IMG/VR virus record: IMGVR_UViG_2541047755_000009
Source of the DNA: a virus
Taxonomy: Duplodnaviria; Heunggongvirae; Uroviricota; Caudoviricetes
DNA length: 40,602 bases
Direction: 5' to 3' (one strand)
In this document: one piece after another, positions 1 to 40,602 of the stretch
Layout of the letters: every line of letters begins with the position of its first letter
How positions within the stretch are numbered: position 1 is the first letter of the stretch
Notes under the pieces: generated by a model
The model's input: the letters and a program-made list of their open reading frames with translations, nothing else
Told to the model about the DNA's origin: nothing
Database searches by the model: none
Program-made: the position numbers and the translations under genes

Positions 1-516
1 ATGAAATTTAAAAAATGTCTTCTGCCTGTGGCAACGTTAGCGTCATTCACTCTGGCAGGATGCCAGTCAAATGCTGATGATCATGCCGCCGATGTTTATC
101 AAACCGATCAACTGAATACCAAACAAGAAACTAAAACCGTTAATATTATTTCCATTCTTCCCGCAAAAGTTGCCGTAGACAACTCCCAAAATAAACGAAA
201 CGCACAAGCCTTCGGCGCGCTTATTGGTGCAGTCGCTGGCGGTGTTATTGGCCACAACGTCGGGTCTGGCAGCAATTCCGGAACGACGGCAGGTGCAGTT
301 GGCGGCGGAGCTGTTGGCGCGGCAGCGGGTTCTATGGTGAATGATAAAACCTTAGTGGAAGGTGTTTCTTTAACGTATAAGGAAGGCACCAAAGTGTATA
401 CCTCCACCCAGGTGGGTAAAGAGTGCCAGTTTACGACAGGTTTAGCCGTTGTTATTACCACGACGTATAACGAAACGCGTATTCAGCCAAATACGAAATG
501 TCCTGAAAAGAGCTAA
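1..516 (+). CDS. lipoprotein with glycine-zipper (SlyB-like) region; probable chromosomal flank
   Basis: ATG at position 1; signal peptide ending in lipobox LAGC; Gly/Ala-rich zipper stretch GALIGAVAGGVIGH; next gene follows 16 nt later. Confidence 0.7.
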   Translation: MKFKKCLLPVATLASFTLAGCQSNADDHAADVYQTDQLNTKQETKTVNIISILPAKVAVDNSQNKRNAQAFGALIGAVAGGVIGHNVGSGSNSGTTAGAVGGGAVGAAAGSMVNDKTLVEGVSLTYKEGTKVYTSTQVGKECQFTTGLAVVITTTYNETRIQPNTKCPEKS

Positions 517-531
517 TGATCAGGAGGAGTC

Positions 532-1071
532 ATGAAGAAAGTTTTTCTTTGCGCCATCTTAGCCTCCTTAAGCTATCCGGCTATCGCCTCATCATTGCAG
601 GATCAACTCTCTGCTGTCGCAGAAGCGGAACAGCAAGGTAAAAATGAAGAGCAAAGGCAGCATGACGAATGGATCGCGGAGCGCAACAGGGAAATCCAGC
701 AAGAGAAGCAACGTCGCGCAAACGCCCAGGCCGCCGCTAACAAAAGAGCGGCAACGGCAGCGGCAAATAAGAAAGCTCGTCAGGATAAACTGGATGCCGA
801 AGCCACTGCGGACAAAAAACGCGATCAAAGTTATGAAGATGAGCTACGCAGCTTAGAGATTCAGAAACAAAAACTGGCGCTGGCGAAAGAAGAAGCCCGC
901 GTTAAGCGCGAAAACGAATTTATCGATCAGGAACTGAAGCACAAAGCTGCGCAAACCGATGTGGTGCAATCTGAAGCTGACGCAAACAGGAATATGACTG
1001 AGGGCGGTCGCGATCTGATGAAAAGCGTGGGCAAAGCAGAAGAGAACAAATCGGACAGCTGGTTTAACTAA
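532..1071 (+). CDS. secreted Lys/Glu/Gln/Ala-rich coiled-coil protein (hypothetical)
   Basis: AGGAGG-type RBS upstream; N-terminal signal peptide; intrinsic terminator downstream. Confidence 0.6.
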   Translation: MKKVFLCAILASLSYPAIASSLQDQLSAVAEAEQQGKNEEQRQHDEWIAERNREIQQEKQRRANAQAAANKRAATAAANKKARQDKLDAEATADKKRDQSYEDELRSLEIQKQKLALAKEEARVKRENEFIDQELKHKAAQTDVVQSEADANRNMTEGGRDLMKSVGKAEENKSDSWFN

Positions 1072-1118
1072 GCGATGTCAGTAACTTCAAGCCTATGATT
1101 CGTGAGTATAATAAATAT

Positions 1119-1142
1119 CCTCCGGCATAGCCGGAGGTTTTT
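1119..1142 (+). terminator. rho-independent terminator of the 532-1071 gene
   Basis: stem CCTCCGGC / GCCGGAGG with loop ATA followed by TTTTT. Confidence 0.7.
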
Positions 1143-1149
1143 CAAATGC

Positions 1150-1862
1150 GCCTATAAGGCTCTCTTACCAGCCGCGCCCTAACAGGCGCACACGATCTGA
1201 CATTTGCATCCAACTTCGTTACTTACGGCCCGTAAACGGGCTGCCCGGATAGGGAATCGATAACTGCTCTCCCATTTTATCCTCTTCAAGCTGGTGCTTT
1301 ATGTAATCCTGTATCTTCGCCGTGTTCTTACCCACTGTATCGACGTAGTACCCTCTGCACCAGAACTCCCTGTTCCTGTATTTGAATTTCAAATCACCAA
1401 ACTGCTCGTAAAGCATCAGACTGCTTTTCCCTTTCAGATATCCCATAAACCCGGATACGCTCATTTTAGGCGGGATCTCCACAAGCATATGGATATGATC
1501 TGCACAGCATTCAGCTTCCAGAATCCGTACGCTTTTCCACTCACACAGCTTTCTCAAAATACTGCCTATTGCTCTACGCTTCTCTCTGTAGAACACCTGT
1601 CTTCGGTATTTTGGCGCAAAAACTATGTGATATTTACAGTTCCATCGGGTGTGCGCTAAGCTCTTTTCGTTCCCCATTGGGACCCCCTTTTGATTTCTTG
1701 TTTGACACTTGCAGTTGCCAGACCGCAAGGTGTTTTAACAAATCAAAAGGGGTTTTAATAACTGGCTCAAAGCTGAAAGCTTTCCGGAACCCCCAGCCTA
1801 GCTGGGGGTTTTCTGTGCACAAAAAACCCTCTGTAGTAACAGAGGGTTTTGTTCATTCATAG
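1150..1862 (-). mobile_element. IS200 (IS200/IS605 family) insertion sequence; ends approximate
   Basis: tnpA with IS200 hallmark; terminator-like hairpin AAAACCCTCTG..CAGAGGGTTTT plus T-run near 1822-1850 on the tnpA strand; RBS-sequestering inverted repeat CCCCTTTTGATTT / AAATCAAAAGGGGG just 5' of the tnpA ATG; about 0.7 kb overall. Confidence 0.7.
1219..1677 (-). CDS. tnpA: IS200 transposase TnpA (Y1/HUH transposase)
   Basis: MGNEKSLAHTRWNCKYHIVFAPKYRR... is the IS200 TnpA N-terminus; HxH motif (HIHML); about 152 aa from the internal ATG at 1677. Confidence 0.9.
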   Translation of the reverse strand: MGNEKSLAHTRWNCKYHIVFAPKYRRQVFYREKRRAIGSILRKLCEWKSVRILEAECCADHIHMLVEIPPKMSVSGFMGYLKGKSSLMLYEQFGDLKFKYRNREFWCRGYYVDTVGKNTAKIQDYIKHQLEEDKMGEQLSIPYPGSPFTGRK

Positions 1863-1999
1863 TGCAGGGTCAAATCATTCCCACTCAATTATTTACGATA
1901 ACCATAACCAATTGAGTGATAACATTTTTCCAAATCTCAATTTTTATCGTACCGTTTTATATACCGTCACCGGAAATCAGTACCATGAAAAATGCCATG

Positions 2000-2482
2000 C
2001 TATCTGGTCAGGGTGTCGTACTGTTTTTCACAGACTCTTCCGGCTTCGGCTGCCCGGTCAGCATACTCTGCCAGTTGTCTGTTTCTCTCGAGAGATTTAC
2101 TGAGCACGTCGGCAAGCAAAACTCCGGTGTCTGCGGCTGACGTCCCAGCGCCGACAATGGCGTTATACTGCCTGAGCTGCTCACGGATGGCAACGAGCTG
2201 TTGCTGCAACCGGCCAGCGCGAGCGGCAGCATCAAGAGCATCATTGCGCGCCTGGTCGATCCTCTGCTGCGCTTCACGTTCATTGATCGCTTTCTCCTGT
2301 TCGTAGTGCTGACGAATTCTCTCATCTTCGGTTTTGCGGTCTTCTTTCGCCTGCGCATACCCGGCGTCGTACTGACGACTGCCGTGTACACTCCAGGCAA
2401 CAACTCCTGATATGACCAGAACAGCAAGCACCGCCATGATAATCAACTGTTTCCGGTATGCTTTTACGAATGCCCAGATCAT
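2000..2482 (-). CDS. Rz: i-spanin Rz
   Basis: N-terminal TM helix then Gln/Ala/Arg-rich coiled coil; ATG overlaps the endolysin stop (ATGA); last gene of lysis cassette. Confidence 0.8.
2008..2244 (-). CDS. Rz1: o-spanin Rz1 lipoprotein embedded in the +1 frame of Rz
   Basis: alternate frame inside Rz encodes [13 protein letters not shown] (lipobox LAGC) followed by a Pro/Ser-rich peptide; start codon chosen by eye. Confidence 0.65.
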   Translation of the reverse strand: MMLLMLPLALAGCSNSSLPSVSSSGSITPLSALGRQPQTPEFCLPTCSVNLSRETDNWQSMLTGQPKPEESVKNSTTP

Positions 2483-3108
2483 ACCGCCAGCACCTTACTG
2501 GCATTGATGTATCGCGCGCGCCGGTCGTCGATGCCGTTCCGGCCACCATTGATAATCAGAGTTACACGTGCAATATCGCCGGTATACTTCATGCATCCTT
2601 TGCTGGCAAAGAACCACGCCGCGCTACGAGCCGCGTATTCGTCCTGCGCCAGCAGTTCAGGACTCTCCAGCAGGTCAACCTTAAGACCGTTTCCACAGTC
2701 ACGATAGTTATTCAAACCGGTAACCTGGATAAGCCCGCGCCCACGGTAGTTCCAGCCATCACCAGGGGCATTGTTCCCCATGCGTTTGCTGTACACCAGA
2801 TTGGCAATCGCTCTCTGGCGCTCAAGTGGCAATGGTGGTTCGCCTGCACGTCGCCCCAATGCGTTGGCCTGTCCCTGAGTGAGACGCCCAGCCCGAACAA
2901 AGTTAGCCAGTCCGCTGACGCTGTAGTTGAAATTCTCCTGCAACCGGGTGAAGCCTCCAGACTCATGCCCGACCTGAGCAATAAACATAGCCTGATCTTC
3001 TGGTTTGCTGATACCAAACTCTTTCATCGCAGAAGTTATATGCGAGAACCAGCGTGCGGCCAGTGCCTCGCTGATACCAGCAGCTCGCTGGAATTGTTTA
3101 ATCTCCAT
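2479..3108 (-). CDS. endolysin, glycoside hydrolase family 19 (chitinase-like)
   Basis: GH19 signatures [10 protein letters not shown] and [15 protein letters not shown]; GAGG RBS 8 nt upstream; no N-terminal TM segment so not a SAR endolysin. Confidence 0.85.
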
Positions 3109-3406
3109 GTTTAGACCTCGATACTTTGAAAATTTGAACGACGTTACCGCGCGTTTTAATAACCGCAGCTAGCATGACAGCGTTGATAATGACCTCAGAT
3201 AAATCCACAGCCATTGGCGTACGTAACCAGATTGCATAGGCGACACGAACAGGAATACTGGCCGCAGCAACAATCAGGAAATAAGCAAGCCATCCTCCCC
3301 ACCTTCGGTGTTGAGAGCCGTTACGCCGGAATGTGACAACGCGAATTGCTATGCCAGTGCAAATAACTGCATTGGTGATAAGCAAAAAAAACTCATGCGT
3401 TACCAT
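3098..3406 (-). CDS. lysis-cassette membrane protein (holin or antiholin candidate)
   Basis: 102 aa with about 3 hydrophobic helices; GGGGAGAAAAG RBS; overlaps both the upstream gene end and the endolysin start. Confidence 0.6.
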
Positions 3407-3797
3407 CGTCTTTTCTCCCCGGAATTAACTCGCGTGGATTATCGGAACGGTGATAGAGCCATATACCAATACGCACAGCGACAATTGCTGACACGAATGC
3501 GCCTGCAGAGAAAACAATCCCTTTTTCAAAAGAGTCCTGCGTGATGGTAGGGATCAGGCTGGCTATGCCGATAAGAATTGATGCTGCTGGTTTGTAAAAG
3601 AGAAGGCCGCAAAGAAAGCTGAGCATCGACAGGAGCACCCGGCGACGGATGGGGTACTCTACTGCAGAGGTAACAAAAATTACCGCTCCAGCCAAAGCAC
3701 CCAAAGCAACCTCAGGAGGAACTCCTGCTATCACCGCCGCCAGAGAACTCATGCTAAGCCACTGATTTAAAGTTTCACTGGTTAGTTGAGCTGACAT
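3393..3797 (-). CDS. multi-TM membrane protein (holin candidate)
   Basis: about 134 aa from ATG at 3797 with GGTGGA RBS (track ORF begins at GTG 3806); about 4 predicted TM helices; immediately upstream of the lysis genes. Confidence 0.55.
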   Translation of the reverse strand: MSAQLTSETLNQWLSMSSLAAVIAGVPPEVALGALAGAVIFVTSAVEYPIRRRVLLSMLSFLCGLLFYKPAASILIGIASLIPTITQDSFEKGIVFSAGAFVSAIVAVRIGIWLYHRSDNPRELIPGRKDDGNA

Positions 3798-3999
3798 GTT
3801 TTCCACCGTTTATATGCATAACAACCTCCTGAACAGTAAAGCATTACGCATAATAAACCATTTATGGTTTTTTGTTACTTTAACATCGTCAATTCCCTGT
3901 TTTTCATGCCGAGAATAAAGCTCACCTTTTACATGACTCTGAAGAAACAAACAGTGAAGAGCAGGTTGAATACCGCACCATTTAATGGCGCGGTAGCAG

Positions 4000-4296
4000 T
4001 CAAATAGAGAAATAAACACAAAAACAAAAAACAACAGGAACAGCAAAATCCAACAGACTTCCCACATCCCACACGCGTGGATCAAAACCTCCCCACCACG
4101 GCATGTTGATACGTTTCCCTTTCCCAAACTTTTCTATCCAGCGATATTCTGCCTGGGTGTGTTCACGCGCAATGAAGAACGTACAACCGGCTATCGCACC
4201 GTAAGCCCAGTTTCCGGTAAAAATACCAACCAGTACCTGAGCCACAAAAGCGCAAAGCGAGTGAAGAAATGGAGTGACATCAATGCTCTTAATCAT
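4000..4296 (-). CDS. small membrane protein translationally coupled to the tailspike (function unknown)
   Basis: ATG overlaps the tailspike stop (tcATGA); GGGGAAG RBS; 98 aa with 2-3 hydrophobic helices; AT-rich. Confidence 0.55.
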   Translation of the reverse strand: MIKSIDVTPFLHSLCAFVAQVLVGIFTGNWAYGAIAGCTFFIAREHTQAEYRWIEKFGKGKRINMPWWGGFDPRVWDVGSLLDFAVPVVFCFCVYFSI

Positions 4297-6482
4297 GAAA
4301 CTTCCCCATTGGTTGAAAATATGGCTCCTCCAACGCCAAGTGTATTTCGTGTTGTGCTCAACCTCAGAGGGCTGGAGTCAGAATTAGAATATCCTGTAGC
4401 AGAAATAAAAGATCCTCCACTAATAGTCAACTGCGGAACATCGGCTATATCTGAATAAGTTCTGTCAGCAACAGTATTATTTATAGCCACATATGATCCA
4501 AAAAAACTTCTTATTGTTTGGTTTTTAACTTTACTTCCTTCAATGGTTATCCTACTACCACAGTCGGCAATAAATCCTGAATCTGCATCCAGCGTTGCAT
4601 TCATAAAAGAAGCTTCAGATCTCTCTACATCAATCCATCTAATATCTTTTGTGGGATTTGCACCAAATACATGACAAATATTAGAGTTAAACCTTACACC
4701 ATCTTGGAGGTGCATTAATTTTTTTATATCTGTACCCCATAGCCTTGGAAAATTAACAGATGCTCCTGCATGGCAATCAAATCCCAGCTCAGCCCCTGAG
4801 ATATCTACAGCCTTTCCTGAAATAACAGCACCAGTGTCTGCATTAACGGCTGTTCCACAATTGCGCATATCATTACCAGCAACATCAACGCAACCCGCAC
4901 CATCAATACGCACACCAAGTGCACATCCATAAAAACCTTTTTCAATATTTGGTTCAAGGACTTTACCACTTGTTTCTGCATCACTTTCTTCAACGTCATG
5001 TCGTCTTGCATCAACATATGCTGTATGAATGCAGGTTAATCCACGATATGAGCAATGTATAGTTTTATGGTCGCGTATATTAACATTTGAACCATCTCTT
5101 ACATTCCATCCTATATAACAATAGCTTGCACTTGACCCCTGAAAATCTGCTTTAACATTATAAATACAATTAACTGACGCAACCGTACTCTCTGTGCACC
5201 GTTCAAACTTGCTTACAGGCATTGATGCCTTGACATTATTTACCAGTTGCAGGGAAGAGTATCTGCTATAAGAAAAATCACATACGTAATACCCTTCTGG
5301 CATATATGCAGCAACACTTTCCTCATCAGGAGCACATCCGGTATGATATGCACTAATTTTTGCACCAAAACTACCATGAATTCCAACGTAGAACTTTCGA
5401 GCACCTGAATACGGATAGAAATTAAGTTCAGCTTTTTGAGTTACAATAAATGCACAAACATCGCTATCATCTCTATTTTCTTCGATCTGAATAGCAAATA
5501 CAGGACTTTTTGCTGCATCGCAAATGTAAAATAAATACTTGTATTCGTAATACGTTCTAACGATTTTAGTAAACAAACGAGTGTCAGAGAAAACCACTGA
5601 GTCTTCTGATGTTATTTTAATCCAAGACAAATCAACACCTGAACTGAATTCAATTTGATAGTTGATAATATGCCCGGTCTTAATTCTTATTTCGCAGAAA
5701 GCATTACCACCATCCCACATAGGTCTCATTGACTGGGCTGCAATGATTGCATCTTTGAGTGTAGGGTAATCACCCCATTCGCCAACAGTAATAACAAAAG
5801 TATAATATGAGTTAAAAACAGCGGCATTTTTGCCTTTGGATATCAACTCCTTAATCATAAAAATATTATCTTCGTAATCACAAGGAGAAATTATATCCCT
5901 CATTTTGCTTTGAAATGTTCGTTGTCTTGCCCCGCTTCCTGACGGTATAAACCAACCAAAACCACCAACAACCCCGGCGATTGCAGCATCGACATAATTA
6001 CGCATTGAGCGATTATTTACAGCGTCCTGCTCAAATGATGGATCTGCAAGGTTAGAAATTTTGTTTTGCTTTGCATCGTAATATTTTGCAAGCAAAGATG
6101 GTTTCATCAATGCACGTCTGAACCACCCAAAACATCGCTGGATCAGCATCGTCAGGTAGTCAAATGCATCTTCATGAACTTCGGGGAAAAATTTTCCCTG
6201 ATTGCGAAGATCAGTCTCCTGCACCACATCAAGCACACGCTCTATCGTAATTCGCCAGCCAGCAGCAAGCGGCGACGGGAGAACCACTTCACCGCCACTA
6301 TAAGTGCCCGCTCCAGTTACCTTATAACCGGTATCCAGAACCAATTCTGTTACGTTCCCGTTCAGGTCAGACACCTGAACAACCAGGTCGGTTTTTTTGA
6401 AAATACGGAAGGTATACGGAAATGATGTCGTAACGCCGTTACCGGTGTATTCGTTGTGGTCAACTTCGGTTGAGACCGTCAT
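4293..6482 (-). CDS. tailspike with epsilon15-gp20-like N-terminal particle-binding domain
   Basis: N-terminus MTVSTEVDHNEYTGNGVTTSFPYTFRIFKK...HEDAFDYLTMLIQ matches the conserved epsilon15-type tailspike head-binding module as I recall it; long Gly/Asn/Ser/Thr-rich C-terminal part typical of beta-helix receptor-binding domains. Confidence 0.8.
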   Translation of the reverse strand: MTVSTEVDHNEYTGNGVTTSFPYTFRIFKKTDLVVQVSDLNGNVTELVLDTGYKVTGAGTYSGGEVVLPSPLAAGWRITIERVLDVVQETDLRNQGKFFPEVHEDAFDYLTMLIQRCFGWFRRALMKPSLLAKYYDAKQNKISNLADPSFEQDAVNNRSMRNYVDAAIAGVVGGFGWFIPSGSGARQRTFQSKMRDIISPCDYEDNIFMIKELISKGKNAAVFNSYYTFVITVGEWGDYPTLKDAIIAAQSMRPMWDGGNAFCEIRIKTGHIINYQIEFSSGVDLSWIKITSEDSVVFSDTRLFTKIVRTYYEYKYLFYICDAAKSPVFAIQIEENRDDSDVCAFIVTQKAELNFYPYSGARKFYVGIHGSFGAKISAYHTGCAPDEESVAAYMPEGYYVCDFSYSRYSSLQLVNNVKASMPVSKFERCTESTVASVNCIYNVKADFQGSSASYCYIGWNVRDGSNVNIRDHKTIHCSYRGLTCIHTAYVDARRHDVEESDAETSGKVLEPNIEKGFYGCALGVRIDGAGCVDVAGNDMRNCGTAVNADTGAVISGKAVDISGAELGFDCHAGASVNFPRLWGTDIKKLMHLQDGVRFNSNICHVFGANPTKDIRWIDVERSEASFMNATLDADSGFIADCGSRITIEGSKVKNQTIRSFFGSYVAINNTVADRTYSDIADVPQLTISGGSFISATGYSNSDSSPLRLSTTRNTLGVGGAIFSTNGEVS

Positions 6483-6585
6483 GTTAAATCTCCAGATAGT
6501 CGCAGCACCCGTTGCGCCGCATATCTGGTTATTCTATTACCTGTAAAACCACATATGGATAGAAAGACTGTAAATACGAATAGAT

Positions 6586-6602
6586 ATTACCTTTCAGGTA
6601 AT
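6586..6602. promoter_or_regulatory. operator-like palindrome ATTACC-TTTCA-GGTAAT (site A)
   Basis: perfect 6+5+6 inverted repeat abutting a TTGCAA -35-like hexamer upstream of the 6678 gene. Confidence 0.55.
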
Positions 6603-6640
6603 TTGCAAAACGTGCTGGATAGCAAACAAATTATTTGATA

Positions 6641-6656
6641 CTGTATAAATATACAG
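6641..6656. promoter_or_regulatory. LexA (SOS) box
   Basis: taCTGTataaatatACAGtt, i.e. CTGT-N8-ACAG with AT-rich spacer, near-perfect to the enterobacterial LexA consensus; about 20 nt upstream of the GGAGAAG RBS / ATG at 6678. Confidence 0.8.
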
Positions 6657-6677
6657 TTATTGCATGGAGAAGATAAG

Positions 6678-6935
6678 ATGCAGCAGTATCACTATCCACT
6701 GGAAGACGGATTTACCGAAAGGATTCACACGCCGGGAGGCGTCAGGTCACTGGTGGAGGGATCGCACTTGATGAAATTACTCCGGGATCTCGATAAGGAT
6801 GGATTTAATGTCGATGGCCCACTTGCCGAACTGACTGCACTGATTAACTACGTCACCAGCTCACAGATGTCTATGCGGGATCTGCAAACACATCTCGACT
6901 ATTGTGCCGAACAATTACGAAAACAAACCAGATAA
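6678..6935 (+). CDS. small antirepressor-like protein (stand-alone copy of the Bro-N protein C-terminal domain)
   Basis: 85 aa; RBS GGAGAAG; about 75 aa align with the C-terminus of the 7249-7935 product (LMKLLRDLDKDGFNVDGPLAELT...RDLQTH versus LLMNLLNQLQEDGHDVSGAAAELT...RDIQTH). Confidence 0.65.
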   Translation: MQQYHYPLEDGFTERIHTPGGVRSLVEGSHLMKLLRDLDKDGFNVDGPLAELTALINYVTSSQMSMRDLQTHLDYCAEQLRKQTR

Positions 6936-6965
6936 GGTTTGCAATTGCCAAGTGGAGTGCTTATA

Positions 6966-6982
6966 TTTACCTTTGCGGTAAA
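6966..6982. promoter_or_regulatory. operator-like palindrome TTTACC-TTTGC-GGTAAA (site I) inside a GGAGTGC / GCACTCC hairpin
   Basis: same half-site family; sits in the 310-nt untranslated gap between the two antirepressor-like genes. Confidence 0.45.
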
Positions 6983-7248
6983 TTTACATCGCACTCCTCT
7001 TGTGCCATAGTAATCGGGCACTGGCAAAATCCAGTGCCGGGATTGGCGTCCCGAGTTACTACAGAGGCACATATGCCGCATAAGCGGTTTTTTTTATGTG
7101 TAAAGCGCACCTATTCTATGGTGGGCTGTGTGGGGGCACCGAAAGGTGCGCCGGGTCCTTTGTAGCCGGTTACGCCAACCCTGCACAGTTCACCACCAAC
7201 CGATTGGCGTCGGTAGTGGTGATTAACCTAACTACAAAGGTGATCACT

Positions 7249-7935
7249 ATGACTGCTAACGTAACCCCATCTGTTTTTCATTTTGAATCAGAAGCAACCA
7301 TTCGAGCCATTGTTATTGATGGAAATCCTTGGTTTGTTGCCAAAGACGTTATTAAAGCTCTTCAACTGACAAACCCCACTATGTCAATAAAATCTCTTGA
7401 TGATGATGAAAGGGCTAAATTTAACTTAGGCCGTCAAGGCGAAACCAATATTATCAACGAGTCAGGCCTCTACACACTGATCCTCCGCTGCCGCGATGCA
7501 GTAACACCAGGCACTATCCCCTACCGCTTTCGCAAATGGGTTACAGGTGAGGTTCTTCCTCAGATCCGCCGCACCGGAAGTTACATTAAAAACTCGCTCC
7601 CGCAGGAAGAACGCATAAAGATGGTTGCCGACCAGGTTGCAAACGCCACAGCATCAGCAGTGATGCAGGCAATGAAGATAGAGAACAAAACCTACAGCGC
7701 CCCACTGAAGCCCGGCTACCGCAGCCTGATTCATTCGCCGTCTGGTGTTCTCGGCCTGACGGAGAACTCACTGCTGATGAATTTGCTGAACCAGTTACAG
7801 GAAGACGGGCATGACGTATCGGGCGCGGCGGCGGAGCTGACTACCATGTTCTGCTACATCGTCGGTGTGAGCAAATGCCTGCGTGATATCCAGACGCACG
7901 CGGAGTACATCAACGACAAGGCAGGGTTCTTCTGA
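7249..7935 (+). CDS. phage antirepressor with Bro-N domain
   Basis: Bro-N signature IRAIVIDGNPWFVAKDVIKALQL; AAGGTGA RBS before ATG 7249; C-terminal domain shared with the 6678 gene. Confidence 0.8.
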   Translation: MTANVTPSVFHFESEATIRAIVIDGNPWFVAKDVIKALQLTNPTMSIKSLDDDERAKFNLGRQGETNIINESGLYTLILRCRDAVTPGTIPYRFRKWVTGEVLPQIRRTGSYIKNSLPQEERIKMVADQVANATASAVMQAMKIENKTYSAPLKPGYRSLIHSPSGVLGLTENSLLMNLLNQLQEDGHDVSGAAAELTTMFCYIVGVSKCLRDIQTHAEYINDKAGFF

Positions 7936-7946
7936 CAGAACGGCGG

Positions 7947-7972
7947 CACAGGGATGTGCCTTTAAATAATTC
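7947..7972 (+). terminator. terminator-like hairpin after the Bro-N gene
   Basis: GGCACA-GGGA-TGTGCC followed by TTTAAATAATT. Confidence 0.45.
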
Positions 7973-8007
7973 TGTACAGATTGCAGACCGGGGGTGAATA
8001 GCGTACT

Positions 8008-8024
8008 ATTACCTTAAAGGTAAA
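8008..8024. promoter_or_regulatory. operator-like palindrome ATTACC-TTAAA-GGTAAA (site B) with promoter-like TTGCAG / TACTAT hexamers
   Basis: sits between a putative -10 and the GAGGAGG RBS of the 8050 gene. Confidence 0.5.
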
Positions 8025-8049
8025 CCATGTGTTTACATGAGGAGGAGAT

Positions 8050-8259
8050 ATGGGATTTTGGTTCGCTCGTACAAAAACGAGGGATAATGCACCCAGCCCT
8101 CAGGCAAAAAATGCAGAAGTTCCGGCGTCAGCGCAGGTTAACAAGCGTGGTGGTGTGTATATCTCATCACAGCAAATTTCTGAGCTTCCTGAGGTTAAGG
8201 AGATGCGTCGTCTCGCTGCTGCAATCGTTAAACAGGATCTTGCCACTGTAAGGAAATAG
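8050..8259 (+). CDS. hypothetical small hydrophilic protein, first gene of accessory cassette
   Basis: strong RBS GAGGAGG then ATG; 69 aa; stop TAG overlaps the GTG start of the next gene (taGTG). Confidence 0.6.
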   Translation: MGFWFARTKTRDNAPSPQAKNAEVPASAQVNKRGGVYISSQQISELPEVKEMRRLAAAIVKQDLATVRK

Positions 8260-9125
8260 TGTTGTTAGCTCTTCTAATTATCCCCATTCTGGTTAGTGGT
8301 TATATTATGATAACCGCTAACCAGTATCATTATTTCCGTTTATACCGACATGAAGGCCAGCTTCTTTATATGAAAGTAGCTGCATTAGGTACATATTGCC
8401 TTGTTGCTTCGGTAATAATTGCCGCATTTATAAAATATAAATATCCTGATTTTCACCTAGTTCACGATATGGTGGAAACTTTTAATGTAACGTCAAAACC
8501 AGAAACAGATAGAATTTACATGTGGCTGCTTCTTCTCTCAGCCACATCCATTTGCTTCTCTTTGTGTTATGTGTCTGTTGTGTGGGTGAAAGATTTTCTT
8601 CTTGGTTGTTTTTATAAACGTGATATTTATGAGCAAAAAACAGAGGCAATGAAGGCCAGAGTACTGCGAAAAACTTACTCGCAAGGTTCTTTAGACTTAC
8701 TATTGCTTGATGCTATTGAATCGGATCCTAAACGACCAATGCTGATTACTTTATCATCAAACAAAGTGTATGTTGGAATAATAAATGGTTCTGGTGAACC
8801 AACGGAAAATCAGGGTCCGCATCAGCACATATCTTTTGTTCCTTTAATGTCAGGATACAGGAACAAAGACAACTTATCTGTCACATTCACTAATGCTTAT
8901 CCAGGAGAAATACAGGTCAAGCGGACTGCAGCAATAAGAGGAATTAGCAGAAAGAAAGTGCCAGGACTTGAGATCATGGTGTCTATTGACGAAATAAGTT
9001 ATATATCATGGTTTGATTTTGAAGTATATAAAGCAACAAATAACAAAGTAGAATCCAGGGGGCACGTTATTCGTGTTACCAAAAATGGAAGAAATATATA
9101 TCAAAGAAATAGCAAAAAAGAATAG
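8259..9125 (+). CDS. membrane-anchored protein, 3 N-terminal TM helices plus about 180-aa soluble domain (unknown function; exclusion/defense candidate)
   Basis: 288 aa; GTG start coupled to upstream stop; visibly AT-rich codon usage unlike the neighbouring phage genes; intrinsic terminator directly downstream. Confidence 0.65.
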   Translation: MLLALLIIPILVSGYIMITANQYHYFRLYRHEGQLLYMKVAALGTYCLVASVIIAAFIKYKYPDFHLVHDMVETFNVTSKPETDRIYMWLLLLSATSICFSLCYVSVVWVKDFLLGCFYKRDIYEQKTEAMKARVLRKTYSQGSLDLLLLDAIESDPKRPMLITLSSNKVYVGIINGSGEPTENQGPHQHISFVPLMSGYRNKDNLSVTFTNAYPGEIQVKRTAAIRGISRKKVPGLEIMVSIDEISYISWFDFEVYKATNNKVESRGHVIRVTKNGRNIYQRNSKKE

Positions 9126-9146
9126 CCCGCGCTGCGGGCTTTTTTG
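9125..9146 (+). terminator. rho-independent terminator of the accessory cassette
   Basis: GCCCGC-gct-GCGGGC followed by TTTTTTG. Confidence 0.7.
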
Positions 9147-9217
9147 TGGACGAAACAAAAGCCAGTGCTACACTCATTGACGCCACATTGAGGTGGCTTA
9201 TAGATGGAAATTTCACA

Positions 9218-9379
9218 ATGAAAAAAGCATTTGCTGCACTGTTCGTTTTGTTGTCTCTGGTAGCTTCAACTCAGGCCTTTGCCGGTCGTTGTCAGCACGA
9301 CAGCGATACTGCCGCTGACGGCTCCCGCTGCGGTGGGCGTTCTGCGGATTCCCGCCCGGGTGGCGGTGGCATTCGTTAA
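9218..9379 (+). CDS. small secreted Cys-containing peptide (hypothetical)
   Basis: MKKAFAALFVLLSLVASTQAFA signal peptide then about 30 aa Gly/Arg/Asp-rich; start chosen at the internal ATG of track ORF 9146-9379. Confidence 0.35.
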   Translation: MKKAFAALFVLLSLVASTQAFAGRCQHDSDTAADGSRCGGRSADSRPGGGGIR

Positions 9380-9401
9380 AAACAAGGCCGCGAAAGCGGC
9401 C
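9380..9401 (-). terminator. terminator at the end of the minus-strand late operon
   Basis: GGCCGC-tttc-GCGGCC followed on the minus strand by TTGTTTTT. Confidence 0.6.
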
Positions 9402-9402
9402 T

Positions 9403-9414
9403 GTGACATGTCAC
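9403..9414. repeat. 12-bp perfect palindrome GTGACATGTCAC, copy 1 of 3
   Basis: identical 12-mer also at 26972-26983 and 29237-29248. Confidence 0.8.
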
Positions 9415-9707
9415 GTCCCTTTTCTGAATGATAGCCATTCGAAAAATGATGACATTCCACCGCAGACAATAGCAAAGATGATCCCACCAAAGAAGAGAAG
9501 GCCAGCCTGCCACCACTCCCACCGCCATACATCCACAGCGCCAACCATACCAACAATCGCTCCAACAAATGGAATATAGCTCACGATGAAAGCAATGGGG
9601 GCTGCAATTATCCAGTGCAATCCCCACCATGATTCAAGCCCAGCCATAATTGCTGCCAACTGAAAAAGACCAACGACGATATAAACAATGAATCCTATAG
9701 CTTGCAT
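9411..9707 (-). CDS. Trp-rich small membrane protein (about 3 TM helices), function unknown
   Basis: 98 aa; ATG start; last gene of the minus-strand operon before the terminator. Confidence 0.55.
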   Translation of the reverse strand: MQAIGFIVYIVVGLFQLAAIMAGLESWWGLHWIIAAPIAFIVSYIPFVGAIVGMVGAVDVWRWEWWQAGLLFFGGIIFAIVCGGMSSFFEWLSFRKGT

Positions 9708-9719
9708 GTAGTCACCTAT

Positions 9720-9893
9720 TTACCCAGTAAAAATAAGAGGCCTCCCCTCAATAAGGCTTGCAACAAGAACTACTCCCTGCACAACAAAGATGAACCAGCA
9801 AATAGCTTGAGTCTGAGGGTTAAGAAAATATTTGTAGCGGTCAATAAATAACAATACACCAGAAATTATCACACTCAAAATAATTAAAAACAC
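9720..9893 (-). CDS. possible 57-aa hydrophobic peptide (GTG start)
   Basis: not in ORF track; AAGGAAG motif 4 nt before GTG; two hydrophobic segments; directly precedes the 9411-9707 gene. Confidence 0.3.
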   Translation of the reverse strand: MFLIILSVIISGVLLFIDRYKYFLNPQTQAICWFIFVVQGVVLVASLIEGRPLIFTG

Positions 9894-9902
9894 AACACTT
9901 CC

Positions 9903-12377
9903 TTATTGCGGAGTGACATCCTGAGGTCGCCACCAGTATGTCTGGTTAAACTCTTTCTTCGAACGTTGCTCCATTTTACGCAAATAGCCTGGTGAAAAAT
10001 ACTCCTGCATCTGGTTAAAGATCATGTGATCGAGAGCCGCCTTCAAGTACCAGAGATTCGCACCAGGCATCAAACCTTTCCCCAGCTTCACCAGATCACC
10101 ACCAGTCTGCTCACTCTTCCCTTCCACAGCATTTAACGGTATGCCCTGAGCAATCTTCACTACGTCATCAACTAGACCAGCTACCGGGCCAAGCATCGAC
10201 GCCAGCGCGCCGCTTCCGTACCTAGTGTGATCTGACAATAAAAAGTCACCGTAAAGGCCAAGACCACCACCTTTCAGTAGAGCACCAAGCCAGAATTTTG
10301 CGGCATCTTCTCCTGTCATCTCTCGAGGATTACGACCAGACGCAAGGTCGTTAAGTTGTTGCGACAAAGCGCCAAGAATGGTCGTACTGGCAATAAACGT
10401 CGCAATATATGCCGCACGCCCACCAGCAGACGGCATACCCATAGCGCGTGACCAGTGACGCATAACAACCGAGATAGGGAACGATTTAAACAGGAAAACA
10501 CTTCTCGTTAATTCACCTTTCCATGTTCCACGCTGAATACCAGAACCGGTTATCAGTTGCTCACGTGCTCCCGGTGTAATAACAGCCATATCAACTTCTT
10601 CAGTTACGGCACCGAGCAGTTTACGCATTGCCTCAAATTTCACGCGTTCAGGCTCACCAAGATGTTTAACTGCTGAATCAGGGATACGCATAATGCTTTC
10701 CGGTGTCAGCATCGTATTATTACCGTTCCCCCAGTCCTCCTGTTGCGCCAACTTCCATACGCTCCAGTCTGTGTCAGTAATCCCTTTGCTTTTCAGGATA
10801 CGAAAATCAGAGTCATCGAGGCGACGAAGGTCTGGTGTCCGTGACACTACTTCTCCCAGGCTTCCCATCATGGTTACGCCATAGGCGCGCTTGTGCGCAT
10901 CTGACCATGCTGTAAGCCCACTGGCACGCATTACCGCCGTTGCAGCCCAACGAGACACAGACGGCCCCATATTATCCATCGCCCAGCGGTTAACGCTGCC
11001 AAGTAGAGATTCCATCGCCAGACCAGCGCGGCGCGCCCGCGCAAGTTCTGTACGGTTCGTTGGGTCCATAGCTTCAAGCTGGTTGCGGAATAACTGGTTC
11101 ATTGGAAGGTTGGTAACCTTCGCAGACAGATACATGGTTCCAAGATCAGAGAACGATGACAGCAACGCGGATCCGAGTCTGCTGGCAACCAGCCAGTTGC
11201 GGATATTGTCAGACCATCGCGCGATGTGCGGATTCGCTACAGGCTGTGTCTTTCCGGAAATAAAGTTGTACAGATTCTCTGTGTTGTTCGCCAGCCGCTC
11301 GACTTTACCGGTTTTACTCGGGTTAGCTGTTGCCGTTTCTGCCTTCACCTGATCAAGAAGAGAGCGGAAAACATGATCGGGGTTTGGACCATATGTTTCC
11401 ACCAGTGCAATATCTTTACTGATACCTTCCAGGTGACCGACCATGATTTCCCATAGAGAGCGATCGCCATAAAGTTGCTGATATTGCAGATAGGAATCTG
11501 CATCTTTGAAATGTATCTGTCGTGATGCATTACCACGGTTAGCACGTGCGCCGGAAATTCGCATTCCGGTATCAGTAAGCTTATTCAGCCCACCAGTAGC
11601 GATCGTGTTATAAGCCTCTCCAAGAAATGCAGACAACTCGGCATCGTTCATCAGTTGTCCATCGGCTCGGGTATAATATTTGCGATCCAGCTTACCTATA
11701 ACATCGCTAACCCATTTATCTTTTGATACCGCCCCAACCTTTTCCATAGAATGATGTTGAGGGATCCCCCAGTTTTCGAGATAGCCAATGTCCCCACCAG
11801 CATCATTAAACCGGCGGCGCAGTAGCTCTGTCACTTCTCTCCACGCCTTAGCACCTTTTCTTGCTTTAGCATTGCCAGTATTTTGCCCCCGCATTTCATA
11901 TACCAGGTCACGTACGCCCGCTTCATCTTCAAACAGACCAAAAAAGCGAGGATCAACTGCTTCGAATGCCTCCTGCAATTGACTCAATGCATAATCACGG
12001 GTGGCTTTTGTTCTGGATTCAACAGAGAGGAAATTCGATTTACCGTCTGCATTAAAAGCAATAGTACGGTTAAGAGCGCCAAGTTTCCCATCAGCCCCTT
12101 GATAGCTATTGATAAATTTATCCAATCTCTGACGTGCGGCTATAGTGAGGGCCACACGACGTTTCTTTAATGCCGCTTCTCGCTGTAATTCTTCAGATGC
12201 CAATTGTGCTGCACGATACAGCCGCTCTGATTCGGAAAGTTGTCGCCACGACATCGGGTCATCACGAGCAATGGAGCGCATATTTCGATAAATGCGGTCT
12301 TCAATGTTCTGTATTTCTCGCGCCGTTAACGTGCGCTGCGCCGCCTGCTGGACCGCTTGTATACATTCCTGTCTCAT
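9903..12377 (-). CDS. large virion protein (internal/ejection or tail protein)
   Basis: 824 aa in the late structural operon; position analogous to podovirus ejection proteins; no motif recognised. Confidence 0.55.
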   Translation of the reverse strand: MRQECIQAVQQAAQRTLTAREIQNIEDRIYRNMRSIARDDPMSWRQLSESERLYRAAQLASEELQREAALKKRRVALTIAARQRLDKFINSYQGADGKLGALNRTIAFNADGKSNFLSVESRTKATRDYALSQLQEAFEAVDPRFFGLFEDEAGVRDLVYEMRGQNTGNAKARKGAKAWREVTELLRRRFNDAGGDIGYLENWGIPQHHSMEKVGAVSKDKWVSDVIGKLDRKYYTRADGQLMNDAELSAFLGEAYNTIATGGLNKLTDTGMRISGARANRGNASRQIHFKDADSYLQYQQLYGDRSLWEIMVGHLEGISKDIALVETYGPNPDHVFRSLLDQVKAETATANPSKTGKVERLANNTENLYNFISGKTQPVANPHIARWSDNIRNWLVASRLGSALLSSFSDLGTMYLSAKVTNLPMNQLFRNQLEAMDPTNRTELARARRAGLAMESLLGSVNRWAMDNMGPSVSRWAATAVMRASGLTAWSDAHKRAYGVTMMGSLGEVVSRTPDLRRLDDSDFRILKSKGITDTDWSVWKLAQQEDWGNGNNTMLTPESIMRIPDSAVKHLGEPERVKFEAMRKLLGAVTEEVDMAVITPGAREQLITGSGIQRGTWKGELTRSVFLFKSFPISVVMRHWSRAMGMPSAGGRAAYIATFIASTTILGALSQQLNDLASGRNPREMTGEDAAKFWLGALLKGGGLGLYGDFLLSDHTRYGSGALASMLGPVAGLVDDVVKIAQGIPLNAVEGKSEQTGGDLVKLGKGLMPGANLWYLKAALDHMIFNQMQEYFSPGYLRKMEQRSKKEFNQTYWWRPQDVTPQ

Positions 12378-12382
12378 TTAAT

Positions 12383-14185
12383 TTAACCTCTCAAGAAACA
12401 CGCCACAGCAACATCAAACAGGCTGGAATCCTGTATTGCCTGCTCACTTTCCCTGTTCGCTTCATCCAGTACTTCACGCGCACTGCGCGATTGTGGATTA
12501 CCATCATCATCCAGCACGGTGATTATCATGTCAGGTGATTCAAGCAGCGAGTCTTCAGCTATACGCAGATCAATATCTCCTGCCGGATCTGCCATCATTT
12601 TTTGTTCTGTCTGTTGCAATATCTTACCGGGCTCAAAAGGAGCTACTTCTTCTGGCGTCCTGACCTCTGCTGTTTTATAGAATGAAACAGCCTGAGCATT
12701 AAGTTCACTTTCTGCCTGCTGTCGTCGTGCCAGTTCTGCTCGAGCTTCAAAAAACTGACCTCCAGGCTCGTGCGGCGCCAACGCGTTACGAGAAAATTCC
12801 AGGCGTTCTTGTGCCTGCCGGATTCGTTGGTCAATATCGCGAAGTCTGGCCTGTTTATCTGATCGAGCACGAGATAAAGCCTTACCGCTACCGGTTGGCT
12901 CTTCTGCAAGAATTTGTGCGCGCTGTTCAGTGAGATTTTCAATAATTCGTTGGCTATTAGCGATTTCAGACTGGTAAACCTTTCTATCGCCACGCGACAA
13001 AAGCTGCGCGGCCTGTTCTTCAAGCAACCGATTTTCTATAGCGCGCGCCGTTACTCCATCATCTACAGATGACAGAGCCTCATTAACTGCCTGAGACAGC
13101 AGACTCTTGCGCCCAGGAATTTCACTGAAAGATGCAGACTCAACAATGCTGGCAACGTCTACAGGTCTCCCCTGGCTAACATCAGACATGGCTTTTCGCA
13201 GAGCCTGAATGTGCGAATTACGCGAAAGCACGTTGATCGGAACGCCGGGAGCAATATCAATTTCAGCATGATGAGCGGCATTCGCCGCCAGTGCAGCATC
13301 AATATCAACTGGTGAAAAATTTGGTGCGCTTGTAGACTCGCCGCGAGAGTTAATAAATCTGCCGACACCACCAAACGCCACCCCAAGAACAGCATCAATA
13401 GCAATTGCCTGTCGATCCAACACATCATACTGGTTAGCCATTTCGCTATAGCCACCATCACGAAGCGTTTTTGCAGTAAGCCCACGCTGTGCCATACCGA
13501 ACGCAATATTTGTACCTGCGGCATAGGCAATATCTGGCGTTGCACGTACTGCTGTTGCTGCGGCGCGTCGCACTGAACTTTCACCCGTCCGCGCAAGCTG
13601 AGCCGCCACACCTTCCGCCAGCGCACCACCAGCACGTAACCCGAGGCTCATAGGGATCAGTGTTCCGGCACCAGCAGTAATACCCTGCACTAATCCCGCT
13701 TCCTGCGCCGTCCTGAAATCAACACCCTGTGCTGTCAACCGTTCAAACTCAGAAAAACCCTGTAGAGAAGTTACCGCCGCAGCACCTCCGACCGGACCAC
13801 CGAGCGTTGTACCGACAACAGCCTGCCCGCCCATATCGAACAACCCATAAAGGACCTGCCCGGCGGTTCCGGTTGTCGCGGCATCAGGCGTCAGCCGCTT
13901 AACCTGCTGCTCTGCTAGTTTTCTCTGCTCAGCAATGTATGAAACTGAAGTGTCATTGAGCGAGGTGTTTTCGTTAACAAGCTGAGCAATCGGGGATACG
14001 ATTTTATCCATCCCTGCCCATAGCAACTGATCTGGCTTTGCCACCAGCCCGGAGTACAAACCAGACAATGCCGCTCCTACAGCATTGTCGAAAAAACCAA
14101 CATCGCTGTTAAAGCCAACTGGATTTGATGCTGCTTCGTCAAGCTGCTGATTCTGGTTTACTGGATTAAGGCCAAAGTAACTCAT
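12383..14185 (-). CDS. virion protein (ejection/tail), Ala/Gly-rich
   Basis: 600 aa; start overlaps the upstream stop (ATGA); late operon. Confidence 0.55.
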   Translation of the reverse strand: MSYFGLNPVNQNQQLDEAASNPVGFNSDVGFFDNAVGAALSGLYSGLVAKPDQLLWAGMDKIVSPIAQLVNENTSLNDTSVSYIAEQRKLAEQQVKRLTPDAATTGTAGQVLYGLFDMGGQAVVGTTLGGPVGGAAAVTSLQGFSEFERLTAQGVDFRTAQEAGLVQGITAGAGTLIPMSLGLRAGGALAEGVAAQLARTGESSVRRAAATAVRATPDIAYAAGTNIAFGMAQRGLTAKTLRDGGYSEMANQYDVLDRQAIAIDAVLGVAFGGVGRFINSRGESTSAPNFSPVDIDAALAANAAHHAEIDIAPGVPINVLSRNSHIQALRKAMSDVSQGRPVDVASIVESASFSEIPGRKSLLSQAVNEALSSVDDGVTARAIENRLLEEQAAQLLSRGDRKVYQSEIANSQRIIENLTEQRAQILAEEPTGSGKALSRARSDKQARLRDIDQRIRQAQERLEFSRNALAPHEPGGQFFEARAELARRQQAESELNAQAVSFYKTAEVRTPEEVAPFEPGKILQQTEQKMMADPAGDIDLRIAEDSLLESPDMIITVLDDDGNPQSRSAREVLDEANRESEQAIQDSSLFDVAVACFLRG

Positions 14186-16695
14186 TGCGGAATATCTCCG
14201 GAGAATCTCTGACGCTTCTGTGTCAGATCAAGAACAACGGGAGAACCATCATCTTTTAGCAGATAACCAGTACCAAGTTTCACCAGGTACTGACTATCGC
14301 CGTAACTTTGCAAACCATACTGACCAGGCGGTGTTTTTATCCCTGTGCCAACAACTTGTTCATTCCAAGCCTGATTAACCTGCTTATCGAATTGCTCTGC
14401 AGACATTCCCCACGGCAAAAGAACATTCCCCATTCCGTTATAGTCATGCACGCCACCTGTAGCTACGTTAACAGCCTGTTTCCAGATATCATTGTCAATT
14501 TCGCCTGATACCACGCCTTTTTTCGCCATCACACCAGCGTAATAGTCCTTTGCGATCTCGTATGCCATTGATGCCCCCTGAGCATCACCAGCAAATGCAT
14601 TCTTCACCATGTCAGAAAACTCAAGGCGAAGATCAGCATCTTTAGGCATCGGAATACCTTTCTCGTCATCAGTACCTTTACGAGCCGCCGCGCCAGCAAG
14701 AATTGTCTGCGCAGCGGTTTCTGGAGACACGGAAACATCCGGATTAAACCAGTTTTTTTCTGCCAAAATACCACCTGGCTTATCCATCAGTATCCCGGCA
14801 ACGGCAGCAGATGGAGCGTTGGCACTGATCTGCTGTAGTGCTGACATATACACCTGCCCACCACCAGTGCTCTGCCTGATGGTATCGAGATATGCTGCCT
14901 GTTGGGAAACGGGCGCATCACGAAAGAAAACACCGATCTGATTGGCCTCGTCTTTGGAAAAGAACGTCAGTGGAGTGCCATATGACTTAGCAAGGTCACT
15001 GACCTGAGCAGCACGCAAGGCAACGCTCTGTCCAAAGTTATCCTTATTGCTCATGTCGATAGGCTTTGCCTGTCCGGCGGCAAGAGAGAACTGTACAGGA
15101 TCAGCCTGTCGCTGCTTTATCACCTGACTTGCAGCCGACACAACGTTGTCATAAAGAGCGGCTCGTGCCGCATAACCCTCCCCTGTCTCACCAGTATCCG
15201 GGCGTAATTGCTCAACATATGCTGTAATGCTGCTTGTCGGCATGTTGCGGAAAGAGCCTATATACTGTCCGGCGATTTGCGTATTTCTGAACTCGGTATA
15301 TCGCAGGTTTCCTTCTCTTACTCCATAAGCTGCAATAAAATCAGCCTCACCAGGTGGGTTAGGAAATTCAACGCCACGCATATACGCAGCTGTCGCATCG
15401 CGAACCTGGCTGTCAATCATCGTTTTATATTCAGCCTGCTGCTGCCGACGCAGTTGATCCGCCTGTCGCATAAAACTTGCCTGCGCCTCAGGAGATGCCG
15501 CATCGAATGCTGCATTACCGGTATAGCGTTTGGTGTTGGTTGGAATTGTTGATAAACCAAGTGCTGCACTGACACCAGCAGTTAACTGCTGATCACTGTA
15601 TGGCTGGCTACCGTTCTCATGATGGATAATGGCTGCACAAAGCGCCTTCAGGGTATCAGGATTAGATGCATCGAGAGGCTCATCAGCAGAAACGCCAAGT
15701 TGTTCGCACACTGCTTTGATATACGACATAGTGTCATTTTTATCAGCAGGCGGTGCCCAGCGATTAATTATCTCGCTGACGGTATCAATACCCTGCCTCT
15801 GATACGACATCAGGTTCCGCCCTAATGCACGAATCCCGTGTTCAGGTGTTTCGAATTTAGCAAATCGACCATCATCACCGGTCTGGCCTACCCACGGATT
15901 AGTTTTGCTGTATTCGAGATTTCCTGGGTTATTGTTGCGTATGCCACGGGCACGCTCGGAAGAGTCACTATCTGCTACAGCACGGCGAGCTCCAGCAGCA
16001 GTATCACTTAACTCGCCATTACTTTGGATGAATGCGGTCGCATTGTTTGCCGACCACTGGGACAATGCGGCATCAGCAACCTTCTCTTTAAACTCGATTT
16101 TCTTGGCCTGGATTTGCTCGTCGCTCCAGCCATGCGCAATGCCGTAATCCTCAATTTGCTGGAAAGTTTGCTTATTAGCCAATACGTATGCGGCGTTGTC
16201 GCCATACAATGCTGCGGCATTTTTACCATTGTTCAGCAGCGTCGCCTGAAACTGGCCTTCTTCGTAGGCATTTATTTGCCCTATCTCGTGCCGCCCGGCC
16301 TGCGTAGTGAACTGAATGCGCTGCTGCTGCGCCTGCTGCATGAAAGCATTACGAGCCTGTTCATCCGGCAGCGACATAGCCAATTGTTCGACCTGAGCAT
16401 CAAACTGCTGCGTATACTCATGGCCTTTTCCAATAGCATTTTTCCCTTTCAGGTTAAGCAATCCTGTTTCAGGATTATTCAGCAAATCACTGCTTATCTG
16501 ACTGAGGTTAAGAGATGCCTCCTGAGCCAAGGCAATATTGGCACGCTGTTTTGCCTGCCCAAAAACATCAATTGCCTCTTCCCCTGCCAGAACAAAAGCA
16601 TCACCAATACCTGGCTGAGAAAACGTCTGCAAGCCTGCTGACTGAACTCCACGGCTCTCAACCTGACGTCCGGATACTGTTGGTACGACTGGCAT
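14182..16695 (-). CDS. large virion protein, possible cell-wall-degrading ejection protein
   Basis: about 838 aa from ATG at 16695 (GGAGGA RBS; overlaps upstream stop as TAATG); internal IRNNNPGNL-containing segment that I tentatively associate with virion peptidoglycan hydrolase domains. Confidence 0.5.
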   Translation of the reverse strand: MPVVPTVSGRQVESRGVQSAGLQTFSQPGIGDAFVLAGEEAIDVFGQAKQRANIALAQEASLNLSQISSDLLNNPETGLLNLKGKNAIGKGHEYTQQFDAQVEQLAMSLPDEQARNAFMQQAQQQRIQFTTQAGRHEIGQINAYEEGQFQATLLNNGKNAAALYGDNAAYVLANKQTFQQIEDYGIAHGWSDEQIQAKKIEFKEKVADAALSQWSANNATAFIQSNGELSDTAAGARRAVADSDSSERARGIRNNNPGNLEYSKTNPWVGQTGDDGRFAKFETPEHGIRALGRNLMSYQRQGIDTVSEIINRWAPPADKNDTMSYIKAVCEQLGVSADEPLDASNPDTLKALCAAIIHHENGSQPYSDQQLTAGVSAALGLSTIPTNTKRYTGNAAFDAASPEAQASFMRQADQLRRQQQAEYKTMIDSQVRDATAAYMRGVEFPNPPGEADFIAAYGVREGNLRYTEFRNTQIAGQYIGSFRNMPTSSITAYVEQLRPDTGETGEGYAARAALYDNVVSAASQVIKQRQADPVQFSLAAGQAKPIDMSNKDNFGQSVALRAAQVSDLAKSYGTPLTFFSKDEANQIGVFFRDAPVSQQAAYLDTIRQSTGGGQVYMSALQQISANAPSAAVAGILMDKPGGILAEKNWFNPDVSVSPETAAQTILAGAAARKGTDDEKGIPMPKDADLRLEFSDMVKNAFAGDAQGASMAYEIAKDYYAGVMAKKGVVSGEIDNDIWKQAVNVATGGVHDYNGMGNVLLPWGMSAEQFDKQVNQAWNEQVVGTGIKTPPGQYGLQSYGDSQYLVKLGTGYLLKDDGSPVVLDLTQKRQRFSGDIPQ

Positions 16696-17240
16696 TATAA
16701 TCCTCCGGGTAATCTGGTTCCTGCTGCTGCCCCGATTGGCGCAGGAGTGCTTTGAGTAAACGGACTCCACGTCCCACCAAACATCTGGTACGCACCGTAT
16801 GCCTTCAGAGGCGCAGTGAGCAATGTTGTTGCTGCTCCCACATTCCCCTGTTTACGGGCTGAACTGGCTTCTGCTTTATAGTTAGCAGCCTGCATCTGAT
16901 AACCGTAAGCCTCGCGTTGCGCATTATTCACCGTCGTCAGAGAATCAAGAGCGCCAAACTGAGCTGTGTCGCCAAATATATCCAGCGCGTTACCGGTAGA
17001 TAAATCGGCGCCGGTCGCCCCCATTGTCGCCGCCTGTGTACCAAGCCGCTGTCGGGTCTCTCTGCGCCGTTGCTCAGCTTCAGCGTTACCTCTGTTTATT
17101 GCATCATTTGCCTGAGCTGTGGCTATATCTGCGTTCGCTTCTGCAACCTTCGAGGCATACTTTCCCTGTTGGTACTGGGTGTATGCCTGAATGCCACTCA
17201 TGGCGAGCATTGCGCCACCAGCAATAACCGGATCGCACAT
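16695..17240 (-). CDS. virion protein (hypothetical)
   Basis: 181 aa; overlapping start/stop with neighbours in the late operon. Confidence 0.5.
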   Translation of the reverse strand: MCDPVIAGGAMLAMSGIQAYTQYQQGKYASKVAEANADIATAQANDAINRGNAEAEQRRRETRQRLGTQAATMGATGADLSTGNALDIFGDTAQFGALDSLTTVNNAQREAYGYQMQAANYKAEASSARKQGNVGAATTLLTAPLKAYGAYQMFGGTWSPFTQSTPAPIGAAAGTRLPGGL

Positions 17241-17704
17241 TATTTTCTCTCCATGTGAAATCTGTGGAAATTAAGACCAAGAGCACCATAAGGCGCGGCT
17301 TCTTCAAGCCTGAATCCAAGCCAGTGCAGCCATGCTTTGGCAACATGGTTTCGCTCGTCGACATAGTTTTCCAGGCGCGGATAAACTGCCAGCATCTGCT
17401 GCAATACAGGGCGGCAGTGGCGAAGAAATGTCTTCTGATATTTTTCGATACGGCTGGTTCCGACCAGCCAGGGCGTACCATTGCCACCGATCATTGACGC
17501 CGGAGATACGCCAAACATGGTTACCAGTTCTCCGTTCGCAAATCCTGACCAGGCCATAGTCGCAGTACGCAGACCAACACGCAGCGCATCTTCGGTAGTC
17601 ATCAGTGATACCGCATACAGTTCGTCAATATCAGCCTGACGAACATCCGGCAAAATCATCTGAAGATGCTCTTCGGTTGCGGGAATAATTTGAACATAGA
17701 TCAT
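17240..17704 (-). CDS. virion-associated protein (hypothetical)
   Basis: 154 aa; start/stop overlaps on both sides. Confidence 0.5.
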   Translation of the reverse strand: MIYVQIIPATEEHLQMILPDVRQADIDELYAVSLMTTEDALRVGLRTATMAWSGFANGELVTMFGVSPASMIGGNGTPWLVGTSRIEKYQKTFLRHCRPVLQQMLAVYPRLENYVDERNHVAKAWLHWLGFRLEEAAPYGALGLNFHRFHMERK

Positions 17705-20175
17705 CAGAATCCCCCAACAGTAAGGCGAGGAATAACGGCAAGAACAGACAGCGGCAACGGATCAAGCTGACGGATTTTTACACGTCCGTTTTTGCCCCAG
17801 TTACTGTCCAGTTTCACTTCTACTTTTCCGGTAGCATCATCAACAGGATCATCGTAGAACTCGAATTCACGCTGTGGATATTCGTACCATTTACCGCCGG
17901 GCGTAGTCGCCCAGATGCCGCGACTGGCATTCACAACCAGAGTAACGGAGGGGATCACCTGTTTTTTGTCCAGCAGCGTTTCCTGTCCGTTAATGTTGAT
18001 ATCCAGTGTTTCGAATTCAGCAGTTATTGGCAGGCCGATGTGCACTACAGCCCCCGGAGATTCCAGCGTGACGGCACCTCTGGAAACCACTTTCTGTGGT
18101 TCCACGTTCGCATCAGAGAGAATGTTTACGGTCTGGCCTTCAAGATGAGACAGGCCTCCAAATGTCCGGCGCGCCATCTGCCAGTTCGTGGTGGCCACAT
18201 TCCTGAGGGATGGCGGGACGTTCCTGTTAGCACGAACCACTACAGCGGTATTGCTGGTTACAGAAATAATGTCGCAACGTAATTCTTTTGACACTTCATC
18301 GCCAGTACCAGGATCAGTTCCGGTATAAGGGAACTGTAGTTGCGCGCCGACATCACTACTGGTGAAGTACGCACCACCAGAAACACTGATTGTATATTCT
18401 GCACGGTAATCCCATTCACCAGAACCACCAGTGATGGTCATCGTTCTGTCAGACGTATTTCTTCCATCATAGCTAAGGCCAGAATCAACAAAGAAAGCAT
18501 CTTCATCGCTGGTAAATAAACGGCTGGACAGTCGCTCGATGTATCTCACTGTTTGCCCGTTAACGGTTCGGTTAATGACGAAATACACCGCATCTTCATT
18601 GCCTTCGCTGATACTGCATGTGCTTTCATATTTTCCGGTACTGGACTGTGGTGCCCATGCAAAAACCTGTTGATCACGCAAATAGGTCATCACCAGTAAT
18701 TTACCGTCATCACGAATGCAGAAGGCGCTGGAGTAAGGGACAATAGAGAAGCACCAGTCAACAATGCTGTGCTTCTGAAAAAGATGATTGGCAAGGATAG
18801 TAAGGTCGTTCCCCTGATAGCCGTCAACATCGAATGAGTAGGCCAGATCACGGACAACACTGCCTTTCTCCTGTACGAACAGAGCAATATTCGCCACGGC
18901 AATTGGTGGGACATTGCTCGAGCCATTTGATCCCTGAGAGCTGAATGCAAATGATGATGGGGTTAACACTTTGTTCTGGTCGCCGGTGATGACGTACTCA
19001 CCTCCGGAAGTCAGCGCCACCAGCGAACCAACATCAATCAGGTGGCGGATCTCATTAACCTGACGCCCGGCATAGGTGTAGATAATTCTGTCGTCATCCT
19101 GCGTAGGATTGCTTTTGCCAAAATCCTTATAATCCCCGGTACGGCTGGCCCAGATAGTCTGAGGGAACGCAGTCGATGCGGCGAAGTAAAGACGCTGTTG
19201 ATAATAAACAACAGTGCCAGGATAACCATTAACACTGTTCCAGGCATATTTAGCCCATTTATAGCTGGCATTATCCTCGCCAACTACCTGCGAAGGGATA
19301 TAGGAAATCACCTCAGCAGTTGCAGTAGTGCCATTTACAGCAGTTATACGGGCAATGCCAAAACCACTGTGCAGATACTCCCACTCAATGCCAGTATCAT
19401 CATCACCGGATCCGCCCCAGCCATCCCATGATGTGCCTTCTGTATGCGAAGGGCGCAAAGTGCCTGTTTTGCCTGCTGTAACGGCTCGATAGTAGTTACT
19501 GTCTGCACGGCGAATATCGCCAATCGACGTACTCTTACTGGTTTCCCATACCGGCACTGAATCCACTGCAGGCTGTTCCAGATAGAACAATTTGCCTACC
19601 TGCTCCGCGCCAAAAATAGAGGCGCTTGCCGTTAACGTAATTGTCCCGGTGCTGGCGCTGGCATAAACCGTCACTGACTCGTCAATATTGATATCTTCAA
19701 ATGGCCCGTTCTTCGTTACCACATCAACCAGTTGCCAGTTGTCATGAGCATATCGGCGCAACTCTTTCGGCGGGTATGCCGGGTGAACCAGCGTAAGCAC
19801 GTCGGCGCTTTGCGTGAATTTAATTCGGAACAGATCGGCTTCAGTATATGGCGTGGCAATTTCATAAATAACATTGCTGCTGTTCAGCACCAACGCACCA
19901 TCTTTGATAACGCGCATGTACTGGTGTCCGAACTCCAGAGCATAGGTCTGAACCGTCGAGAACTGGAACGGGATCAGGCGGCATTTCCGATTTGGGTATT
20001 TGGCGGCACCGACAAAACGCGTACCAGGTCGATTCTCAACGCCGCCATACTGCCGCACGATAAAGTTATCGCACTTGCGCAATGCCACCTGGTACTTCGC
20101 CATGTCGATACGACCGTACAACGACGGTCCAATCTCACCACCGGCAAAGCTGGGCTGGATCCAACTGATAGCCAT
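17704..20175 (-). CDS. tail protein (tube/hub candidate)
   Basis: 823 aa; between head genes and ejection proteins. Confidence 0.55.
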   Translation of the reverse strand: MAISWIQPSFAGGEIGPSLYGRIDMAKYQVALRKCDNFIVRQYGGVENRPGTRFVGAAKYPNRKCRLIPFQFSTVQTYALEFGHQYMRVIKDGALVLNSSNVIYEIATPYTEADLFRIKFTQSADVLTLVHPAYPPKELRRYAHDNWQLVDVVTKNGPFEDINIDESVTVYASASTGTITLTASASIFGAEQVGKLFYLEQPAVDSVPVWETSKSTSIGDIRRADSNYYRAVTAGKTGTLRPSHTEGTSWDGWGGSGDDDTGIEWEYLHSGFGIARITAVNGTTATAEVISYIPSQVVGEDNASYKWAKYAWNSVNGYPGTVVYYQQRLYFAASTAFPQTIWASRTGDYKDFGKSNPTQDDDRIIYTYAGRQVNEIRHLIDVGSLVALTSGGEYVITGDQNKVLTPSSFAFSSQGSNGSSNVPPIAVANIALFVQEKGSVVRDLAYSFDVDGYQGNDLTILANHLFQKHSIVDWCFSIVPYSSAFCIRDDGKLLVMTYLRDQQVFAWAPQSSTGKYESTCSISEGNEDAVYFVINRTVNGQTVRYIERLSSRLFTSDEDAFFVDSGLSYDGRNTSDRTMTITGGSGEWDYRAEYTISVSGGAYFTSSDVGAQLQFPYTGTDPGTGDEVSKELRCDIISVTSNTAVVVRANRNVPPSLRNVATTNWQMARRTFGGLSHLEGQTVNILSDANVEPQKVVSRGAVTLESPGAVVHIGLPITAEFETLDININGQETLLDKKQVIPSVTLVVNASRGIWATTPGGKWYEYPQREFEFYDDPVDDATGKVEVKLDSNWGKNGRVKIRQLDPLPLSVLAVIPRLTVGGF

Positions 20176-20780
20176 CAGGACAACCTCGCAATGGTAAACT
20201 CGTCAACCGGTGGCTGTGGTTCCTGTGATTCATTCTGGCTATGCGAGCCAGCACTAAGAATCACGCGATTGTACATATTGAGGGCAAACGTACCGAGGTC
20301 TGCATTCCCAGTCAGCGCCATGTTAATGGCTGCCGCAAGACGCCAGGCCAACGCCTCCATAAAAATGGCATCAAACATGTTCACATCTGAAACGCGAGAT
20401 ACATACTTGAGCCATGCCTGCGGCTGGTCTGTGTAGATCAACTTTCCTGTTCCGTTGGTGTCTGCACCAACTTCGTACTGAACGCGCATTGCTGCTGTTG
20501 GATTGCGTACACCAGGAAGCATAATTTCAGTAATGCGCAGACAATCGGACGGGTACTGGTACGCATATTCCCAGTCAGGCGGTGGATTGCTCGTATCTGC
20601 AAGCGCCACGCGTTTGGTAGCAAAGTTCCAGTCAAAATCAGAAAGCACAGCATCACGGCAGGCCTCAAAGTGCAGCGAACATTCCCCCGCTTCCTTGCTG
20701 GCTTCCGTCAGGCTGTTAATACTGCGGCTATTGCCAATATTGGACAGCGCACGATTGCAGATCTCTACTACAGAGGCCAT
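20175..20780 (-). CDS. head-tail adaptor or tail protein (hypothetical)
   Basis: 201 aa; coupled stop/start with flanking genes. Confidence 0.45.
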   Translation of the reverse strand: MASVVEICNRALSNIGNSRSINSLTEASKEAGECSLHFEACRDAVLSDFDWNFATKRVALADTSNPPPDWEYAYQYPSDCLRITEIMLPGVRNPTAAMRVQYEVGADTNGTGKLIYTDQPQAWLKYVSRVSDVNMFDAIFMEALAWRLAAAINMALTGNADLGTFALNMYNRVILSAGSHSQNESQEPQPPVDEFTIARLS

Positions 20781-21109
20781 TACTCACCCCCATTGCCGTA
20801 CAGGGTTTCAGCCGCTGATTTTTCTACATCCCCGGAAACAGGAGCGATCGCCATATCAGTGATCTGCAGATCGGCGCTGCGATTAACACCATCGTCAGTT
20901 TCTCTGGCAGACAGGCCTCGAATAACAGCTTTTGCAGTTATCATCACTTCTGTTCCGACGCCCTGAGGTTGCGCCTTCAGCTTATTCAATGTGTCGTTAT
21001 TAAGAGTGATGCACAGCCCCCACGGGTATTCATCGCGAGTTCTGGTTTCTCCGCTCTCATCCTGGTAGCTGTCAGTGCCGGTTTTGAGGTTTACGAGTTC
21101 CATATACAC
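20780..21109 (-). CDS. small structural protein (hypothetical)
   Basis: 109 aa; GGAG RBS; late operon. Confidence 0.45.
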   Translation of the reverse strand: MYMELVNLKTGTDSYQDESGETRTRDEYPWGLCITLNNDTLNKLKAQPQGVGTEVMITAKAVIRGLSARETDDGVNRSADLQITDMAIAPVSGDVEKSAAETLYGNGGE

Positions 21110-21153
21110 TCCTGCAATAAAGGGGCCGAAGCCCCTTGTCGGATTCGCGAGGC

Positions 21154-21489
21154 TTACACGCCTAGTTCTTTACGCTTATCTGCGATCTTCTCGCGGAGCG
21201 TTTCGGCTTTAGCGTTATGGTGTGGCTTCTCGTTAAAGAGCAATTCGTACTCTTCACGGAGCTTATCCAGTTCACCATCATCTGACACATCGTTGATGAT
21301 TTTGGTGCTGGTTGCTGCCATTGACACCTTTCCTGCAACTTTTGCTTTTGCCTGTCTGGCTGCATCGTTAACAGGTTCCAGTGCGCTACCAGGCTCACCT
21401 TCGTATTCGATTTCTGCCCCCTCCGGCCACAGAGTGTTATGGATATGAGAGAGGCGCAGAACGCGGTATCTTGGTTTCTCACCTGACAT
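21154..21489 (-). CDS. small structural protein (hypothetical)
   Basis: ATG at 21489 with AAGGTGA RBS (track ORF extends to GTG 21498). Confidence 0.45.
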   Translation of the reverse strand: MSGEKPRYRVLRLSHIHNTLWPEGAEIEYEGEPGSALEPVNDAARQAKAKVAGKVSMAATSTKIINDVSDDGELDKLREEYELLFNEKPHHNAKAETLREKIADKRKELGV

Positions 21490-21499
21490 CGATATCACC

Positions 21500-21937
21500 T
21501 TAACCAGTTACTTTTGAGCGGATCGGATACGGCGTATTGGCATCAACATCAAGACTGATACCAGCAGTGAATTCGCCAGCCGTTAGTGGGCCAGTTGCGA
21601 CGGAGTAGTTAACACGCAGATATCGCTGAACACCGGCAGGCACCTTTGCAGAAACAACTCGTTTACCTGCTGTCAGGGCGGTCTTTGCCAGTGCGCCACT
21701 ATCATAAATAGTGGTCCATGAGCTGTTATTCTCACTCGTCTGCAACTGGATGTTTACAGTTGCATCACCGCTTGCCGCGGCGGCTGTGTTAACCAGCGCC
21801 CAAAACTCAAGCGGGTAACCCACGCCGATATCACGACGTTTTCCGTCAATTGGACCGAGATCGATTACGTCAGTAGAAGCCGCGGTATTCGTAACCGCCT
21901 GAGCTTCGGAGAACATCAACAGTTTGTCGGTGATCAT
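21500..21937 (-). CDS. capsid decoration/accessory protein candidate
   Basis: 145 aa, Thr/Ala/Ser-rich, immediately downstream of the major capsid gene. Confidence 0.4.
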   Translation of the reverse strand: MITDKLLMFSEAQAVTNTAASTDVIDLGPIDGKRRDIGVGYPLEFWALVNTAAAASGDATVNIQLQTSENNSSWTTIYDSGALAKTALTAGKRVVSAKVPAGVQRYLRVNYSVATGPLTAGEFTAGISLDVDANTPYPIRSKVTG

Positions 21938-21952
21938 CTTCTTTCTCCATTA

Positions 21953-21972
21953 GTGGGTCTGTTACGACCCAC
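21953..21972 (-). other. stem-loop immediately 3' of the major capsid gene
   Basis: 7-bp stem GTGGGTC / GACCCAC with 6-nt loop, followed by the RBS of the next gene; may stabilise or attenuate the transcript. Confidence 0.4.
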
Positions 21973-21988
21973 AGGTTAATAACAGGCG

Positions 21989-22975
21989 TTACACCACGCG
22001 GGCTTCTGTTTCCAGAAGCGCATCAGTTTCACGGATTGGTACACCACGGAATGAAGTCCACCACTCGCCTTCTGTCTCTTTTACGCTGATCGCCAGAGAT
22101 GTTTTCTCCAGAGATTGCAGATCAAGAGCCTGGCCTACAGTGCGGTTCATGTAGAACACCGGGCGACCCATGCCACGATTTGGAATGCGATGCAGTGCTT
22201 TAACCATCAACTTCGCAATATTTGCGGCAGAGGAAGGTTCTGAAAGATTGCTGACATCGATGTTTGCAATGCGAACAACATAACGCCAGTCACGCAGAGC
22301 AAGTCCGTTGTCCCATTTGTAATGGGTACGGTAGCCTTCGTACTTGCCGCCATTAGCATCTTCCAGTGTCACCTGGCCTTTATCTTCCATCTGAATGCCA
22401 GCCTTCTGCCCTTTCGGGAAGATGCCATGCACGGTGTTTTCGCCCCACACCACTAACCAGATTGAGGTGTTATCTGTACCCGTGCCACCAGCATCAATGA
22501 TGTTCTGAGCATTACCTGCAGACAGGCTGGAATAGCGGGAGGACAGTCCCATAAACTGCTGAGGGTTAACGCTGGAATCACCATAAAACAGCGTCTGCGC
22601 CATCTGCTGATTCATCGCTTCAATAAATGCGCGGTCTTCAGACAGGCGGAATTCGGCGGTATTGCCGTTCAGATCAGCCAGTGACTTATCGACTTCAGCA
22701 TAGGTTTCCAGCATGCCAACGGAATCGGTTACCTGCACTGTGGTTGATTTGCTTGGCTGTACGCCATAGTTCAGCAAACGCCAGGTAGCTGAAGGTAAAC
22801 CAGAACGAATGGTGGTTCGGTGTCCGGTAGGAAGGTTCCCTTCGACAAAAGGCATATCCTGAAGGATCGGGTTAGTTTGACCGAGAAGCTCGATAATCTT
22901 ATCGACTTTCCCGTTTGGATCGACGCGCTTACCCCAGTCAGCCAGCGTTAGCGCAGTTAAGCCTTTAACAGCCAT
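21989..22975 (-). CDS. major capsid protein
   Basis: about 330 aa directly after the scaffold gene; GAGAGGA RBS; post-gene hairpin; call rests mainly on position and size. Confidence 0.6.
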   Translation of the reverse strand: MAVKGLTALTLADWGKRVDPNGKVDKIIELLGQTNPILQDMPFVEGNLPTGHRTTIRSGLPSATWRLLNYGVQPSKSTTVQVTDSVGMLETYAEVDKSLADLNGNTAEFRLSEDRAFIEAMNQQMAQTLFYGDSSVNPQQFMGLSSRYSSLSAGNAQNIIDAGGTGTDNTSIWLVVWGENTVHGIFPKGQKAGIQMEDKGQVTLEDANGGKYEGYRTHYKWDNGLALRDWRYVVRIANIDVSNLSEPSSAANIAKLMVKALHRIPNRGMGRPVFYMNRTVGQALDLQSLEKTSLAISVKETEGEWWTSFRGVPIRETDALLETEARVV

Positions 22976-22989
22976 TGTCATTTCCTCTC

Positions 22990-23685
22990 TTATTTGCCAT
23001 AGAGCACTTCGGCCGCACTACGCTGGCCTTCATTACCACCGGTGACCATGCCATCTTCAGACATCGCCTTTCCGATTTTCACGAACGTTTTGACCAGATC
23101 AGGGTGATTACCCAGCCCGGTGGTGTTCAGATATTCTTTGAGTTCAGGTGTCCCGAACTGGTCAAGCGCACGCTGTGCGGCGCTAAGGTTAGAAATCAAC
23201 TTGTCGCCACCGATTTCTTTGTCAGCTTTTACATCAGCAGCCCACTGCTCGGTTGTTTTCTGCCAGGCTTCTGCCTGGCGCTGCTGCACACCTGCCAGAA
23301 TCTTCGGATAAGCATCAACCAGCTTTTGCGCTTGCTCGTTGGTCAGGTTAAGTTCTCGCGCCACCGGCTCGAATTCCTTCAACGCTTCTGTATCCAGCTC
23401 TACGCCTTCGGCAGCCTGAAACTCGTACTTCTCAGGCGCACCCTCTGGTTTATCGCCGTCCTTTTTTTCATCCTGCTTATCGTTTTCAGGCTTTTTGTCA
23501 TCAGCAGGTTTATCGCCATCAGCAACAGGTTGTGGCTTATCACCTTCCGATTGTGATGGATCACCAACTGGAGCAGGGTTATCACCTGCAGGCGCTGACG
23601 GTTCTGACGCAGCCGGAGCTGCTCCACCATCGACTGGTTGCTCATTGCAAAGACGGCGATACAGCAAACGCTCAAATAAATTCAT
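22990..23685 (-). CDS. scaffolding protein
   Basis: acidic, Pro/Ala/Asp/Lys-rich low-complexity N-terminal half plus helical C-terminal half; AGGAG RBS before ATG 23685. Confidence 0.6.
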   Translation of the reverse strand: MNLFERLLYRRLCNEQPVDGGAAPAASEPSAPAGDNPAPVGDPSQSEGDKPQPVADGDKPADDKKPENDKQDEKKDGDKPEGAPEKYEFQAAEGVELDTEALKEFEPVARELNLTNEQAQKLVDAYPKILAGVQQRQAEAWQKTTEQWAADVKADKEIGGDKLISNLSAAQRALDQFGTPELKEYLNTTGLGNHPDLVKTFVKIGKAMSEDGMVTGGNEGQRSAAEVLYGK

Positions 23686-23687
23686 GA

Positions 23688-23984
23688 TCACTCCTGTTCA
23701 CTGGCCTCTTTGGCCATCTTCAAATACTGTTCAGGGCAATGCGCCATAACGCGCTGAAACAGTTCCAGCGCCAGATTGCGTTGCCCCTCATTAAATGCCA
23801 TTGCCATAGCGTCCATCGGTGAGATAGCGGAAAACACACGGCCTTTCTCCAGCACCGACCAGACAACGCGACGCCCCTGTTCACTGCTCATGACAAAGCG
23901 AATGTCATCAATTTCACGCTGTGCCATGTCACGTTGCTTACGGGCGCTTTCTTCTTTCAGTTGATCATCTTCGTAATCTGTCAT
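23688..23984 (-). CDS. small acidic head-morphogenesis-region protein (hypothetical)
   Basis: 98 aa between portal and scaffold genes; ATGA overlap with the portal stop. Confidence 0.45.
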   Translation of the reverse strand: MTDYEDDQLKEESARKQRDMAQREIDDIRFVMSSEQGRRVVWSVLEKGRVFSAISPMDAMAMAFNEGQRNLALELFQRVMAHCPEQYLKMAKEASEQE

Positions 23985-25660
23985 TGTGATTGCCCACCCT
24001 GACCACTAACTGCATTCGCCATAGCTGACAAAACACTCGGATCCGAAGTTTTAGCTTCGCTTAGCGTCTTGGCGCCCTGTGCCGCCGCCATTCCCATCGC
24101 CATCATTTGTTGCTGCTGTTGCTGCTGTGCCCGTTGCTGGCGAGCCTGCTCAACCTGTTCCTGCGGAACAATGACGGTTGGAGACACTCCGGACATATCA
24201 GCGAATGCATCGATCGCCTGATCAACGTTGAGTTTGTCGAGAGCTTCTGGTTTCGCTTGCGCAAGTTGACCAATGAAGTTGACCGTAGACGCCAGACTGG
24301 ACAGGCCGATAGACTTCTGCGCCTGAGCCATGACGGAAATGTATTCGACCTTCAGGGGCATACCTTCCATCGCGTCAGGCGGTGGCGGCAGCATGTTTTT
24401 ACGCACCATCATCGAGAAAGCGCGGTCAATGAGAGGATTAAGACATTCGTCGTTCAGACGCTCCAGAACCGGCCCCAACATCAGAAGTTTTTCTTCTTTC
24501 ATTTCGATCACCGCTTCAACAGGCATCGAGCGGGTATTGATGTTCTGCAACATCATGAACAGATCGACAAAGTAGGCGCTGTTAATGATTTGACGAGTGT
24601 CCTGAATGTCTGCCACCAAATCTGCTGTACTGGGGTTAACCAGATAAGCAGGCCTGAAACCATCCTGACCAGTAATCTGATCGATATACGTGATGTCGCC
24701 AGGAAGAAGGGAGGCACGCTGATTCTTGAGGGAAGTCGGAGCAACCATCGGCGGATTGGTGGCTTTATCAATCAACTGCGACTTGCGCTTCTGGAGAAGC
24801 TGCAATGCCTTAACAGGTCCAAGCGCCAGCATACCCGGGCATGATGATCCATAAACATCTTCGCCGTTAACTTCCCAGCGCGGAGCCATAATTGGAAACT
24901 CATCGAATCCGGACTCACGCAACAACTTGTCGTTATCGCCACCAACCTCGTAATAAACCGATTTGAATGGCTTGTTCTTGCTATCCAGCTTCGATGTATC
25001 GCGGTCAATGTTCGGGTAAACCGAATGCATCACTTCAATCCACTTCTCGTAGGTTCCGCTTTCCCACATGCTTTTTACGGATTCGCTGACGTTATTTAGC
25101 CCGAACTCCTGAACAAGCTGACGAACAGTCATAGAGAACTTGCGAAAACAGGTGTCCACACTGCCACGAGGTGAGTTAGCCAGGTAGTAACTGCCTATCG
25201 GGAATGGCATTGTGCGAATGATGTCCTCATCATCCTCCAGTACCGCCATTGCACCGGTGCTGTATGTGCCGAGGCTTCCGTATAACTGCGGCAGCGACTG
25301 ATAGAGATTCGACTTATTGAACATATCGTTCATGCGGTTCTGCACCGCCTCAAGCCACAACTTAACAGGGCCATAATCCATCATTTCAGGATCTGGCGTA
25401 GCCAGGCGAAACCACGGACGCGCGGGGCTTGTGATGCCTGACATCATGCCGCTGGCGAGAGTGCGCGCCGCCATAGTCCCGGTCGAATCAATAATGCGTG
25501 TATTGCGTCGATCGTTACGGTTGACCTCAGAAGTCAGAAAGCGGGAACCACGCGGGTTGATGTAATCACTCAACTCGCGCCAGTGCGGCTCGAACGACTG
25601 ACGCTCGCTTTCAAGTTGTGCGAACTGTTTGTTCAATCGCTCTTTAGTTGTTTCCGCCAT
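23981..25660 (-). CDS. portal protein
   Basis: 559 aa directly downstream of the terminase block; GGAG RBS; Gln/Ala-rich C-terminal tail. Confidence 0.75.
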   Translation of the reverse strand: MAETTKERLNKQFAQLESERQSFEPHWRELSDYINPRGSRFLTSEVNRNDRRNTRIIDSTGTMAARTLASGMMSGITSPARPWFRLATPDPEMMDYGPVKLWLEAVQNRMNDMFNKSNLYQSLPQLYGSLGTYSTGAMAVLEDDEDIIRTMPFPIGSYYLANSPRGSVDTCFRKFSMTVRQLVQEFGLNNVSESVKSMWESGTYEKWIEVMHSVYPNIDRDTSKLDSKNKPFKSVYYEVGGDNDKLLRESGFDEFPIMAPRWEVNGEDVYGSSCPGMLALGPVKALQLLQKRKSQLIDKATNPPMVAPTSLKNQRASLLPGDITYIDQITGQDGFRPAYLVNPSTADLVADIQDTRQIINSAYFVDLFMMLQNINTRSMPVEAVIEMKEEKLLMLGPVLERLNDECLNPLIDRAFSMMVRKNMLPPPPDAMEGMPLKVEYISVMAQAQKSIGLSSLASTVNFIGQLAQAKPEALDKLNVDQAIDAFADMSGVSPTVIVPQEQVEQARQQRAQQQQQQQMMAMGMAAAQGAKTLSEAKTSDPSVLSAMANAVSGQGGQSQ

Positions 25661-25674
25661 TTCAATGACTCCGG

Positions 25675-25881
25675 TTACTGACCAAGCAGCGTTTTACCGC
25701 TGGTATTAGCGGTTGATGTGTCGCCCTGAGAACCGGTAAGCAGCGTAGAACTACGACCAGCAGCAGCGCGACGGCGACGTGTTTCTTCGTCGCGGGCATC
25801 AACAACGGCGGCATCCTGCTCCTGTGGTGCTGCCTGAACTTCTGGTGTTGCAGGCACTGATGGTGAGCTACCCATGCACAT
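25675..25881 (-). CDS. small low-complexity protein upstream of portal (hypothetical)
   Basis: 68 aa; GGAG about 10 nt upstream of ATG. Confidence 0.35.
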   Translation of the reverse strand: MCMGSSPSVPATPEVQAAPQEQDAAVVDARDEETRRRRAAAGRSSTLLTGSQGDTSTANTSGKTLLGQ

Positions 25882-25970
25882 ATCAATGACTCCGTACGCA
25901 ATTAAATTATTACCAATTTAACCACATATGATTTATTTATCGTAGACAGTTGACATTTAACGCGCGAATT

Positions 25971-25987
25971 ATTACCTTTAAGGTAAC
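25971..25987. promoter_or_regulatory. operator-like palindrome ATTACC-TTTAA-GGTAAC (site C) next to a TTGACA hexamer
   Basis: same family as the immunity-region operators; lies between the late operon and the tRNA leader. Confidence 0.5.
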
Positions 25988-26315
25988 CAAAGAGTTCATT
26001 CCGGTTACTAACCTGACTGGCTTGTCGTTAAATTGAACAGGTGGAGTGAGCTTTTATTTTGAGCAGTACGGCGTATGGCACATGCGACGATAGCGGTCTG
26101 GATACGTTTAAGGGGCACCCTCCCTTGCTCGGGCAAACGAACCAGGTAGCCGGAATGTGCAAGTCGAGCGGTTTTATTCCGCGCACGGGGATTCACCATC
26201 CCGGCGATTCGGTGTGACGCCTCGGAAGAGACGAGGGTACAACGATGAGAGCATTGGATATTAGCGGGCTGTTCCACCCTACCTGATATCGAGCCAAACC
26301 AGTGCTCTCAGCGTT

Positions 26316-26392
26316 GTGGCATTAGCTCAGTTGGACAGAGCAACCGCCTTCTAAGCGGTTGGTCGCAGGTTCGAATCCTGCATGCCACGCCA
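26316..26392 (+). tRNA. tRNA-Arg, anticodon UCU (reads AGA)
   Basis: 77 nt cloverleaf: acceptor GTGGCAT / ATGCCAC, D-stem GCTC / GAGC with A20, anticodon stem ACCGC / GCGGT, loop CTTCTAA, T-arm GCAGG-TTCGAAT-CCTGC, G73, encoded CCA. Confidence 0.9.
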
Positions 26393-26436
26393 GAATCACG
26401 CCTAAGGACCGTGATGCCAGAAGTTCCAGGGGATTG

Positions 26437-26477
26437 GCGGTGATGGTTTCCCTTGAAGGACTATCACCGCCCTTTTT
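26437..26477 (+). terminator. rho-independent terminator downstream of the tRNA
   Basis: GGCGGTGAT...ATCACCGCC stem followed by CTTTTT. Confidence 0.65.
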
Positions 26478-26555
26478 ACAGCAGGACGCCATTGCGATGA
26501 CTTCATGCTGTAAACCAGTACAGCCACGGAAGGCATAACTCATTGCTTCCAGTTC

Positions 26556-26579
26556 GCCCGGTTCGCCGGGCATTTTTTT
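26556..26579 (+). terminator. second hairpin plus T-run directly upstream of the 26596 gene RBS (terminator or attenuator)
   Basis: GCCCGG-ttcg-CCGGGC followed by ATTTTTTT. Confidence 0.55.
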
Positions 26580-26595
26580 AAGGTGAGAATAGACT

Positions 26596-26967
26596 ATGAG
26601 TGACAAAGACATTGAATCTGAAATTCAGGCTAAAGGTTTAGCCGCGCCGCGCGTTACGCCAGACCATATCGAGAGCATTATTGCTCAGGAGGCATATTTC
26701 ACAGCAGAAGATGGTGTCTTTGGCGTAGCCATAAAAGCGAAACATACTGGCGGAGAGGTAAACTACCAGCCGCACGAATCACTTTCTCTGCTGACATTCT
26801 GCGTTCTGGTGCTGCGCAACGGCTTCACCGTCACCGGAGAGAGCGCCTGTGCAAGCCCGGAAAACTTTGATGCGGAAATTGGTCGGAAGATTGCCCGGCA
26901 GAATGCTGTAAACAAAATCTGGATGCTTGAAGGTTACTTGCTGAAGCAGAAGTTAAGCGAGCAATAA
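26596..26967 (+). CDS. conserved phage protein, tentatively Gp49 / Sf6-gene-66-like
   Basis: 123 aa; AAGGTGAG RBS; family assignment from memory only. Confidence 0.4.
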   Translation: MSDKDIESEIQAKGLAAPRVTPDHIESIIAQEAYFTAEDGVFGVAIKAKHTGGEVNYQPHESLSLLTFCVLVLRNGFTVTGESACASPENFDAEIGRKIARQNAVNKIWMLEGYLLKQKLSEQ

Positions 26968-26971
26968 CACC

Positions 26972-26983
26972 GTGACATGTCAC
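26972..26983. repeat. 12-bp perfect palindrome GTGACATGTCAC, copy 2 of 3
   Basis: between the convergent ends of the 26596 gene and the large terminase gene. Confidence 0.8.
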
Positions 26984-27057
26984 AAACAGCCAGCCGATGA
27001 GCTGGCTTTGTTTTATCCTCACCAGAGGATATCAGCAGCATTATCCCCTCCAGAGGA

Positions 27058-28533
27058 TTAAGCATAGGGATCGTAATCTGTAATGGCCTTGCCTTGCTGG
27101 TTCTGCTGACCGGGAATTCGCAGACGCTTCGACACCGGGAAAGCAAACGTCAGCAGTAGCGCATCGCCTTTACCCGGCGAACGCCCAAGCCGCTCCTTGA
27201 TATCTTCCTTCGGTTCGATAACGATTTTACCGTCCACGCGAACTTTGTACTCTGCCGCCGACAGGTCGTCCGCTGTTTCCTGGTCATCCAGCATGCCGCC
27301 CAGCCTCAGCCATGTCTTGCATGCATTGAACATCTCCCCACGCTTGTTAAGCATCTGCGGGTCAGTGGACGCACCGCCGAACGGAACAAGTTGCCATGTA
27401 CGTCCCCAGCCATCACCGATTGACTTCAAACCGGTTCCGTAACCGAAGTCGATGAACACCGCGTCAGCCTGGTACTGGTCTTCAAAGTCAGCGATACGCT
27501 TCGCCATAATCAGATCGTCGGTGGTCTTGTTGCCAGTCCATAGCACCTTACTATGCAACCCCTGCCGCAGGTATATCACCGCGTCATCAACGCCTGAATA
27601 TGCCGGGTCAACACCGATTATCACCGGTGCATGTGCCACCTGCGCAGCAGTTACCACCCGTTTCATTGCCTCGTCAGTAAGACCGGTAGGGATAAACTGC
27701 AATTCAGATGCATTAGGGAATATGCCGCGTACACGGATTTTAACGAAGTCGCTGTCTTCCCCGTAGTCATCAACCCATTTCTGCAATTGCTGCTTGTTAG
27801 TACCTTCCACCGTCCGGCTGTCAATCTGCGCAGTTTTCCAGCGGTGTTTATATTTGCGGAAACATTCACGGAATCGCCCGGTATTACGTGTCGGGTTTCC
27901 GAACGCCACCCAGATAATCTCAGTGTCTTCGTCCGTTAGCGCACCTTCGGCAACTTCCCACACCAGATCCGCAATGTTCGACGCTTCATCGAATACCACG
28001 ATAATACGTTTGCGCTCGTTGTGTAGTCCGGCGAATGCCTCAGTGTTGTGCTCAGACCAGGGAATTGCGTCAGCTCGCCACCGCTTGTCGTGCCCAGGAT
28101 CATTGCTGTACATCGCGGTAGCGGTACAGGTAAACCAGTCTTTCGTGATAGCAAGGTTGGACCACTTGATAATTTCCGGCCAGGTCTTCGTTCGTAGCTG
28201 GTTGTCGGTGTTGGCGGTCACCACGACCTTACAATCCTCGCAAGTGGACATGCCCCAGTTGATCAGCATTGAGATGAATGCGGATTTACCAATACCGTGA
28301 CCAGAAGCACGTGCCAGCATAAGCGGCTGATAGCGCGTCTCTGGATTCTGCAGATGATCACGTATCTCTCGGAACGCATCGGCCTGCCACTGACGTGGAC
28401 CGGTGGCATGTGCCAGTTCAGTACCCTCTTCCCCCCACGGGAACGCATAGAGGGCATAGCCAAGCGGATCGTGAGTGAACCCTGCAATATCCTCGATCAA
28501 CTGCTCTTCAGGAGATAACGCTGTATCTGTCAC
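27058..28533 (-). CDS. terminase large subunit
   Basis: Walker A-like ARASGHGIGKS; about 490 aa; GTG start overlapping the small-subunit stop. Confidence 0.85.
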   Translation of the reverse strand: MTDTALSPEEQLIEDIAGFTHDPLGYALYAFPWGEEGTELAHATGPRQWQADAFREIRDHLQNPETRYQPLMLARASGHGIGKSAFISMLINWGMSTCEDCKVVVTANTDNQLRTKTWPEIIKWSNLAITKDWFTCTATAMYSNDPGHDKRWRADAIPWSEHNTEAFAGLHNERKRIIVVFDEASNIADLVWEVAEGALTDEDTEIIWVAFGNPTRNTGRFRECFRKYKHRWKTAQIDSRTVEGTNKQQLQKWVDDYGEDSDFVKIRVRGIFPNASELQFIPTGLTDEAMKRVVTAAQVAHAPVIIGVDPAYSGVDDAVIYLRQGLHSKVLWTGNKTTDDLIMAKRIADFEDQYQADAVFIDFGYGTGLKSIGDGWGRTWQLVPFGGASTDPQMLNKRGEMFNACKTWLRLGGMLDDQETADDLSAAEYKVRVDGKIVIEPKEDIKERLGRSPGKGDALLLTFAFPVSKRLRIPGQQNQQGKAITDYDPYA

Positions 28534-29126
28534 TGATTACCATCCTGACGTTCTTTGAGTCGCTTCCTGGCTGCTGCTATGCGATCAGCAATTGTCACAT
28601 TCACATTAACATCCAGACGTTCTTTGAACGCGTTGACATCAACATGCTTACCAATCAGTTCTAGGTTCTTCACCTTGTCAGGCCATTTAATTTTTTTGAG
28701 GATTGTCTCTATCGAATCCTCGTTCATGTTCATGATGGTCGATGACAGATCAAAGCCACTAAGCGTAGTGCGCCAGATTTTCGGCCACTCACGGATTGGT
28801 TTAAGGCTCCCATCGTCGTTGAGGATATCGATCACGTCCATCTGGTCGATCTCCACCAAGCGCATGAGAACGTAATCAGCACTGACGCGCATTCGTTTGT
28901 TGCGCTCCTCCATCAACTCGGCAATCCGTTTTTGAATGCGTTCATCGCGCATCATGACACTGGCTTTAACTGCCGCTGTATTTGGGGAGAATCCTGCGTT
29001 AATCGCTGCCTGAGTCTGGTTTTCAGGCGTTTTGATGTATGACTGGCAATAAGCCTCCTGCATTGCTGTGAGCGGCTTAAATTGCGTTGATTTGCGTTTA
29101 TAGGTTTTAGGTTCAGCAGGCATCAT
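28530..29126 (-). CDS. terminase small subunit
   Basis: about 198 aa from the ATG doublet near 29126 (track ORF extends to a TTG at 29204 without RBS); directly upstream of and coupled to the large subunit. Confidence 0.6.
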   Translation of the reverse strand: MMPAEPKTYKRKSTQFKPLTAMQEAYCQSYIKTPENQTQAAINAGFSPNTAAVKASVMMRDERIQKRIAELMEERNKRMRVSADYVLMRLVEIDQMDVIDILNDDGSLKPIREWPKIWRTTLSGFDLSSTIMNMNEDSIETILKKIKWPDKVKNLELIGKHVDVNAFKERLDVNVNVTIADRIAAARKRLKERQDGNQ

Positions 29127-29236
29127 AACCACCGTGGTAATAGTTACCGTTGTGGTAATAGTACCATGCAAAATAAAGCCGCCATAGTTGGCGGCAGTAT
29201 TCAAAACCCGTCAAATTCATCATGCATAATCTACTC

Positions 29237-29248
29237 GTGACATGTCAC
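29237..29248. repeat. 12-bp perfect palindrome GTGACATGTCAC, copy 3 of 3
   Basis: immediately upstream of the small terminase gene. Confidence 0.8.
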
Positions 29249-29592
29249 ACTATTAATTTCGTTTCATGCCAGCCTTTAGTCACCCAGCATTGCGAGTCAC
29301 CATTACACGGGCATGAATTAACTGGAACTCTCTCGCCGCACTTACCGCAACGTTTTCTGCTGATCGATTTTATACGCCCGCGCACACGTGCATCATCCTG
29401 GCGGATCAGCAGCGCGATGTACTCGGCCATTTCATAGGGATCGCGACCAGGGCGCCGGGCGGCGCAGTTCCGCGCCAGCATTTCCTGCTCCTGCTTATCC
29501 AGCACCAGTTCAATTTTGCGCTCACCGGCGGCGGACTGCCGAGCGCGCTGCGCGGCTTTGCGTTCTGCGGGGGATTTAGCCACGAATCGCAC
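29245..29592 (-). CDS. basic protein with C-terminal Cys cluster (possible zinc-binding DNA-binding protein)
   Basis: 115 aa; Arg/Lys-rich N-terminus; CGKCG...CPC...C cluster; GTG start; immediately upstream of the terminase genes. Confidence 0.45.
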   Translation of the reverse strand: MRFVAKSPAERKAAQRARQSAAGERKIELVLDKQEQEMLARNCAARRPGRDPYEMAEYIALLIRQDDARVRGRIKSISRKRCGKCGERVPVNSCPCNGDSQCWVTKGWHETKLIV

Positions 29593-29698
29593 TCCACGCC
29601 AGATTGATTAATGACTCCCAGGTAATATAAACCCGGATACCAGCAGCCAGGCCGAAACCAATCACCATGGCATAAAGCAGAGCGTTGCACTTGTTCAT
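29576..29698 (-). CDS. 41-aa single-TM peptide coupled to the DUF551 gene
   Basis: not in ORF track; strong RBS AGGAGGTGA about 5 nt before ATG; ATG overlaps upstream stop (TGATG); product MNKCNALLYAMVIGFGLAAGIRVYITWESLINLAWSAIRG. Confidence 0.45.
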   Translation of the reverse strand: MNKCNALLYAMVIGFGLAAGIRVYITWESLINLAWSAIRG

Positions 29699-30555
29699 CA
29701 CTTCACCTCCTGCGGCGGTTCTGGTAGCGGCATCCAGTGGGTTACATTGCGGCTCTGCGTTTCGAAGAACTCCTCACCATTGCGGACGACATCAAAAAAT
29801 TCACCGTCTCGATATTGCGCATAAAGAACGAATGCGCTATCACATAAAATAATTACGTGCTGACCATCATCAGGCATTCGCTCACTACAGCTTATCCAAC
29901 CATCCGGAGTAACCGGATAGTTGCCATTCACAAGGTCAGCTCGAACATATAGCGTGTCATCATGGTGCTGATTGTGGCTGCACCACGTTAATTCGCTTAA
30001 CTCGCCATCTTCTGGCCATACTCCAGCCGTTTGCAGCCAGATATGGGCTGGCGCATCTTGGCAAGGTGTATTAACTGGCAACTTGTAAGTTTGGCTTACA
30101 GGTTCGGCACCATGAAGCATGGCGGCGCGGCAGGCGTTAAGCGCGTTTTGCACGCGTTTAGCGTTCTGTACTTCGTATTTAGGTGCGGCTGCCAATGCCC
30201 ATAGCCAACCAATTTCATAGCTATCAGCTTTTGATAGAGCACATTCCATTTCCAGTGTTATTTTCTTAGGTACGAGTTGCCAATCATCTGGCACTACCGG
30301 TGCTGGCAGCTCGCGATACAGCGAGATTACACGACGCGGGTCCGCATATTTATCTGGCGGACACTGAAATATCTCACCGAAACCATACTTCCTGACATCG
30401 CGCAGTTCCTCTTCATCAGTCCATGCCACCGGTTCTGCTTCCAGCGATACCAAAGCAATTTCATAAGCACGGCGCTCAATATTGTCTCGAACGTCCAGGC
30501 TGCCTATGCGCTCTTTGATTTCTTTAATCAGTTCTTTGTCGGTTAAAGTGGTCAT
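29698..30555 (-). CDS. DUF551-domain phage protein
   Basis: C-terminal HWMPLPEPP signature that I associate with DUF551; GAGGA RBS. Confidence 0.6.
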   Translation of the reverse strand: MTTLTDKELIKEIKERIGSLDVRDNIERRAYEIALVSLEAEPVAWTDEEELRDVRKYGFGEIFQCPPDKYADPRRVISLYRELPAPVVPDDWQLVPKKITLEMECALSKADSYEIGWLWALAAAPKYEVQNAKRVQNALNACRAAMLHGAEPVSQTYKLPVNTPCQDAPAHIWLQTAGVWPEDGELSELTWCSHNQHHDDTLYVRADLVNGNYPVTPDGWISCSERMPDDGQHVIILCDSAFVLYAQYRDGEFFDVVRNGEEFFETQSRNVTHWMPLPEPPQEVK

Positions 30556-30558
30556 GTG

Positions 30559-30708
30559 TTAGTCCTCTGTAGCAGGTGATACGCCGTAGTTGCATTCTTC
30601 ATAGAATATGTCTCTGCCTATTTCTTCGGCATCCTCTGGCGTGTCTGCTTCAAACTCAACAACCTTGCAATCATTAAATCCTTCGATAGTCACGATGTAC
30701 TTAGCCAT
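30559..30708 (-). CDS. small acidic protein (49 aa)
   Basis: ATG at 30708 with AAGGAGAG RBS inside track ORF 30559-31044; product MAKYIVTIEGFNDCKVVEFEADTPEDAEEIGRDIFYEECNYGVSPATED. Confidence 0.45.
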   Translation of the reverse strand: MAKYIVTIEGFNDCKVVEFEADTPEDAEEIGRDIFYEECNYGVSPATED

Positions 30709-30709
30709 A

Positions 30710-31438
30710 TCACTCTCCTTTGATGCGAATGCCAGCTGCGCTTGCTGATTCTTCATATGCGCGTTTAGCAGCGTTAAGGATTGCTGCCAGTGGCGTATAG
30801 CCGCCATCCATTCGGATTGTGTTGTGGATGCCAGCCATTGTGTCGCGCAATTTGCTGTGGCTAGCAGACAGTTCTGCAATGCGCTTCTCTGCGGCTTCCA
30901 GCTTCTCGCGCATATCGTCAACGTACTCGACCAGAGAACCGCCAGCAGGAATTTCGCACTCCTCGACCAGTTGGAAGTAGATATCAGCTGCGGCCCGTGT
31001 GTTGCTATGCCTAGCGTCGCCCATCTCACCTTCACGAAGAGCATCGCGTTCGGCGGTAAGATTGGCTATTTTGCTGTCTTTGCCTTCCAGCTCAACGCGC
31101 AGCTTCCCTACCGTTAGCGCAATATCCTCGTTCTCCTGGTCGCGGCGTTTTATGTATTGCTGGTTTCTTTCCCGTTCATCCAGTAGTGCCAGCACGGTAG
31201 CCGGATTGGCTGCGGCGATGAATTCAGCATTGGCCTGCTGTTCCATTTGGAAATCTTCATCGAAACCGCTTTCTGGATGCGCTCCTTCAATTCTGCAAAT
31301 GGGAATATATCCAGCAGCCTCGCGATGAATTAGTGCATCATCACCATCAAATCGGCCCTCTCCATATTCGAGTGACCACACACCACACGTTGCTTTTTCT
31401 GCCTTTTCACGCAGTGCCTGATAGTCAATCTTGCTCAC
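30710..31438 (-). CDS. Ea22/ead-like early protein
   Basis: 242 aa; coiled-coil middle region; resembles lambdoid Ea22-type proteins from memory. Confidence 0.5.
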   Translation of the reverse strand: MSKIDYQALREKAEKATCGVWSLEYGEGRFDGDDALIHREAAGYIPICRIEGAHPESGFDEDFQMEQQANAEFIAAANPATVLALLDERERNQQYIKRRDQENEDIALTVGKLRVELEGKDSKIANLTAERDALREGEMGDARHSNTRAAADIYFQLVEECEIPAGGSLVEYVDDMREKLEAAEKRIAELSASHSKLRDTMAGIHNTIRMDGGYTPLAAILNAAKRAYEESASAAGIRIKGE

Positions 31439-32010
31439 TGGTTGCCTCCTTTGCGAAGCTGAGCGGCTAACTCGTCACATATGTGCGTCAAAGCGCAAAG
31501 TTGGATTGCTGGGTGTTCGCGCACCATCTCAACCCCCTGCGCCCGTACTTCAGCCAGGAAAGCATCGATGGCTGGGTGCTCTGTCTGGCTATGCATTACC
31601 CATTCAGATAAGTACTCGAAGCAACGGCGAAACTCCTGCCAATCACTGCACATGTTTAGGTTTCCGCCTTCACACTCGAACTGGTAATTCTCTAAACGGT
31701 CTGCAAACGCCCTGCCATTCTCGATGGCACCAAGTGGAGCATCAGATTTCAGCCAAGCATTCTCCGCCACCAGCGCTGAAAACTTCTCGTGTGCCAACTT
31801 AACAGCCGAATCAGCCTGCTTAATTGACTCAATCGCTTTCTGCTGGTCTTCGGCCAGCGCATTAGCACGCGCCAGTTGCACTTCCAGTTGCGTTGCCAAA
31901 TCGCTGATCAGCTTTGCCACACTGCGCATATCAACGGCACCACATTCTGCTTTCAGTTCCGAAGCCATCTCATGCCCGGCGGCAACTAACCCTTTGATAT
32001 TACTTTCCAT
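31435..32010 (-). CDS. coiled-coil early protein (Ea22-like family, tentative)
   Basis: 191 aa; ATG start; overlaps the downstream gene start. Confidence 0.45.
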   Translation of the reverse strand: MESNIKGLVAAGHEMASELKAECGAVDMRSVAKLISDLATQLEVQLARANALAEDQQKAIESIKQADSAVKLAHEKFSALVAENAWLKSDAPLGAIENGRAFADRLENYQFECEGGNLNMCSDWQEFRRCFEYLSEWVMHSQTEHPAIDAFLAEVRAQGVEMVREHPAIQLCALTHICDELAAQLRKGGNQ

Positions 32011-32071
32011 CTTTACCCTCGCTTATCCACATAACTTATTGATTACATTGATAACTAAAAAGATCGTCGAT

Positions 32072-32416
32072 TCAGAACTCTTCGATGTTCCAGCCACCAC
32101 CTGCTTTCTTTGGTTTAACCGTTACCCCGATGATTCGGAACGGATACTGATCTGCGGCGACTTTGGTTTTCACCCTGGCGTCGTCGGTCCAGAAACCTTT
32201 CACTTCGTGCAGTTCCATCTCGCCGGTGACGAGCATCACAGCGAAATCGGGCGTATAGAACGTGTTGTCAGCTAACCGCAGCTTGATACCCTCGAATCGA
32301 TACCAGGCGATTTCCCCTGCACGTTTACGCTGCTCAAGGTGCTGGCAATACGCAGATTCTGTTTTGTTCATCTGGCCTGTTTTGAGTCGACCAAGAGCCT
32401 GTATCTGTTTTCTCAT
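32072..32416 (-). CDS. small PD-(D/E)XK nuclease-like protein
   Basis: 114 aa with YTPDF...MELHEVKG arrangement compatible with a D...E-x-K nuclease core. Confidence 0.4.
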   Translation of the reverse strand: MRKQIQALGRLKTGQMNKTESAYCQHLEQRKRAGEIAWYRFEGIKLRLADNTFYTPDFAVMLVTGEMELHEVKGFWTDDARVKTKVAADQYPFRIIGVTVKPKKAGGGWNIEEF

Positions 32417-32418
32417 GA

Positions 32419-32497
32419 TTTACCTCTGAGGTAATTAAAAACCACATAAGACACTAAATCAATAGAATTTAGAATATTTTGTTACCCAATAGGTAAC
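32419..32497. promoter_or_regulatory. two operator-like palindromes (TTTACC-TCTGA-GGTAAT and GTTACC-CAATA-GGTAAC) in the gap after the P-like gene
   Basis: sites J and H; the second is a perfect 6+5+6 palindrome. Confidence 0.5.
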
Positions 32498-32533
32498 TAT
32501 CGAGGCGTAAAAAAATGCGCTATCGCGCTGGTA

Positions 32534-33334
32534 TTACTTGATAAATCCTGCCGCCTTTCCCCGCCTGTATTCCTCCATCAGCCACTGCGCCGGTGTTATT
32601 CCCCCAAGGGTGGCGGCGTTAGGCATGCACCCGAAACTTCGCCCTGGCGGGTGGTAAACGTCTCTCCCTGTGTCCGGAGGTGTACTCATGGGTTCTGGCT
32701 TTGCCTGTATGCTGATCACCGGATCGGGTATCTGCTGTCCGGAAGCCACCTTTTTCGCCCAATCATCGAGCAGCCTGCGCGCGTGTTTCTCAACCTCAAT
32801 CTCGCTAAGCTGGCGCTGATACATTGCACGGCGGGTATCACATACGACCCAGTACATAACCGGATGTCGCCACGGGAATCTTTCGGGACCGCCAGGATAT
32901 AAACTTTTTTCCTTGCTGTACCGGTGAAACTCCGCCATCACATCGTCAATGGTGACGCCAAGAACCATCTTGCTGTCTTTGCACCACTTGATGAATTGCC
33001 CTGGCGACGGCCAGAACGGAGATTCACTGGCGCGGGCGTGGCGCATACCAGCAGAAACCTGTTCACGGGTTCGGATCCCCCCTTCGGCAAACGCAGCAAT
33101 CCACTGCTGTTTTGCAGCAACTTCCTGCTCTGGCGTCTTCAGGTTGGTTACCACTGCCGCCGGAAACAGTTGTTTCAGCTGTTTAAAAAGGGCATCAACA
33201 AGCCTCTCTGCTGACATGTTCACCACATTGTCATTGTTGACGTATTGATGCTCATAACCTGACATGCGAGAAAGGGCTTCTCCGTCACGGTTTTGTATCG
33301 CGGTAAAAACGTTGTTCACAAGAAATCCTCCCAT
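32534..33334 (-). CDS. replication protein P-like helicase loader
   Basis: segment IRTREQVSAGMRHARASESPFWPSPGQFIKWCK parallels lambda P (MEQVNAGMRVARRQNRPFLPSPGQFVAWCRE). Confidence 0.8.
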   Translation of the reverse strand: MGGFLVNNVFTAIQNRDGEALSRMSGYEHQYVNNDNVVNMSAERLVDALFKQLKQLFPAAVVTNLKTPEQEVAAKQQWIAAFAEGGIRTREQVSAGMRHARASESPFWPSPGQFIKWCKDSKMVLGVTIDDVMAEFHRYSKEKSLYPGGPERFPWRHPVMYWVVCDTRRAMYQRQLSEIEVEKHARRLLDDWAKKVASGQQIPDPVISIQAKPEPMSTPPDTGRDVYHPPGRSFGCMPNAATLGGITPAQWLMEEYRRGKAAGFIK

Positions 33335-34131
33335 GCTTCAGGGCTGTTCCAGTGCGGAACGTTGTTATCAGGTAATGTTGATTGCTTCTGTCTGCTAATC
33401 TGCAGCCGCCTTGCCAGCTTCTGCTCCCACTGTGCCTGATGGTATGCCTTACCCTCAGCCATCCAGTAAATTCTGAACTCTGCAAGTTCCTGTGCCGTTG
33501 GCAGACTGTCCAGGTAGATCCCCTGCAATGAGCTTTTCCGAAGAAAGTCATCTGATGGCTGCCATTGTTCATGCATGACAAATTTGCCTAATTGCCCTGG
33601 CCCACCAGGAGGAACAAAGTTATTCATCACGGCGTTGTTTGCGCCGGGGTCATGAGGCACAGAATCCCCGCTTTTTGTCCTGCTCTCCCTCTCTTGGTTA
33701 AATGACTGGTTATATGACTGGTTCTGGATCCCGTTTTTGGGATCATTCAACATCCCGTTTTTGGGATCATTCAACATCCCGTTTTTGGGTATATTCCCTT
33801 TTTCGGTAACATTACCGTTTTCGGGTTCATTGCCCCCCTCTCGGTTGCCTTTAATGTTCCCGTTTTTGGTTATATTAAGAGAGAAAACCCGCACTCTTTT
33901 TGTCGCTCCCTTTCTCTCCCCGGTATCTGAAATAAGCCCCATTTTCATGAGCGATATAAGTCCGGCCTGCACGGTTTTTTTATTCAGGCAAGTGTCTTTA
34001 ACGAGGCGTTCTATGCTGGGGTAGCAGAGGTTATATTCATCGGCTCTGTCAGCCATCGAGAGCAGTATGAGCTTTAATGACGAGCTACCTGGATCTGTCT
34101 CCCAGGCCCAATCTGTTGCATGTCTGCTCAT
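33316..34131 (-). CDS. replication initiator O-like protein containing the ori iterons
   Basis: N-terminal HTH-like region; central repeated peptide NGNV..KNGMLNDPKNGMLNDPKNG encoded by DNA iterons; directly upstream of the P-like gene with overlap. Confidence 0.65.
   Translation of the reverse strand: MSRHATDWAWETDPGSSSLKLILLSMADRADEYNLCYPSIERLVKDTCLNKKTVQAGLISLMKMGLISDTGERKGATKRVRVFSLNITKNGNIKGNREGGNEPENGNVTEKGNIPKNGMLNDPKNGMLNDPKNGIQNQSYNQSFNQERESRTKSGDSVPHDPGANNAVMNNFVPPGGPGQLGKFVMHEQWQPSDDFLRKSSLQGIYLDSLPTAQELAEFRIYWMAEGKAYHQAQWEQKLARRLQISRQKQSTLPDNNVPHWNSPEAWEDFL
33725..33875. repeat. origin-of-replication iterons (4-6 copies of ATCCCGTTTTTGGGAT-type palindromic repeats)
   Basis: near-identical repeats with roughly 24-bp periodicity inside the O-like gene, as in lambda ori. 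Confidence 0.7.
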
Positions 34132-34146
34132 GATTAATCTCCGCTA

Positions 34147-34383
34147 TCAGCTTGAATGTTGTGGGGAGGAATTAATCATGATCTGCTTAATCTCTGCCCT
34201 GATACGACGGTTTGATTCCATGGTGCACTCAACACAGTGTCCGTTGTAAACCCAGCGTTCACTGTCATGTCCGTGCTTACATGTTTTTCCGGTGTAGTAG
34301 CGTTTAAGTCCGCGCTTTGCGGCATCAATACGTGTAATGATTTCCATGGTAAGCCCTGTTATTAGTATTGGGATTACGGTCAT
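34147..34383 (-). CDS. small zinc-ribbon protein (CxH...CVEC), function unknown
   Basis: Cys/His cluster; start ambiguous (ATG at 34383 or 34347; track begins at TTG 34410). Confidence 0.4.
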   Translation of the reverse strand: MTVIPILITGLTMEIITRIDAAKRGLKRYYTGKTCKHGHDSERWVYNGHCVECTMESNRRIRAEIKQIMINSSPQHSS

Positions 34384-34426
34384 TTTGTGCTGACACAAAA
34401 AAAATATCAACCAGATTTGGTTTTTT

Positions 34427-34442
34427 ATTACCTTTGAGGTAC
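34427..34442. promoter_or_regulatory. operator-like site ATTACC-TTTGA-GGTAC (site D) downstream of the Cro-like gene
   Basis: one mismatch in the right half-site. Confidence 0.4.
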
Positions 34443-34497
34443 GAATAGATATGAAAAGACCGCCGGGTGGCGGTCTACAGAGGGTTGTAGCTGGATA

Positions 34498-34728
34498 TCA
34501 TGAGTAGAAGAAGTATGCCAGTTCTGCTTTTGAGCGCAGCCATTGTCTTGTTTTACAGGCTTTAAAAAGCCCATTCATCAATACTTTACCTGGCATTTTG
34601 CGCTTACCTGTTAAGTGAGTCTGGATATAGTGACTCGTCGTTCCGGCTTCCTGTGCGAAGGCTTCACGCTCATCCGGAGTAAGTGCAAGCCAGTGCTTTT
34701 TGAAATCGAAATGTCCGTTATCGCTCAT
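34498..34728 (-). CDS. Cro-like HTH regulator
   Basis: 76 aa; first gene of the rightward early operon, divergent from the repressor; HTH-like segment AFAQEAGTTSHYIQTHLTGKRKM. Confidence 0.55.
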   Translation of the reverse strand: MSDNGHFDFKKHWLALTPDEREAFAQEAGTTSHYIQTHLTGKRKMPGKVLMNGLFKACKTRQWLRSKAELAYFFYS

Positions 34729-34763
34729 AGCTATTGCCTGATATTTATTTCAGATAATAAATA

Positions 34764-34828
34764 TTCACCCATAAGGTAACAAAAATCAAGGATAGTTACC
34801 TATGAGGTGCATTTACCTGTTGGGTAAT
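34764..34828. promoter_or_regulatory. immunity-region operators (three sites) with divergent promoters
   Basis: TTCACC-CATAA-GGTAAC, GTTACC-TATGA-GGTGC and TTTACC-TGTTG-GGTAAT within the 154-nt gap; on the cro strand a TTGTTA-N17-TATTAT promoter-like pair overlaps the first site. Confidence 0.65.
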
Positions 34829-34882
34829 ATTGCTTTAAATTGAATCATCTACTGATTCATATATGAGGCGATTTTCCAGAAA

Positions 34883-35467
34883 ATGAAAAGTATCCAGGAC
34901 GTCCGCAGGCAAAATCTCAACGACTTGATCGACCGTGAATTCAATGGTGTTCAGACGCGGATGGCAGAAAAACTTGGAACTCAGGCAAATCTGGTAAACC
35001 GCTGGGCTCTTGGCAAGAAGGTTATCGGCGACCAGGTTGCACGAAAAATTGAAGCTGCCGCCAATAAACCCCGTAACTGGCTTGATATTGATCGCTCGCT
35101 TTCTCAGGAGGGTTTTCAGCCTGTCGGCCCGAGCGATATAGGTCAGCTGGCGGCTCACAACCTGGAACGCTGGATGAGCGAAAGCCGCGACCTTTCAACG
35201 CAGGGAAAACTACACCGCGCATCCGGCGTCGCCCAGGTGACAATCAGCCGCCTGTTAAACAATGAGGTCAGCGTTTCCATTTCCACCCTGGAGAATGTTG
35301 CATCCGCATTCGGGCGTCACGGCTATGAATTACTGATTCACCCGCACGACCCTGCGACCATCAACTATGATCGCTCGCGCTACGCATTGTTACCCGAAAC
35401 CGAGAAAGCAAAGATCGAAAGTTACATTGAATTTGTCATCAACCAGAACGAAAAAAACAAACAATAA
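34883..35467 (+). CDS. prophage repressor, dual HTH, no S24 peptidase domain
   Basis: XRE-type HTH QTRMAEKLGTQANLVNRWALGKK plus a second HTH-like segment; no Ser/Lys autocleavage module at 194 aa; divergent from the Cro-like gene across the operator cluster. Confidence 0.7.
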   Translation: MKSIQDVRRQNLNDLIDREFNGVQTRMAEKLGTQANLVNRWALGKKVIGDQVARKIEAAANKPRNWLDIDRSLSQEGFQPVGPSDIGQLAAHNLERWMSESRDLSTQGKLHRASGVAQVTISRLLNNEVSVSISTLENVASAFGRHGYELLIHPHDPATINYDRSRYALLPETEKAKIESYIEFVINQNEKNKQ

Positions 35468-35489
35468 AATCATATTTTTCAGTAAGTAA

Positions 35490-35511
35490 GCCGCCAGAAG
35501 GCGGCTTTTTT
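35490..35511 (+). terminator. rho-independent terminator after the repressor gene
   Basis: GCCGCC-agaa-GGCGGC followed by TTTTTT. Confidence 0.75.
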
Positions 35512-35523
35512 ATTGCCTATTCG

Positions 35524-35602
35524 ATTACCTAATGGGTAATTTTTTTAACTCATATCTATTGACATCAAACCAGATACGCATAATTATTACCTCAACGGTA
35601 AC
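35524..35602 (+). promoter_or_regulatory. promoter for the plus-strand early operon bracketed by two operators
   Basis: ATTACC-TAATG-GGTAAT (perfect), TTGACA -35, TAATTA -10-like hexamer about 16-17 nt later, then ATTACC-TCAAC-GGTAAC. Confidence 0.6.
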
Positions 35603-35620
35603 AGACCGAGGTAACAAGTT

Positions 35621-35773
35621 ATGCAGTGGAAAATCATCAACGGTTGGTACTGCGTTACTGCATGCGGATTCATGAGCTGGAAGTTCCGCACCTTACAGGA
35701 AGGCATTAAGTGGGCTTTCGTCAGCAAAGAAGCTCGCGATGTGGCAAACGATAACGAGATATGGGAGGGCTGA
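35621..35773 (+). CDS. 50-aa Trp/Cys-containing small protein (hypothetical)
   Basis: not in ORF track; GAGGTAA RBS then ATG; first ORF after the promoter; product MQWKIINGWYCVTACGFMSWKFRTLQEGIKWAFVSKEARDVANDNEIWEG. Confidence 0.4.
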   Translation: MQWKIINGWYCVTACGFMSWKFRTLQEGIKWAFVSKEARDVANDNEIWEG

Positions 35774-35775
35774 TA

Positions 35776-36075
35776 ATGAACGTTAATCAGCAGAAAAATC
35801 TTCAAAAAATCATGCTGGCATTCGACAAGGACTACCGCCTGTCAGAACAGCTATATGACCGACAAGTTGAACTGATTGAGAGTATCCGGCTTCATCAACT
35901 GACCTCAACTTTCGACGTTGTAACAGGCAAAGGCGTTCGTCAGGAAGTGCTGGAGGCTGCTAAAGACAGCCCTGAGTTCGAAGAACTGATGGATGCCTAC
36001 CGGCGCGAGGCAATGGCAATTATCGCCCGCTGGGATCTGGCGGATCAGCTTGATGGACAGAGGGACGCGGCATGA
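35776..36075 (+). CDS. hypothetical early protein (about 100 aa)
   Basis: ATG at 35776 with GGGAGGG RBS; overlaps the next gene start. Confidence 0.5.
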   Translation: MNVNQQKNLQKIMLAFDKDYRLSEQLYDRQVELIESIRLHQLTSTFDVVTGKGVRQEVLEAAKDSPEFEELMDAYRREAMAIIARWDLADQLDGQRDAA

Positions 36076-36893
36076 ATCCGGGAATTTATTTCGATATCAG
36101 CAACGAAGACTACCACGCCGGTGACGGCGTGAGTAAGTCGCAACTGGACATGGTTGCCAAGAATCCGGCGCTTCTTAAATGGGTTCAGGCAGCACCAGAA
36201 GACGAAGAGAAAAAGTCTGCACTGGATATGGGAACCGCATTGCACTGTCTGCTTCTGGAGCCTGGAGAGTTCGACAAACGCTTCATTGTTTCACCGAAAT
36301 TCGATCGTCGGACGAAACAAGGTAAAGCTGACGAAGAGGCATTTCTTCGTGATGTGGCGGATATGGGGATTACGGTACTTGATGCCGAGCAGTGGCGGAA
36401 ACTGGAGTTGATGCGTGATAGCGCAATGGCTCATCCGGCGGCACGCTGGATGCTGGAAGCACCTGGTTACTGCGAAGCATCAATGTACTGGAACGATGAA
36501 GAGACGGGTGAGTTGTGCCGAATTCGTCCAGACAAATGGCTAAACGAGCACAACGTGATCGTCGACGTGAAAAAGGTTGCAGATATGGACCGTTTTGCAC
36601 GCCACATCGAGGAATTCCGCTACCACGTGCAGGACGCAATGTACCGCGAAGGCGCAATGAGGGTTACTGGTCAGCCACATGGTTTTTTCTTTCTTGCCGT
36701 GAGCGAAAGCATTGATTGTGGTCGGTATCCGGTACGCGTGTTCGGGCTGGATGCGCCAGATGTCGATGCCGGGCACGCTCTGTTCCGCCGGGATCTGAAT
36801 ACCTATCACGAATGCCGCATCAACGATGAATGGGGCGGCGTGGAAATTATTAAACGCCCTGAGTGGGCACGCAAACAGGATATGTACGTATGA
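36072..36893 (+). CDS. exonuclease partner of the annealase (PD-(D/E)XK-type, tentative)
   Basis: 273 aa immediately upstream of and overlapping the Bet/RecT-like gene; the canonical position of the recombination exonuclease. Confidence 0.5.
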   Translation: MNPGIYFDISNEDYHAGDGVSKSQLDMVAKNPALLKWVQAAPEDEEKKSALDMGTALHCLLLEPGEFDKRFIVSPKFDRRTKQGKADEEAFLRDVADMGITVLDAEQWRKLELMRDSAMAHPAARWMLEAPGYCEASMYWNDEETGELCRIRPDKWLNEHNVIVDVKKVADMDRFARHIEEFRYHVQDAMYREGAMRVTGQPHGFFFLAVSESIDCGRYPVRVFGLDAPDVDAGHALFRRDLNTYHECRINDEWGGVEIIKRPEWARKQDMYV

Positions 36894-37807
36894 GCAACGA
36901 AATTGCAATCACCAATGATGTGTTGGCTATTCGGGGAATCGATGAAGTTACATGGAGCGCTCTGAAAAACAGTATTTACCCTGGGGCAAAAGATGAATCG
37001 GTAATGATGGCAGTCGATTACTGCCGGGCGCGTCAACTCGATCCTCTTCTTAAGCCGGTACACCTGGTACCAATGAGTGTTAAAGACTCGAAGAGTGGAA
37101 AGAATGAATGGCGCGACGTGGTCATGCCTGGCATTGGACTTTATCGCATTCAGGCCTACCGTTCCGGCGATTACGCAGGCGCTAATGAACCTGAGTTCGG
37201 TCCAGATGTAACACAAACGCTTTCAGGCGTGGAGGTTACCTTCCCTCAGTGGTGTAAGTACACCGTCAGCAAGCGAATGGCAAGCGGGGAAATCGTAGAG
37301 TTTAGCGCCAAAGAATACTGGATTGAGAACTATGCAACTGGGGGGCGTGACACATCGGCACCAAATGCCATGTGGAAAAAGCGCCCTTATGCGCAGTTGG
37401 CAAAATGCGCAGAGGCACAGGCATTACGTAAAGCATGGCCGGAGATTGGTCAACAAGCCACAGCTGAGGAAATGGAAGGTAAATATATCGACTCACCTGA
37501 CATTATTGAACGTGACGTAACTCCAAGAAGTCAGGCAAAGCACGGCACAGCATCCAGCATGAACAGTCTGATCAACGCTAAAACAGTGAAAAAGCCTGAT
37601 GAGCAAACGCGTAAAGCGGATAGCCGTGATCCAGAAGAAATGCTGATGGCCTTTACCAGCGCAGCGATGAATTACAGCACTGTCTCCGAACTGGATAAGG
37701 CTTACAAATACATTGCACAAAAACTTTCAGATGATGACGAACTGCTGGCAAAAGCCACCGACGTTTACAGCGTTCGTCGGGAAGAATTAAACGAAACATC
37801 TATGTAA
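36890..37807 (+). CDS. single-strand annealing protein (Bet/RecT family)
   Basis: ATG at 36890 overlapping upstream stop; N-terminal region patterned like lambda Bet; acidic C-terminal tail. Confidence 0.65.
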   Translation: MSNEIAITNDVLAIRGIDEVTWSALKNSIYPGAKDESVMMAVDYCRARQLDPLLKPVHLVPMSVKDSKSGKNEWRDVVMPGIGLYRIQAYRSGDYAGANEPEFGPDVTQTLSGVEVTFPQWCKYTVSKRMASGEIVEFSAKEYWIENYATGGRDTSAPNAMWKKRPYAQLAKCAEAQALRKAWPEIGQQATAEEMEGKYIDSPDIIERDVTPRSQAKHGTASSMNSLINAKTVKKPDEQTRKADSRDPEEMLMAFTSAAMNYSTVSELDKAYKYIAQKLSDDDELLAKATDVYSVRREELNETSM

Positions 37808-37856
37808 CCACCACCGCGGCGCCACGCGCGCCGCACTGCAACCAAGAGAGGTATTT

Positions 37857-38105
37857 ATGAAAGGTGCATTAGGTAAGAAGGAACTCCTGGCGGTGGTGCC
37901 ACTGTCATGGAGCACTATCGACCGTATGGAGCGCGCAGGGGAATTTCCTAAACGCTGGTATATCACCGATAAACGCTGCGCATGGAACCGTGATGAAGTT
38001 GAGCGTTGGCTTGATGAACGTCAGGCAGCAAGCCCGGCAGAGTTCCAGGGTAAAAAGCCTCCTGTTCAGCAACGTGTATATCGTCCCGTGAGCAACGCTG
38101 CATGA
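37857..38105 (+). CDS. AlpA-family HTH protein (excisionase/regulator candidate)
   Basis: 82 aa; resembles the AlpA-type prophage regulator motif; located near the integrase. Confidence 0.55.
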   Translation: MKGALGKKELLAVVPLSWSTIDRMERAGEFPKRWYITDKRCAWNRDEVERWLDERQAASPAEFQGKKPPVQQRVYRPVSNAA

Positions 38106-38214
38106 GTGCGCTGCTAAGGCACTGGAGCAAATGGTCAGGATGGTACTTATTCCTGGCCTCTGTTTCAGCATGGCTTTATCTGCTGGCATTAATTTTCAGA
38201 GAGGGTTGGATTAA

Positions 38215-38514
38215 GTGAGAAAGTTAAGCCGACTTGAAAAATATCACATGAATAAGGTTTCAATGCGCAGTCCGTCAAAGATTGTCGCCGTTACTCCTGC
38301 GGCGATAGAGATCGAAAAACGCGCGATTGAAAGAGAGAAAAAAGGGCAATTCCGCATTGCCGCTCACCTTTGGCTTCAGTGTATGGATGTTGCTTCTGGT
38401 GATGTTGAACGTGCAAGGATCGCGGTTCGCAGGGACCAATGTATCACAAAAGGTAACGGCCTTCGCCGTGGCGACTATAGCGGCATAGGATGTTGTGGGG
38501 TGGTTTATGACTAA
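38215..38514 (+). CDS. small regulatory-like protein (PerC-like, tentative)
   Basis: 99 aa; start uncertain (GTG 38215 or ATG 38248); family call from memory only. Confidence 0.35.
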   Translation: MRKLSRLEKYHMNKVSMRSPSKIVAVTPAAIEIEKRAIEREKKGQFRIAAHLWLQCMDVASGDVERARIAVRRDQCITKGNGLRRGDYSGIGCCGVVYD

Positions 38515-39157
38515 GAAATACACACTAATCTATGCAGATCCACCCTGGGTATACCGGGACAAAGCCGCAGATGGTAATCGCGGTGCCGGTTTTAAATATC
38601 CGGTTATGAGTGTGCTGGATATCTGCCGCCTTCCTGTATGGGATTTGGCCGATGAAAACTGTCTGTTGGCCATGTGGTGGGTGCCAACACAACCACTCGA
38701 AGCACTAAAAGTTGTTGAAGCCTGGGGATTCCGTCTGATGACGATGAAGGGCTTCACGTGGATAAAATGTGGTAGTCGACAACCAGATAAACTGGTTATG
38801 GGTATGGGACACATGACTCGCGCCAATAGTGAAGATTGCCTGTTTGCGGTAAAGGGAAAACTACCTCCGCGCATTAATGCAGGGATCGTTCAGTCATTTA
38901 CCGCACCGCGGCTTGAGCACTCAAGAAAACCAGATGTCGTTCGTGAAAAACTTGTGCAATTGTTAGGCGATGTTTCTCGCATTGAACTGTTCGCCCGCCA
39001 GTCGTCTCATGGCTTCGATGTTTGGGGTAATCAGTGTGAAGACCCGGCAGTGCAACTACACCCTGGATACGCGTTGGATATTGCCAGATTAACAAATGCA
39101 TTCAGCAATGCTCCGCTGTCACCAACAGACAACCAGGGGCGGGAGCGTGCAGCATGA
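38507..39157 (+). CDS. DNA N6-adenine methyltransferase, MT-A70 family (orphan, no cognate restriction gene seen)
   Basis: catalytic DPPW motif in TLIYADPPWVY; ATG 38507 with GGGGTGG RBS. Confidence 0.8.
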   Translation: MTKKYTLIYADPPWVYRDKAADGNRGAGFKYPVMSVLDICRLPVWDLADENCLLAMWWVPTQPLEALKVVEAWGFRLMTMKGFTWIKCGSRQPDKLVMGMGHMTRANSEDCLFAVKGKLPPRINAGIVQSFTAPRLEHSRKPDVVREKLVQLLGDVSRIELFARQSSHGFDVWGNQCEDPAVQLHPGYALDIARLTNAFSNAPLSPTDNQGRERAA

Positions 39158-39348
39158 ACCGGGCATCACCAGCAGATTTAAGGAAATGCCTTGAAACTGC
39201 AAACATGCTTGCACACAGCGGGATCAGGTTTGTTCCAATTCCCGCTGTCACCGATGCTGAATTTGCAATGCTGTCAGCAATATTCGCAGACAAAATTGAA
39301 TCACTGGCAGCAGAAGCCGAGATGGAAGAAAATCAGCAGAACTATTAA
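39154..39348 (+). CDS. small hypothetical protein (64 aa)
   Basis: ATG overlaps the methyltransferase stop (ATGA). Confidence 0.45.
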   Translation: MNRASPADLRKCLETANMLAHSGIRFVPIPAVTDAEFAMLSAIFADKIESLAAEAEMEENQQNY

Positions 39349-39351
39349 ACG

Positions 39352-40602
39352 TTATTCCCCCGCCATCCACTTCTCAAACTTCGACGGGGAGAACGGAATC
39401 AGATCCGTATGCTCCCCGTTAATCCAGGAATCAATCATATCGGCCCACTGCTGCAACATGTAGGCGCGCTGTCTGGCGTATTCCGCTTTGTTATATACGG
39501 CGCGCACACCTTTCTGCTCATGTGCCAGAGCCTTTTCAATCCAGTCTGAAGGATAACCAGCCTCATGCAACAACGTACTGGCTGTACGGCGCATATCGTG
39601 TACGGTGAAGTCCTGAATATGCTCACCATCTTCATTTATTATTTTCACCGTTCTGTCGATCAGAGAGTTCAGCGCGGCATTAGATAATGGCTTCCGGAAA
39701 TTGTAACGACCAGGAACCAGATATTCACTTCCACCAGCGCACATCTGCAACCCGACCAATATATCCTGTGCCTGTTTAGGCAGGTAAATAACGTGCGCCC
39801 GGCTTCCCTTCATGCGGTCTGAAGGAATTGTCCATGTCCATTTTTTAAAATCTATTTCATCCCACGTTGCATTGGTGAATTCGCCTTTACGAACCATAGT
39901 GATAAGCACCAGCTTTAAAGCCATTTTCATAGTGCCCATAGCACCAATGGCATCCAGCGTGCGGAAGAACAGGCCAATTTCTTCTGGTGTCAGTGTTCGC
40001 TCTCGTGGTTTAAATATGGCGATAGACGAAGGTTTAATGTCAGCCGCAGGATTAAACAAACCATGACCACGGTCATTGGCGTGACGGTATACGCTGCTGA
40101 TGATCTCCCTGGCCTGTACTGCTGTTGCCCGACCACCGCGTTCGACAATCCGGTCACACAAATCACGAACCATCGATGTGGTAATTTCAGCCATCATTTT
40201 GTTGCCAAGAACCGGAAGTATGTCACGGTCGATCACCGCCTGCTTCATTGCGCGGGTACTGTCAGCCAAGATGACGTGTTTCATATAACTGTCGGTATGT
40301 ACCGCAAACGTCTCGGCACCACGAATCTTTTTGATACCGTCACGTTTAGCCGCAGCCGGCGACTGGCCTGCTTTAAGCAGCTTCTTTGCAGCAATCAGTT
40401 CTTCTCGCGCTTCTGCCAGGCTGATACCGTCACGCCCATACTGCCCGATTACCAATGTTTCGCGGCGACCGTTGATACGGTAGTCATAGCGAAACGAGAC
40501 CGTGCCTGACGTAAGCACAGCTACATACAGCCCGTCACGATCGGAGACCTTGTACAGTTTGTCCTGCGGCTTGAGGTTTTTTAATTTTGTATCGGTAAGC
40601 AC
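39352..40602 (-). CDS. int: tyrosine integrase (P4/CP4-57-like), 5' end at or just beyond the window edge
   Basis: N-terminal LTDTKLKNLKP..YKVSD motif typical of P4-type integrases; C-terminal catalytic region with the expected Arg...His-x-x-Arg...Tyr arrangement; ORF runs off the right edge. Confidence 0.85.
   Translation of the reverse strand: MLTDTKLKNLKPQDKLYKVSDRDGLYVAVLTSGTVSFRYDYRINGRRETLVIGQYGRDGISLAEAREELIAAKKLLKAGQSPAAAKRDGIKKIRGAETFAVHTDSYMKHVILADSTRAMKQAVIDRDILPVLGNKMMAEITTSMVRDLCDRIVERGGRATAVQAREIISSVYRHANDRGHGLFNPAADIKPSSIAIFKPRERTLTPEEIGLFFRTLDAIGAMGTMKMALKLVLITMVRKGEFTNATWDEIDFKKWTWTIPSDRMKGSRAHVIYLPKQAQDILVGLQMCAGGSEYLVPGRYNFRKPLSNAALNSLIDRTVKIINEDGEHIQDFTVHDMRRTASTLLHEAGYPSDWIEKALAHEQKGVRAVYNKAEYARQRAYMLQQWADMIDSWINGEHTDLIPFSPSKFEKWMAGE

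Follow-up and report, generated by a model that had tools for sequence, protein, structure and literature searches.

The window, by which we mean the whole stretch of 40,602 nt that was analysed, opens with two genes of the E. coli chromosome. The first, yfgH (1-516, plus strand), was assigned from Pfam and from the RefSeq annotation of identical DNA; the second, yfgI (532-1071, plus strand), is the chromosomal gene to the left of an insertion sequence (IS), is annotated in RefSeq and matches Pfam DUF5384 with E=9e-62. They are followed by an IS200C element on the minus strand (1110-1820, 711 bp), by the native bidirectional terminator of yfgI and guaA (1821-1850), and by a 17-bp attachment (att) core at 1873-1889, which is the prophage/chromosome junction. 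A phage-derived att arm (1890-1999) extends from the core to the Rz-like gene.

On its sequence, the prophage is of the phiV10/epsilon15 type (Uetakevirus), integrated at the 3' end of guaA, and it has nucleotide matches to phiV10, epsilon15 and ZX5. The major phiV10-type genes are all full length, and the structural, lysis and replication ORFs follow phiV10 in order and size. Next to the arm lies the last lysis gene, which codes for an Rz-like spanin (2000-2482, minus strand; Pfam DUF2514, E=1.9e-41; named likewise in the phiV10/epsilon15 annotation). A full-length P4-type tyrosine integrase of 416 aa (39352-40602, minus strand; Pfam Arm-DNA-bind_3, Phage_int_M and Phage_integrase) reaches the right edge of the window, at the opposite end of the prophage, where the preliminary description of this DNA had placed it. 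An 82-aa ORF (37857-38105, plus strand), putatively of the AlpA family, is a candidate excisionase or regulator, a family and function suggested by its syntenic position: phiV10 has an 82-aa AlpA-family gene (p36) there, and the syntenic 82-aa gene of the relatives gives a weak Phage_AlpA match.

Like the other Uetakevirus prophages at guaA (phiV10, epsilon15, vB_EcoP_ZX5), the window prophage has the same 17-bp core, the order lysis cassette - attP - int, and a P4-type integrase with an arm-binding domain; the genome is about 38.9 kb, as measured from core to core in a relative. It differs from other guaA prophages as a mosaic variant in which the tailspike (4293-6482) and the early-region modules are its own; 64-89% of its length is common to these prophages, at ~97-98% identity.

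Identity and bounds of the IS200C element

The tnpA gene (1219-1677, minus strand) encodes a 152-aa Y1 HUH transposase that matches Pfam Y1_Tnp with E=3.8e-38 and 130.7 bits (cutoff 23). Both hallmarks of a Y1 transposase are present, the HUH motif as HIH at residues 61-63 and the catalytic tyrosine as Tyr125; the Y125F substitution gives a catalytically dead IS200 mutant (PMC4513863). In genomes whose DNA is identical, the protein is WP_000526135.1.

We recovered the IS200 left-end/5'UTR structure (Rfam RF01405, STnc490) at full length on the minus strand at 1687-1810, with 146.4 bits (gathering 56). The bidirectional terminator hairpin of the left end (LE), which corresponds to IS200 nt ~12-34, was located at 1788-1810 by inverted-repeat and fold analysis, and the 5'UTR stem-loop that sequesters the SD (IS200 nt 69-138) occupies 1684-1752 on the minus strand, with a fold of -19.9 kcal/mol and z = -6.3. 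These hairpin positions agree with the published layout specific to the IS200 LE, which has the terminator at nt 12-34 and the stem-loop at nt 69-138 (PMC4513863; the LE terminator also in PMC5435999). The right end (RE) carries a hairpin at 1114-1142 (stem 1119-1137), with T5 behind it on the plus strand, a feature found in all IS200C copies examined, and a second, imperfect palindrome at 1147-1190 (DNA fold z = -4.2). A promoter scan over 900-2200 detected nothing.

The element was aligned to IS200-free alleles, as the preliminary description had suggested, and these alleles together with other IS200C copies fix both ends, thus giving a span of 1110-1820 with the LE at 1820, the RE at 1110 and no target-site duplication. 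In K-12 (L003) and in L107, a lysogen that has this flank but no IS, the site is uninterrupted: GAGTAT runs directly into AAAAAACCC or, in a longer reading across the empty site, into AAAAAACCCTCTG, so that the two alleles restore the site exactly. The termini were the same in 8 of 8 scorable IS200C copies at unrelated loci, all of which start with GTGCACAG (LE) and end in GGATATTTATT (RE); a ninth locus (L024) was left out of scoring as a degenerate copy in which the LE anchor is absent. Neither end of the element (GTGCACAG at the start, ATATTTATT at the finish) is an inverted repeat of the other. Subterminal hairpins at both ends, and insertion without duplication with the LE against a short specific target, are as expected for the IS200/IS605 family.

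The IS DNA of the window is 99-100% identical to copies annotated as IS200C in hundreds of E. coli genomes, and by sequence the element is an ordinary, intact IS200C belonging to the IS200 group of the IS200/IS605 family. Apart from size and insertion site it shows no substantive difference from IS200C/IS200 as known from Salmonella IS200, for which 707 bp is quoted (PMC4513863) against 711 bp here, and from Yersinia IS1541. Common to all are a single tnpA (Y1 HUH, Tyr125), the LE terminator hairpin, the SD-sequestering 5'UTR stem-loop and the RE hairpin, together with the lack of terminal inverted repeats and of a target duplication. IS200 has been described as nearly dormant in transposition (PMC4513863).

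An intact IS200 with tnpA and its characteristic hairpins had been proposed from the letters alone, and this reading holds. The span of 1119-2000 assigned to it does not, because 1821-2000 is not IS DNA; that stretch comprises the native terminator, the last guaA codons with the att core, and the phage arm. The IS had further been placed between the terminator of the flanking gene and the last lysis gene. The lysis gene does follow on the right, but the hairpin at 1119-1137 belongs to the RE of the IS, and the native terminator lies on the other side of the element. As a candidate yfgI terminator, the 1119-1137 hairpin was rejected on the ground that it sits inside every IS200C copy.

The native terminator (hairpin 1823-1850, fold z = -6.3) has the same sequence in IS-free K-12 and, in strains without the IS, terminates yfgI as well as guaA. 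Its T6 tract, on the minus strand at 1821-1826, abuts the LE and is the target of the insertion. The whole IS is on the chromosomal side of the prophage junction, between yfgI and the native yfgI/guaA terminator.

The attachment core and the two prophage ends

The att core, AATCATTCCCACTCAAT (the reverse complement of attgagtgggaatgatt), occurs once in the window. Read on the minus strand, 1875-1889 supply the final four codons of guaA (IEWE) and its stop. Prophage-free chromosomes match the window up to 1889, past which they go on into guaA, and matches to free Uetakevirus genomes (phiV10, epsilon15, ZX5 and others) start at 1873. The same 17 bp have been proven experimentally to be the attP/attB core of phiV10, epsilon15 and vB_EcoP_ZX5 (PMC9782041), which phage DNA carries 190 bp 5' of int and host DNA at the guaA 3' end; the exact match at 1873-1889 to this published core is the mark of a Uetakevirus prophage at guaA. 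It falls within the AT-rich stretch 1862-2000 (GC 36%, vs 49% for the whole window), in which the preliminary description had expected it.

From 1890 onward the phage arm agrees with free phage genomes, and an inverted repeat (1882-1895 / 1905-1918) spans the border of core and arm. HEMP4 (OR424387.1) is 100% identical to the window over 1873-2600. It was considered as a free phage and rejected: the record is an unannotated UNVERIFIED_ORG entry that extends from one core to the other, with 110 bp of guaA included. HEMP4 is, to judge by its sequence, prophage-derived, and it offers no evidence of excision.

The preliminary description had set the IS at the junction of prophage and chromosome, and suggested that it may have disrupted or displaced the att site, which could lock the prophage in place; on this reading the IS landed in or beside the att site of a prophage already resident, whose excision would then be blocked. 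Near the junction it certainly is, at the very end of the prophage and only 52 nt from the core, and this closeness is what speaks for locking; at the junction it is not. The whole native terminator lies between the two, the core, which is intact, falls outside the element, and the host bases from the IS to the core are identical to those of IS-free alleles. Since the core and the adjoining 52 nt of host DNA are untouched, the IS would not be expected to affect either integration or excision. A P4-type integrase that requires more than 52 nt of host flank is formally possible, and is argued against by the repeated occupancy of the IS-flanked site described below.

The second att copy lies beyond the window, a point that also leaves room for locking: the last base of the window belongs to the integrase start codon, so the second core must lie outside. 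We therefore read the far end in relatives. The identical integrase protein is indexed in 2513 assembly-collection blocks, of which 10 places were examined, and at 9 of these 10 loci the core stands at the guaA end, ~190 nt upstream of int (int being 192 nt from guaA). In each of four complete genomes examined that have both the IS and a prophage (4/4), two cores were found, 38.9-40.0 kb apart. The closest relative, KE700619.1 (L097), has its second core at the window equivalent of 40793-40809, 190 nt past the integrase start. Over 1-11482 this relative equals the window in every base (100% identity), and over 31852-40602 the alignment shows 0 mismatches and one gap; between these two segments its prophage is, going by record coordinates, ~850 bp shorter. 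Identity over 20000-40602 was not found in any complete RefSeq E. coli genome; in IAI39 (L094) the encoded RecT is identical, with DNA that is only 98.6% identical.

From these very close relatives, the far att end of the window prophage is probably intact as well. The comparison of both prophage ends for direct repeats, which had been put forward as a check, was made in the relatives, where two intact cores were seen; the window itself holds one. Intact direct repeats outside the IS, combined with normal excision, had been named as evidence that would speak against a damaged att site; on the sequence side, such repeats are what the relatives have.

Cryptic or "grounded" prophages, which have lost att, int or xis, resemble the window prophage only superficially, in having a mobile element at the prophage end. 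Unlike them, it retains an intact att core, int, AlpA-family ORF, and morphogenesis and lysis genes, and the IS interrupts no phage or att sequence; neither interruption nor deletion was found in the core, the arm or int. The lack of decay in int and in the structural and lysis genes likewise argues against locking. Excision of the window prophage would be expected to be functional, and lysogens of ZX5, which occupies the same site, spontaneously release 10^7 PFU/mL (PMC9782041).

The IS and the prophage across E. coli genomes

Population counts were drawn from 5426 complete E. coli genomes. The yfgI-guaA insertion is a lineage-specific allele, and its yfgI/IS junction is present in 131 of them. 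In 107 genomes the IS, terminator, core and guaA are contiguous, that is, an empty attB stands next to the IS; in 22 the IS, terminator and core are followed by the phage arm. The arrangement terminator-core-phage arm, with the IS present or absent, occurs in 550 genomes. Lysogeny next to the IS is not depleted (16.8% vs 10.0%, odds ratio 1.8, uncorrected for phylogeny).

The 1872-bp flank from yfgH to the core has 0 mismatches to the window in four other IS-bearing lysogens. The five prophages next to this identical flank, that of the window and these four, are common over only 64-89% of their length and differ in tailspikes and integrase alleles; both cores are intact in the four whose two ends are sequenced. 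Because the flank is identical and yet the mosaic prophages differ, with two intact cores in each of the four, the att site next to the IS has probably recombined repeatedly. Part of the prophage diversity could be due to recombination with superinfecting phages. Prophages of the same tailspike type are found both with the IS (L106, L110-112) and without it (L107, L108).

These counts speak against the idea that the prophage is locked. Beside the same insertion stands an empty attB in 107 genomes and a prophage in 22, and five distinct prophages have it as their neighbour. That the IS acts directly on excision is formally possible but unlikely; we regard disruption or displacement of att with consequent locking as very improbable.

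The IS might also have come with the phage, as cargo inserted near attP. IS200C does lie inside some phage or prophage records (Lambda_ev058, PhiR63_2) and in a phage-like plasmid (L025). Here, however, it is on the host side of the core, where free Uetakevirus genomes, matching only from 1873 on, have no counterpart; the identical insertion is found in the 107 prophage-free genomes, and the same type of phage occurs without it in L107 and L108. The probability that the prophage brought the IS in is very small.

The order of the two events could, in principle, have been the reverse of the one we prefer, with the IS inserted after lysogenisation, the empty sites left when prophages later excised precisely, and the diversity of prophages due to re-lysogenisation or recombination. 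Presence/absence counts taken alone are compatible with this order, and the T-tract of the terminator is available as a target in lysogen and non-lysogen alike. It is less parsimonious, however, in that the empty site is the majority state (107/131) and the flank is identical throughout, and we consider it highly unlikely. It needs precise excision to account for the 107 empty sites and therefore also contradicts locking; both orders of events are at odds with a locked prophage.

The reading that we favour, and hold to be very probable, is that two independent and known mobile elements became neighbours by chance between yfgI and guaA, and that the IS leaves att untouched. IS200C is inserted directly 3' of the T-tract of the guaA terminator, with its LE facing the terminator and tnpA co-oriented with guaA. 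The phage has entered at the 17-bp core, which takes in the final four guaA codons and the stop, through recombination by its tyrosine integrase. Such integration leaves the original guaA tail, the terminator and the IS at the left end, and guaA is rebuilt at the other end with a phage-borne tail and terminator. One old IS insertion would then have been followed by repeated integration, and probably loss, of prophages at the adjoining attB. The IS allele is a lineage marker that, most likely, is older than the lysogenisation.

Target choice of IS200 and significance of the locus

As a side observation, the IS200 lineage almost always lands directly after intrinsic terminators. A GC-rich hairpin and a T-run lie against the LE in the window copy and in 8 of 8 further scored E. 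coli IS200C copies. We then scanned for the LE sequence in one genome per species, which gave 58 distinct flanks from other Enterobacterales (Kluyvera, Citrobacter, Phytobacter, Brenneria, Serratia, Scandinavium and others). In 57/58 the flank folds at -8 kcal/mol or below and has at least 4 T in its last 5 nt; the median MFE of the LE flanks was -17.3 kcal/mol, vs -5.7 kcal/mol in shuffles. The T-run 5' of the LE at these 57 sites is mostly TTTTT, and also TTATT, TTGTT or TTCTT. A co-oriented ORF ends 31-145 nt upstream at 43 of 54 sites, and in the window the stop codon of guaA lies 54 nt upstream of the IS.

The location of the IS at the guaA terminator thus reflects the target preference of the IS itself and is unrelated to the phage. 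Insertion at a hairpin and T-run without duplication fits the single-strand "peel and paste" transposition of the IS200/IS605 family. We tentatively suggest, as a possibility that we would not yet call likely, that targets are chosen by structure, as the single-stranded terminator (GC-rich hairpin plus T-tract) on the sense strand, or lagging-strand template, of a co-oriented gene, with the AAAA of the LE guiding the element to the T-run. IS608 and ISDra2 offer an analogy, on which the AAAA run 5' to the LE hairpin could pair with the T-run. In K-12, guaA is a minus-strand gene at 2.63 Mb; with this placement the lagging-strand template would be the tnpA-sense strand, and IS200C may accordingly target ssDNA on that strand. 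An explicit statement on the target choice of IS200/IS1541 was not found in the literature searched.

As a discovery the locus carries limited weight, for both elements are already known, the one as an annotated IS200C copy and the other as a prophage at a published att site. Its use lies in the corrected bounds of the IS, the native terminator, the att core and the phage arm, and in a clear negative for the idea of an IS-locked prophage. In practice, the yfgI-guaA IS200C allele can serve as a marker that tags a lineage with turnover of prophages at guaA. The pattern of terminator targeting accounts for the harmless intergenic position of IS200 copies, and would be worth a short dedicated analysis if it is undescribed. 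If targets are indeed chosen by structure, IS200 would be a systematic "terminator follower" that then supplies a bidirectional terminator of its own; this would explain its position at the guaA terminator.

Terminator exchange at guaA and a possible alternative integration site

We found that integration at the 3' end of guaA swaps terminators. A phage-borne guaA-like terminator adjoining attP comes to stand behind guaA in the lysogen, while the native guaA terminator, AACCCTCTGTTACTACAGAGGGTTTTTT (within 1821-1872), is placed behind the phage lysis operon after integration. The phage copy reads AACCCTCTGTTTTTGCAGAGGGTTTTTG in the closest relative, L097 (scaffold KE700619.1), at about 12190-12300, equivalent to about 40700-40810 of the window. 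Its loop differs between relatives. Because the stems of the phage-borne and native terminators are near-identical, their sequences suggest an old homology that would reach past the 17-bp att core (1873-1889).

In one genome, L011 (CP195580.1, about 5790-6000), an identical integrase and phage arm were observed at another chromosomal site, near ydbH. The core is shared only in part there, AGTGGGAATGATT, and this junction looks like integration at a secondary site or else a rearrangement.

Terminators and an sRNA match at IS200 copies

A hairpin resembling an intrinsic terminator, followed by a T-run, lies almost always directly 5' of copies of the IS200 lineage, with the upstream gene co-oriented. 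This placement was seen for the window copy of IS200C (hairpin and T-run at 1821-1850), for all 8 other scored E. coli IS200C copies, and at 57 of 58 IS200-lineage flanks from other Enterobacterales; a co-oriented ORF ended 31-145 nt upstream of the copy at 43 of 54 sites. The loci behind this pattern were window 1821-1850 and comparison loci L004, L005, L020-L025 and L026-L092.

Within IS200C, the stretch that matches Rfam STnc490 (1687-1810) takes in the left-end terminator hairpin and reads in the sense direction of tnpA (minus strand). The art200/STnc490 RNA has been described as antisense to the tnpA 5'UTR (PMC4513863), and the strand of the Rfam model may need care when it is set against that of the biological sRNA.

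RNA genes and variation among guaA prophages

Rfam models placed isrK (7018-7094, plus strand) and C4 antisense RNA (7114-7200, plus strand) in tandem where a 279-aa ORF (7096-7935) starts. The isrK/C4 region (7018-7200) resembles the immI antirepressor control module of the P1/P7 type, and relatives carry BRO-N or antirepressor genes at the corresponding region. The prophage also bears a tRNA-Arg gene with anticodon TCT (26316-26392, plus strand) that is conserved among related guaA prophages.

In a few genomes an extra IS, either IS1414 or an IS3-family element, interrupts the yfgH-IS200C-prophage region and splits the sequence match to the window. Tailspike genes were quite different between guaA prophages sharing the IS-bearing chromosomal background (4293-6482 in the window, and relatives L002 and L017-L019), with annotations that range from GH28-related protein and SGNH/GDSL hydrolase to two unrelated hypothetical proteins. 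Such differences on the same chromosomal background indicate that receptor specificity turns over at one locus among the guaA prophages.

Follow-up and report, generated by a model that had tools for sequence, protein, structure and literature searches.

A small membrane protein gene behind the tailspike of an epsilon15-like prophage belongs to a widespread family that trails phage receptor-binding genes

Analysis of a 40,602-nucleotide stretch of viral DNA (IMG/VR record IMGVR_UViG_2541047755_000009; the window, below) revealed that the region studied here forms the late end of an E. coli prophage of the epsilon15-like (Uetakevirus) kind, comprising a tailspike, one cargo gene and a complete lysis cassette. 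The cargo gene encodes a membrane protein of 98 aa and belongs to phrog_1443, a very common but unstudied family that trails receptor-binding genes in many phages. For the two small membrane protein genes located between the tailspike and the 102-aa holin we favour, at slightly better than even odds (roughly 0.55), a joint reading in which the 134-aa protein is part of the lysis cassette and the 98-aa protein is a late membrane protein coupled to the receptor-binding gene, and not a conversion gene.

Genes located behind phage receptor-binding genes usually decide who infects whom; the known ones modify the receptor or exclude phages, and they are exchanged together with host-range modules. 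Members of the phrog_1443 family were found in 1918 of 5426 complete E. coli genomes (35%), at a median of two copies and up to seven, often in several prophages of one strain, and they occur also in phages of distant Proteobacteria. Should the 98-aa protein turn out to control entry, the timing of lysis or the state of the envelope, it would have consequences for competition among prophages, for the engineering of host range by swapping tailspike modules, and for how serotypes are read from prophage tailspikes. For annotation purposes, the 134-aa protein should be read as a member of the lysis cassette, and the 98-aa protein should be named neither holin nor conversion gene by position alone.

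Organisation of the late region

All genes of the region lie on the minus strand, in the order tailspike, 98-aa gene, AT-rich spacer, 134-aa gene, 102-aa holin gene, GH19 endolysin gene and Rz/Rz1 (Table 1). The tailspike has an epsilon15-type anchor, its N-terminal residues 1-206 matching phrog_1171/13893, and a receptor-binding part of low GC content (0.33-0.42). The receptor-binding domain and the 98-aa gene form a module in common with the P22-like phage JEP4, to which positions 4037-5657 of the window are 98% identical. Between tailspike and lysis cassette lies a slot whose content varies among related phages: epsilon15 carries gp21/gp22 here, phiV10 oac, SPN1S gtrA plus an acetylase gene, and TL-2011b an O-acetyltransferase gene. 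The original prediction, which placed O-antigen-modifying genes at this position in relatives, was correct in this respect, and the location of the 98-aa gene is that of a conversion slot beside the tailspike.

The AT-rich gap of about 190 nt that had been described 3' of the 98-aa gene was measured at 193 nt, with a GC content of 0.385 across 3800-3999 compared with 0.45-0.52 in the flanking sequence. Alignment with phiv142-3, epsilon15 and phiV10 separates a distal part of the spacer (3870-3999), which travels with the 98-aa gene, from a lysis-cassette leader that is conserved whatever occupies the slot. The leader contains an inverted repeat (AACCAT-AA-ATGGTT, 3856-3869), a -10-like TATTAT (3850-3855), a Shine-Dalgarno sequence (AGGAGG, 3825-3830) and a short upstream ORF beginning at the ATG at 3817-3819; its promoter-like match is, by itself, not above chance. 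A search of 3300-4700 against Rfam returned sub-threshold chance hits only. The hairpin that follows the 98-aa gene is kept in other Uetakevirus copies, where a G-U pair has become G-C, and a hairpin or terminator is found 3' of the gene in most of the other lineages inspected.

Table 1. Features of the late region of the window
Feature	Position	Strand	Remarks
Tailspike, 729 aa	4293..6482	-	phrog_5662, full length, E=0
Candidate SD-like GGGGAAG	4301..4307	-	4 nt 5' of the ATG, within the tailspike ORF
ATGA overlap, tailspike stop / 98-aa start	4293..4296	-	Read directly from the sequence
98-aa three-helix membrane protein gene	4000..4296	-	phrog_1443; sole cargo in the variable slot
11-bp hairpin, no U-tract	3971..3995	-	Starts 5 nt after the 98-aa stop; centroid -17.4 kcal/mol, z = -4.0
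AT-rich spacer, 193 nt	3807..3999	-	Measured to the GTG start; 202 nt to the ATG at 3797
Lysis-cassette leader	3798..3869	-	Conserved across the genus; alignment with phiv142-3, epsilon15, phiV10
134-aa membrane protein, epsilon15 gp23 homologue	3393..3797	-	First lysis-cassette gene; PF16931, phrog_198
102-aa holin, epsilon15 gp24 homologue	3098..3406	-	PF05449 Phage_holin_3_7, phrog_217
GH19-type endolysin	2479..3108	-	PF00182; phrog_181 endolysin, E=2.5e-91
Rz-like i-spanin	2000..2482	-	DUF2514, phrog_312
Embedded Rz1 lipoprotein ORF	2008-2283	-	Lipobox LALAGC; layout as in epsilon15, phiV10

The 134-aa protein and the lysis cassette

The 134-aa protein had been regarded as an extra membrane protein and a possible O-antigen-slot factor, on the argument that one holin is enough for a lysis cassette. 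This view does not hold. The gene lies outside the variable slot, and its product is 93% identical to epsilon15 gp23 (with the ATG at 3797 as start, the product is as annotated in epsilon15), reaches 46.6 bits against Phage_holin_8 (PF16931), where the cut-off is 26.4 (E=4.4e-12), and matches the holin family phrog_198 (E=6.9e-42). The holin encoded next to it is 82% identical to epsilon15 gp24 and likewise above threshold for its own family (PF05449, 94.2 bits versus a cut-off of 25.4; phrog_217, holin). Both proteins are direct homologues of the epsilon15 pair at the same position, and the pair recurs in the same order in six other Uetakevirus-type phages (phiv142-3, epsilon15, phiV10, TL-2011b, ZX5 and SPN1S), the 134-aa protein opening the cassette in each. 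Since the 134-aa protein always accompanies the 102-aa holin in the Uetakevirus phages inspected, the sufficiency of a single holin is no argument here. The 134-aa ORF overlaps the 102-aa ORF by 14 nt, and the latter overlaps the endolysin gene.

The 134-aa protein is indeed a membrane protein, as had been stated, while the four helices ascribed to it are uncertain: the epsilon15 record gives three TM domains, and the sequence contains three to four hydrophobic stretches. A literature search found no experimental paper on gp23-type proteins. As judged from its sequence and position, the protein is most likely a co-holin or antiholin that sets the timing of lysis, and not a conversion factor. 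The proposal that both small proteins are something other than holins was upheld by holin-family profiles for one of them only, the 134-aa protein matching such a family and the 98-aa protein matching none.

The 98-aa gene and its protein

Coordinates and bases confirm that the tailspike stop and the 98-aa start share an ATGA, as had been described: the plus-strand tcat at 4293-4296 reads ATGA on the coding strand, where the ATG (4296-4294) overlaps the TGA (4295-4293). An identical 4-nt overlap is present in JEP4; among 80 viral contigs it was counted 11 times, and among 67 species genomes likewise 11 times. Translational coupling of the gene to the tailspike is plausible; as the last cistron of the tailspike message, it would be translated by such coupling late in the lytic cycle, and its product would insert into the inner membrane of the virus-producing cell. 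That the ORF is a real gene is clear from the 428 homologues found, from dN/dS values of 0.17-0.36 relative to E. coli homologues, which denote purifying selection, and from a confident three-helix AlphaFold model (AF2, pLDDT 90.6; helices at residues 8-27, 30-57 and 78-97).

The protein matches phrog_1443 over its full length (E=3.3e-55; residues 5-98 against profile positions 1-94 of 97). This family, its own, has no functional annotation in PHROGs, and neither does phrog_34165, its sole other PHROG match, have an assigned function. Searches of Pfam and NCBIfam at E values up to 1 gave no match, and ten distant homologues gave nothing meaningful against Pfam. Specifically, neither holin/antiholin profiles nor Gtr, acyltransferase/Oac/OafA or Wzy-like families were matched in Pfam, NCBIfam or PHROGs, and PADLOC-DB produced no defence match, its sole hit being PDC-M40B (E=0.088, 23 residues). 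Nothing was found among PDB sequences by profile search, and no relative of known function was found by structure or by sequence. Literature searches on the gene, on the UniRef name 'Ybl63' and on tail-fibre-linked membrane proteins found no functional study of any family member.

The positions invariant in alignment A1 are D6, H12, Q20, C38, R44, E45, T47, Q48, E50, Y51, R52, W53, M65, P66, W68, G69, G70, D72, W76 and C91, and a conserved polar cluster (D6, H12, R44-E45-H46, E50, Y51, R52 and the MPWWGGFD loop) lies, by helix order, at one membrane face. A positive-inside count would place the conserved loop in the cytoplasm (5.4 K/R versus less than 0.6 elsewhere); against this stand the Arg-rich C-tails of alphaproteobacterial copies and the N-in/C-in TMHMM model cited in the phage 21 record. 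The protein ends at the third helix and lacks a charged hydrophilic C-tail (on average 0.57 K/R and 0.17 D/E). A lipobox of the consensus [LVI][ASTVI][GAS]C is also absent, LHSLC (residues 11-15) being off consensus and its C15 not conserved in A1.

Association with receptor-binding genes

In 72 out of 80 viral contigs, the homologue of the 98-aa gene starts no more than 40 nt past the end of an ORF on its own strand. In E. coli, one and the same protein, at 75-90% identity, is found behind at least eight unrelated receptor-binding domains. The upstream partners include P22-like tailspikes (JEP4, Gally, 611R6), lambdoid stf-type and short tail-fibre proteins, a P2-like Phage_tail_fib protein, a J-like tip protein and a Desulfovibrio tailspike; at two loci (L113 and L117) the homologue is situated between an upstream ORF, itself unscanned, and a DGR bAvd-RT pair. 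In JEP4, Gally, 611R6, phage 21, 1H12, 4A7, Tritos and a P2-like Aeromonas prophage, the homologue follows tail genes and is itself followed by int, sit, pin or tail genes; a conserved adjacency to endolysin or spanin genes was not observed in these eight carriers.

The association extends to prophages of podo-, sipho- and myoviruses in Gamma-, Beta-, Alpha- and Deltaproteobacteria, in which the family stands behind unrelated receptor-binding genes, and 435 stand-alone relatives of 58-146 aa were found among 1.84 billion representative proteins. The jumbo phage PS1 of Aeromonas has a homologue too, and the stretch of it that was read shows no sign of lysogeny. Sporadic chromosomal copies occur in Sphingomonadales beside ligA, DAHP synthase and PNPase genes, with no phage genes nearby; the task of the protein may therefore be one that is not specific to phages.

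Expression of homologues in lysogens

Published RNA-seq data of E. coli LF82 include three homologues, all at prophage background in lysogens and none listed as a moron: GALLYPH_17 at 18.3 (background 15.6), PERCE_24 at 11.5 and TRITO_22 at 10.4 (PMC9928086, Table 1 and S1 Table). In the same data, GALLYPH_17 and PERCE_24 rise together with tail genes, while TRITO_22 does not rise with its tail genes (PMC9928086). These measurements cover homologues only, in LB, DMEM and macrophage conditions, and are compatible with low constitutive expression. Given that the homologues are silent in lysogens and that two of them rise with tail genes, the 98-aa gene looks late and coupled to the receptor-binding gene, and does not look like a classical lysogenic conversion gene.

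Possible roles of the 98-aa protein

The original prediction saw in the 98-aa protein a possible serotype-converting or exclusion factor. A lysogenic conversion or receptor-modifying factor might, for instance, inhibit Wzy, Wzz or WaaL, as do epsilon15 gp22 or D3 Iap, and so block adsorption of the cognate phage. The gene occupies a slot that holds O-antigen polymerase/inhibitor genes, acetyltransferases or gtrA in epsilon15, phiV10, SPN1S and TL-2011b; in P22-like phages its homologue is found in the tailspike-int slot, in 611R6 downstream of an OafA-type acetylase, and inhibitors of the polymerase, where known, are likewise small and located in the membrane, gp22 of epsilon15 having two TM domains. 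The conversion genes themselves (epsilon15 gp21/gp22, phiV10 Oac, SPN1S GtrA/acetylase and P22 gtrABC) resemble the 98-aa gene in slot and in encoding membrane proteins; however, they have no sequence relation to it, are annotated for lysogeny or superinfection immunity, and lie mostly on the opposite strand with room for promoters of their own, whereas the 98-aa gene overlaps the tailspike stop. True O-acetylases do lie on the tailspike strand in TL-2011b and 611R6, and orientation alone, therefore, does not exclude conversion. Each conversion gene fits one O-antigen chemistry, whereas the 98-aa family is independent of the type of receptor-binding protein, the conserved E. coli protein standing behind at least eight unrelated domains, and its relatives elsewhere behind J-like, P2-like and other tail proteins, which is a poor fit to sugar-specific chemistry. 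Carriage of up to seven copies per genome, the occurrence of homologues in jumbo phage PS1 and on chromosomes of Sphingomonadales, background expression in LF82 lysogens and the absence of any match to Gtr, acyltransferase or Wzy families also speak against conversion, which we consider quite unlikely; the partners, the distribution and the expression of the family likewise lend no support to a conversion or exclusion role exerted in the lysogen. An inner-membrane superinfection-exclusion protein that blocks the entry of DNA, as T4 Imm, P22 SieA and HK97 gp15 do, and travels with exchanged receptor-binding modules is a doubtful, though less strained, reading. Exclusion genes linked to receptor-binding genes are a known pattern (Cor, Llp, gtr and oac; in part from PMC10408124), and the sporadic chromosomal distribution is typical of defence genes. 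The 98-aa protein is, like Imm, SieA and gp15, small, phage-encoded and of the inner membrane, and its own conserved site lies at one face of the membrane. It shows no homology to these three in Pfam, NCBIfam, PHROGs or PADLOC, and expression is early for Imm and from the prophage for SieA and gp15, whereas the 98-aa homologues follow late genes in the sole dataset found. The carriers, moreover, being podo-, sipho- and myoviruses, use different routes of DNA entry, no PADLOC match was obtained, the homologues are not expressed in LF82 lysogens, and late expression would bring an excluder little obvious benefit. Cor (phi80, N15, HK022) and Llp (T5) are likewise small envelope proteins encoded next to, and moving with, receptor-binding genes, but they are outer-membrane lipoproteins that block one receptor, FhuA, whereas the 98-aa protein is polytopic, has no lipobox and is not tied to a receptor.

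Holins follow the tail-fibre genes in T7 (gp17.5) and T4 (gpt), the arrangement seen for the 98-aa gene, and a small late protein with three TM helices, encoded directly upstream of the cassette in the window, might be a third holin or antiholin, or a modulator of lysis timing that accumulates with late expression. Two other loci lend themselves to such a role: in a Comamonas prophage, genes for two small proteins containing hydrophobic segments come after the homologue, and then one for a 183-aa phrog_3108 protein, and in a metagenomic phage a lysozyme gene lies ~1.5 kb downstream. Nevertheless, the protein differs from gp17.5 and gpt in belonging to no holin family and in having no charged tail, its conserved part is a polar loop rather than the TM segments, and most homologues are not located beside annotated lysis genes, none of which flank them in the P22-like, lambdoid and P2-like carriers. 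In Comamonas the 125-aa and 99-aa genes, which by position could be counterparts of gp23 and gp24, encode proteins without significant similarity to either. A lysis-related role is, in our estimate, unlikely. Less probable still, and in our view very unlikely, is that the protein is anchored in the membrane to help the receptor-binding protein mature or assemble. Coupled translation would fit the production of such a helper in stoichiometric amounts, the gene is strictly adjacent to receptor-binding genes, also where a P2-like prophage carries it within its tail operon, and a small acidic soluble protein (phrog_1361/18574) recurs with the homologue beside tail fibres; yet the upstream proteins share neither a common fold nor a C-terminal domain, epsilon15, phiV10 and ZX5 have related tailspikes but no 98-aa gene, and chromosomal copies stand without phage genes nearby. 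We know of no membrane-embedded fibre chaperone.

With the 98-aa protein taken as a late membrane protein coupled to the receptor-binding gene, it would exert an autonomous, receptor-independent activity at the inner membrane. With low confidence, we suggest that this activity is membrane-level protection or exclusion, or lysis timing, O-antigen chemistry being less likely. Tentatively, and at odds clearly below even, phrog_1443 might represent a new functional class, namely late, coupled inner-membrane proteins behind receptor-binding genes in all three tail morphotypes, in which an Asp/His/Glu site with enzymatic or ion/metal-binding activity would condition the envelope of the producing cell through a new exclusion, lysis-control or remodelling mechanism.

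Further observations at homologous loci

A toxin-immunity relationship between the 98-aa protein and its upstream partners, in which a variable C-terminus would be paired with a small immunity gene behind it, was also considered and rejected: clustered by their final 150 residues, the upstream proteins form many groups unrelated to one another, and the small protein is conserved. At Aeromonas loci, two Lip_A_acyltrans genes are found 1-3 kb downstream of the homologue; because they lie on the opposite strand and are seen in that genus only, this link to lipid A is treated as probable host flank. In phiv142-3, serum and iron phenotypes are reported for a knock-out of the tail-fibre gene that lies just 5' of the homologue orf5 (PMC7724020), a result that concerns the tail-fibre gene and carries no conclusion for orf5.

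Organisation of the tailspike-lysis region

The stretch is part of an epsilon15-like (Uetakevirus) E. coli prophage and shares 99.8% identity with Escherichia phage HEMP4. Its layout agrees with the original prediction in that the 98-aa gene starts in an ATGA overlap with the tailspike stop, an AT-rich gap of about 190 nt follows, and a 134-aa gene lies ahead of the holin-like (102-aa) gene and the endolysin.

Features of the tailspike-lysis region
Feature	Position	Strand	Details
Tailspike	4293-6482	minus	729 aa
ATGA overlap	4293-4296	minus	98-aa ATG with tailspike TGA
SD-like GGGGAAG		minus	4 nt 5' of 98-aa ATG
98-aa ORF	4000-4296	minus
Hairpin	3971-3995		11 bp, no U-tract; -17.4 kcal/mol, z -4.0
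Spacer	3807-3999	minus	193 nt, GC 0.385
134-aa ORF	3393-3797	minus	counted from ATG
102-aa ORF	3098-3406	minus
GH19 endolysin	2479-3108	minus
Rz	2000-2482	minus
Rz1	2008-2283	minus	embedded within Rz

A 169-aa ORF (1219-1728, minus strand) separates the end of the prophage, at the Rz stop (2000), from host-like genes (1-1071). It lies at the position of attP in epsilon15 and phiV10 and, judged from its translation, resembles an IS200/IS605-type TnpA transposase.

The suggestion that the 134-aa protein is an extra gene product or conversion factor is contradicted by its match to an established holin family (Pfam Phage_holin_8, 46.6 bits, cut-off 26.4; phrog_198 'holin', 7e-42) and by its 93% identity to epsilon15 gp23. 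The 102-aa protein matches Phage_holin_3_7 (94.2 bits) and is 82% identical to epsilon15 gp24, and the overlapping pair also precedes the endolysin in phiv142-3, epsilon15, phiV10, TL-2011b, ZX5 and SPN1S. A leader of ~70 nt before the pair, in which an inverted repeat and a -10-like hexamer precede a strong SD and its short upstream ORF, is kept in all four phages aligned, independently of the sequence further upstream. On these grounds the 134-aa gene opens the lysis cassette and is not cargo, and this half of the observation is ordinary. From its family and position we infer a co-holin or antiholin; a literature search found no experiment on the role of gp23-type proteins.

Within this leader, the SD (AGGAGG, 3825-3830, minus strand) is followed after 5 nt by an ATG (3817-3819) opening a 14-codon ORF that ends just inside the gp23-like holin gene (window 3775-3830). 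Both elements are kept in epsilon15 and phiV10, yet a 1-nt indel shifts the frame, so the peptide is not conserved; the arrangement may serve translational control of the lysis cassette. The inverted repeat AACCAT-AA-ATGGTT directly 5' of the -10-like TATTAT (3850-3869, minus strand), kept before the cassette in phiv142-3, epsilon15 and phiV10, at a place for which the epsilon15 record gives an RNase III site, could be a late promoter or operator.

The 98-aa family

The 98-aa protein matches phrog_1443, a family without assigned function (3e-55), and has no match in Pfam, NCBIfam or PADLOC. Among 5.8 billion proteins searched there were 428 relatives, every name among those listed being 'hypothetical'; for 'Ybl63', one UniRef name for the family, no literature was found. 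A profile run against 1.84 billion representatives gave 435 relatives, of which the 150 listed are all free-standing and 58-146 aa long. The sequence, as a hypothetical protein, and the family are already catalogued; the present analysis adds a conserved polar site, evidence against expression in lysogens, and a record of the association with receptor-binding genes in different phage types and host classes.

The alignment contains an unusually conserved polar segment, FIAREHTQAEYRWI..FG.GKR.NMPWWGGFD.RVW, and D6, H12, Q20, C38 and C91 are likewise invariant. The AlphaFold model (pLDDT 90.6) has helices at 8-27, 30-57 and 78-97, an order which would place all invariant polar residues at one membrane face; fold searches returned generic helical matches only. 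The dN/dS against E. coli homologues is 0.17-0.36. Counts of K/R residues would place the conserved loop inside the cell, although the Arg-rich C-tails of alphaproteobacterial copies and the phage 21 record, citing a TMHMM model in which the loop is external, are counterpoints.

Linkage to receptor-binding genes

The family occurs in 1918 of 5426 complete E. coli genomes (median two copies, maximum seven). In 72 of 80 viral contigs the homologue starts no more than 40 nt past a same-strand ORF, with a 4-nt overlap in 11 of them, and the upstream partners are receptor-binding or tail-fibre proteins of many kinds. These include P22-like tailspikes (JEP4, likewise with an ATGA overlap, Gally and 611R6), lambdoid stf-type proteins followed by a 92-aa acidic protein (phage 21, 1H12, 4A7, Tritos), a 237-aa tail-fibre-domain protein, tailspikes in Leclercia and Desulfovibrio, a tail protein in Chelativorans (ATGA overlap), a P2-like Phage_tail_fib protein inside the tail operon in Aeromonas (ATGA overlap) and a J-like tip protein in Comamonas. 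Clustering of the upstream proteins by their last 150 residues gave many unrelated groups; hence no single receptor-binding fold goes with the 98-aa protein. The receptor-binding part of the window tailspike and most of the 98-aa gene are 98% identical to P22-like JEP4, and the two genes are exchanged as a unit between phage genera.

In Comamonas nitrativorans and Pigmentiphaga humi (L113, L117; about 4800-8400) the homologue lies between an upstream ORF of ~370-400 aa, which stands outside the receptor-binding assignments, and a bAvd-reverse transcriptase pair, a diversity-generating retroelement. Escherichia phage vB_EcoP-611R6 (1908-3791) carries, in this order, a tailspike, an overlapping OafA-type O-acetylase, a 37-codon ORF and the homologue. 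The annotation of this short remnant ORF is tail fiber protein; the homologue and the 3' end of a foreign tail-fibre gene seem to have come in together. Jumbo Aeromonas phage PS1 has a copy adjoining DarB-like and tail-fibre genes, and sporadic chromosomal copies in Sphingomonadales follow ligA, DAHP synthase, PNPase or a NadB-like gene. Such copies behind housekeeping genes in Sphingomonadales and other Alphaproteobacteria (L145, L151, L129, L123, L140) often overlap by 4 nt; chromosomal alphaproteobacterial copies have Arg-rich C-terminal tails, which phage copies lack.

Expression and possible roles

Neither the window nor JEP4 nor phage 21 has a sigma-70-like site just 5' of the gene, and a hairpin or terminator lies 3' of it in most lineages inspected; other Uetakevirus copies retain the window hairpin, with a G-U pair replaced by G-C. 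E. coli LF82 has three homologues, one each in Gally, Perceval and Tritos, and published lysogen transcriptomes list none among autonomously expressed prophage genes (PMC9928086 Table 1). GALLYPH_17 stands at 18.3, against a background of 15.6 and a cut-off of 78; PERCE_24 stands at 11.5 and TRITO_22 at 10.4 (PMC9928086 S1 Table). Across conditions the first two increase with adjoining tail genes, while TRITO_22 is flat (PMC9928086).

We favour, at a probability of roughly 0.55, a late gene expressed along with that for the receptor-binding protein. Its product would enter the inner membrane of the producing cell and act independently of the receptor; any specific biochemical role is considerably less probable. 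The original prediction, serotype conversion or exclusion rather than a holin, survives in part. A holin is disfavoured, since the protein has no holin-family match and no charged tail, and most carriers lack annotated lysis genes beside the homologue. Classical lysogenic O-antigen conversion has a strong analogy in the slot between tailspike and lysis leader, whose content differs among relatives: a Wzy-like polymerase and alpha-polymerase inhibitor in epsilon15, oac in phiV10, and gtrA and an acetylase in SPN1S, all on the opposite strand, in contrast to an O-acetyltransferase on the tailspike strand in TL-2011b and an empty slot in ZX5. The expected O-antigen position thus applies to the 98-aa gene, which fills the slot in the window, HEMP4, phiv142-3 and EC.W1-9, and not to the 134-aa gene; moreover, as TL-2011b and 611R6 illustrate, true acetylases can share the tailspike orientation. 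Conversion is nevertheless disfavoured because the family is independent of receptor type, silent in lysogens, present in several copies per genome, and found in a jumbo phage and in chromosomes without phage context. Inner-membrane exclusion, control of lysis timing and fibre maturation are each possible. The 98-aa gene is real and common.

Neighbouring genes

An acidic soluble protein of 92-100 aa (phrog_1361/phrog_18574, no assigned function) recurs beside the homologue (L004, 4710-4988; L154, 2130-2411; L163, 4549-4851). Lambdoid phages have its gene ahead of the homologue and a metagenomic phage has it behind, a pattern that points to an accessory module of two genes next to those for tail fibres. 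At three Aeromonas loci (L091, L092, L096) one or two Lip_A_acyltrans (lipid A acyltransferase) genes, in tandem in the first two, lie 1-3 kb downstream on the opposite strand; they could belong to the host flank or represent a linked LPS function. In phiv142-3, knock-out of the tail-fibre gene orf6 reduced growth in serum and iron-limited medium (PMC7724020). The homologue orf5 starts 77-79 nt downstream of orf6, and a polar effect on orf5 may contribute to the phenotype.

Follow-up and report, generated by a model that had tools for sequence, protein, structure and literature searches.

Within the window, which is the whole 40,602-nt stretch of DNA analysed, the open reading frame detailed in Table 1 is the tailspike gene of an epsilon15/phiV10-like (Uetakevirus) Escherichia coli prophage, and its coordinates are exactly those of the first-pass annotation. 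The PHROG profile phrog_5662, 'tail fiber protein', covers the product at full length (729/729). RefSeq labels the protein with this body as 'hypothetical' or 'phage tail protein'. The gene is flanked on one side by the BRO-N/antirepressor region and on the other by the lysis cassette, an order also found in epsilon15, phiV10 and phiv142-3. Backbone identity (97–98% to HEMP4, phiv142-3 and phiV10) and conserved gene order both place the genome around the tailspike among the Uetakevirus genomes, and the spike would be made by a temperate epsilon15/phiV10-like podovirus inserted beside yfgI in E. coli. Scanning positions 3700–7200 for promoters and terminators returned 9 promoter-like sites against 9.3 expected from shuffled sequences, with no enrichment.

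Table 1. Tailspike gene, its segments and the adjoining small ORF (positions in the window)
Feature	Position	Strand	Description and basis
Tailspike gene	4293..6482	minus	ATG start, 729 aa plus stop; ORF list, phrog_5662
Small membrane-protein ORF	4000..4296	minus	98 aa, overlaps tailspike stop (ATGA); phrog_1443, function unknown
Anchor subdomain, aa 1–102	6177..6482	minus	Equivalent to D1 of Dpo31; phmmer against PDB; 70% identity to epsilon15 gp20
Anchor/neck, aa 103–184	5931..6176	minus	D2-like, end of Uetakevirus-type segment A; DNA identity profile
Junction motif, about aa 185–203	5874..5930	minus	ARQRTFQSKMRDIISPCDY, 5′ module boundary; alignment of tailspikes
Segment B, aa 204–287	5622..5873	minus	Helical cap and first beta-helix rungs, DNA 'orphan'; DNA profile, DSSP
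Segment C, aa 288–729	4293..5621	minus	Main beta-helix, presumed receptor-binding (possibly depolymerising); DNA and protein identity

The 98-aa ORF that follows the tailspike gene is 89% identical to JEP4_21 and 87% identical to Orf5 of phiv142-3, and the DNA of both phages is 92–100% identical to that of the prophage across approximately 4290–4060. It occurs behind tail-fibre genes in 63 phage records, most of these lambdoid, and gave no Pfam, NCBIfam or PADLOC hit. We considered the possibility that it is a specificity-matched conversion gene which moves with the body, and rejected it because the ORF is equally conserved beside the unrelated spike body of phiv142-3 and, behind side-tail-fibre genes, in some 50 lambdoid phages. 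We prefer to interpret it as flanking homology that these phages share at the cassette's 3′ edge. Unlike epsilon15 and phiV10, the prophage does not carry a serotype-conversion gene, whether O-acetylase, polymerase or gtr, after the tailspike gene.

A three-part mosaic gene

The N-terminus of the spike is homologous to that of epsilon15 gp20 (aa 1–165, 70.3% identity, E = 5e-62, tblastn), with 67% identity between the anchor and the phiV10 tailspike. Residues 1–203 are 91–93% identical to the E. coli Uetakevirus tailspikes of ZX5, phiv142-3 and EC.W1-9, whose bodies are unrelated, and the PHROG profiles of numerous tailspike families align solely with the N-terminal part, aa 1 to about 166 or 206. 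A phmmer search against the PDB aligned aa 1–202 with residues 1–207 of Dpo31 (E = 2e-31), in which D1 comprises residues 1–102 (PMC13317679). The first-pass annotation had recognized gp20-like sequence in the first 120 or so residues; the homology is borne out, and these tblastn and PHROG matches indicate that the anchor is longer, extending to about aa 184 with the junction motif continuing to aa 203. In segment A the DNA is 90–100% identical to phiv142-3, ZX5 and Phi05_1387B until about position 5950, beyond which identity falls. The motif at this boundary, R(T/V)xxxKxx(D/E)xI(S/T)PxD, aligns in the tailspikes of phiv142-3 and ZX5, which have unrelated bodies, and recurs in JEP4, 92CQ and VEc3 at the start of the shared body. 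Residues 1–184 would constitute a conserved anchor that fixes the spike, presumably a trimer, to the tail, with the short motif joining this anchor to an exchangeable right-handed beta-helix body.

Beyond aa 165 we detected no similarity to epsilon15 gp20 by tblastn. Residues 185–729 are instead 89% identical to tail proteins of JEP4, HZ41 and 92CQ and 48% identical to that of the Vectrevirus VEc3, in agreement with the earlier statement that the remainder of the protein is a different sequence. The body itself is composite. Segment B (aa ~204–287), which DSSP resolves into helices followed by the first strands, has DNA relatives only in HEMP4 and E. coli prophages, and at the protein level it is about 50% identical to JEP4/P0002. 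From approximately 5620 to the stop codon, segment C is 97–100% identical in DNA to JEP4, a P22-like phage, and to 92CQ, a 130-kb phage, while its protein is 99–100% identical to the homologue P0002; most invariant residues of the body family fall here. GC3 drops along the gene from 0.44 to 0.32 (aa 179–304) and 0.22 (aa 305–729), in a window with a GC content of 0.49. Since breakpoints in the DNA identity profile are sharp, the second lying inside the body at aa ~288–305, and are accompanied by this compositional shift, the arrangement is not due to chance. The tailspike gene is a three-part mosaic, so that the fusion of an N-terminal module to a body proposed at first holds, with three parts in place of two. 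Full-length collinear identity to a single tailspike had been named as the observation that would speak against mosaicism. Such identity is found in HEMP4 (99.6%, an unannotated record) and in 11 E. coli prophages, but since all of these are the same mosaic allele, mosaicism stands.

The same body is found behind at least five N-terminal adaptors (epsilon15-type, the P22 head-binding domain PF09008, PF18668, PF12571 and the T7-type PF03906) in four phage lineages, which substantiates the suggestion that a receptor-binding body has been swapped horizontally behind an epsilon15-type module. The same receptor module thus travels among podoviruses from two families, a Vectrevirus and a large phage that carries baseplate genes. 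What makes such transfer possible is conserved sequence at the junctions, one breakpoint being within the beta-helix. At least two recombination events would have built the body, with a first crossover at the junction motif and a more recent one within the body near aa 288–305; the 3′ crossover would lie in the conserved small ORF downstream. Events of this kind would explain the near identity of aa 288–729 with their counterparts in the tail proteins of JEP4 and 92CQ.

Capsule loci and O-antigens of the carriers

Among 5,426 complete genome records of E. coli, exactly 16 contain the body. Fifteen of these 16 carriers bear one of two related group-2 kps loci built around a TagF-like polymerase, which together occur in only 49 of the 5,426 genomes. 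The type I (118UI-type) kps region 2 is present in 40 genomes, including 10 lysogen records, and the related type II locus in 9 genomes, 5 of which are lysogens; 118UI and MS 198-1 are type I strains, PD23 and FORC_082 type II strains. The two loci encode homologous core enzymes, with identities of 47% and 63%. Fisher's test of the body against the two loci gave p ~3e-31; the association is correlative, and shared ancestry inflates it because several type I lysogens probably represent one CC69 clade. A third TagF-like capsule type, the Stealth/TagF type III, which serves as a negative control, included no lysogens among 31 genomes. Both Uetakevirus and P22-like phage types are present in both capsule types. 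The sole exception among the lysogens is EC332, which has another kps region 2 whose first genes encode a GT2 and a nucleotide-sugar dehydrogenase.

Among epsilon15-like and P22-like phages, the default is a classical O-antigen tailspike of the epsilon15 gp20 and P22 gp9 class, which cleaves one O-polysaccharide and restricts the phage to one O-serogroup. The position of the gene, as in epsilon15 and phiV10, agrees with such a spike, as does a predicted beta-helix fold in common with the O-antigen endoglycosidases of CBA120 (TSP2), HK620 and P22. The hosts argue otherwise. Tailspike genes that are 99–100% identical occur in lysogens whose O-antigen gene clusters are of types O11, O15, O25 and O83, four types in the four lysogens examined, and we accordingly discarded lysogen O-type as a guide to the receptor. 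Hosts of different O types share a 100% identical segment C, and the O11 wzx-wzy segment, present in 66 genomes, coincides with only one lysogen among the 60 matches listed. Together with the lack of a serotype-conversion gene, these observations largely contradict specificity for an O-antigen, which we consider very improbable. In ECCNB12-2 the prophage is at another chromosomal position, and the O-cluster was not found at the offset used. Given that 15 of 16 carriers fall within 49 of the 5,426 genomes, that their O-types are mixed and that the control group has no lysogens, the most likely receptor is the group-2 capsule of the TagF-like kps loci and not O-antigen.

It could also be argued that this association simply reflects how the host population is structured, and that the body binds a different, widely distributed receptor, for example LPS core, enterobacterial common antigen, colanic acid or a protein. 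Many type I lysogens do look clonal, with identical wcaK, wzxC and hisH accessions in MS 198-1 and 118UI, and EC332 combines the body with a different capsule type. A published host-range study moreover credits JEP4 with lysis of 32 of 67 ESBL E. coli, among them 28 of 38 phylogroup A strains (PMC8425383), a range wider than a rare capsule receptor would suggest, which counts against recognition of the capsule. A common receptor, however, would predict carriers across the whole species, and clonality is hard to reconcile with an association that recurs in at least eight separate contexts: these include isolates from pig, chicken, chicken-meat, seawater and human, genomes that range from 4.7 to 5.5 Mb, two phage types, and differing integration sites. 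The contrast between 5 lysogens in 9 type II genomes and 0 in 31 genomes of the other TagF-like type points the same way, and we regard population structure as a distinctly unlikely explanation. The report on JEP4 calls it a myovirus (PMC8425383), a label at odds with its 39-kb P22-like genome. Our literature search found no receptor or serotype data for HEMP4, JEP4, VEc3, ZX5 or the lysogen strain names.

We infer that the two kps loci are those of K52 and a simpler relative, because K52 is found mainly in CC69, a lineage with 11 O types (PMC13171598), because it is among the loci that show rearrangement of K-specific genes with kpsT/kpsM (PMC13171606), as also seen in 118UI, and because one of the 40 type I genomes is named O15:H18 ST69. 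In a 2026 study K52 was ranked as the E. coli capsule of highest estimated invasive potential, mainly in uropathogenic CC69 (PMC13171598). No phage enzyme for E. coli K52 was found described in the literature searched. The backbone of the K52 polymer is galactose-phosphate, to which a fructose side chain and O-acyl groups are attached.

Predicted fold, possible activity and relation to known spikes

Structure prediction gave a confident right-handed beta-helix for the body, which the first-pass annotation had called beta-helix-like. Among curated families, the body matched no Pfam model (only a sub-threshold T7 tail-fibre match) and no NCBIfam entry, and PF13229 is reached only by some of its distant relatives. 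The family is small: an exhaustive search of 1.8 billion proteins returned 16 representatives at E<1e-30, below which came generic beta-helix proteins and no functional label. The protein cluster comprises 190 sequences. A phmmer search of PDB sequences found nothing for the body, the Dpo31 anchor being the only match. The solved structure closest to the model is the receptor-binding protein gp15 of Staphylococcus phage Andhra (PDB 8EGR), for which that search gave no sequence homology. In structural alignment, Andhra gp15 and the phi29 pre-neck appendage gp12 (3GQ7) are 14–16% identical to the body; both belong to phages of Gram-positive hosts and have another mode of N-terminal attachment, and the likeness is one of fold.

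Of the two activities proposed earlier, an esterase is not borne out, as Pfam detected no SGNH/GDSL hydrolase domain in the tailspike. The homologues P0015 and P0018 bear such a domain as an extra C-terminal domain. A glycanase activity is suggested by the modelled fold. The body might alternatively bind capsule as a lectin-like beta-helix adhesin with no enzyme activity, leaving penetration to other parts of the virion, and the lack of demonstrated enzymatic activity in Andhra gp15 does count against an enzyme here. On the other hand, the charged residues that are invariant in the family cluster in the central helix (D284, D294, E335, R337, R362, K363, D402, R462, D463, R470, H486, R493, D538 and R540), a pattern typical of an active-site groove, and most capsule-specific podovirus spikes are depolymerases. 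A purely adhesive body thus appears unlikely. The body would recognize the group-2 capsule from kps loci that encode a TagF-like polymerase and a galactosyltransferase-related protein, and would probably depolymerise it, allowing the phage to reach the outer membrane whatever the O-antigen. As a whole, we think it reasonably probable that this is an anchored mosaic spike with a swapped body which recognizes the capsule of the TagF loci, K52 and its relative, and probably depolymerises it.

The modular exchange of tailspikes is textbook knowledge, and a further mosaic contributes little by itself; mosaicism is ordinary and the predicted capsule specificity is new. Carriage of a protein that has neither a Pfam nor an NCBIfam family appears to follow, independently of O-antigen, two related and rare group-2 capsule loci. 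A spike that recognizes or degrades K52 could serve capsule typing, the engineering of phage host range and anti-virulence work. A more specific proposal, tentative and on balance doubtful, would make the body the first phage depolymerase against K52-type capsules, a member of an unannotated beta-helix family structurally closest to the teichoic-acid-binding appendages of Gram-positive picoviruses, and would have it cleave the phosphodiester-linked, teichoic-acid-like product of the TagF-like polymerase at or next to the phosphodiester bond. If true, one fold family would link recognition of wall teichoic acid in Gram-positive bacteria with that of capsule in Gram-negative bacteria, and a ready reagent would be at hand against the K type reported with the highest invasive potential.

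Among known capsule-degrading proteins, the K5 lyase KflA and the K1 endosialidases (K1F/K1-5) have no sequence relationship to this tailspike; their activities are experimentally proven, whereas the capsule-directed activity predicted here derives from host genomics only. Dpo31, from a marine Cobetia podovirus (PDB 28LX/8CK1), has a homologous D1-D2 anchor and a similar layout of anchor, trimeric neck and catalytic beta-helix, and its exopolysaccharide depolymerase activity has been demonstrated (PMC13317679), but its catalytic body has no detectable similarity to the one described here, and host and substrate differ. The spikes of epsilon15 (gp20) and phiV10 share the anchor by homology and the gene position, while the bodies are unrelated past aa ~165; those phages are O-antigen specific and carry serotype-conversion genes after the spike, whereas a 98-aa membrane ORF follows it here and the hosts are of mixed O types. 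The closest counterparts of the body are JEP4_20, the HZ41 spike and the 92CQ tail fibre XVC02409, which are 99–100% identical to it over aa ~288–729 but only about 50% identical over aa 185–287. Their adaptors differ from the epsilon15-type one found here, being the P22 head-binding domain PF09008 in JEP4-type spikes, whose E. coli prophage counterparts are annotated 'phage head-binding domain-containing protein', and a short adaptor of its own in 92CQ. JEP4 shares the downstream small ORF with this prophage, and the E. coli lysogens of JEP4-type spikes belong to the same two capsule-locus groups.

Structure and origins of the tailspike gene

Sequence comparison identifies the window as an E. 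coli prophage of the epsilon15/phiV10 type (Uetakevirus); its positions 1873–25000 are 97–98% identical to phages HEMP4, phiv142-3 and phiV10. Positions 1–6935 match the prophage end and host flank of E. coli MS 198-1 (yfgH, yfgI, IS200C) at 99.86% identity, while parts of the remainder are just 93–97% identical or missing there, so the two prophages are close relatives and not the same prophage. In MS 198-1 the collinear stretch carries yfgH, yfgI and the IS200C transposase beside the prophage Rz-like gene. Read from this collinearity (24806–26482 of the MS 198-1 region L010), the window (~1–1900) begins in host DNA and the prophage end adjoins an IS200.

The first-pass annotation had placed the tailspike ORF at coordinates that match our ORF list exactly, and had proposed an epsilon15-type N-terminal module joined to a different body. 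The mosaic was borne out: residues 1–165 share 70% identity with epsilon15 gp20, and the body matches other phages. The likeness to epsilon15 thus stood, but the length suggested for the module, 120 or so residues, was too short, since the gp20 match extends to residue 165 and segment A to ~178. At the protein level, residues 1–203 are 91–93% identical to E. coli Uetakevirus tailspikes with unrelated bodies. Over residues 185–729 the protein shares 89% identity with the tail proteins of JEP4 (Lederbergvirus, P22-like), HZ41 and 92CQ, a phage of 130 kb; for Vectrevirus VEc3 the figure is 48%.

Features of the tailspike gene and its surroundings
Feature	Position (nt, strand)	Residues or product	Remarks
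Tailspike gene	4293..6482 (-)	729 aa	
Segment A	upstream of gene to about 5950	aa 1 to ~178	90–100% DNA identity to Uetakeviruses
Segment B	about 5950 to 5625	aa ~179–287	DNA relatives only HEMP4 and E. coli prophages
Segment C	about 5620 to 4293	aa ~288–729	97–100% DNA identity to JEP4 and 92CQ
Small ORF	4000–4296 (-)	98 aa, predicted membrane protein, phrog_1443	downstream of tailspike, overlaps its stop codon
Lysis genes	downstream of tailspike	two holin-family genes, GH19 endolysin	
BRO-N antirepressor region	upstream of tailspike		divergent transcription
Low-GC stretch	8025–9117		GC ~0.40; missing from the MS 198-1 prophage, which is similar elsewhere
ORF in low-GC stretch	8259–9125 (+)	288 aa	N-terminal hydrophobic region

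Segment borders were drawn from a 60-nt sliding DNA identity profile, with blastn alongside. The segment B protein is ~50% identical to that of JEP4, and GC3 falls from 0.44 (aa 1–178) through 0.32 (aa 179–304) to 0.22 (aa 305–729). The 5′ boundary coincides with the motif R(T/V)xxxKxx(D/E)xI(S/T)PxD (aa 186–203). Tailspikes whose bodies are unrelated can be aligned on it, and in JEP4, 92CQ and VEc3 it aligns where the common body starts. The internal breakpoint lies within a block of residues invariant in the family (D284-S286-W287...D294). At the 3′ end, DNA identity to 92CQ stops at the tailspike stop codon, identity to JEP4 extends as far as about 4060, within the small ORF, and identity to phiv142-3 restarts at about 4290. 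Because the small ORF is common to both parental types (JEP4, phiv142-3), it is the likely 3′ crossover site. Per-segment identities indicate shuffling of sub-blocks in other family members too, with homologues P0011 at 44%, 75% and 41% and P0023 at 56%, 46% and 22% over the three blocks. The mosaicism is genuine and its parts are clearly resolved, yet as a phenomenon it is ordinary.

Near-identical copies of the 98-aa protein, which has no Pfam, NCBIfam or PADLOC match, are encoded after the tail-fibre or tailspike gene in phages of the epsilon15 and P22 types and in about 50 lambdoid phages; in phage 21 its gene directly precedes the sitABCD moron, and more distant copies occur in Aeromonas phages. 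The 288-aa ORF likewise gave zero matches in Pfam, NCBIfam and PADLOC, and could be a variable cargo gene of the moron or defence type. JEP4 was described as a myovirus by electron microscopy and grouped with a 144-kb phage (PMC8425383), but the deposited genome (MT740315) is 39 kb long, encodes an integrase and a C2 repressor and is that of a P22-like Lederbergvirus; the host range given in the paper may thus not be that of this genome.

Hosts, capsule loci and the predicted receptor

The body is found in exactly 16 of the 5,426 complete E. coli genome records, in 11 as the full Uetakevirus-type gene and in 5 as a P22-type version; sensitive blastn found no divergent copies in E. coli genomes. 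The O-antigen is an unlikely receptor on this genomic evidence, as four Uetakevirus-type lysogens have four O types by RefSeq wzx/wzy annotation (O11, MS 198-1; O15, 118UI; O83, PD23; O25, GN02461), and the O11 wzx-wzy segment is found in 66 genomes, only 1 of the 60 listed being a lysogen. In three of the four examined lysogens the O-antigen cluster or its flank is disrupted: IS4 interrupts galF in MS 198-1 (L011 24779–27110), two ISAs1 copies sit between galF and wzx in 118UI (L014 11956–14189), and wzy carries a frameshift in GN02461 (L018 10903–11965).

In 118UI the kps locus lies at the end of the pheV island, its serotype-specific genes interleaved with kpsT and kpsM, and among their products are a TagF-like protein of 1,248 aa ('CDP-glycerol glycerophosphotransferase family') and one related to galactosyltransferases (GalT). 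Four K-specific genes lie between kpsS and kpsT and these two between kpsT and kpsM (L023 41462–50000, L024 881–7367), with an IS3 remnant after kpsS. This region-2 segment (type I) occurs in only 40 genomes, among them 7 Uetakevirus-type and 3 P22-type lysogen records. The TagF-like/GalT segment is found in the same 40 and, as a related gene at ~74% identity, in 9 more (type II), 5 of which are lysogens (PD23, GN02461, GPEC1186, FORC_082, PCP07083). Type II has a minimal gene set, consisting of the same core pair (proteins 47% and 63% identical to type I) and a small acyltransferase; in this simpler locus (L025) kpsM and kpsT remain adjacent. As a control, a TagF-like capsule locus with a Stealth protein (type III) had 0 lysogens among 31 genomes.

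Altogether, 15 of the 16 carrier records fall within the 49 of 5,426 genomes of types I and II (Fisher p about 3e-31, a value inflated by clonality), and even so the association reappears in at least 8 settings of host and phage. In EC332, the one exception, region 2 of the kps locus is different; segment C has the same sequence (100% identity) there and in hosts of types I and II. We infer that type I is K52, which is found mainly in CC69 (PMC13171598) and is listed among loci with kpsM/kpsT rearrangements in a paper that also mentions TagF-like capsule polymerases (PMC13171606); one of the 40 type I genomes bears the label O15:H18 ST69. Judged by the literature searched, the predicted capsule specificity is novel, and it can be tested directly.

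Fold of the body and comparison with known proteins

No Pfam or NCBIfam family covers the body, which RefSeq labels 'hypothetical protein' or 'phage tail protein'. Its family is small and comprises 24 clusters at 90% identity; of 1.8 billion proteins searched, 16 representatives reach E<1e-30. Five adaptor types precede the body. Homologues P0015 and P0018 have an extra C-terminal SGNH/GDSL esterase domain behind the beta-helix and the distant relative P0029 a glycerophosphodiester phosphodiesterase (GDPD) domain, further modular accretions on the body. AlphaFold2 with the 24-sequence alignment (pLDDT 93.9, pTM 0.89) gave a helical cap and, after it, short strands stacked over a long stretch, and Foldseek against PDB and BFVD agreed. 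The 'beta-helix-like' body of the first-pass annotation is thus modelled as a right-handed beta-helix of the tailspike kind, a fold that does not name an enzyme class.

Among solved tailspikes, residues 1–202 match Dpo31, from a marine podovirus (E 2e-31); its D1 spans residues 1–102, and its central beta-helix carries the depolymerase activity (PMC13317679). By homology, the anchor would fix a presumably trimeric spike to the tail; the beta-helix, judging from host association, would bind the capsule made by type I and II loci and, from its fold class and the invariant charged residues of the central helix, would probably depolymerise it, exposing the outer membrane for infection.

With a TagF-like polymerase the polymer should contain phosphodiesters, which makes a resemblance of the body to teichoic-acid-binding appendages suggestive, if unproven. 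The closest viral models are from Gram-positive picovirus-type phages; the receptor-binding protein of Staphylococcus phage Andhra binds wall teichoic acid, its activity being predicted only (PMC9710869). The same tailspike is already in databases without functional annotation (HEMP4, phrog_5662, 11 prophages). The HEMP4 record (OR424387) is flagged UNVERIFIED_ORG and lacks annotation; HEMP4 is the sole phage record with the full-length mosaic tailspike, at 99.6% identity.

Follow-up and report, generated by a model that had tools for sequence, protein, structure and literature searches.

A probable anti-immunity region in a phiV10-like Escherichia coli prophage: two antirepressor genes, one common Rep-binding domain, different controls

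INTRODUCTION

How does a prophage whose repressor appears to lack a self-cleavage domain respond to DNA damage, and why would it carry two antirepressor genes with a related domain side by side? Both questions are raised by the window analyzed here, a stretch of 40,602 nucleotides (nts; IMG/VR record IMGVR_UViG_2541047755_000009) that matches phiV10, TL-2011b, ZX5, and other Uetakevirus phages and that, by this comparison, is a phiV10/epsilon15-like (Uetakevirus) prophage of E. coli. A sequence-only reading of the window had proposed that induction runs through LexA-controlled antirepression involving both genes, with the Gifsy prophages and the Tum system of coliphage 186 as models. In the view that we now hold with considerable confidence, the locus is an anti-immunity region in which two antirepressor genes with one common Rep-binding domain are placed under different controls, combining a core LexA–Ant–Rep switch with an RNA cassette and with control by Rep.

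Such a locus offers a compact system for understanding how a phage weighs DNA damage together with other signals before it commits to lysis. The ant/LexA-box locus is found in 529 of 5426 complete E. coli genomes, or about 1 in 10, and the RefSeq label of the ant gene, in annotations sampled among E. coli carriers, is "hypothetical protein." Correct annotation would indicate which E. coli prophages induce via LexA and Ant, not via repressor cleavage.

LexA BOX, Ant AND Rep

As in Salmonella phage SPC32H, the small antirepressor gene ant is flanked by the tailspike gene on one side and by the virion operon on the other. The tailspike gene is divergent from it and starts at 6482. The elements of the putative core switch are as follows.

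6587–6601, unstranded: Rep-operator-like palindrome TTACCTTTCAGGTAA, directly adjoining TTTGCA at 6602–6607
6639–6658, unstranded: LexA box TACTGTATAAATATACAGTT, whose core CTGT-N8-ACAG is CTGTATAAATATACAG at 6641–6656
6678–6935, plus strand: ant, 85-aa antirepressor, with a GGAG Shine–Dalgarno sequence at 6666–6669
34883–35467, plus strand: rep, 194-aa prophage repressor, matching 5D50_A and without an S24 domain

The LexA box, previously described as near-consensus and about 20 nt upstream of the 85-aa gene, agrees with the 20-mer consensus TACTGTATATATATACAGTA at 18/20 positions and ends 21 nt before the ant ATG (6678), as against 156 nt from the tailspike ATG. It is the sole site in the window with at most 3 mismatches from the 20-mer consensus, and 0 of 100 shuffles gave one. 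Its position is kept in phiV10, SPC32H, and Enterobacter phage Tyrion, though the flanks diverge, and a Klebsiella relative has the box at the same position with one core mismatch; the relatives with this position conserved span four host genera. SPC32H and SPC32N have two base differences only, one of which abolishes the CTGT half-site of the orthologous box. This mutation is reported to cause constitutive Ant synthesis. Two other occurrences of CTGT-N8-ACAG in the window, at 21959 and 26508, have GC-rich spacers and were rejected as LexA boxes on account of more than 3 mismatches from the 20-mer.

A sigma-70 promoter scan of 6400–8300 returned no promoter overlapping the LexA box at the scan threshold. 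Inspection by eye spotted the conserved TTTGCA (6602–6607) as a candidate −35 element of the ant promoter. The palindrome that adjoins it has counterparts next to ant in SPC32H, in Tyrion, and in one Klebsiella phage, and is degenerate in phiV10.

The 85-aa product is, as judged by its similarity, the ortholog of SPC32H Ant. The two share 87% identity (86.7% by tblastn), and phmmer matches residues 2–84 to chain E of PDB 5D50 ("Anti-repressor protein," E = 1.4e-46); the protein also matches phrog_450. The domain has a solved crystal structure but is not represented by any Pfam or NCBIfam model; Pfam detected no DinI or Tum-like domain, and there was no match in Pfam, NCBIfam, or PDB besides SPC32H Ant. 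GenBank names the orthologous genes in SPC32H ant and rep. The structure of the Rep–Ant complex is that of PDB 5D50, in which Ant in its entirety (86 aa) serves as the unit that binds Rep, and the tetrameric Ant binds two Rep dimers (PMC9638917). LexA-dependent production of Ant is credited by a review (PMC7380047) to Kim and Ryu (2013).

The repressor, in turn, appears by full-length similarity to be the ortholog of SPC32H Rep. Its residues 1–190 match chain A of 5D50 and 5D4Z ("Repressor," E = 4e-42), and its identity is 42% to SPC32H Rep and 100% to phiV10 Rep. The sequence-only reading had described a repressor without S24 domain and with two helix–turn–helix (HTH) modules. The S24 profile check, now run, bears out the former: Peptidase_S24 gave no match in Pfam even at E ≤ 0.1, nor in NCBIfam, and Rep aligns end to end with a solved non-S24 repressor. 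Both HTH modules are likewise found by Pfam, as HTH_3 at 106–147 and a weak YdaS-type HTH at 21–61. The HTH_3 match, in a correction to that reading, lies in the domain that in SPC32H Rep is reported to tetramerize and to bind Ant, not DNA.

By analogy with SPC32H, where the core LexA–Ant–Rep switch has been shown, the host LexA on 6639–6658 would keep ant off in the lysogen. DNA damage would lead to LexA self-cleavage and the production of Ant, which would bind the non-cleavable Rep and remove it from its operators, leading to lytic growth. Binding of Ant to Rep is here predicted from orthology across 42% Rep identity. The proposal of LexA-controlled antirepression of a non-cleavable repressor is strengthened by the orthology to SPC32H Ant/Rep and by the SPC32N box mutation. 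We give next to no credence to a rival arrangement, namely RecA-stimulated self-cleavage of Rep with a LexA box that either has no role or regulates the tailspike operon on the other side of the intergenic region. The box does lie in a divergent intergenic region and the promoter scan did not pinpoint an ant promoter, but its distances to the two start codons favor ant, one of only two differences between SPC32N and SPC32H falls in it, and Rep, itself without S24, can be aligned from end to end with a repressor of known structure that lacks this domain too.

A SECOND ANTIREPRESSOR WITH AN Ant-LIKE C-TERMINUS

The gene downstream of ant encodes a larger protein in which a domain resembling Ant is joined to an N-terminal Bro-N module.

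7249–7935, plus strand: second antirepressor, 228 aa, Bro-N (aa 18–104) fused to an Ant-like domain (aa 147–224)

The Bro-N domain (PF02498) scores 72.3 bits against a Pfam cut-off of 25.6 (residues 18–104, E = 5e-20). The alignment of the 85-aa product with the C-terminus of this protein, already noticed in the first reading, was recovered with 32/78 identities (41%, E = 2e-16) over residues 147–224, and the C-terminus also matches 5D50_E (E = 1e-13). An AlphaFold model of the C-terminus alone (residues 147–228, pLDDT 80) has 5D50_G/H as its top solved matches, with a probability of 1.00, TM of 0.61–0.76, rmsd of 2.8–3.8 Å, and modest E-values (0.012–0.031). With the full-length model (pLDDT 70), Foldseek gave no significant PDB match and 5D50 was not recovered. 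As modeled in isolation, the C-terminus of the Bro-N protein is an Ant fold. The suggestion that the module common to both proteins contacts the repressor agrees with 5D50 and with the match of the C-terminal model to Ant chains.

Functional data come from ZX5, whose Rep is identical to that of the window and whose ORF4 is identical to the Bro-N protein over residues 73–228: overexpression of GST-tagged ORF4 reduced lysogens about 1000-fold (PMC9782041). This result weighs against an alternative that we consider unlikely, in which the Ant-like C-terminus is only an oligomerization module and the protein acts on another target or on the repressors of other prophages, not on the resident Rep. 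The alternative draws on the tetrameric state of Ant in 5D50, on the mere 41% identity of the C-terminus to the resident Ant when Ant orthologs retain 87% across 42%-identical Reps, and on an AntA fusion that keeps only the last ~55 residues. It is countered not only by ZX5 ORF4, with its identical C-terminus and identical Rep, but also by ten invariant and eleven near-invariant positions common to both subfamilies of the domain, and by the occurrence of the C-terminal subtype as a stand-alone 97-aa protein in prophages that have a 194-aa HTH protein in the repressor's position. In other prophages the Ant-like domain also adjoins int, alone or fused to AntA. The word-indexed search with the C-terminal domain returned mostly fragments, and full-length fusions are therefore undercounted.

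THE isrK/C4 RNA CASSETTE

Between ant and the Bro-N gene lies a series of promoter-like and RNA elements.

6938–6967, plus strand: promoter-like TTTGCA-18-TATATT, directly after the ant stop codon (consensus match only)
6967–6981, unstranded: Rep-operator-like palindrome TTACCTTTGCGGTAA, overlapping the −10/+1 of the preceding promoter and adjoining the −35 of the isrK promoter
6983–7011, plus strand: candidate isrK promoter TTTACA-17-CATAGT, its −10 extended by a TG (7003–7004), with a predicted start near 7018
7018–7094, plus strand: isrK-like small RNA (74.2 bits with Rfam model RF01394 of the isrK Hfq-binding RNA, whose gathering score is 50; the model begins at 7018)
7043–7049 and 7059–7067: decoy sites of isrK, b1 UUGGCGU and a1 CUACAGAGG, respectively
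7075–7094: intrinsic terminator of isrK (terminator scan)
7114–7200, plus strand: C4 antisense RNA (79.5 bits with Rfam model RF01695, whose gathering score is 45; model positions 1–87 of 87)
7157–7165: C4 segment a′ CCUUUGUAG, in the loop of the second hairpin
7172–7178: C4 segment b′ ACGCCAA, in a single-stranded junction
7204–7240, plus strand: leader targets of C4, b2 UUGGCGU at 7204–7210 and a2 CUACAAAGG at 7232–7240

The −35 of the first promoter-like site and the operator TTACCTTTGCGGTAA are conserved in phiV10 and Tyrion, and the isrK promoter segment TGCCATAGT is invariant in the three phages. The order isrK–C4–antirepressor also recurs in phiV10, Tyrion, and the APSE phages. Segment a′ is exactly complementary to both 7232–7240 and 7059–7067, as is b′ to both 7204–7210 and 7043–7049, and a2 overlaps the Shine–Dalgarno sequence AAGGTGA (7236–7242) of the Bro-N gene. 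C4, isrK, and the leader change in concert, with a 1-nt deletion in a in phiV10 and a 2-nt change in b in Tyrion. Pairing was judged by this exact complementarity and cross-phage covariation, which replaced whole-length duplex energies; shuffled sequences gave equally good energies in 57 of 500 cases for C4–leader and in 19 of 500 for C4–isrK. A translationally coupled ORF of the icd/orf45 type was looked for, and none was found to terminate where the Bro-N gene begins; the only other features are a 15-aa ORF inside C4 (7119–7165) and an in-frame upstream extension from 7096. The isrK-like and C4 RNAs, the C4 pairing with its covariation, and the palindrome with its 13 sites (below) had escaped the earlier reader.

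Judged by these elements, the Bro-N gene is a cassette of the P1 immI/Gifsy-1 isrK–anrP type. It is not driven by LexA, a correction to the earlier reading; in front of it stand a separate promoter region, the isrK-like RNA, and C4. C4 would pair via its two unpaired segments with the leader, covering the Bro-N Shine–Dalgarno sequence, and the isrK RNA, with the same two target sequences, would serve as a decoy for C4.

A role of the Bro-N fusion as an inhibitor of Ant, through mixed tetramers or as a decoy that damps induction, can be imagined from the tetramer-forming domain common to both proteins and from P0142, a natural recombinant between the two Ant-domain subtypes. Such a role is very unlikely: the overexpressed, near-identical ZX5 protein drove the phage toward lysis, and the related Gifsy-1 and P1 cassettes encode activating antirepressors.

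Rep-OPERATOR-LIKE PALINDROMES AND A POSSIBLE RELAY

The 15-bp palindrome TTACC-N5-GGTAA has 13 sites against 0.78 expected, three of them in the ant/Bro-N locus. Sites are also located between rep and the cro-like gene, 3′ of rep, and where other operons begin. They recur in SPC32H and phiV10. From these positions, the palindrome looks like the Rep operator. Besides the two sites given above, the relevant elements are as follows.

7981–8023, plus strand: promoter-like TTGCAG-17-TACTAT (consensus match only)
8009–8023: Rep-operator-like palindrome TTACCTTAAAGGTAA, starting at the last T of the TACTAT −10
3′ of these two elements: two genes without known function
34498–34728, minus strand: cro-like gene
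34765–34827, unstranded: operator cluster between the cro-like gene and rep, with sites at 34765 (1 mismatch) and 34813
35525–35601, unstranded: operator pair, 62 bp apart, 3′ of rep, flanking a PL-like promoter
35559–35564: TTGACA of the PL-like promoter TTGACA-17-AATTAT, between the operator pair

SPC32H has two palindrome sites in the same rep–cro intergenic region, and the 62-bp spacing of the operator pair is identical in phiV10 and SPC32H. PADLOC had no match for the Bro-N protein or for either of the two genes 3′ of it.

Since a Rep-operator-like palindrome overlaps the cassette promoter region, transcription of the cassette probably depends on the state of Rep as well. The terminator scan found no terminator between ant and isrK. 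One may go further and picture a relay, possible but doubtful in our estimate, in which LexA-derepressed transcription from the ant promoter would enter isrK and yield RNA with the a1/b1 decoy sites, which would titrate C4 and unlock translation of the Bro-N::Ant protein, while the cassette promoter is also gated by a Rep operator. If the relay were true, the SOS signal would be handed on by way of an RNA decoy to a positive-feedback loop committing the prophage to lysis, and the Rep-binding domain would be used twice.

COMPARISON WITH KNOWN SYSTEMS

Gifsy and 186 Tum, the models first proposed, are displaced by a closer one. Ant resembles 186 Tum and the Gifsy proteins GfoA/GftA in being LexA-controlled, small, encoded outside the immunity region, and directed at a non-cleavable repressor (PMC3121763). 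No sequence relationship of Ant to 186 Tum or Gifsy GfoA was detected, and the likeness is functional only. Ant is reportedly regarded as structurally distinct by the authors of the SPC32H work.

In coliphage N15, the two antirepressor proteins are not known to be related. N15 is comparable in combining an SOS-controlled antirepressor, AntC, which LexA regulates, with an anti-immunity locus, immA, under a small processed RNA (Mardanov & Ravin, 2007; Ravin et al., 1999, as cited in PMC4488713 and PMC3121763). As described in those citing papers, its two loci are separate, whereas in the window the two genes are adjacent, co-oriented, and endowed with one common repressor-binding domain.

The RNA cassette is closest in layout to isrK–orf45(STnc1160)–anrP of Gifsy-1, which likewise comprises a promoter, IsrK with its terminator, a C4-like RNA, and an antirepressor gene, and in which the mRNA arises when transcription continues past the IsrK terminator (PMC4825925). 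Gifsy-1 IsrK pairs with the C4-like region, for which the compensatory mutants G28A/C162U and G31A/C159U are described (PMC4825925); assuming a 3-nt numbering offset, the G28/G31:C162/C159 contacts appear to be the equivalent of the b1:b′ pairing. Unlike Gifsy-1, the window has no orf45-type coupled ORF, places the C4 target on the antirepressor's own Shine–Dalgarno sequence, encodes an SPC32H-type Ant fold at the C-terminus, and has the cassette just 3′ of a LexA-controlled gene, from which no terminator separates it. The immI region of P1/P7 (c4–icd–ant) shares the C4 RNA family, with a′ and b′ pairing with repeated targets up- and downstream, a downstream target that covers the ribosome-binding site, and changes in RNA and target that distinguish related phages (Citron & Schuster, 1990, as cited in PMC7313666). 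The window differs in lacking icd, in an antirepressor unrelated to P1 Ant, and in belonging to a podovirus with a different repressor.

The "anti-repressor" ORF4 of the E. coli phage vB_EcoP_ZX5 is a close counterpart of the Bro-N protein, with the identity over residues 73–228 and the same Rep noted above (PMC9782041). The ant gene was missed in this 2022 paper, although the phage is near-identical: it makes no mention of the small ant, the LexA box, the isrK/C4 RNAs, or the likeness of the C-terminus to its homolog SPC32H Ant, and a text search of it for "SPC32H" gave no occurrence.

The closest known system is the Ant/Rep pair of SPC32H (Kim & Ryu, 2013, J Virol 87:11775; Kim et al., 2016, PNAS 113:E2480; PDB 5D50, 5D4Z), and the switch itself is therefore not new. 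SPC32H resembles the window in its membership of Uetakevirus, its ant neighborhood, the place of its LexA box, and the palindrome beside ant and around rep. It differs in that its ant stands alone, without isrK, C4, or a Bro-N paralog; beyond SPC32H, the window carries a second, riboregulated gene with the Ant fold and two further genes. Each module is known, and the pairing of both around one Rep-binding domain appears to be undescribed. The new point is a modest one: a single repressor-binding domain is encoded in adjacent genes that would obey two control logics, LexA in one and a C4/IsrK RNA pair in the other.

An SOS switch orthologous to Ant/Rep of SPC32H

The switch in the window is an ortholog of a published and structurally solved system, that of the Salmonella phage SPC32H. 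The sequence-only reading had assembled a LexA box, an 85-aa gene (ant, 6678-6935, plus strand), a Bro-N protein with a paralogous C-terminus and a repressor without an S24 domain (rep, 34883-35467, plus strand) into a scheme of LexA-controlled antirepression, and all of these elements were found. Among solved structures, the 85-aa Ant matches one, PDB 5D50 chain E (“Anti-repressor protein”, E=1.4e-46), and full-length Rep matches 5D50 chain A and 5D4Z (“Repressor”, E=4e-42). The title of 5D50 is “Rep-Ant complex from Salmonella-temperate phage”; its source phage, SPC32H, is a Uetakevirus whose annotated ant and rep occupy positions equivalent to those in the window. Ant is conserved far more than its target, with 87% identity to the SPC32H protein vs 42% for Rep, a pattern hinting that Ant recognises a part of the Rep surface that is conserved and could work in heteroimmune relatives as well.

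Checked against Pfam profiles, the 194-aa Rep yielded an HTH_3 match (106-147), a weak HTH match (21-61) and no S24 domain, as anticipated. The expectation of two HTH modules held for the matches themselves, but the second falls inside the separately solved 5D4Z stretch (residues 89-190 of the window's Rep), which in SPC32H Rep is reported to tetramerise and bind Ant, the DNA-binding domain being N-terminal.

The LexA box was equally well borne out. Its core, CTGTATAAATATACAG, lies at 6641-6656, and 18 of the 20 positions of the 20-mer TACTGTATAAATATACAGTT (6639-6658) agree with the E. coli LexA consensus; this is the sole site in the window with three or fewer mismatches, and none of 100 shuffles gave one. 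Its end lies 21 nt upstream of the ant ATG (6678), which a GGAG Shine-Dalgarno sequence precedes, and the box aligns column for column among the window, phiV10, SPC32H and Enterobacter phage Tyrion, a Klebsiella relative having one core mismatch. Two other CTGT-N8-ACAG matches, at 21959-21974 and 26508-26523, are conserved in phiV10, have GC-rich spacers and lie more than three mismatches from the 20-mer consensus; neither is likely to be a LexA site. Comparison of the deposited genomes of the siblings SPC32H and SPC32N revealed exactly two differing bases, one of which turns CTGT into CTTT in the orthologous box. This difference agrees with the account of Kim & Ryu (2013), in which ant is reportedly under LexA control, box mutation renders Ant constitutive, and Rep, said to be uncleaved during the SOS response, is inactivated by Ant. 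Passages in secondary sources describe an SOS- and LexA-dependent Ant that inhibits the repressor (PMC7380047), and a tetrameric Ant that binds two Rep dimers and breaks the DNA-binding tetramer (PMC9638917). The SPC32H orthologs, the conserved box, the SPC32N change and these sources together support LexA-controlled antirepression here; for the genus Uetakevirus the mechanism is established biology.

Prophage context

The window matches phiV10, TL-2011b, vB_EcoP_ZX5 and other epsilon15-like podoviruses (genus Uetakevirus), as well as several hundred E. coli chromosomes, and its gene order is that of phiV10. Its landmarks are:

Starts at 6482, minus strand: tailspike gene
6678-9125, plus strand: short gene block
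Beyond the 9125 block, minus strand: virion operon
26316-26392, plus strand: tRNA-Arg (anticodon TCT), inside the prophage
Near 34.5-35.6 kb: immunity region
Right end of the window: integrase gene

Both phiV10 and SPC32H also have such a tRNA gene. A guaA-type gene adjoins the integrase gene in related prophages, as likewise reported for ZX5 (PMC9782041). Left of the lysis genes lies a full-length STnc490 Hfq-binding sRNA (1687-1810, minus strand, 146 bits); as neither phiV10 nor SPC32H has one, it presumably belongs to the host DNA beside the prophage. Five phages share a conserved minus-strand block at 6531-6559. It has TAGAAT (6536 to 6531) some 50 nt ahead of the start codon of the tailspike gene and is a candidate for the promoter that drives the tailspike and lysis genes, in the direction opposite to ant.

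A second Ant-like protein

The Bro-N gene (7249-7935, plus strand) encodes 228 residues, of which 18-104 form the Bro-N domain. The proposed homology of its C-terminus to the 85-aa protein was confirmed (residues 147-224, 41% identity, E=2e-16), and this C-terminus also matches 5D50 chain E (E=1e-13). When residues 140-228 were modelled by themselves (pLDDT 80), the two top solved matches were the 5D50 Ant chains (TM 0.61-0.76); the full-length model, of lower confidence, had no significant match among solved structures. Residues 73-228 are identical in ZX5, and Rep is the same in ZX5, phiV10 and the window. When the ZX5 protein was overexpressed, prophage titres fell from about 10^9 to 10^6, in a report that mentions neither the small ant, the LexA box, the RNAs nor SPC32H (PMC9782041); the Bro-N protein behaves as an antirepressor. 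The phiV10 gene is frameshifted within the Ant-like domain (about 4290-4450 of the compared locus L001; record 19551-19700) and its annotation splits it into a 194-aa protein and a 29-aa ORF; phiV10 therefore probably lacks a functional second antirepressor.

Elsewhere this C-terminal subtype occurs as a stand-alone 97-aa protein or, as its last ~55 residues, fused to AntA (PF08346). Such copies lie between the methyltransferase and integrase genes of other guaA-integrated Uetakevirus prophages, which have an HTH protein of the same length (194 aa) at the repressor's position; TL-2011b and HEMP4 have three Ant-like places. In the compared loci these Ant-like genes are:

L009, 10001-10531
L010, 10001-10294

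Both Ant subtypes have 10 invariant and 11 near-invariant positions in common. The domain seems to be a portable module that targets Rep.

Two genes follow the Bro-N gene:

8050-8259, plus strand: 69-aa gene, phrog_5739
8259-9125, plus strand: 288-aa gene, phrog_3630, hydrophobic N-terminus

Neither product has a Pfam or PADLOC match. The pair has its own promoter-like site, overlapped by an operator-like palindrome. Since ZX5 has different genes at this place, and phiV10 and SPC32H none, this looks like a variable accessory-gene (moron) slot.

The isrK and C4 RNAs

Two RNAs between ant and the Bro-N gene had been overlooked:

7018-7094: isrK-like RNA ending in an intrinsic terminator (Rfam, 74.2 bits vs gathering score 50)
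7114-7200: full-length C4 antisense RNA (Rfam, 79.5 bits vs gathering score 45)

The C4 consensus structure has two unpaired segments: the second hairpin loop holds CCUUUGUAG (7157-7165), and the junction holds ACGCCAA (7172-7178). Their exact complements in the Bro-N leader are UUGGCGU (7204-7210) and CUACAAAGG (7232-7240), the latter overlapping the Shine-Dalgarno sequence that lies seven bases ahead of the start codon (ATG, 7249); isrK carries the C4 complements UUGGCGU (7043-7049) and CUACAGAGG (7059-7067). In phiV10 the first element has a matching one-base deletion in C4, leader and isrK, and in Tyrion the second reads AGACCAA in C4 and UUGGUCU in both targets. As a comparative test, this three-way covariation is clean. 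On the plus strand, an ATG at 7096 opens a frame (7096-7248) that runs through the C4 RNA and in frame into the Bro-N gene, and a 15-aa ORF lies inside C4 (7119-7165). Because SPC32H has neither RNA nor the Bro-N gene, the cassette is an add-on of the E. coli and Enterobacter branch.

Operator-like palindromes

The palindrome TTACC-N5-GGTAA occurs at 13 sites in the window with one mismatch allowed, against 0.78 expected, and no shuffle reached 13. The 15-bp copies start at 6587, 6967, 8009, 25972, 29126, 29144, 32420, 32482, 34428, 34765, 34813, 35525 and 35587, which puts them in the gap separating the cro-like gene from rep, immediately after rep, and at or close to the start of other transcription units; in several promoters, the proximal palindrome begins with the final T of the -10 hexamer. 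Exact copies sit in equivalent places in SPC32H (10) and phiV10 (8), and the window's Rep and that of SPC32H share the putative recognition-helix region, NLVNRW. We infer that these sites are Rep operators, which probably form a dispersed network reminiscent of that of C1 in P1. Two pairs (32420/32482, 35525/35587) have a spacing of exactly 62 bp, which recurs in phiV10 and SPC32H and would suit a tetramer bridging two sites. Around ant and the Bro-N gene, the relevant elements are:

6587-6601: putative Rep operator directly adjoining a conserved TTTGCA on the upstream side of the LexA box
6967-6981: putative Rep operator that overlaps the -10 of the promoter-like site directly following ant and adjoins the candidate isrK -35
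Predicted start near 7018: candidate isrK promoter, TTTACA-17-CATAGT, extended -10
8009-8023: putative Rep operator over the -10 of the promoter-like site for the 8050-8259 and 8259-9125 genes

Mechanism and relation to known systems

The ortholog data support a scheme in which LexA represses ant until DNA damage removes it, whereupon Ant binds Rep and frees it from DNA. Family membership, covariation and the ZX5 experiment support the view that the Bro-N::Ant protein is a second antirepressor, that C4 RNA blocks its translation and that IsrK counteracts C4. Rep may additionally gate the cassette promoters. As no terminator was found between ant and isrK, SOS-induced read-through into isrK is possible; that it delivers the decoy RNA and so couples the ant and Bro-N modules seems unlikely.

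Of 5426 complete E. coli genomes, 529 carry ant with its LexA box; the DNA for the Bro-N C-terminus is present in 470. Sampled genome records annotate ant as “hypothetical protein”, and no Pfam or NCBIfam model covers its domain; the practical value of the finding is annotation of this gene. We did not find described in the literature adjacent ant and Bro-N genes with a common Rep-binding domain, C4/leader/isrK covariation in this Uetakevirus lineage, or an operator network reaching into the ant/Bro-N locus. Relative to known systems, the novelty of this variant is modest.

The RNA cassette is a member of a known family, found in 235 phage records; its architecture is that of P1/P7 immI and of the Gifsy-1 isrK-orf45-anrP locus, and APSE phages have isrK, C4 and Bro-N annotated likewise. 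Gifsy-1 orf45 is positionally unlike both the 7096-7248 frame and the 15-aa ORF. In Gifsy-1, translation of the antirepressor AnrP is activated when IsrK is supplied in trans (PMC4825925), and the published compensatory mutants G28A/C162U and G31A/C159U correspond to the window's pairing if an assumed 3-nt numbering offset holds. N15 is an earlier case of one phage in which LexA controls an antirepressor and RNA controls an anti-immunity locus (PMC4488713, PMC3121763).

Follow-up and report, generated by a model that had tools for sequence, protein, structure and literature searches.

Genome-wide 17-bp palindromes in a phiV10-like prophage of Escherichia coli as probable operators of an antirepressor-controlled lysogeny repressor

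Introduction

The repressor-site annotation of phage epsilon15 is reportedly linked to the paper of Kropinski et al. from 2007, and the Rep-Ant-LexA lysis switch of Salmonella phage SPC32H (PDB 5D50/5D4Z) is said to have been described by Kim & Ryu in 2013 and by Kim et al. in 2016. Many dispersed operators are known for the C1 repressor of phage P1, and mycobacteriophage L5 gp71 is known for its "stoperators".

The epsilon15 RefSeq record (NC_004775.2) labels seven sites "protein_bind repressor / lysogeny" (12-27, 2931-2947, 19895-19911, 32479-32494, 32554-32570, 32616-32632, and 35906-35922), all seven matching ATTACC-N5-GGTAAT. SPC32H Rep binds palindromic DNA as a tetramer, in which the DNA-binding pairs come from different dimers (PMC9638917). 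It has N-terminal DNA-binding, dimerisation, and p53-like tetramerisation domains, the latter kind being linked to DNA looping (PMC9986798).

Here, we analyzed the same palindrome in a 40,602-nt stretch of DNA (the window), which contains a phiV10-like prophage (Uetakevirus) of the phiV10/epsilon15 type of E. coli. The sequence comparisons suggest that its 14 palindromes are very probably operators of the prophage's own lysogeny repressor, an epsilon15/SPC32H-type Rep controlled by an antirepressor.

Results

Occurrence of the palindrome

The window was split for counting into the 38.7-kb prophage part and a 1.87-kb host flank. Exact ATTACC-N5-GGTAAT occurs twice in the window (6586 and 35524; 0.00 expected), and 15 matches were detected at up to two mismatches against 1.21 expected, a number reached in 0 of 100 shuffles. 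The weight-matrix scan proposed in an earlier, sequence-only reading of this DNA was done with a 25-column matrix that is independent of the window, its training sites coming only from epsilon15, SPC32H, Tyrion, and BUCT711; it recovered 14 window sites, 12 strong and two weak. The strong sites (6586, 6966, 8008, 25971, 29143, 32419, 32481, 34427, 34764, 34812, 35524, and 35586) score 15.8-25.7, values matched by the best Markov-null score in at most 1% of 200 nulls. The weak sites, 29125 and 34795, score about 11 and each lies 17-18 bp from a strong site. Three further matches at up to two mismatches (3438, 16697, and 37170) have matrix scores below 6 and were taken as chance.

All 12 sites named by the sequence-only reading have the correct coordinates and are among the 14, but the tandem pair 29125/29143 before the small terminase gene was missed. 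The excess over unrelated enterobacterial DNA on which that reading depended was also found: 50 kb of E. coli K-12 gave 2 matches at up to two mismatches, compared with 15 in the prophage part, and none at a matrix score of at least 15 (best score 14.3), compared with 12. The host flank has no site by either measure.

The intergenic bias was computed on the annotated relatives phiV10 (11 of 15 sites intergenic, intergenic DNA being 6.5% of the genome; P = 9e-11) and epsilon15 (16 of 18, with 6.6%; P = 2e-17). The window sites are intergenic and lie on promoters or about 60 bp upstream of them, the promoter and start-site positions being consensus predictions. The operator centre is at +0 of the best predicted promoter for 6966, 32419, and 35586, at +0 of a second-ranked candidate promoter, conserved in relatives, for 8008, at -6 for 25971, and at -60 to -62 for 34427, 32481, and 35524.

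A second palindrome family, AACCA-N4-TGGTT, unannotated, was observed at promoters, including apparent late promoters.

Antirepressor genes and cargo cassette

6586-6602: putative operator ATTACCTTTCAGGTAAT, about 57 bp before the likely start site of ant; the tailspike gene (minus strand) and ant (plus strand) diverge from this gap
6641-6656: LexA box CTGTATAAATATACAG, 22 bp before the ant start codon
6678-6935, plus strand: small antirepressor Ant, 85 aa
6966-6982: putative operator TTTACCTTTGCGGTAAA, with its midpoint at the start site predicted for TTGCAA-17-TATATT (6939-6967)
7096-7935, plus strand: Bro-N protein with a C-terminal Ant-like domain (Pfam Bro-N, E = 7.8e-20)
8008-8024: putative operator ATTACCTTAAAGGTAAA, with its midpoint at the start site predicted for TTGCAG-17-TACTAT (7981-8009)

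Ant was identified by phmmer against PDB 5D50 chain E, the SPC32H anti-repressor (E = 1.9e-46, about 87% identity). The 6586 site is an exact match with a matrix score of 24.0, syntenic with the annotated epsilon15 repressor site 19895-19911. The LexA box is kept in six phages together with a conserved promoter-like element, TGGATA-17-TACTGT, which is the putative ant promoter. The palindrome near ant is upstream of the likely promoter, not on it, and the LexA box is there as well. Gating of ant by the 6586 palindrome is the least secure of the proposed roles.

The small-Ant family phrog_450 matches residues 196-277 of the Bro-N protein (E = 6e-36), suggesting this protein as a candidate second antirepressor. 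The 8008 operator heads a variable cargo slot (8027-9125), and the same promoter-operator module sits before different cargo in phiv142-3 and TL-2011b. The earlier placement of 6586 at the antirepressor promoter, 6966 between the antirepressor genes, and 8008 at the cargo cassette promoter stands.

Sites of the tRNA side, terminase, and post-replication regions

25971-25987: putative operator ATTACCTTTAAGGTAAC, which shares bases with the -10 of a plus-strand promoter, TTGACA-17-TACCTT
29125-29159: tandem putative operators 18 bp apart, 29125-29141 (weak) and 29143-29159 (strong)
32419-32435: putative operator on the downstream side of the post-replication promoter, with its midpoint at the predicted start site, directly next to the DUF1064 gene start codon
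32462-32434, minus strand: predicted post-replication promoter TTGATT-17-TTTAAT
32481-32497: putative upstream operator of the same promoter, at about -62, 62 bp from its 32419 partner

The 25971 site, syntenic with the annotated epsilon15 site 2931-2947, is upstream of the tRNA region as had been claimed, at a promoter that faces tRNA-Arg (26316-26392) and the gene 26596-26967. The pair 32419 and 32481 was likewise correctly located after the P-like replication gene, and its 62-bp spacing is present in all lineages.

On one side of the tandem pair is a minus-strand terminator (29195-29178), and on the other the probable start codon of TerS (29123). It is kept before TerS in phiV10, Tyrion, and epsilon15, and SPC32H clearly has the first site. 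For this pair only, a packaging or terminase recognition element could be considered instead of an operator, since it directly precedes the small terminase gene, near the start of all database records of these phages, and its spacers are G+C-rich, unlike those of the other sites, with one weak member. We regard this as unlikely: the pair fits the same consensus (29143 scores 23.1), the first site of its epsilon15 counterpart (12-27) is annotated as repressor-binding, and other operon junctions show the same order of terminator, then operator.

Immunity region and the reader of the sites

34427-34443: putative operator with one degenerate half (GGTACG), after the Cro-like gene's terminator
34498-34728, minus strand: Cro-like protein, 76 aa (phrog_35 "transcriptional repressor", E = 5.6e-13)
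34764-34828: three-operator cluster between the divergent Cro-like and repressor genes
34764-34780: putative operator, strong, covering the -35/-10 elements of the promoter for the Cro-like gene
34795-34811: putative operator, weak, in the middle of the cluster
34812-34828: putative operator, strong, its left half forming the -35 of the predicted repressor promoter
34883-35467, plus strand: lysogeny repressor Rep, 194 aa, with an N-terminal helix-turn-helix, a middle HTH_3-like domain, and a C-terminal tetramerisation/Ant-binding region
35524-35540: putative upstream operator of the early-left promoter, exact match at about -62, 3' of the repressor-gene terminator (35488-35507)
35559-35587, plus strand: early-left promoter TTGACA-17-AATTAT, driving the recombination operon
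35586-35602: putative operator on the downstream side of the early-left promoter, with its midpoint at the predicted start site; partner of 35524 at a distance of 62 bp

The layout described earlier, with three sites in the cro/repressor gap, two bracketing the promoter downstream of the repressor, and 34427 following the Cro-like gene's terminator, was found again. Two of the three cluster sites are degenerate (3-4 mismatches). The cluster spacing of 17 and 30/31 bp is also present in epsilon15, SPC32H, and BUCT711; the middle site of phiV10 and Tyrion is under the matrix cut-off. The block CTATTGAC at the early-left promoter is kept in six phages. Relative to the promoter predicted for the replication operon, TTGATA-17-CAAAAT (34410-34382, minus strand), the 34427 site is at about -60; its degenerate half is likewise degenerate in phiV10 and Tyrion.

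Rep is homologous over its full length to SPC32H Rep (PDB 5D50_A; phmmer E = 4e-42, residues 1-190 to 2-197), covering the N-terminal DNA-binding, middle, and C-terminal tetramerisation/Ant-binding domains. Pfam detected only helix-turn-helix families in it, and no peptidase domain. The recognition-helix stretch NLVNRW is invariant in five lineages, all with the same site consensus. Rep is 100% identical to phiV10 gp40, and in phage ZX5 overexpression of an identical repressor decreased lysis-gene transcripts by more than 99.9% (PMC9782041).

The DNA-binding domain can be followed outside these phages. In Pseudomonas phage PseuP_224 (OP795451.1), the N-terminal domain of CI shares 39% identity with that of Rep. 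This CI is flanked by five ATTACC-N4-GGTAAT sites in a classic OL/OR layout, the genome having 7 such matches against 0.47 expected. The Cro-like ORF of the phage gave no BLASTP alignment with the window Cro-like protein at E <= 100. The related CI domain, the unrelated Cro, and the ATTACC/GGTAAT sites together tie the half-site to the repressor DNA-binding domain.

These data also bear on the alternative that the Cro-like protein, or some other regulator of the phage, and not the lysogeny repressor, is the main or sole reader of the sites. The Cro-like stretch AGTTSHYIQ-HLT is kept in five lineages with one variable position (T/V), so that its helix-turn-helix follows the invariant consensus no less closely than that of Rep, and within-genus comparison cannot separate the two readers. 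In lambdoid phages, Cro uses the same operators as the repressor, and the Cro-like protein, conserved as well as Rep, may share the sites here. Sharing is compatible with the repressor-operator explanation and exclusive Cro use is not. A main or sole reader other than the repressor, set against the assignment of the sites to the repressor in the epsilon15 record and against PseuP_224, with its same half-site and homologous repressor domain yet unrelated Cro-like ORF, is unlikely.

The immunity-operator role that the sequence-only reading proposed, and one repressor as the reader of all the sites, are supported by the epsilon15 annotation, by Rep homology with its invariant NLVNRW, and by the PseuP_224 half-sites.

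Conservation across relatives

The same consensus was detected at the same map positions in phiV10, epsilon15, SPC32H, Tyrion, and BUCT711. The repressors of the five further phages that share the site positions are just 42-78% identical; two 62-bp pairs are common to all five (63 bp at the BUCT711 early-left pair), and 17/18-bp tandems are found in most of them. Six of the seven annotated epsilon15 sites have window counterparts, while the third early-left site of epsilon15 (32479-32494) has none, and further matches, unannotated, are common to both. In relatives, one site adjoins O-antigen conversion genes, which need expression in the lysogen, so not every site need be repressive.

Among 61 distinct sites compared, departures from the consensus are one-sided, which fits a protein reading each half-site. 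This weighs against RNA hairpins in 5' leaders, acting in processing or translational control, in place of DNA binding sites. Several sites do lie in predicted leaders, and the right half-site at 32419 and 8008 is directly before the start codon, in the position of a ribosome-binding site. The predicted stems, though, are weak (-3.5 to -5 kcal/mol), and the changes are almost all of the one-sided, pairing-breaking kind: at mirror positions 2/16 and 3/15, 21 changes affect one side alone (3 of these are G-U compatible), and none of the positions 2/16 to 6/12 shows a compensatory change. Sites about 60 bp upstream of promoters would not be transcribed from those promoters, and the half-site sequence itself is conserved, not merely complementarity, making the hairpin explanation very improbable. 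A by-product of base composition or chance, with nothing in its favor beyond the three low-scoring matches, is refuted by the excess, the intergenic bias (P <= 9e-11), the conservation of positions across genera, and the rarity in E. coli DNA.

Discussion

The window sites are not new, because the same sites are already labelled repressor-binding in epsilon15; the regulon broader than an OL/OR pair, claimed from the sequence alone, is real and was already recorded for that phage. Both phages have the 17-bp consensus ahead of TerS and of gp3, in the ant/tail-fibre gap, 3' of the repressor gene, and behind the replication genes; their repressors share 42% identity over the whole protein and 53% within the DNA-binding domain. 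Putative operators at the Bro-N/Ant-like gene and at the cargo promoter are additional in the window. The epsilon15 site before the lysis cassette is absent from it, and the site before int is beyond the window's end.

SPC32H shares with the window homologous Rep and Ant, the LexA box before ant, and a Rep without a peptidase domain. The C-terminal, Ant-binding part of Rep is far more diverged between the two than Ant is, and the window, unlike SPC32H, encodes a second Ant-like protein, fused to Bro-N, with a separate promoter that is covered by an operator. Rep homology, absence of an S24 peptidase, Ant homology, the LexA box, and the site positions all agree with an epsilon15/SPC32H-type Rep-Ant system.

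The P1 C1 and L5 gp71 systems resemble the window in having one lysogeny repressor with more than 10 genome-wide sites at many transcription units. Their sites are asymmetric and read by a monomer, whereas those of the window are palindromes with a tetrameric repressor. No sequence relationship of P1 or L5 to the window repressor was detected in the Pfam, phmmer-vs-PDB, and PHROG searches, and an asymmetric 17-bp operator of the P1 C1 type with a monomeric reader was rejected, the sites being symmetric and the repressor belonging to a different solved family.

The window shares with lambda the divergent arrangement of repressor and Cro-like genes around three operators, a further operator set at the early-left promoter, and probably cooperative binding at several sites. 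The window repressor is not self-cleaving, its C-terminus being homologous to the SPC32H Ant-binding domain and not of the lambda S24 type. Operators are present at at least seven further places, and 9 of the 14 sites are outside the two immunity-flanking clusters, in disagreement with operators confined to OL/OR. The window pairs bracket a single promoter at 62 bp, whereas lambda has adjacent triplets and a long OL-OR loop. PseuP_224 shares the related DNA-binding domain and the half-sites, but its spacer is 4 bp, not 5, its sites are only at OL/OR positions, and it is a siphovirus whose CI has a C-terminal LexA-like peptidase and whose Cro is unrelated.

From these comparisons we infer Rep binding to the sites, repression at each of them, and an effect of the upstream sites. 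Each TTACC half-site would be read by one N-terminal helix-turn-helix domain of Rep, and a tetramer would provide two DNA-reading heads. Sites centred on the transcription start or the -10 (6966, 8008, 25971, 32419, and 35586), and those covering the -35/-10 elements of the promoter for the Cro-like gene (34764) and of that for the repressor itself (34812), could block RNA polymerase directly. Another class is located about 60 bp upstream (35524, 32481, 34427, and 6586). Two promoters pair such a site with a start-site operator exactly 62 bp off, about six helical turns, and one tetramer may bridge the pair, closing a small loop over the promoter. The unpaired sites at -57 to -62 (6586 and 34427) have no obvious way of repressing.

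In the lysogen, Rep would repress transcription of the early-left, replication, post-replication, tRNA-side, Bro-N/Ant-like, and cargo units and block entry into the late operon at TerS. Rep would be a repressor without SOS cleavage, switched off by an antirepressor: DNA damage would remove LexA, the small Ant would be made, and Rep would be taken off the DNA, leading to induction.

Prophage identity and layout

Positions 32000-38000, the immunity region, match Escherichia phages phiv142-3, PAS61 and phiV10 (genus Uetakevirus, epsilon15 family) at 97-98% identity; the window is ~98% identical to sequenced phages, and the gene order is that of phiV10, reversed. The lysogeny repressor (Rep) is 100% identical to phiV10 gp40. 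By comparison with the phiV10 map we infer that positions 1 to ~1870 are host flank, and no operator-like sites were found in this stretch. It also has a weak YiaD-like lipoprotein match (E = 1e-07, under the family cut-off).

Genes of the window
1219-1728, minus: IS200/IS605-family transposase (E = 2.6e-43), in the presumed host flank
~2000-3800: lysis genes
6678-6935, plus: small antirepressor, Ant
7096-7935, plus: Bro-N/Ant-like gene
26316-26392, plus: tRNA-Arg (anticodon TCT), 3' of the operator-covered promoter 25950-25987
34498-34728, minus: Cro-like gene
34883-35467, plus: Rep
39352-40602, minus: integrase gene, reaching the right window end

The tRNA-Arg gene is also present at the matching SPC32H locus; an antisense ORF overlapping it (26322-26612, phiV10 p04 match) is doubtful as a gene.

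The operator family

The 17-bp palindrome ATTACC-N5-GGTAAT has two exact copies in the window (0.00 expected) and 15 matches with at most two mismatches (1.21 expected). The sequence-only reading had listed 12 operators and suggested a weight-matrix scan; to avoid circularity, the matrix was built from the operators of four other phages before the window was scanned. This independent scan recovered 14 sites, named by start coordinate: 6586, 6966, 8008, 25971, 29125, 29143, 32419, 32481, 34427, 34764, 34795, 34812, 35524 and 35586. All 12 listed operators were confirmed, and the tandem pair 29125/29143 had been missed. Scores of 15.8-25.7 were obtained for 12 of the 14, a maximum that high occurring in no more than 1% of 200 Markov null sequences; the two weak sites, 29125 and 34795, are both adjacent to a strong site. 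No site scoring 15 or more was present in 50 kb of E. coli K-12, against 12 in the prophage. Sites are concentrated in intergenic DNA, ~6.5% of the genome, in phiV10 (11/15, P = 9e-11) and epsilon15 (16/18, P = 2e-17). A 4-bp-spacer version of the motif showed no enrichment in the window (1 match, 1.1 expected). Chance origin of the family is excluded. Three loose matches (3438, 16697, 37170), with matrix scores below 6, were rejected as operators and taken as chance.

Operator placement at promoters

Each operator heads a transcription unit, mostly right behind the terminator of the preceding one. Promoter and start-site positions are predictions from a simple sigma-70 score, with start sites predicted at about 6974, 8016, 25985, 32427, 34375 and 35594.

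Operators and predicted promoters
6966: centre on the predicted start site of TTGCAA-17-TATATT
32419: centre on the predicted start site of TTGATT-17-TTTAAT
35586: centre on the predicted start site of TTGACA-17-AATTAT
8008: centre on the start site of the second-ranked candidate TTGCAG-17-TACTAT, kept in relatives
25971: overlaps the -10 of predicted promoter TTGACA-17-TACCTT, which faces tRNA-Arg
35524 and 32481: at -62 from predicted start sites
34427: at -60 from a predicted start site
29125 and 29143: tandem before the small terminase gene (TerS), 18 bp apart, between terminator 29195-29178 and probable start codon 29123

At both the early-left and the post-replication promoters, the distance from upstream to downstream operator is exactly 62 bp. 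Within the divergent gap between the Cro-like and Rep genes, the predicted Cro-like promoter has its -35/-10 region under one operator, and the left half of operator 34812 is the -35 element of the predicted repressor promoter.

An 11-mer, TCATATCTATT, is shared by 34444-34454 (minus) and 35550-35560 (plus), adjoining the replication-side and early-left operators; with at most one mismatch it has 5 matches against 0.58 expected. It could be left over from duplication of a control module, or be a further binding site.

Conservation among relatives

All five relatives compared have the identical operator consensus at matching map positions, with Rep proteins 100% (phiV10), 78% (Tyrion), 45% (BUCT711), 42% (epsilon15) and 42% (SPC32H) identical to that of the window.

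Operator positions in the five relatives
Before TerS: tandem pair in phiV10, Tyrion and epsilon15; in SPC32H the second site falls under the cut-off; BUCT711 record ends there
Before the head operon: single site
Antirepressor locus: one or two sites
Early-left: pair spaced 62 bp (63 bp in BUCT711)
Repressor/Cro-like gap: cluster in all, as a triple spaced 17 + 30/31 bp in epsilon15, SPC32H and BUCT711
3' of the Cro-like gene's terminator: single site
Behind the replication genes: 62-bp pair
Before int: five of five; the window counterpart would fall past the window end
Before the lysis cassette: four of five (not BUCT711); absent in the window

In alignments of the regulatory regions, the half-sites, -35 elements and spacings form islands of identity amid diverged DNA. 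Degenerate operator halves are kept as well (e.g., GGTACG at 34427), suggesting tuned operator affinities.

The operator between the O-antigen conversion genes and the lysis cassette is found at 24691 in phiV10, 24703 in epsilon15, 24781 in SPC32H and 26407 in Tyrion; the window has neither operator nor conversion gene at this position. This operator adjoins conversion genes that need to be expressed in lysogens, and at some sites the action of the repressor may be other than pure repression.

The protein that reads the operators

The sequence evidence favours the lysogeny repressor as the reader. The epsilon15 RefSeq record labels seven such sites "protein_bind, repressor, lysogeny" (the phiV10 record has no repressor-site annotation), Rep is homologous over its full length to SPC32H Rep (PDB 5D50, E = 4e-42), ORF 6678-6935 shares ~87% identity with SPC32H Ant (E = 1.9e-46), and the Rep N-terminal stretch NLVNRW is invariant in the five-lineage alignment. 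Published descriptions of SPC32H Rep give an N-terminal DNA-binding, a dimerisation and a p53-like tetramerisation domain (PMC9986798) and a tetramer that binds palindromic DNA through DNA-binding pairs drawn from separate dimers (PMC9638917); tetrameric Ant is described as disassembling Rep (PMC9638917; PMC9986798).

Exclusive reading by the Cro-like protein would be consistent with its helix-turn-helix, which is conserved too. Because both helices and the consensus are invariant, the two candidate readers cannot be told apart within the genus, and the viral contigs retrieved with the five-lineage alignment (at least 80 loci, every one listed encoding a 100% identical Rep) held no variation for a covariation test. 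Exclusive Cro-like reading is disfavoured by the epsilon15 annotation and by Pseudomonas siphophage PseuP_224 (L093). The CI of this phage is LexA-like and cleavable, and in the N-terminal domain it shares 39% identity with Rep. Its CI gene is flanked by five ATTACC-N4-GGTAAT sites in a classic OL/OR layout (operator regions 10905-10946 and 11767-11821), and the genome has 7 matches to this motif against 0.47 expected. These operators were found by a custom palindrome scan, a quick inverted-repeat scan of the immunity region having returned only a terminator. No similarity was detectable between the PseuP_224 Cro-like ORF and the Cro-like protein of the window. A related Rep domain with the same half-site and an unrelated Cro argues that the half-site travels with the repressor DNA-binding domain. 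PseuP_224 joins this domain and half-site to a different C-terminal induction module, with a spacer 1 bp shorter, which by sequence illustrates domain shuffling among phage repressors. H-19B and Mcat9, whose homologues are more distant, carry related half-sites, TTTACC-N5-GATAAA, between cI and cro.

There is a small probability that the pair before TerS doubles as a packaging signal. A role of the palindromes as RNA hairpins is disfavoured, the stems being weak (-3.5 to -5 kcal/mol), consensus departures at 61 distinct sites being one-sided with no compensatory change at positions 2/16 to 6/12, and the upstream sites lying outside the transcripts of the promoters they flank. Reading of the dispersed operators by one DNA-binding protein, as first proposed from the sequence, is supported, with the repressor as reader, by the epsilon15 annotation, the Rep/Ant homology and the PseuP_224 comparison.

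The antirepressor locus and cargo slot

A perfect LexA box (6641-6656) overlaps a conserved promoter-like TGGATA-17-TACTGT 5' of ant; candidates from the simple promoter scan conflict here, and we infer this promoter from the alignment. Operator 6586 lies ~57 bp upstream of the predicted start site, which leaves its action on ant uncertain; it may serve the divergent tailspike side, instead or also. The Bro-N protein (7096-7935) has a C-terminal domain of the small-Ant family (phrog_450, residues 196-277, E = 6e-36), which makes it a candidate second antirepressor. Thus two Ant-domain proteins are encoded, one behind the LexA box and the other behind a predicted start-site repressor operator. 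In phage ZX5, overexpression of the identical repressor brought lysis-gene transcripts down by over 99.9%, and overexpression of its Bro-N-type antirepressor lowered lysogeny (PMC9782041).

Ant is close to SPC32H Ant (~87%), but Rep, including the C-terminal part to which Ant binds in SPC32H, is only ~42% identical, an asymmetry of divergence between interacting partners.

A variable cargo slot is located 3' of the Bro-N gene (window 7981-9125; relatives L090 3871, L091 3002, L092 4116). The module TTGCAG-17-TACTAT plus operator 8008 is kept in phiv142-3 and TL-2011b, and the cargo cassette behind this start-site operator varies: TL-2011b has a YafO-type toxin-antitoxin pair there, phiv142-3 a small ORF, and the window a pair of 74 and 288 aa. 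The window cargo genes (8027-9125) had no match in Pfam, NCBIfam or PADLOC.

A second palindrome and the TerS start

A second conserved palindrome family, AACCA-N4-TGGTT (core CATATRNGGTT), is promoter-associated.

AACCA-N4-TGGTT sites in the window
Stronger: 3852-3873, 6543-6564, 6922-6943, 25916-25937, 34405-34426
Weaker: 32436-32454, 35564-35585

With at most one mismatch it has 8 matches in the window (1.34 expected); the core occurs 1-7 times per Uetakevirus genome (twice in the window) against ~0.1 expected, and not at all in 50 kb of K-12. At the head operon the palindrome stands 7 bp 5' of a -10-like hexamer that lacks a -35 element, in a block nearly invariant across six phages; the tailspike gene and lysis cassette contexts are similar, and at two further promoters it overlaps the -35 element. 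These three contexts, at 3850 (lysis), 6540 (tailspike) and 25915 (head operon), look like activator-dependent late promoters. The epsilon15 record has no annotation of this palindrome.

With the phiV10-style start (TTG, window 29204; phiV10 NC_007804.2 41-715), the TerS coding sequence (28530-29204) would contain terminator hairpin 29195-29178 and two operators. Epsilon15 and Tyrion TerS start at an ATG directly behind the second operator, equivalent to window 29123, and the phiV10 record probably gives TerS 27 codons too many. The operator map corrects this likely mis-annotated start.

Proposed mechanism and relation to known systems

Rep bound at start-site and -10 operators would keep RNA polymerase off most non-late promoters, and would regulate the promoters of the Rep and Cro-like genes. 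Induction would run through Ant. A tetramer that reads DNA with two heads is compatible with both the 62-bp pairs and the 17/18-bp tandems, and the pairs point to a possible small promoter loop; five lineages keep the 62-bp spacing at two promoters. In front of ant, the LexA box would take the +1 slot, with Rep upstream and LexA downstream forming a two-key lock on the Rep-inactivating protein. The joint reading, in which one Rep tetramer clamps the -62 and +1 operators as a 62-bp micro-loop, Rep and LexA lock ant and the cargo is wired into immunity, is tentative and rather doubtful as a whole.

By sequence the window system belongs to the epsilon15/SPC32H type of Rep-Ant-LexA immunity, showing all of its defining features that sequence can test. 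P1 C1 and L5 gp71 likewise pair one repressor with many dispersed sites, but the window system is unrelated to them and its sites are symmetric. Unlike in the lambda-type switch, Rep has no peptidase domain and the operators extend beyond OL/OR.

The operator consensus, its dispersal and the repressor assignment are already known from the public epsilon15 record, and with the ~98% identity to sequenced phages the finding is rated as known; current understanding is unchanged, the operator family and its dispersal being on record for epsilon15. The start-site/-62 geometry, 62-bp spacing, cargo-slot module and PseuP_224 link are incremental by comparison with the sources covered. A full-text literature search, primary papers not covered, returned no operator sequences for the motif or SPC32H.

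If the two-key lock is true, Rep would be a direct regulator of its own antagonist. In the same tentative reading, new cargo entering behind the promoter-operator module would come under immunity control on arrival. Phages of the phiV10 type serve as O157 reporter phages, and the 14-site map is a target list for ChIP, footprinting and promoter fusions in them. Taken together, the results would explain how one protein silences nearly all transcription units of a common E. coli prophage type, and why induction relies on a LexA-controlled antirepressor and not on repressor cleavage.

Follow-up and report, generated by a model that had tools for sequence, protein, structure and literature searches.

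The locus analyzed here has its closest described counterparts in the immI region of phages P1 and P7 and in the isrK-orf45-anrP locus of the Salmonella prophage Gifsy-1; both the P1 c4 system and Gifsy-1 IsrK are already published, and Rfam holds all three of the models involved (isrK, C4 and c4-a1b1). The parts of P1/P7 immI (c4 - icd - ant1/ant2) come in the same order as those of our locus, the P1 annotation running from Oc4, which lies over the -35, through a1, b1, C4, a2, b2 and icd to ant1. In P1, a1 (TTGACAG) sits in a hairpin loop and b1 (GTTAGTG) in a linker, the 77-nt, three-helix C4 RNA carries b' in a hairpin loop and a' in a junction, and b2 lies ten bases before the icd start. 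P1 C4 is processed by RNase P from a longer transcript.

The Gifsy-1 locus (Hershko-Shalev et al., 2016, PMC4825925) produces a 77-nt IsrK with the same hairpins and terminator as our locus, and has both the read-through into an antirepressor gene that we predict for ours and, as here, a C4-type RNA downstream (STnc1160). In that prophage IsrK supplied in trans raised antirepressor translation 139-fold, the stable STnc1160 RNA downstream of IsrK depended on the isrK promoter, and two compensatory pairs of mutations, G28A/C162U and G31A/C159U, confirmed a helix termed b-I (PMC4825925). The same paper does not treat the downstream RNA as a C4 repressor of the P1 type (PMC4825925). Similarly, the APSE phages of Hamiltonella have our layout, with a KilA-N antirepressor-like gene, isrK, C4 and a Bro-N gene, and their authors pointed out that the sequence preceding the Bro-N gene is matched by the antisense regions (PMC7313666). 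In GenBank, the APSE entries carry annotations for isrK, C4, a', b' and the Bro-N gene, ordered as here, and use a' for the loop and b' for the junction, which the P1 record has the other way round; DNA identity to our locus is only ~70% and the a/b alleles differ.

Two further systems bear comparison. In the temperate enterobacterial phage P22, ant synthesis is limited by the sar RNA, a true cis-antisense transcript of the opposite strand, unlike the elements of our locus, which all lie on the same strand. The P4 CI RNA is a processed, stable leader RNA that pairs with seqA and seqC up- and downstream of it, as C4 would here, and P4 SeqA has been called a structural homolog of IsrK by the Gifsy-1 authors (PMC4825925), but in P4 the pairing ends transcription of replication genes prematurely and does not occlude an antirepressor ribosome-binding site.

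Here we analyze a 310-nt gap in a 40,602-nucleotide caudoviricete sequence (IMG/VR record IMGVR_UViG_2541047755_000009; this whole stretch is called the window below). The gap is most probably the leader of the ant operon in a phiV10/epsilon15-like prophage, built like P1 immI, with C4 repressing ant through two target sites, a2 and b2. Its hairpins are real, functional and ordinary, forming an IsrK and C4 module of a known kind, and what sets it apart from the known systems is mainly the absence of a short upstream ORF.

Genomic context

The region matches phiV10/epsilon15-like E. coli podophages of the genus Uetakevirus at 93-97% identity, and related sequence is found in 941 of 5426 complete E. 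coli genomes, at up to 3 places per genome. First in the gene order comes a minus-strand tail-fibre/tailspike gene, followed by a LexA box, an 85-aa gene, the 310-nt gap and a Bro-N gene. The features that flank the gap are:

6641-6656, plus strand: LexA box CTGTATAAATATACAG, of the pattern CTGT-N8-ACAG; context, outside the RNA module
6678-6935, plus strand: mini-Ant gene (85 aa); its product stands alone and is homologous to the C-terminal domain of the Bro-N antirepressor
7249-7935, plus strand: ant, the Bro-N antirepressor gene (Bro-N domain, E = 5e-20) and the proposed regulated target

A previous reading made from the sequence only had placed the gap between two antirepressor-like genes, which is a fair description given that mini-Ant aligns with the last ~80 residues of Ant at 41% identity (residues 147-224; E = 2e-16) and that both proteins match antirepressor-linked PHROG families (phrog_450 and phrog_1760 'anti-repressor' for mini-Ant, phrog_130 'anti-repressor Ant' for Ant). 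Among the differences from P1 immI are the identity of the window Ant as a Bro-N protein and the presence of a LexA-controlled mini-Ant gene upstream. In the related phage vB_EcoP_ZX5, overexpression of the Bro-N antirepressor led to less lysogeny (PMC9782041).

Operator and promoter

Three DNA features precede the RNA module:

6954-6997, no strand: outer inverted repeat GGAGTGC (6954-6960) / GCACTCC (6991-6997), enclosing the operator
6965-6983, no strand: operator palindrome ATTTACC-TTTGC-GGTAAAT, one of 13 phage copies
6983-7011, plus strand: promoter-like site with -35 TTTACA (6983-6988), a 17-nt spacer and -10 CATAGT (7006-7011)

Where 0.78 copies of the palindrome core, TTACC-N5-GGTAA, would be expected, the window has 13, and those that were checked against the ORF lists are intergenic. 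Relatives keep the half-sites and let the 5-nt spacer vary freely, which is the signature of a protein-binding site and not of an RNA stem. On this sequence pattern, the palindrome at 6965-6983 is a probable binding site of the prophage repressor, for which the HTH_3 protein encoded at 34883-35467 is a candidate. It adjoins the -35, with its centre at about -44 from the predicted transcription start; the P1 C1 operator Oc4 also lies at a -35, that of the c4 promoter, and is unrelated to it in sequence. A divergent pair at 29126/29144 was considered as a cI/cro switch and set aside, the ORF at 28530-29204 being the small terminase subunit.

An operator-like site within a GGAGTGC/GCACTCC stem had been proposed earlier as one element of the hairpin-rich region. 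The palindrome does lie inside that repeat, yet with its 13 copies it is a DNA operator and no part of the RNA. The outer repeat can form a hairpin of -18.4 kcal/mol (z = -5.4 for 6950-7000 against dinucleotide shuffles), and in phiV10 the whole operator element is a perfect 41-bp palindrome, but the outer repeat is not a conserved pair, its left arm being missing in 41 of 79 close relatives.

The sigma-70-like promoter has 9 of 12 matches and an extended -10 TG (7003-7004). Across 55 relatives neither the -10 hexamer nor the TG varies, the -35 hardly does, and the predicted transcription start, at about 7018, coincides with position 1 of the isrK model.

This promoter bears on the suggestion that the region sets Ant levels once the LexA-controlled gene is on. 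The LexA box, one of three CTGT-N8-ACAG sites in the whole window, lies ~20 nt 5' of ATG 6678 (judged by eye), and a scan of 6935-7018 found no terminator, so that read-through from the LexA-controlled gene is possible in the window. Such an arrangement is not conserved among relatives: in 36 of the 79 close relatives the LexA box and mini-Ant are missing within 450 nt upstream of the leader, most of these having a LexA box ~1.19 kb upstream, and in one locus a 242-aa ORF on the opposite strand lies in the space between LexA box and leader. Co-transcription with the LexA-controlled gene is thus not obligatory and, since the leader has its own invariant promoter and the LexA box and mini-Ant are often not close upstream in relatives, the ant leader is best regarded as an autonomous unit.

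IsrK and C4 RNAs

An Rfam scan of the whole window finds two family members in the gap:

7018-7094, plus strand: IsrK small RNA (RF01394), also the 5' part of the ant leader
7114-7200, plus strand: C4 antisense RNA (RF01695)

Both matches span their models in full (positions 1-77 of 77 for isrK, 1-87 of 87 for C4) and exceed the gathering scores of 50 and 45, with 74.2 bits for IsrK and 79.5 bits for C4. A scan of the minus strand with Rfam gave no match. With laxer filters the c4-a1b1 motif (RF03163) appears at 7005-7057 with 44.3 bits, below its gathering score of 46.7; despite this sub-threshold score its functional feature is present, with a1 and b1 complementary to a' and b'. The same models give P1 68.8 bits for C4, against 79.5 for the window, together with 51.0 bits for the a1b1 region and an isrK-like match of 35 bits, against 74 bits in the window, where the terminator between b1 and C4 is strong. 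The 'Hfq-binding' name of isrK stems from co-immunoprecipitation in Salmonella.

IsrK begins with hairpin 1 (7018-7037) and hairpin 2 (7038-7053), which are followed by a single-stranded linker and the terminator. Hairpin 1 is a strong stem-loop of GCACTGG (7018-7024) with CCAGTGC (7031-7037), to which an 8-bp form adds the pair G7017-C7038, and the terminator consists of GCCGC (7075-7079) with GCGGT (7084-7088) and the T8 tract at 7088-7095. All the features of an IsrK locus are present, namely two 5' hairpins, a linker, an intrinsic terminator with its U-tract and a Bro-N gene downstream. C4 has a closing helix (7119-7135 with 7179-7195) that encloses two hairpins (7136-7149 and 7150-7170), and its minimum-free-energy fold equals the family structure.

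The four structures that the sequence-only reading had described are therefore all in the sequence, with coordinates off by a few bases: in the light of the Rfam matches its strong stem-loop and T8 tract are hairpin 1 and the terminator of IsrK, and its GCACC-GAAA-GGTGC hairpin (7136-7149) is the first inner arm of C4. Its suggestion of an attenuator or small RNA that sets how much Bro-N antirepressor is made holds in that the region contains small RNAs with an intrinsic terminator and almost certainly does set the amount of the antirepressor; the region is not an uncharacterized attenuator, isrK and C4 both being Rfam families.

Folding and covariation across relatives bear the structures out. 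Compared with dinucleotide shuffles, the folds of IsrK (7018-7094; z = -3.0), of C4 (7114-7200; z = -3.6) and of the whole leader (7018-7265; z = -5.15) are all more stable. A pattern scan of viral contigs yielded a diverse set of ~90 distinct loci with the same layout. In about 75 diverse relatives the structures are kept with compensatory changes: pairing in the IsrK hairpins stands at 95.4% and 7 of their 12 pairs show double changes (74 sequences), and 97.5% of the C4 cells are paired, with 20 of 27 pairs changed on both sides (75 sequences). Controls for C4 were far lower, slid alignments giving 37-47% paired and shuffled ones likewise lower values. Because the scan pattern prescribes the loop of hairpin 1 and the TT with which a1 begins, neither that loop, an invariant CAAAAU, nor that TT carries evidence.

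By alignment to the annotated 77-nt P1 C4, the mature C4 of the window is predicted to span ~7120-7197 (~78 nt). These predicted ends would leave a 3' ACC overhang, as the annotated ends of P1 C4 do, and the RNA is probably excised from the leader by RNase P.

Complementarity between C4, IsrK and the ant ribosome-binding site

Six short sites connect the two RNAs with the start of ant. We name them after the P1 GenBank record, in which b' is the C4 loop and a' the C4 junction:

7043-7049, plus strand: a1 TTGGCGT, loop of IsrK hairpin 2; exact 7-nt complement of a'
7059-7067, plus strand: b1 CTACAGAGG, IsrK linker; 9 pairs with b', one of them G-U
7157-7165, plus strand: b' CCTTTGTAG, loop of the second C4 hairpin; exact 9-nt complement of 7232-7240
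7172-7178, plus strand: a' ACGCCAA, single-stranded C4 junction; exact complement of 7043-7049 and 7204-7210
7204-7210, plus strand: a2 TTGGCGT, on a mini-hairpin CCGA/TCGG (7200-7213); complement of a'
7232-7240, plus strand: b2 CTACAAAGG, overlapping the ant Shine-Dalgarno sequence; complement of b'

The window lacks icd, the 73-codon upstream gene of P1, so that b2 falls on the Shine-Dalgarno sequence of ant itself (AAGG, 7237-7240), ending 8 nt upstream of the start codon ATG 7249. For illustration, a mutant in which b2 is altered could be designed as CTACAAAGG to CTAGAAAGG. Matches of this quality are rare by chance: the 9-nt match of b' with b2 was reached in 14 of 20000 shuffles of the flank, each of the 7-nt matches of a' in ~0.6-0.7% of shuffles, and both downstream matches together in 0 of 20000. 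Nowhere else in the window are the two target motifs combined; each turns up there only as a lone site, giving no sign of further C4 targets.

The pairings covary. Several specificity types exist among close relatives, some of them with an Ant protein match of ~100% identity, and in each type all three partners change together: the loop CCTTTTAG comes with CTAAAAGG twice, the loop CCACTTAG with CTAAGTGG twice, the junction GTGCAAA with TTTGCAC twice and the junction AGACCAA with TTGGTCT twice. Over 55 close relatives, pairing of a'/b' with a2/b2 is kept at 95% and pairing of a'/b' with a1/b1 at 100%, each with 5 pairs changed on both sides, compared with 19-46% in slid controls for the C4-target and C4-IsrK pairings. 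Taken helix by helix, a'-a2 keeps 100% pairing, and 4 of its 7 pairs have changed in both strands; a'-a1 also keeps 100% pairing in the 55 relatives, where compensatory changes affect 4 of its 7 positions; and b'-b1 is likewise 100% paired in the 55, with b1 changing together with b' and b2 from one specificity type to another. This three-way covariation is a comparative argument for a competition in which IsrK, through a1/b1, and the ant ribosome-binding site would bind the same surfaces of C4.

The ~90 diverse loci show the same specificity. Counting a complement of at least 7 nt, we compared cognate with non-cognate combinations of C4 site and partner region:

C4 loop (b') with sequence downstream of C4: cognate 82%, non-cognate 5.6%
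C4 junction (a') with sequence downstream of C4: cognate 92%, non-cognate 4.9%
C4 junction (a') with IsrK: cognate 97%, non-cognate 1.6%
C4 loop (b') with IsrK: cognate 54%, non-cognate 2.8%

In the 73 of 90 loci where a start codon could be called, it lies within ~16 nt of the end of the b2 site. Among ten downstream proteins sampled, seven have antirepressor-type N-terminal domains, one is RadC and two have no Pfam match; the antirepressor-type domains found downstream of the cassette are Bro-N, ORF6N, KilA-N, Rha, P22_AR_N and AntA.

Coding potential of the gap

The sequence-only reading had regarded the hairpin-rich region as untranslated, and relatives agree with this: no conserved ORF is found across them in the gap, the stretch between C4 and ant included, and the frames from ATG 7096 and ATG 7119 are variable. 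That the gap is instead coding sequence, for a small protein or for an Ant with a longer N terminus, and that its hairpins are incidental, is extremely improbable. In the window the ORF 7096-7935 is indeed open and in frame with ant, extending it by 51 codons from ATG 7096, but no Shine-Dalgarno sequence precedes 7096, which lies directly 3' of the T8 tract, the 51-residue extension has no Pfam match, relatives carry indels in this stretch and one group of them has a stop after two codons (ATG CGT TAA), and RNA-style covariation accounts for the conservation. With neither frames nor stops conserved, and with no Pfam match, we dropped the idea of a coding gap.

A second frame, starting at ATG 7119 inside C4, matters for the mechanism published for Gifsy-1, in which a1 and a' form a lock in cis, IsrK acting in trans opens the ribosome-binding site of a short ORF whose AUG lies in the C4 5' strand, and translation of that ORF is coupled to ant. 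Judged on sequence, helix b-I of Gifsy-1 (G28-C162 and G31-C159) is exactly the P1-type a1:a' pairing, a clarification and not a new principle, and one locus (L085) has all the Gifsy-1 landmarks, namely C18, G28, G31, AUGs 107 and 119, C159, C162, G173 and a 45-codon ORF. The window likewise has a full-length IsrK, the a1:a' pairing that compensatory mutations validated in Gifsy-1, and an AUG at 7119 placed as the orf45 start is. Yet the 45 codons of orf45 are not conserved: the window ORF has 15 codons and ends at TAG 7163-7165, inside the b' loop and ~84 nt before the ant start, which does not allow coupling. The length of this ORF varies between 3 and 199 codons over 88 loci, and its stop overlaps the start of the downstream gene in only 3 of 63. 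We reject coupling of the orf45 type for the window, where the equivalent ORF stops inside the b' loop, and consider the Gifsy-1 mechanism as published very unlikely to operate here.

Proposed mechanism of ant control

In the reading that we favor, direct repression of ant by C4, transcription would start at ~7018 from the promoter (-35 at 6983, -10 at 7006) beside the probable repressor operator, and most transcripts would end at the T8 terminator to give the 77-nt IsrK. Transcripts that read through would carry C4 (~7120-7197), which would be cut out as a stable, tRNA-like RNA and, acting in trans, would pair through a' and b' with a2 and b2 on the ant mRNA. Because b2 covers the Shine-Dalgarno sequence, ribosomes could then not load and Ant would not be made, a silencing that would spare the prophage repressor. 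C4 would also block the Ant of superinfecting phages with the same a/b alleles. For a direct block of ant translation by C4 we found no experimental precedent in the literature examined, since in both studied systems a short ORF (icd or orf45) relays control.

Control might instead be mainly transcriptional, with C4 binding a1/b1 and a2/b2 on the nascent leader to cause premature termination, in the manner of P4 CI or through Rho-dependent polarity; the region would then be an attenuator as the sequence-only reading had suggested. Loss of icd translation in P1 leads to Rho-dependent termination upstream of ant. The window has a strong intrinsic terminator between b1 and C4, and in Gifsy-1 IsrK in trans raised an anrP transcriptional fusion 8-fold, its authors likening P4 SeqA to IsrK and weighing a termination role for STnc1160 (PMC4825925). 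However, the predicted folds hold no convincing antiterminator alternative to the IsrK terminator, which forms whether or not a1/b1 are free, and the effect on translation in Gifsy-1 was 139-fold as against 8-fold on transcription. Moreover, b2 lies on the Shine-Dalgarno sequence in most loci, pointing to translation as the primary target, and we regard mainly transcriptional control as unlikely.

Within the direct-repression reading, IsrK carries look-alikes of the target sites, a1 and b1, and may therefore compete for C4. With stronger firing of the promoter, IsrK, made from every transcript, would outnumber C4, made from read-through transcripts only, and Ant would be released. On whether IsrK acts as such a decoy we are nearly evenly divided, leaning slightly against. 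Somewhat more tentatively, we put forward a broader proposal in which IsrK would be a C4 sponge, the IsrK:C4 ratio would set a sharp threshold for Ant, and the many covarying a/b alleles would serve as barcodes by which several co-resident prophages could govern their respective antirepressors free of cross-talk. If true, this would unify P1, where C4 is known as a repressor, with Gifsy-1, where IsrK is known as an activator, systems that the literature examined treats as separate.

Annotation of the leader RNAs

The records of phiV10, Tyrion and TL-2011b contain no RNA annotation for this region, and no RNA features underlie the RefSeq E. coli matches among the matches listed. Annotating these RNAs would keep such leaders from being flagged as unknown. 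The vB_EcoP_ZX5 paper mentions neither antisense RNA nor LexA and left open how the Bro-N antirepressor is silenced (PMC9782041), a point that the C4 leader would explain for this phage group.

One further conserved element falls outside the mechanism proposed above:

7216-7222, plus strand: GTGGTGA, complementary to the 3' strand of the C4 closing helix, TCACCAC (7190-7196)

Pairing of GTGGTGA with this strand would permit an alternative hairpin that displays a2. The element is mostly conserved, so that the helix it forms with the C4 3' strand shows little covariation, and a complementarity of at least 7 nt between the two is found in 80% of the 90 loci.

Operator-like palindrome across the phage

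The palindromic motif TTACC-N5-GGTAA has 13 copies in the window, against 0.78 expected (positions 6587, 6967, 8009, 25972, 29126, 29144, 32420, 32482, 34428, 34765, 34813, 35525 and 35587), and those copies that were checked occupy intergenic positions. These copies have the look of operators for the prophage repressor, distributed as a set over many promoters, and would in this respect resemble the operators of P1 C1, which are likewise spread over many promoters. The HTH_3 gene at 34883-35467 is flanked by two pairs of palindrome copies and is a likely candidate for the prophage repressor gene.

The copy at 8009 precedes two ORFs located 3' of the Bro-N antirepressor gene ant:

8050-8259, ORF of 69 aa, phrog_5739
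8259-9125, ORF of 288 aa, without a Pfam match

In the related phage phiV10 (L001, ~2955-3000), the operator and the outer repeat surrounding it read as a perfect 41-bp palindrome, GGAGTGCTTATATTTACC-GCAAA-GGTAAATATAAGCACTCC. The -35 hexamer of the window, TTTACA, is altered in phiV10.

A possible second antirepressor gene upstream of the leader

The 85-aa gene at 6678-6935, which has a LexA box on its 5' side, encodes mini-Ant, a free-standing protein that corresponds to the C-terminal domain of the Bro-N antirepressor, with 41% identity. This arrangement suggests that the phage may possess two separately controlled antirepressors, one governed by SOS and the other by C4.

In the related locus L007, the mini-Ant gene is separated from the isrK promoter by a 242-aa ORF on the opposite strand (378-1106, minus). 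Besides L007, the LexA box and mini-Ant gene are also absent within 450 nt upstream in 35 other close relatives, and the mini-Ant/isrK-promoter junction in L007 and these 35 relatives looks like the site of a moron-type insertion.

Additional pairing and loop variation in the leader

Between a2 and b2, the two sites 5' of the ant start that are complementary to C4, the sequence GTGGTGA (7216-7222) matches, as its reverse complement, the 3' strand (7190-7196) of the helix that closes C4, and this complementarity was found in 80% of 90 related loci. Pairing of GTGGTGA with the C4 3' strand would form an alternative hairpin displaying a2, a pairing that is unaccounted for in any of the published models.

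The loop of IsrK hairpin 1, otherwise invariant as CAAAAT, is ATTTTG in three relatives (L006:1148-1447, L015 and L016), where the hairpin loop appears to have been inverted with its stem retained.

Distribution in E. coli and other RNA matches in the phage

Sequence related to the leader is present in 941 of 5426 complete E. coli genomes, at no more than three places per genome. Among the annotated features under the E. coli matches listed, the RNAs are unnamed, and only the Bro-N gene is named.

Two further RNA matches lie in the phage:

26316-26392, plus strand, phage-borne tRNA-Arg, anticodon UCT (both Rfam and ARAGORN)
1687-1810, minus strand, STnc490 Hfq-binding RNA (full-length Rfam match, 146 bits versus a gathering score of 56)

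The STnc490 match sits elsewhere in the phage, away from the ant leader.
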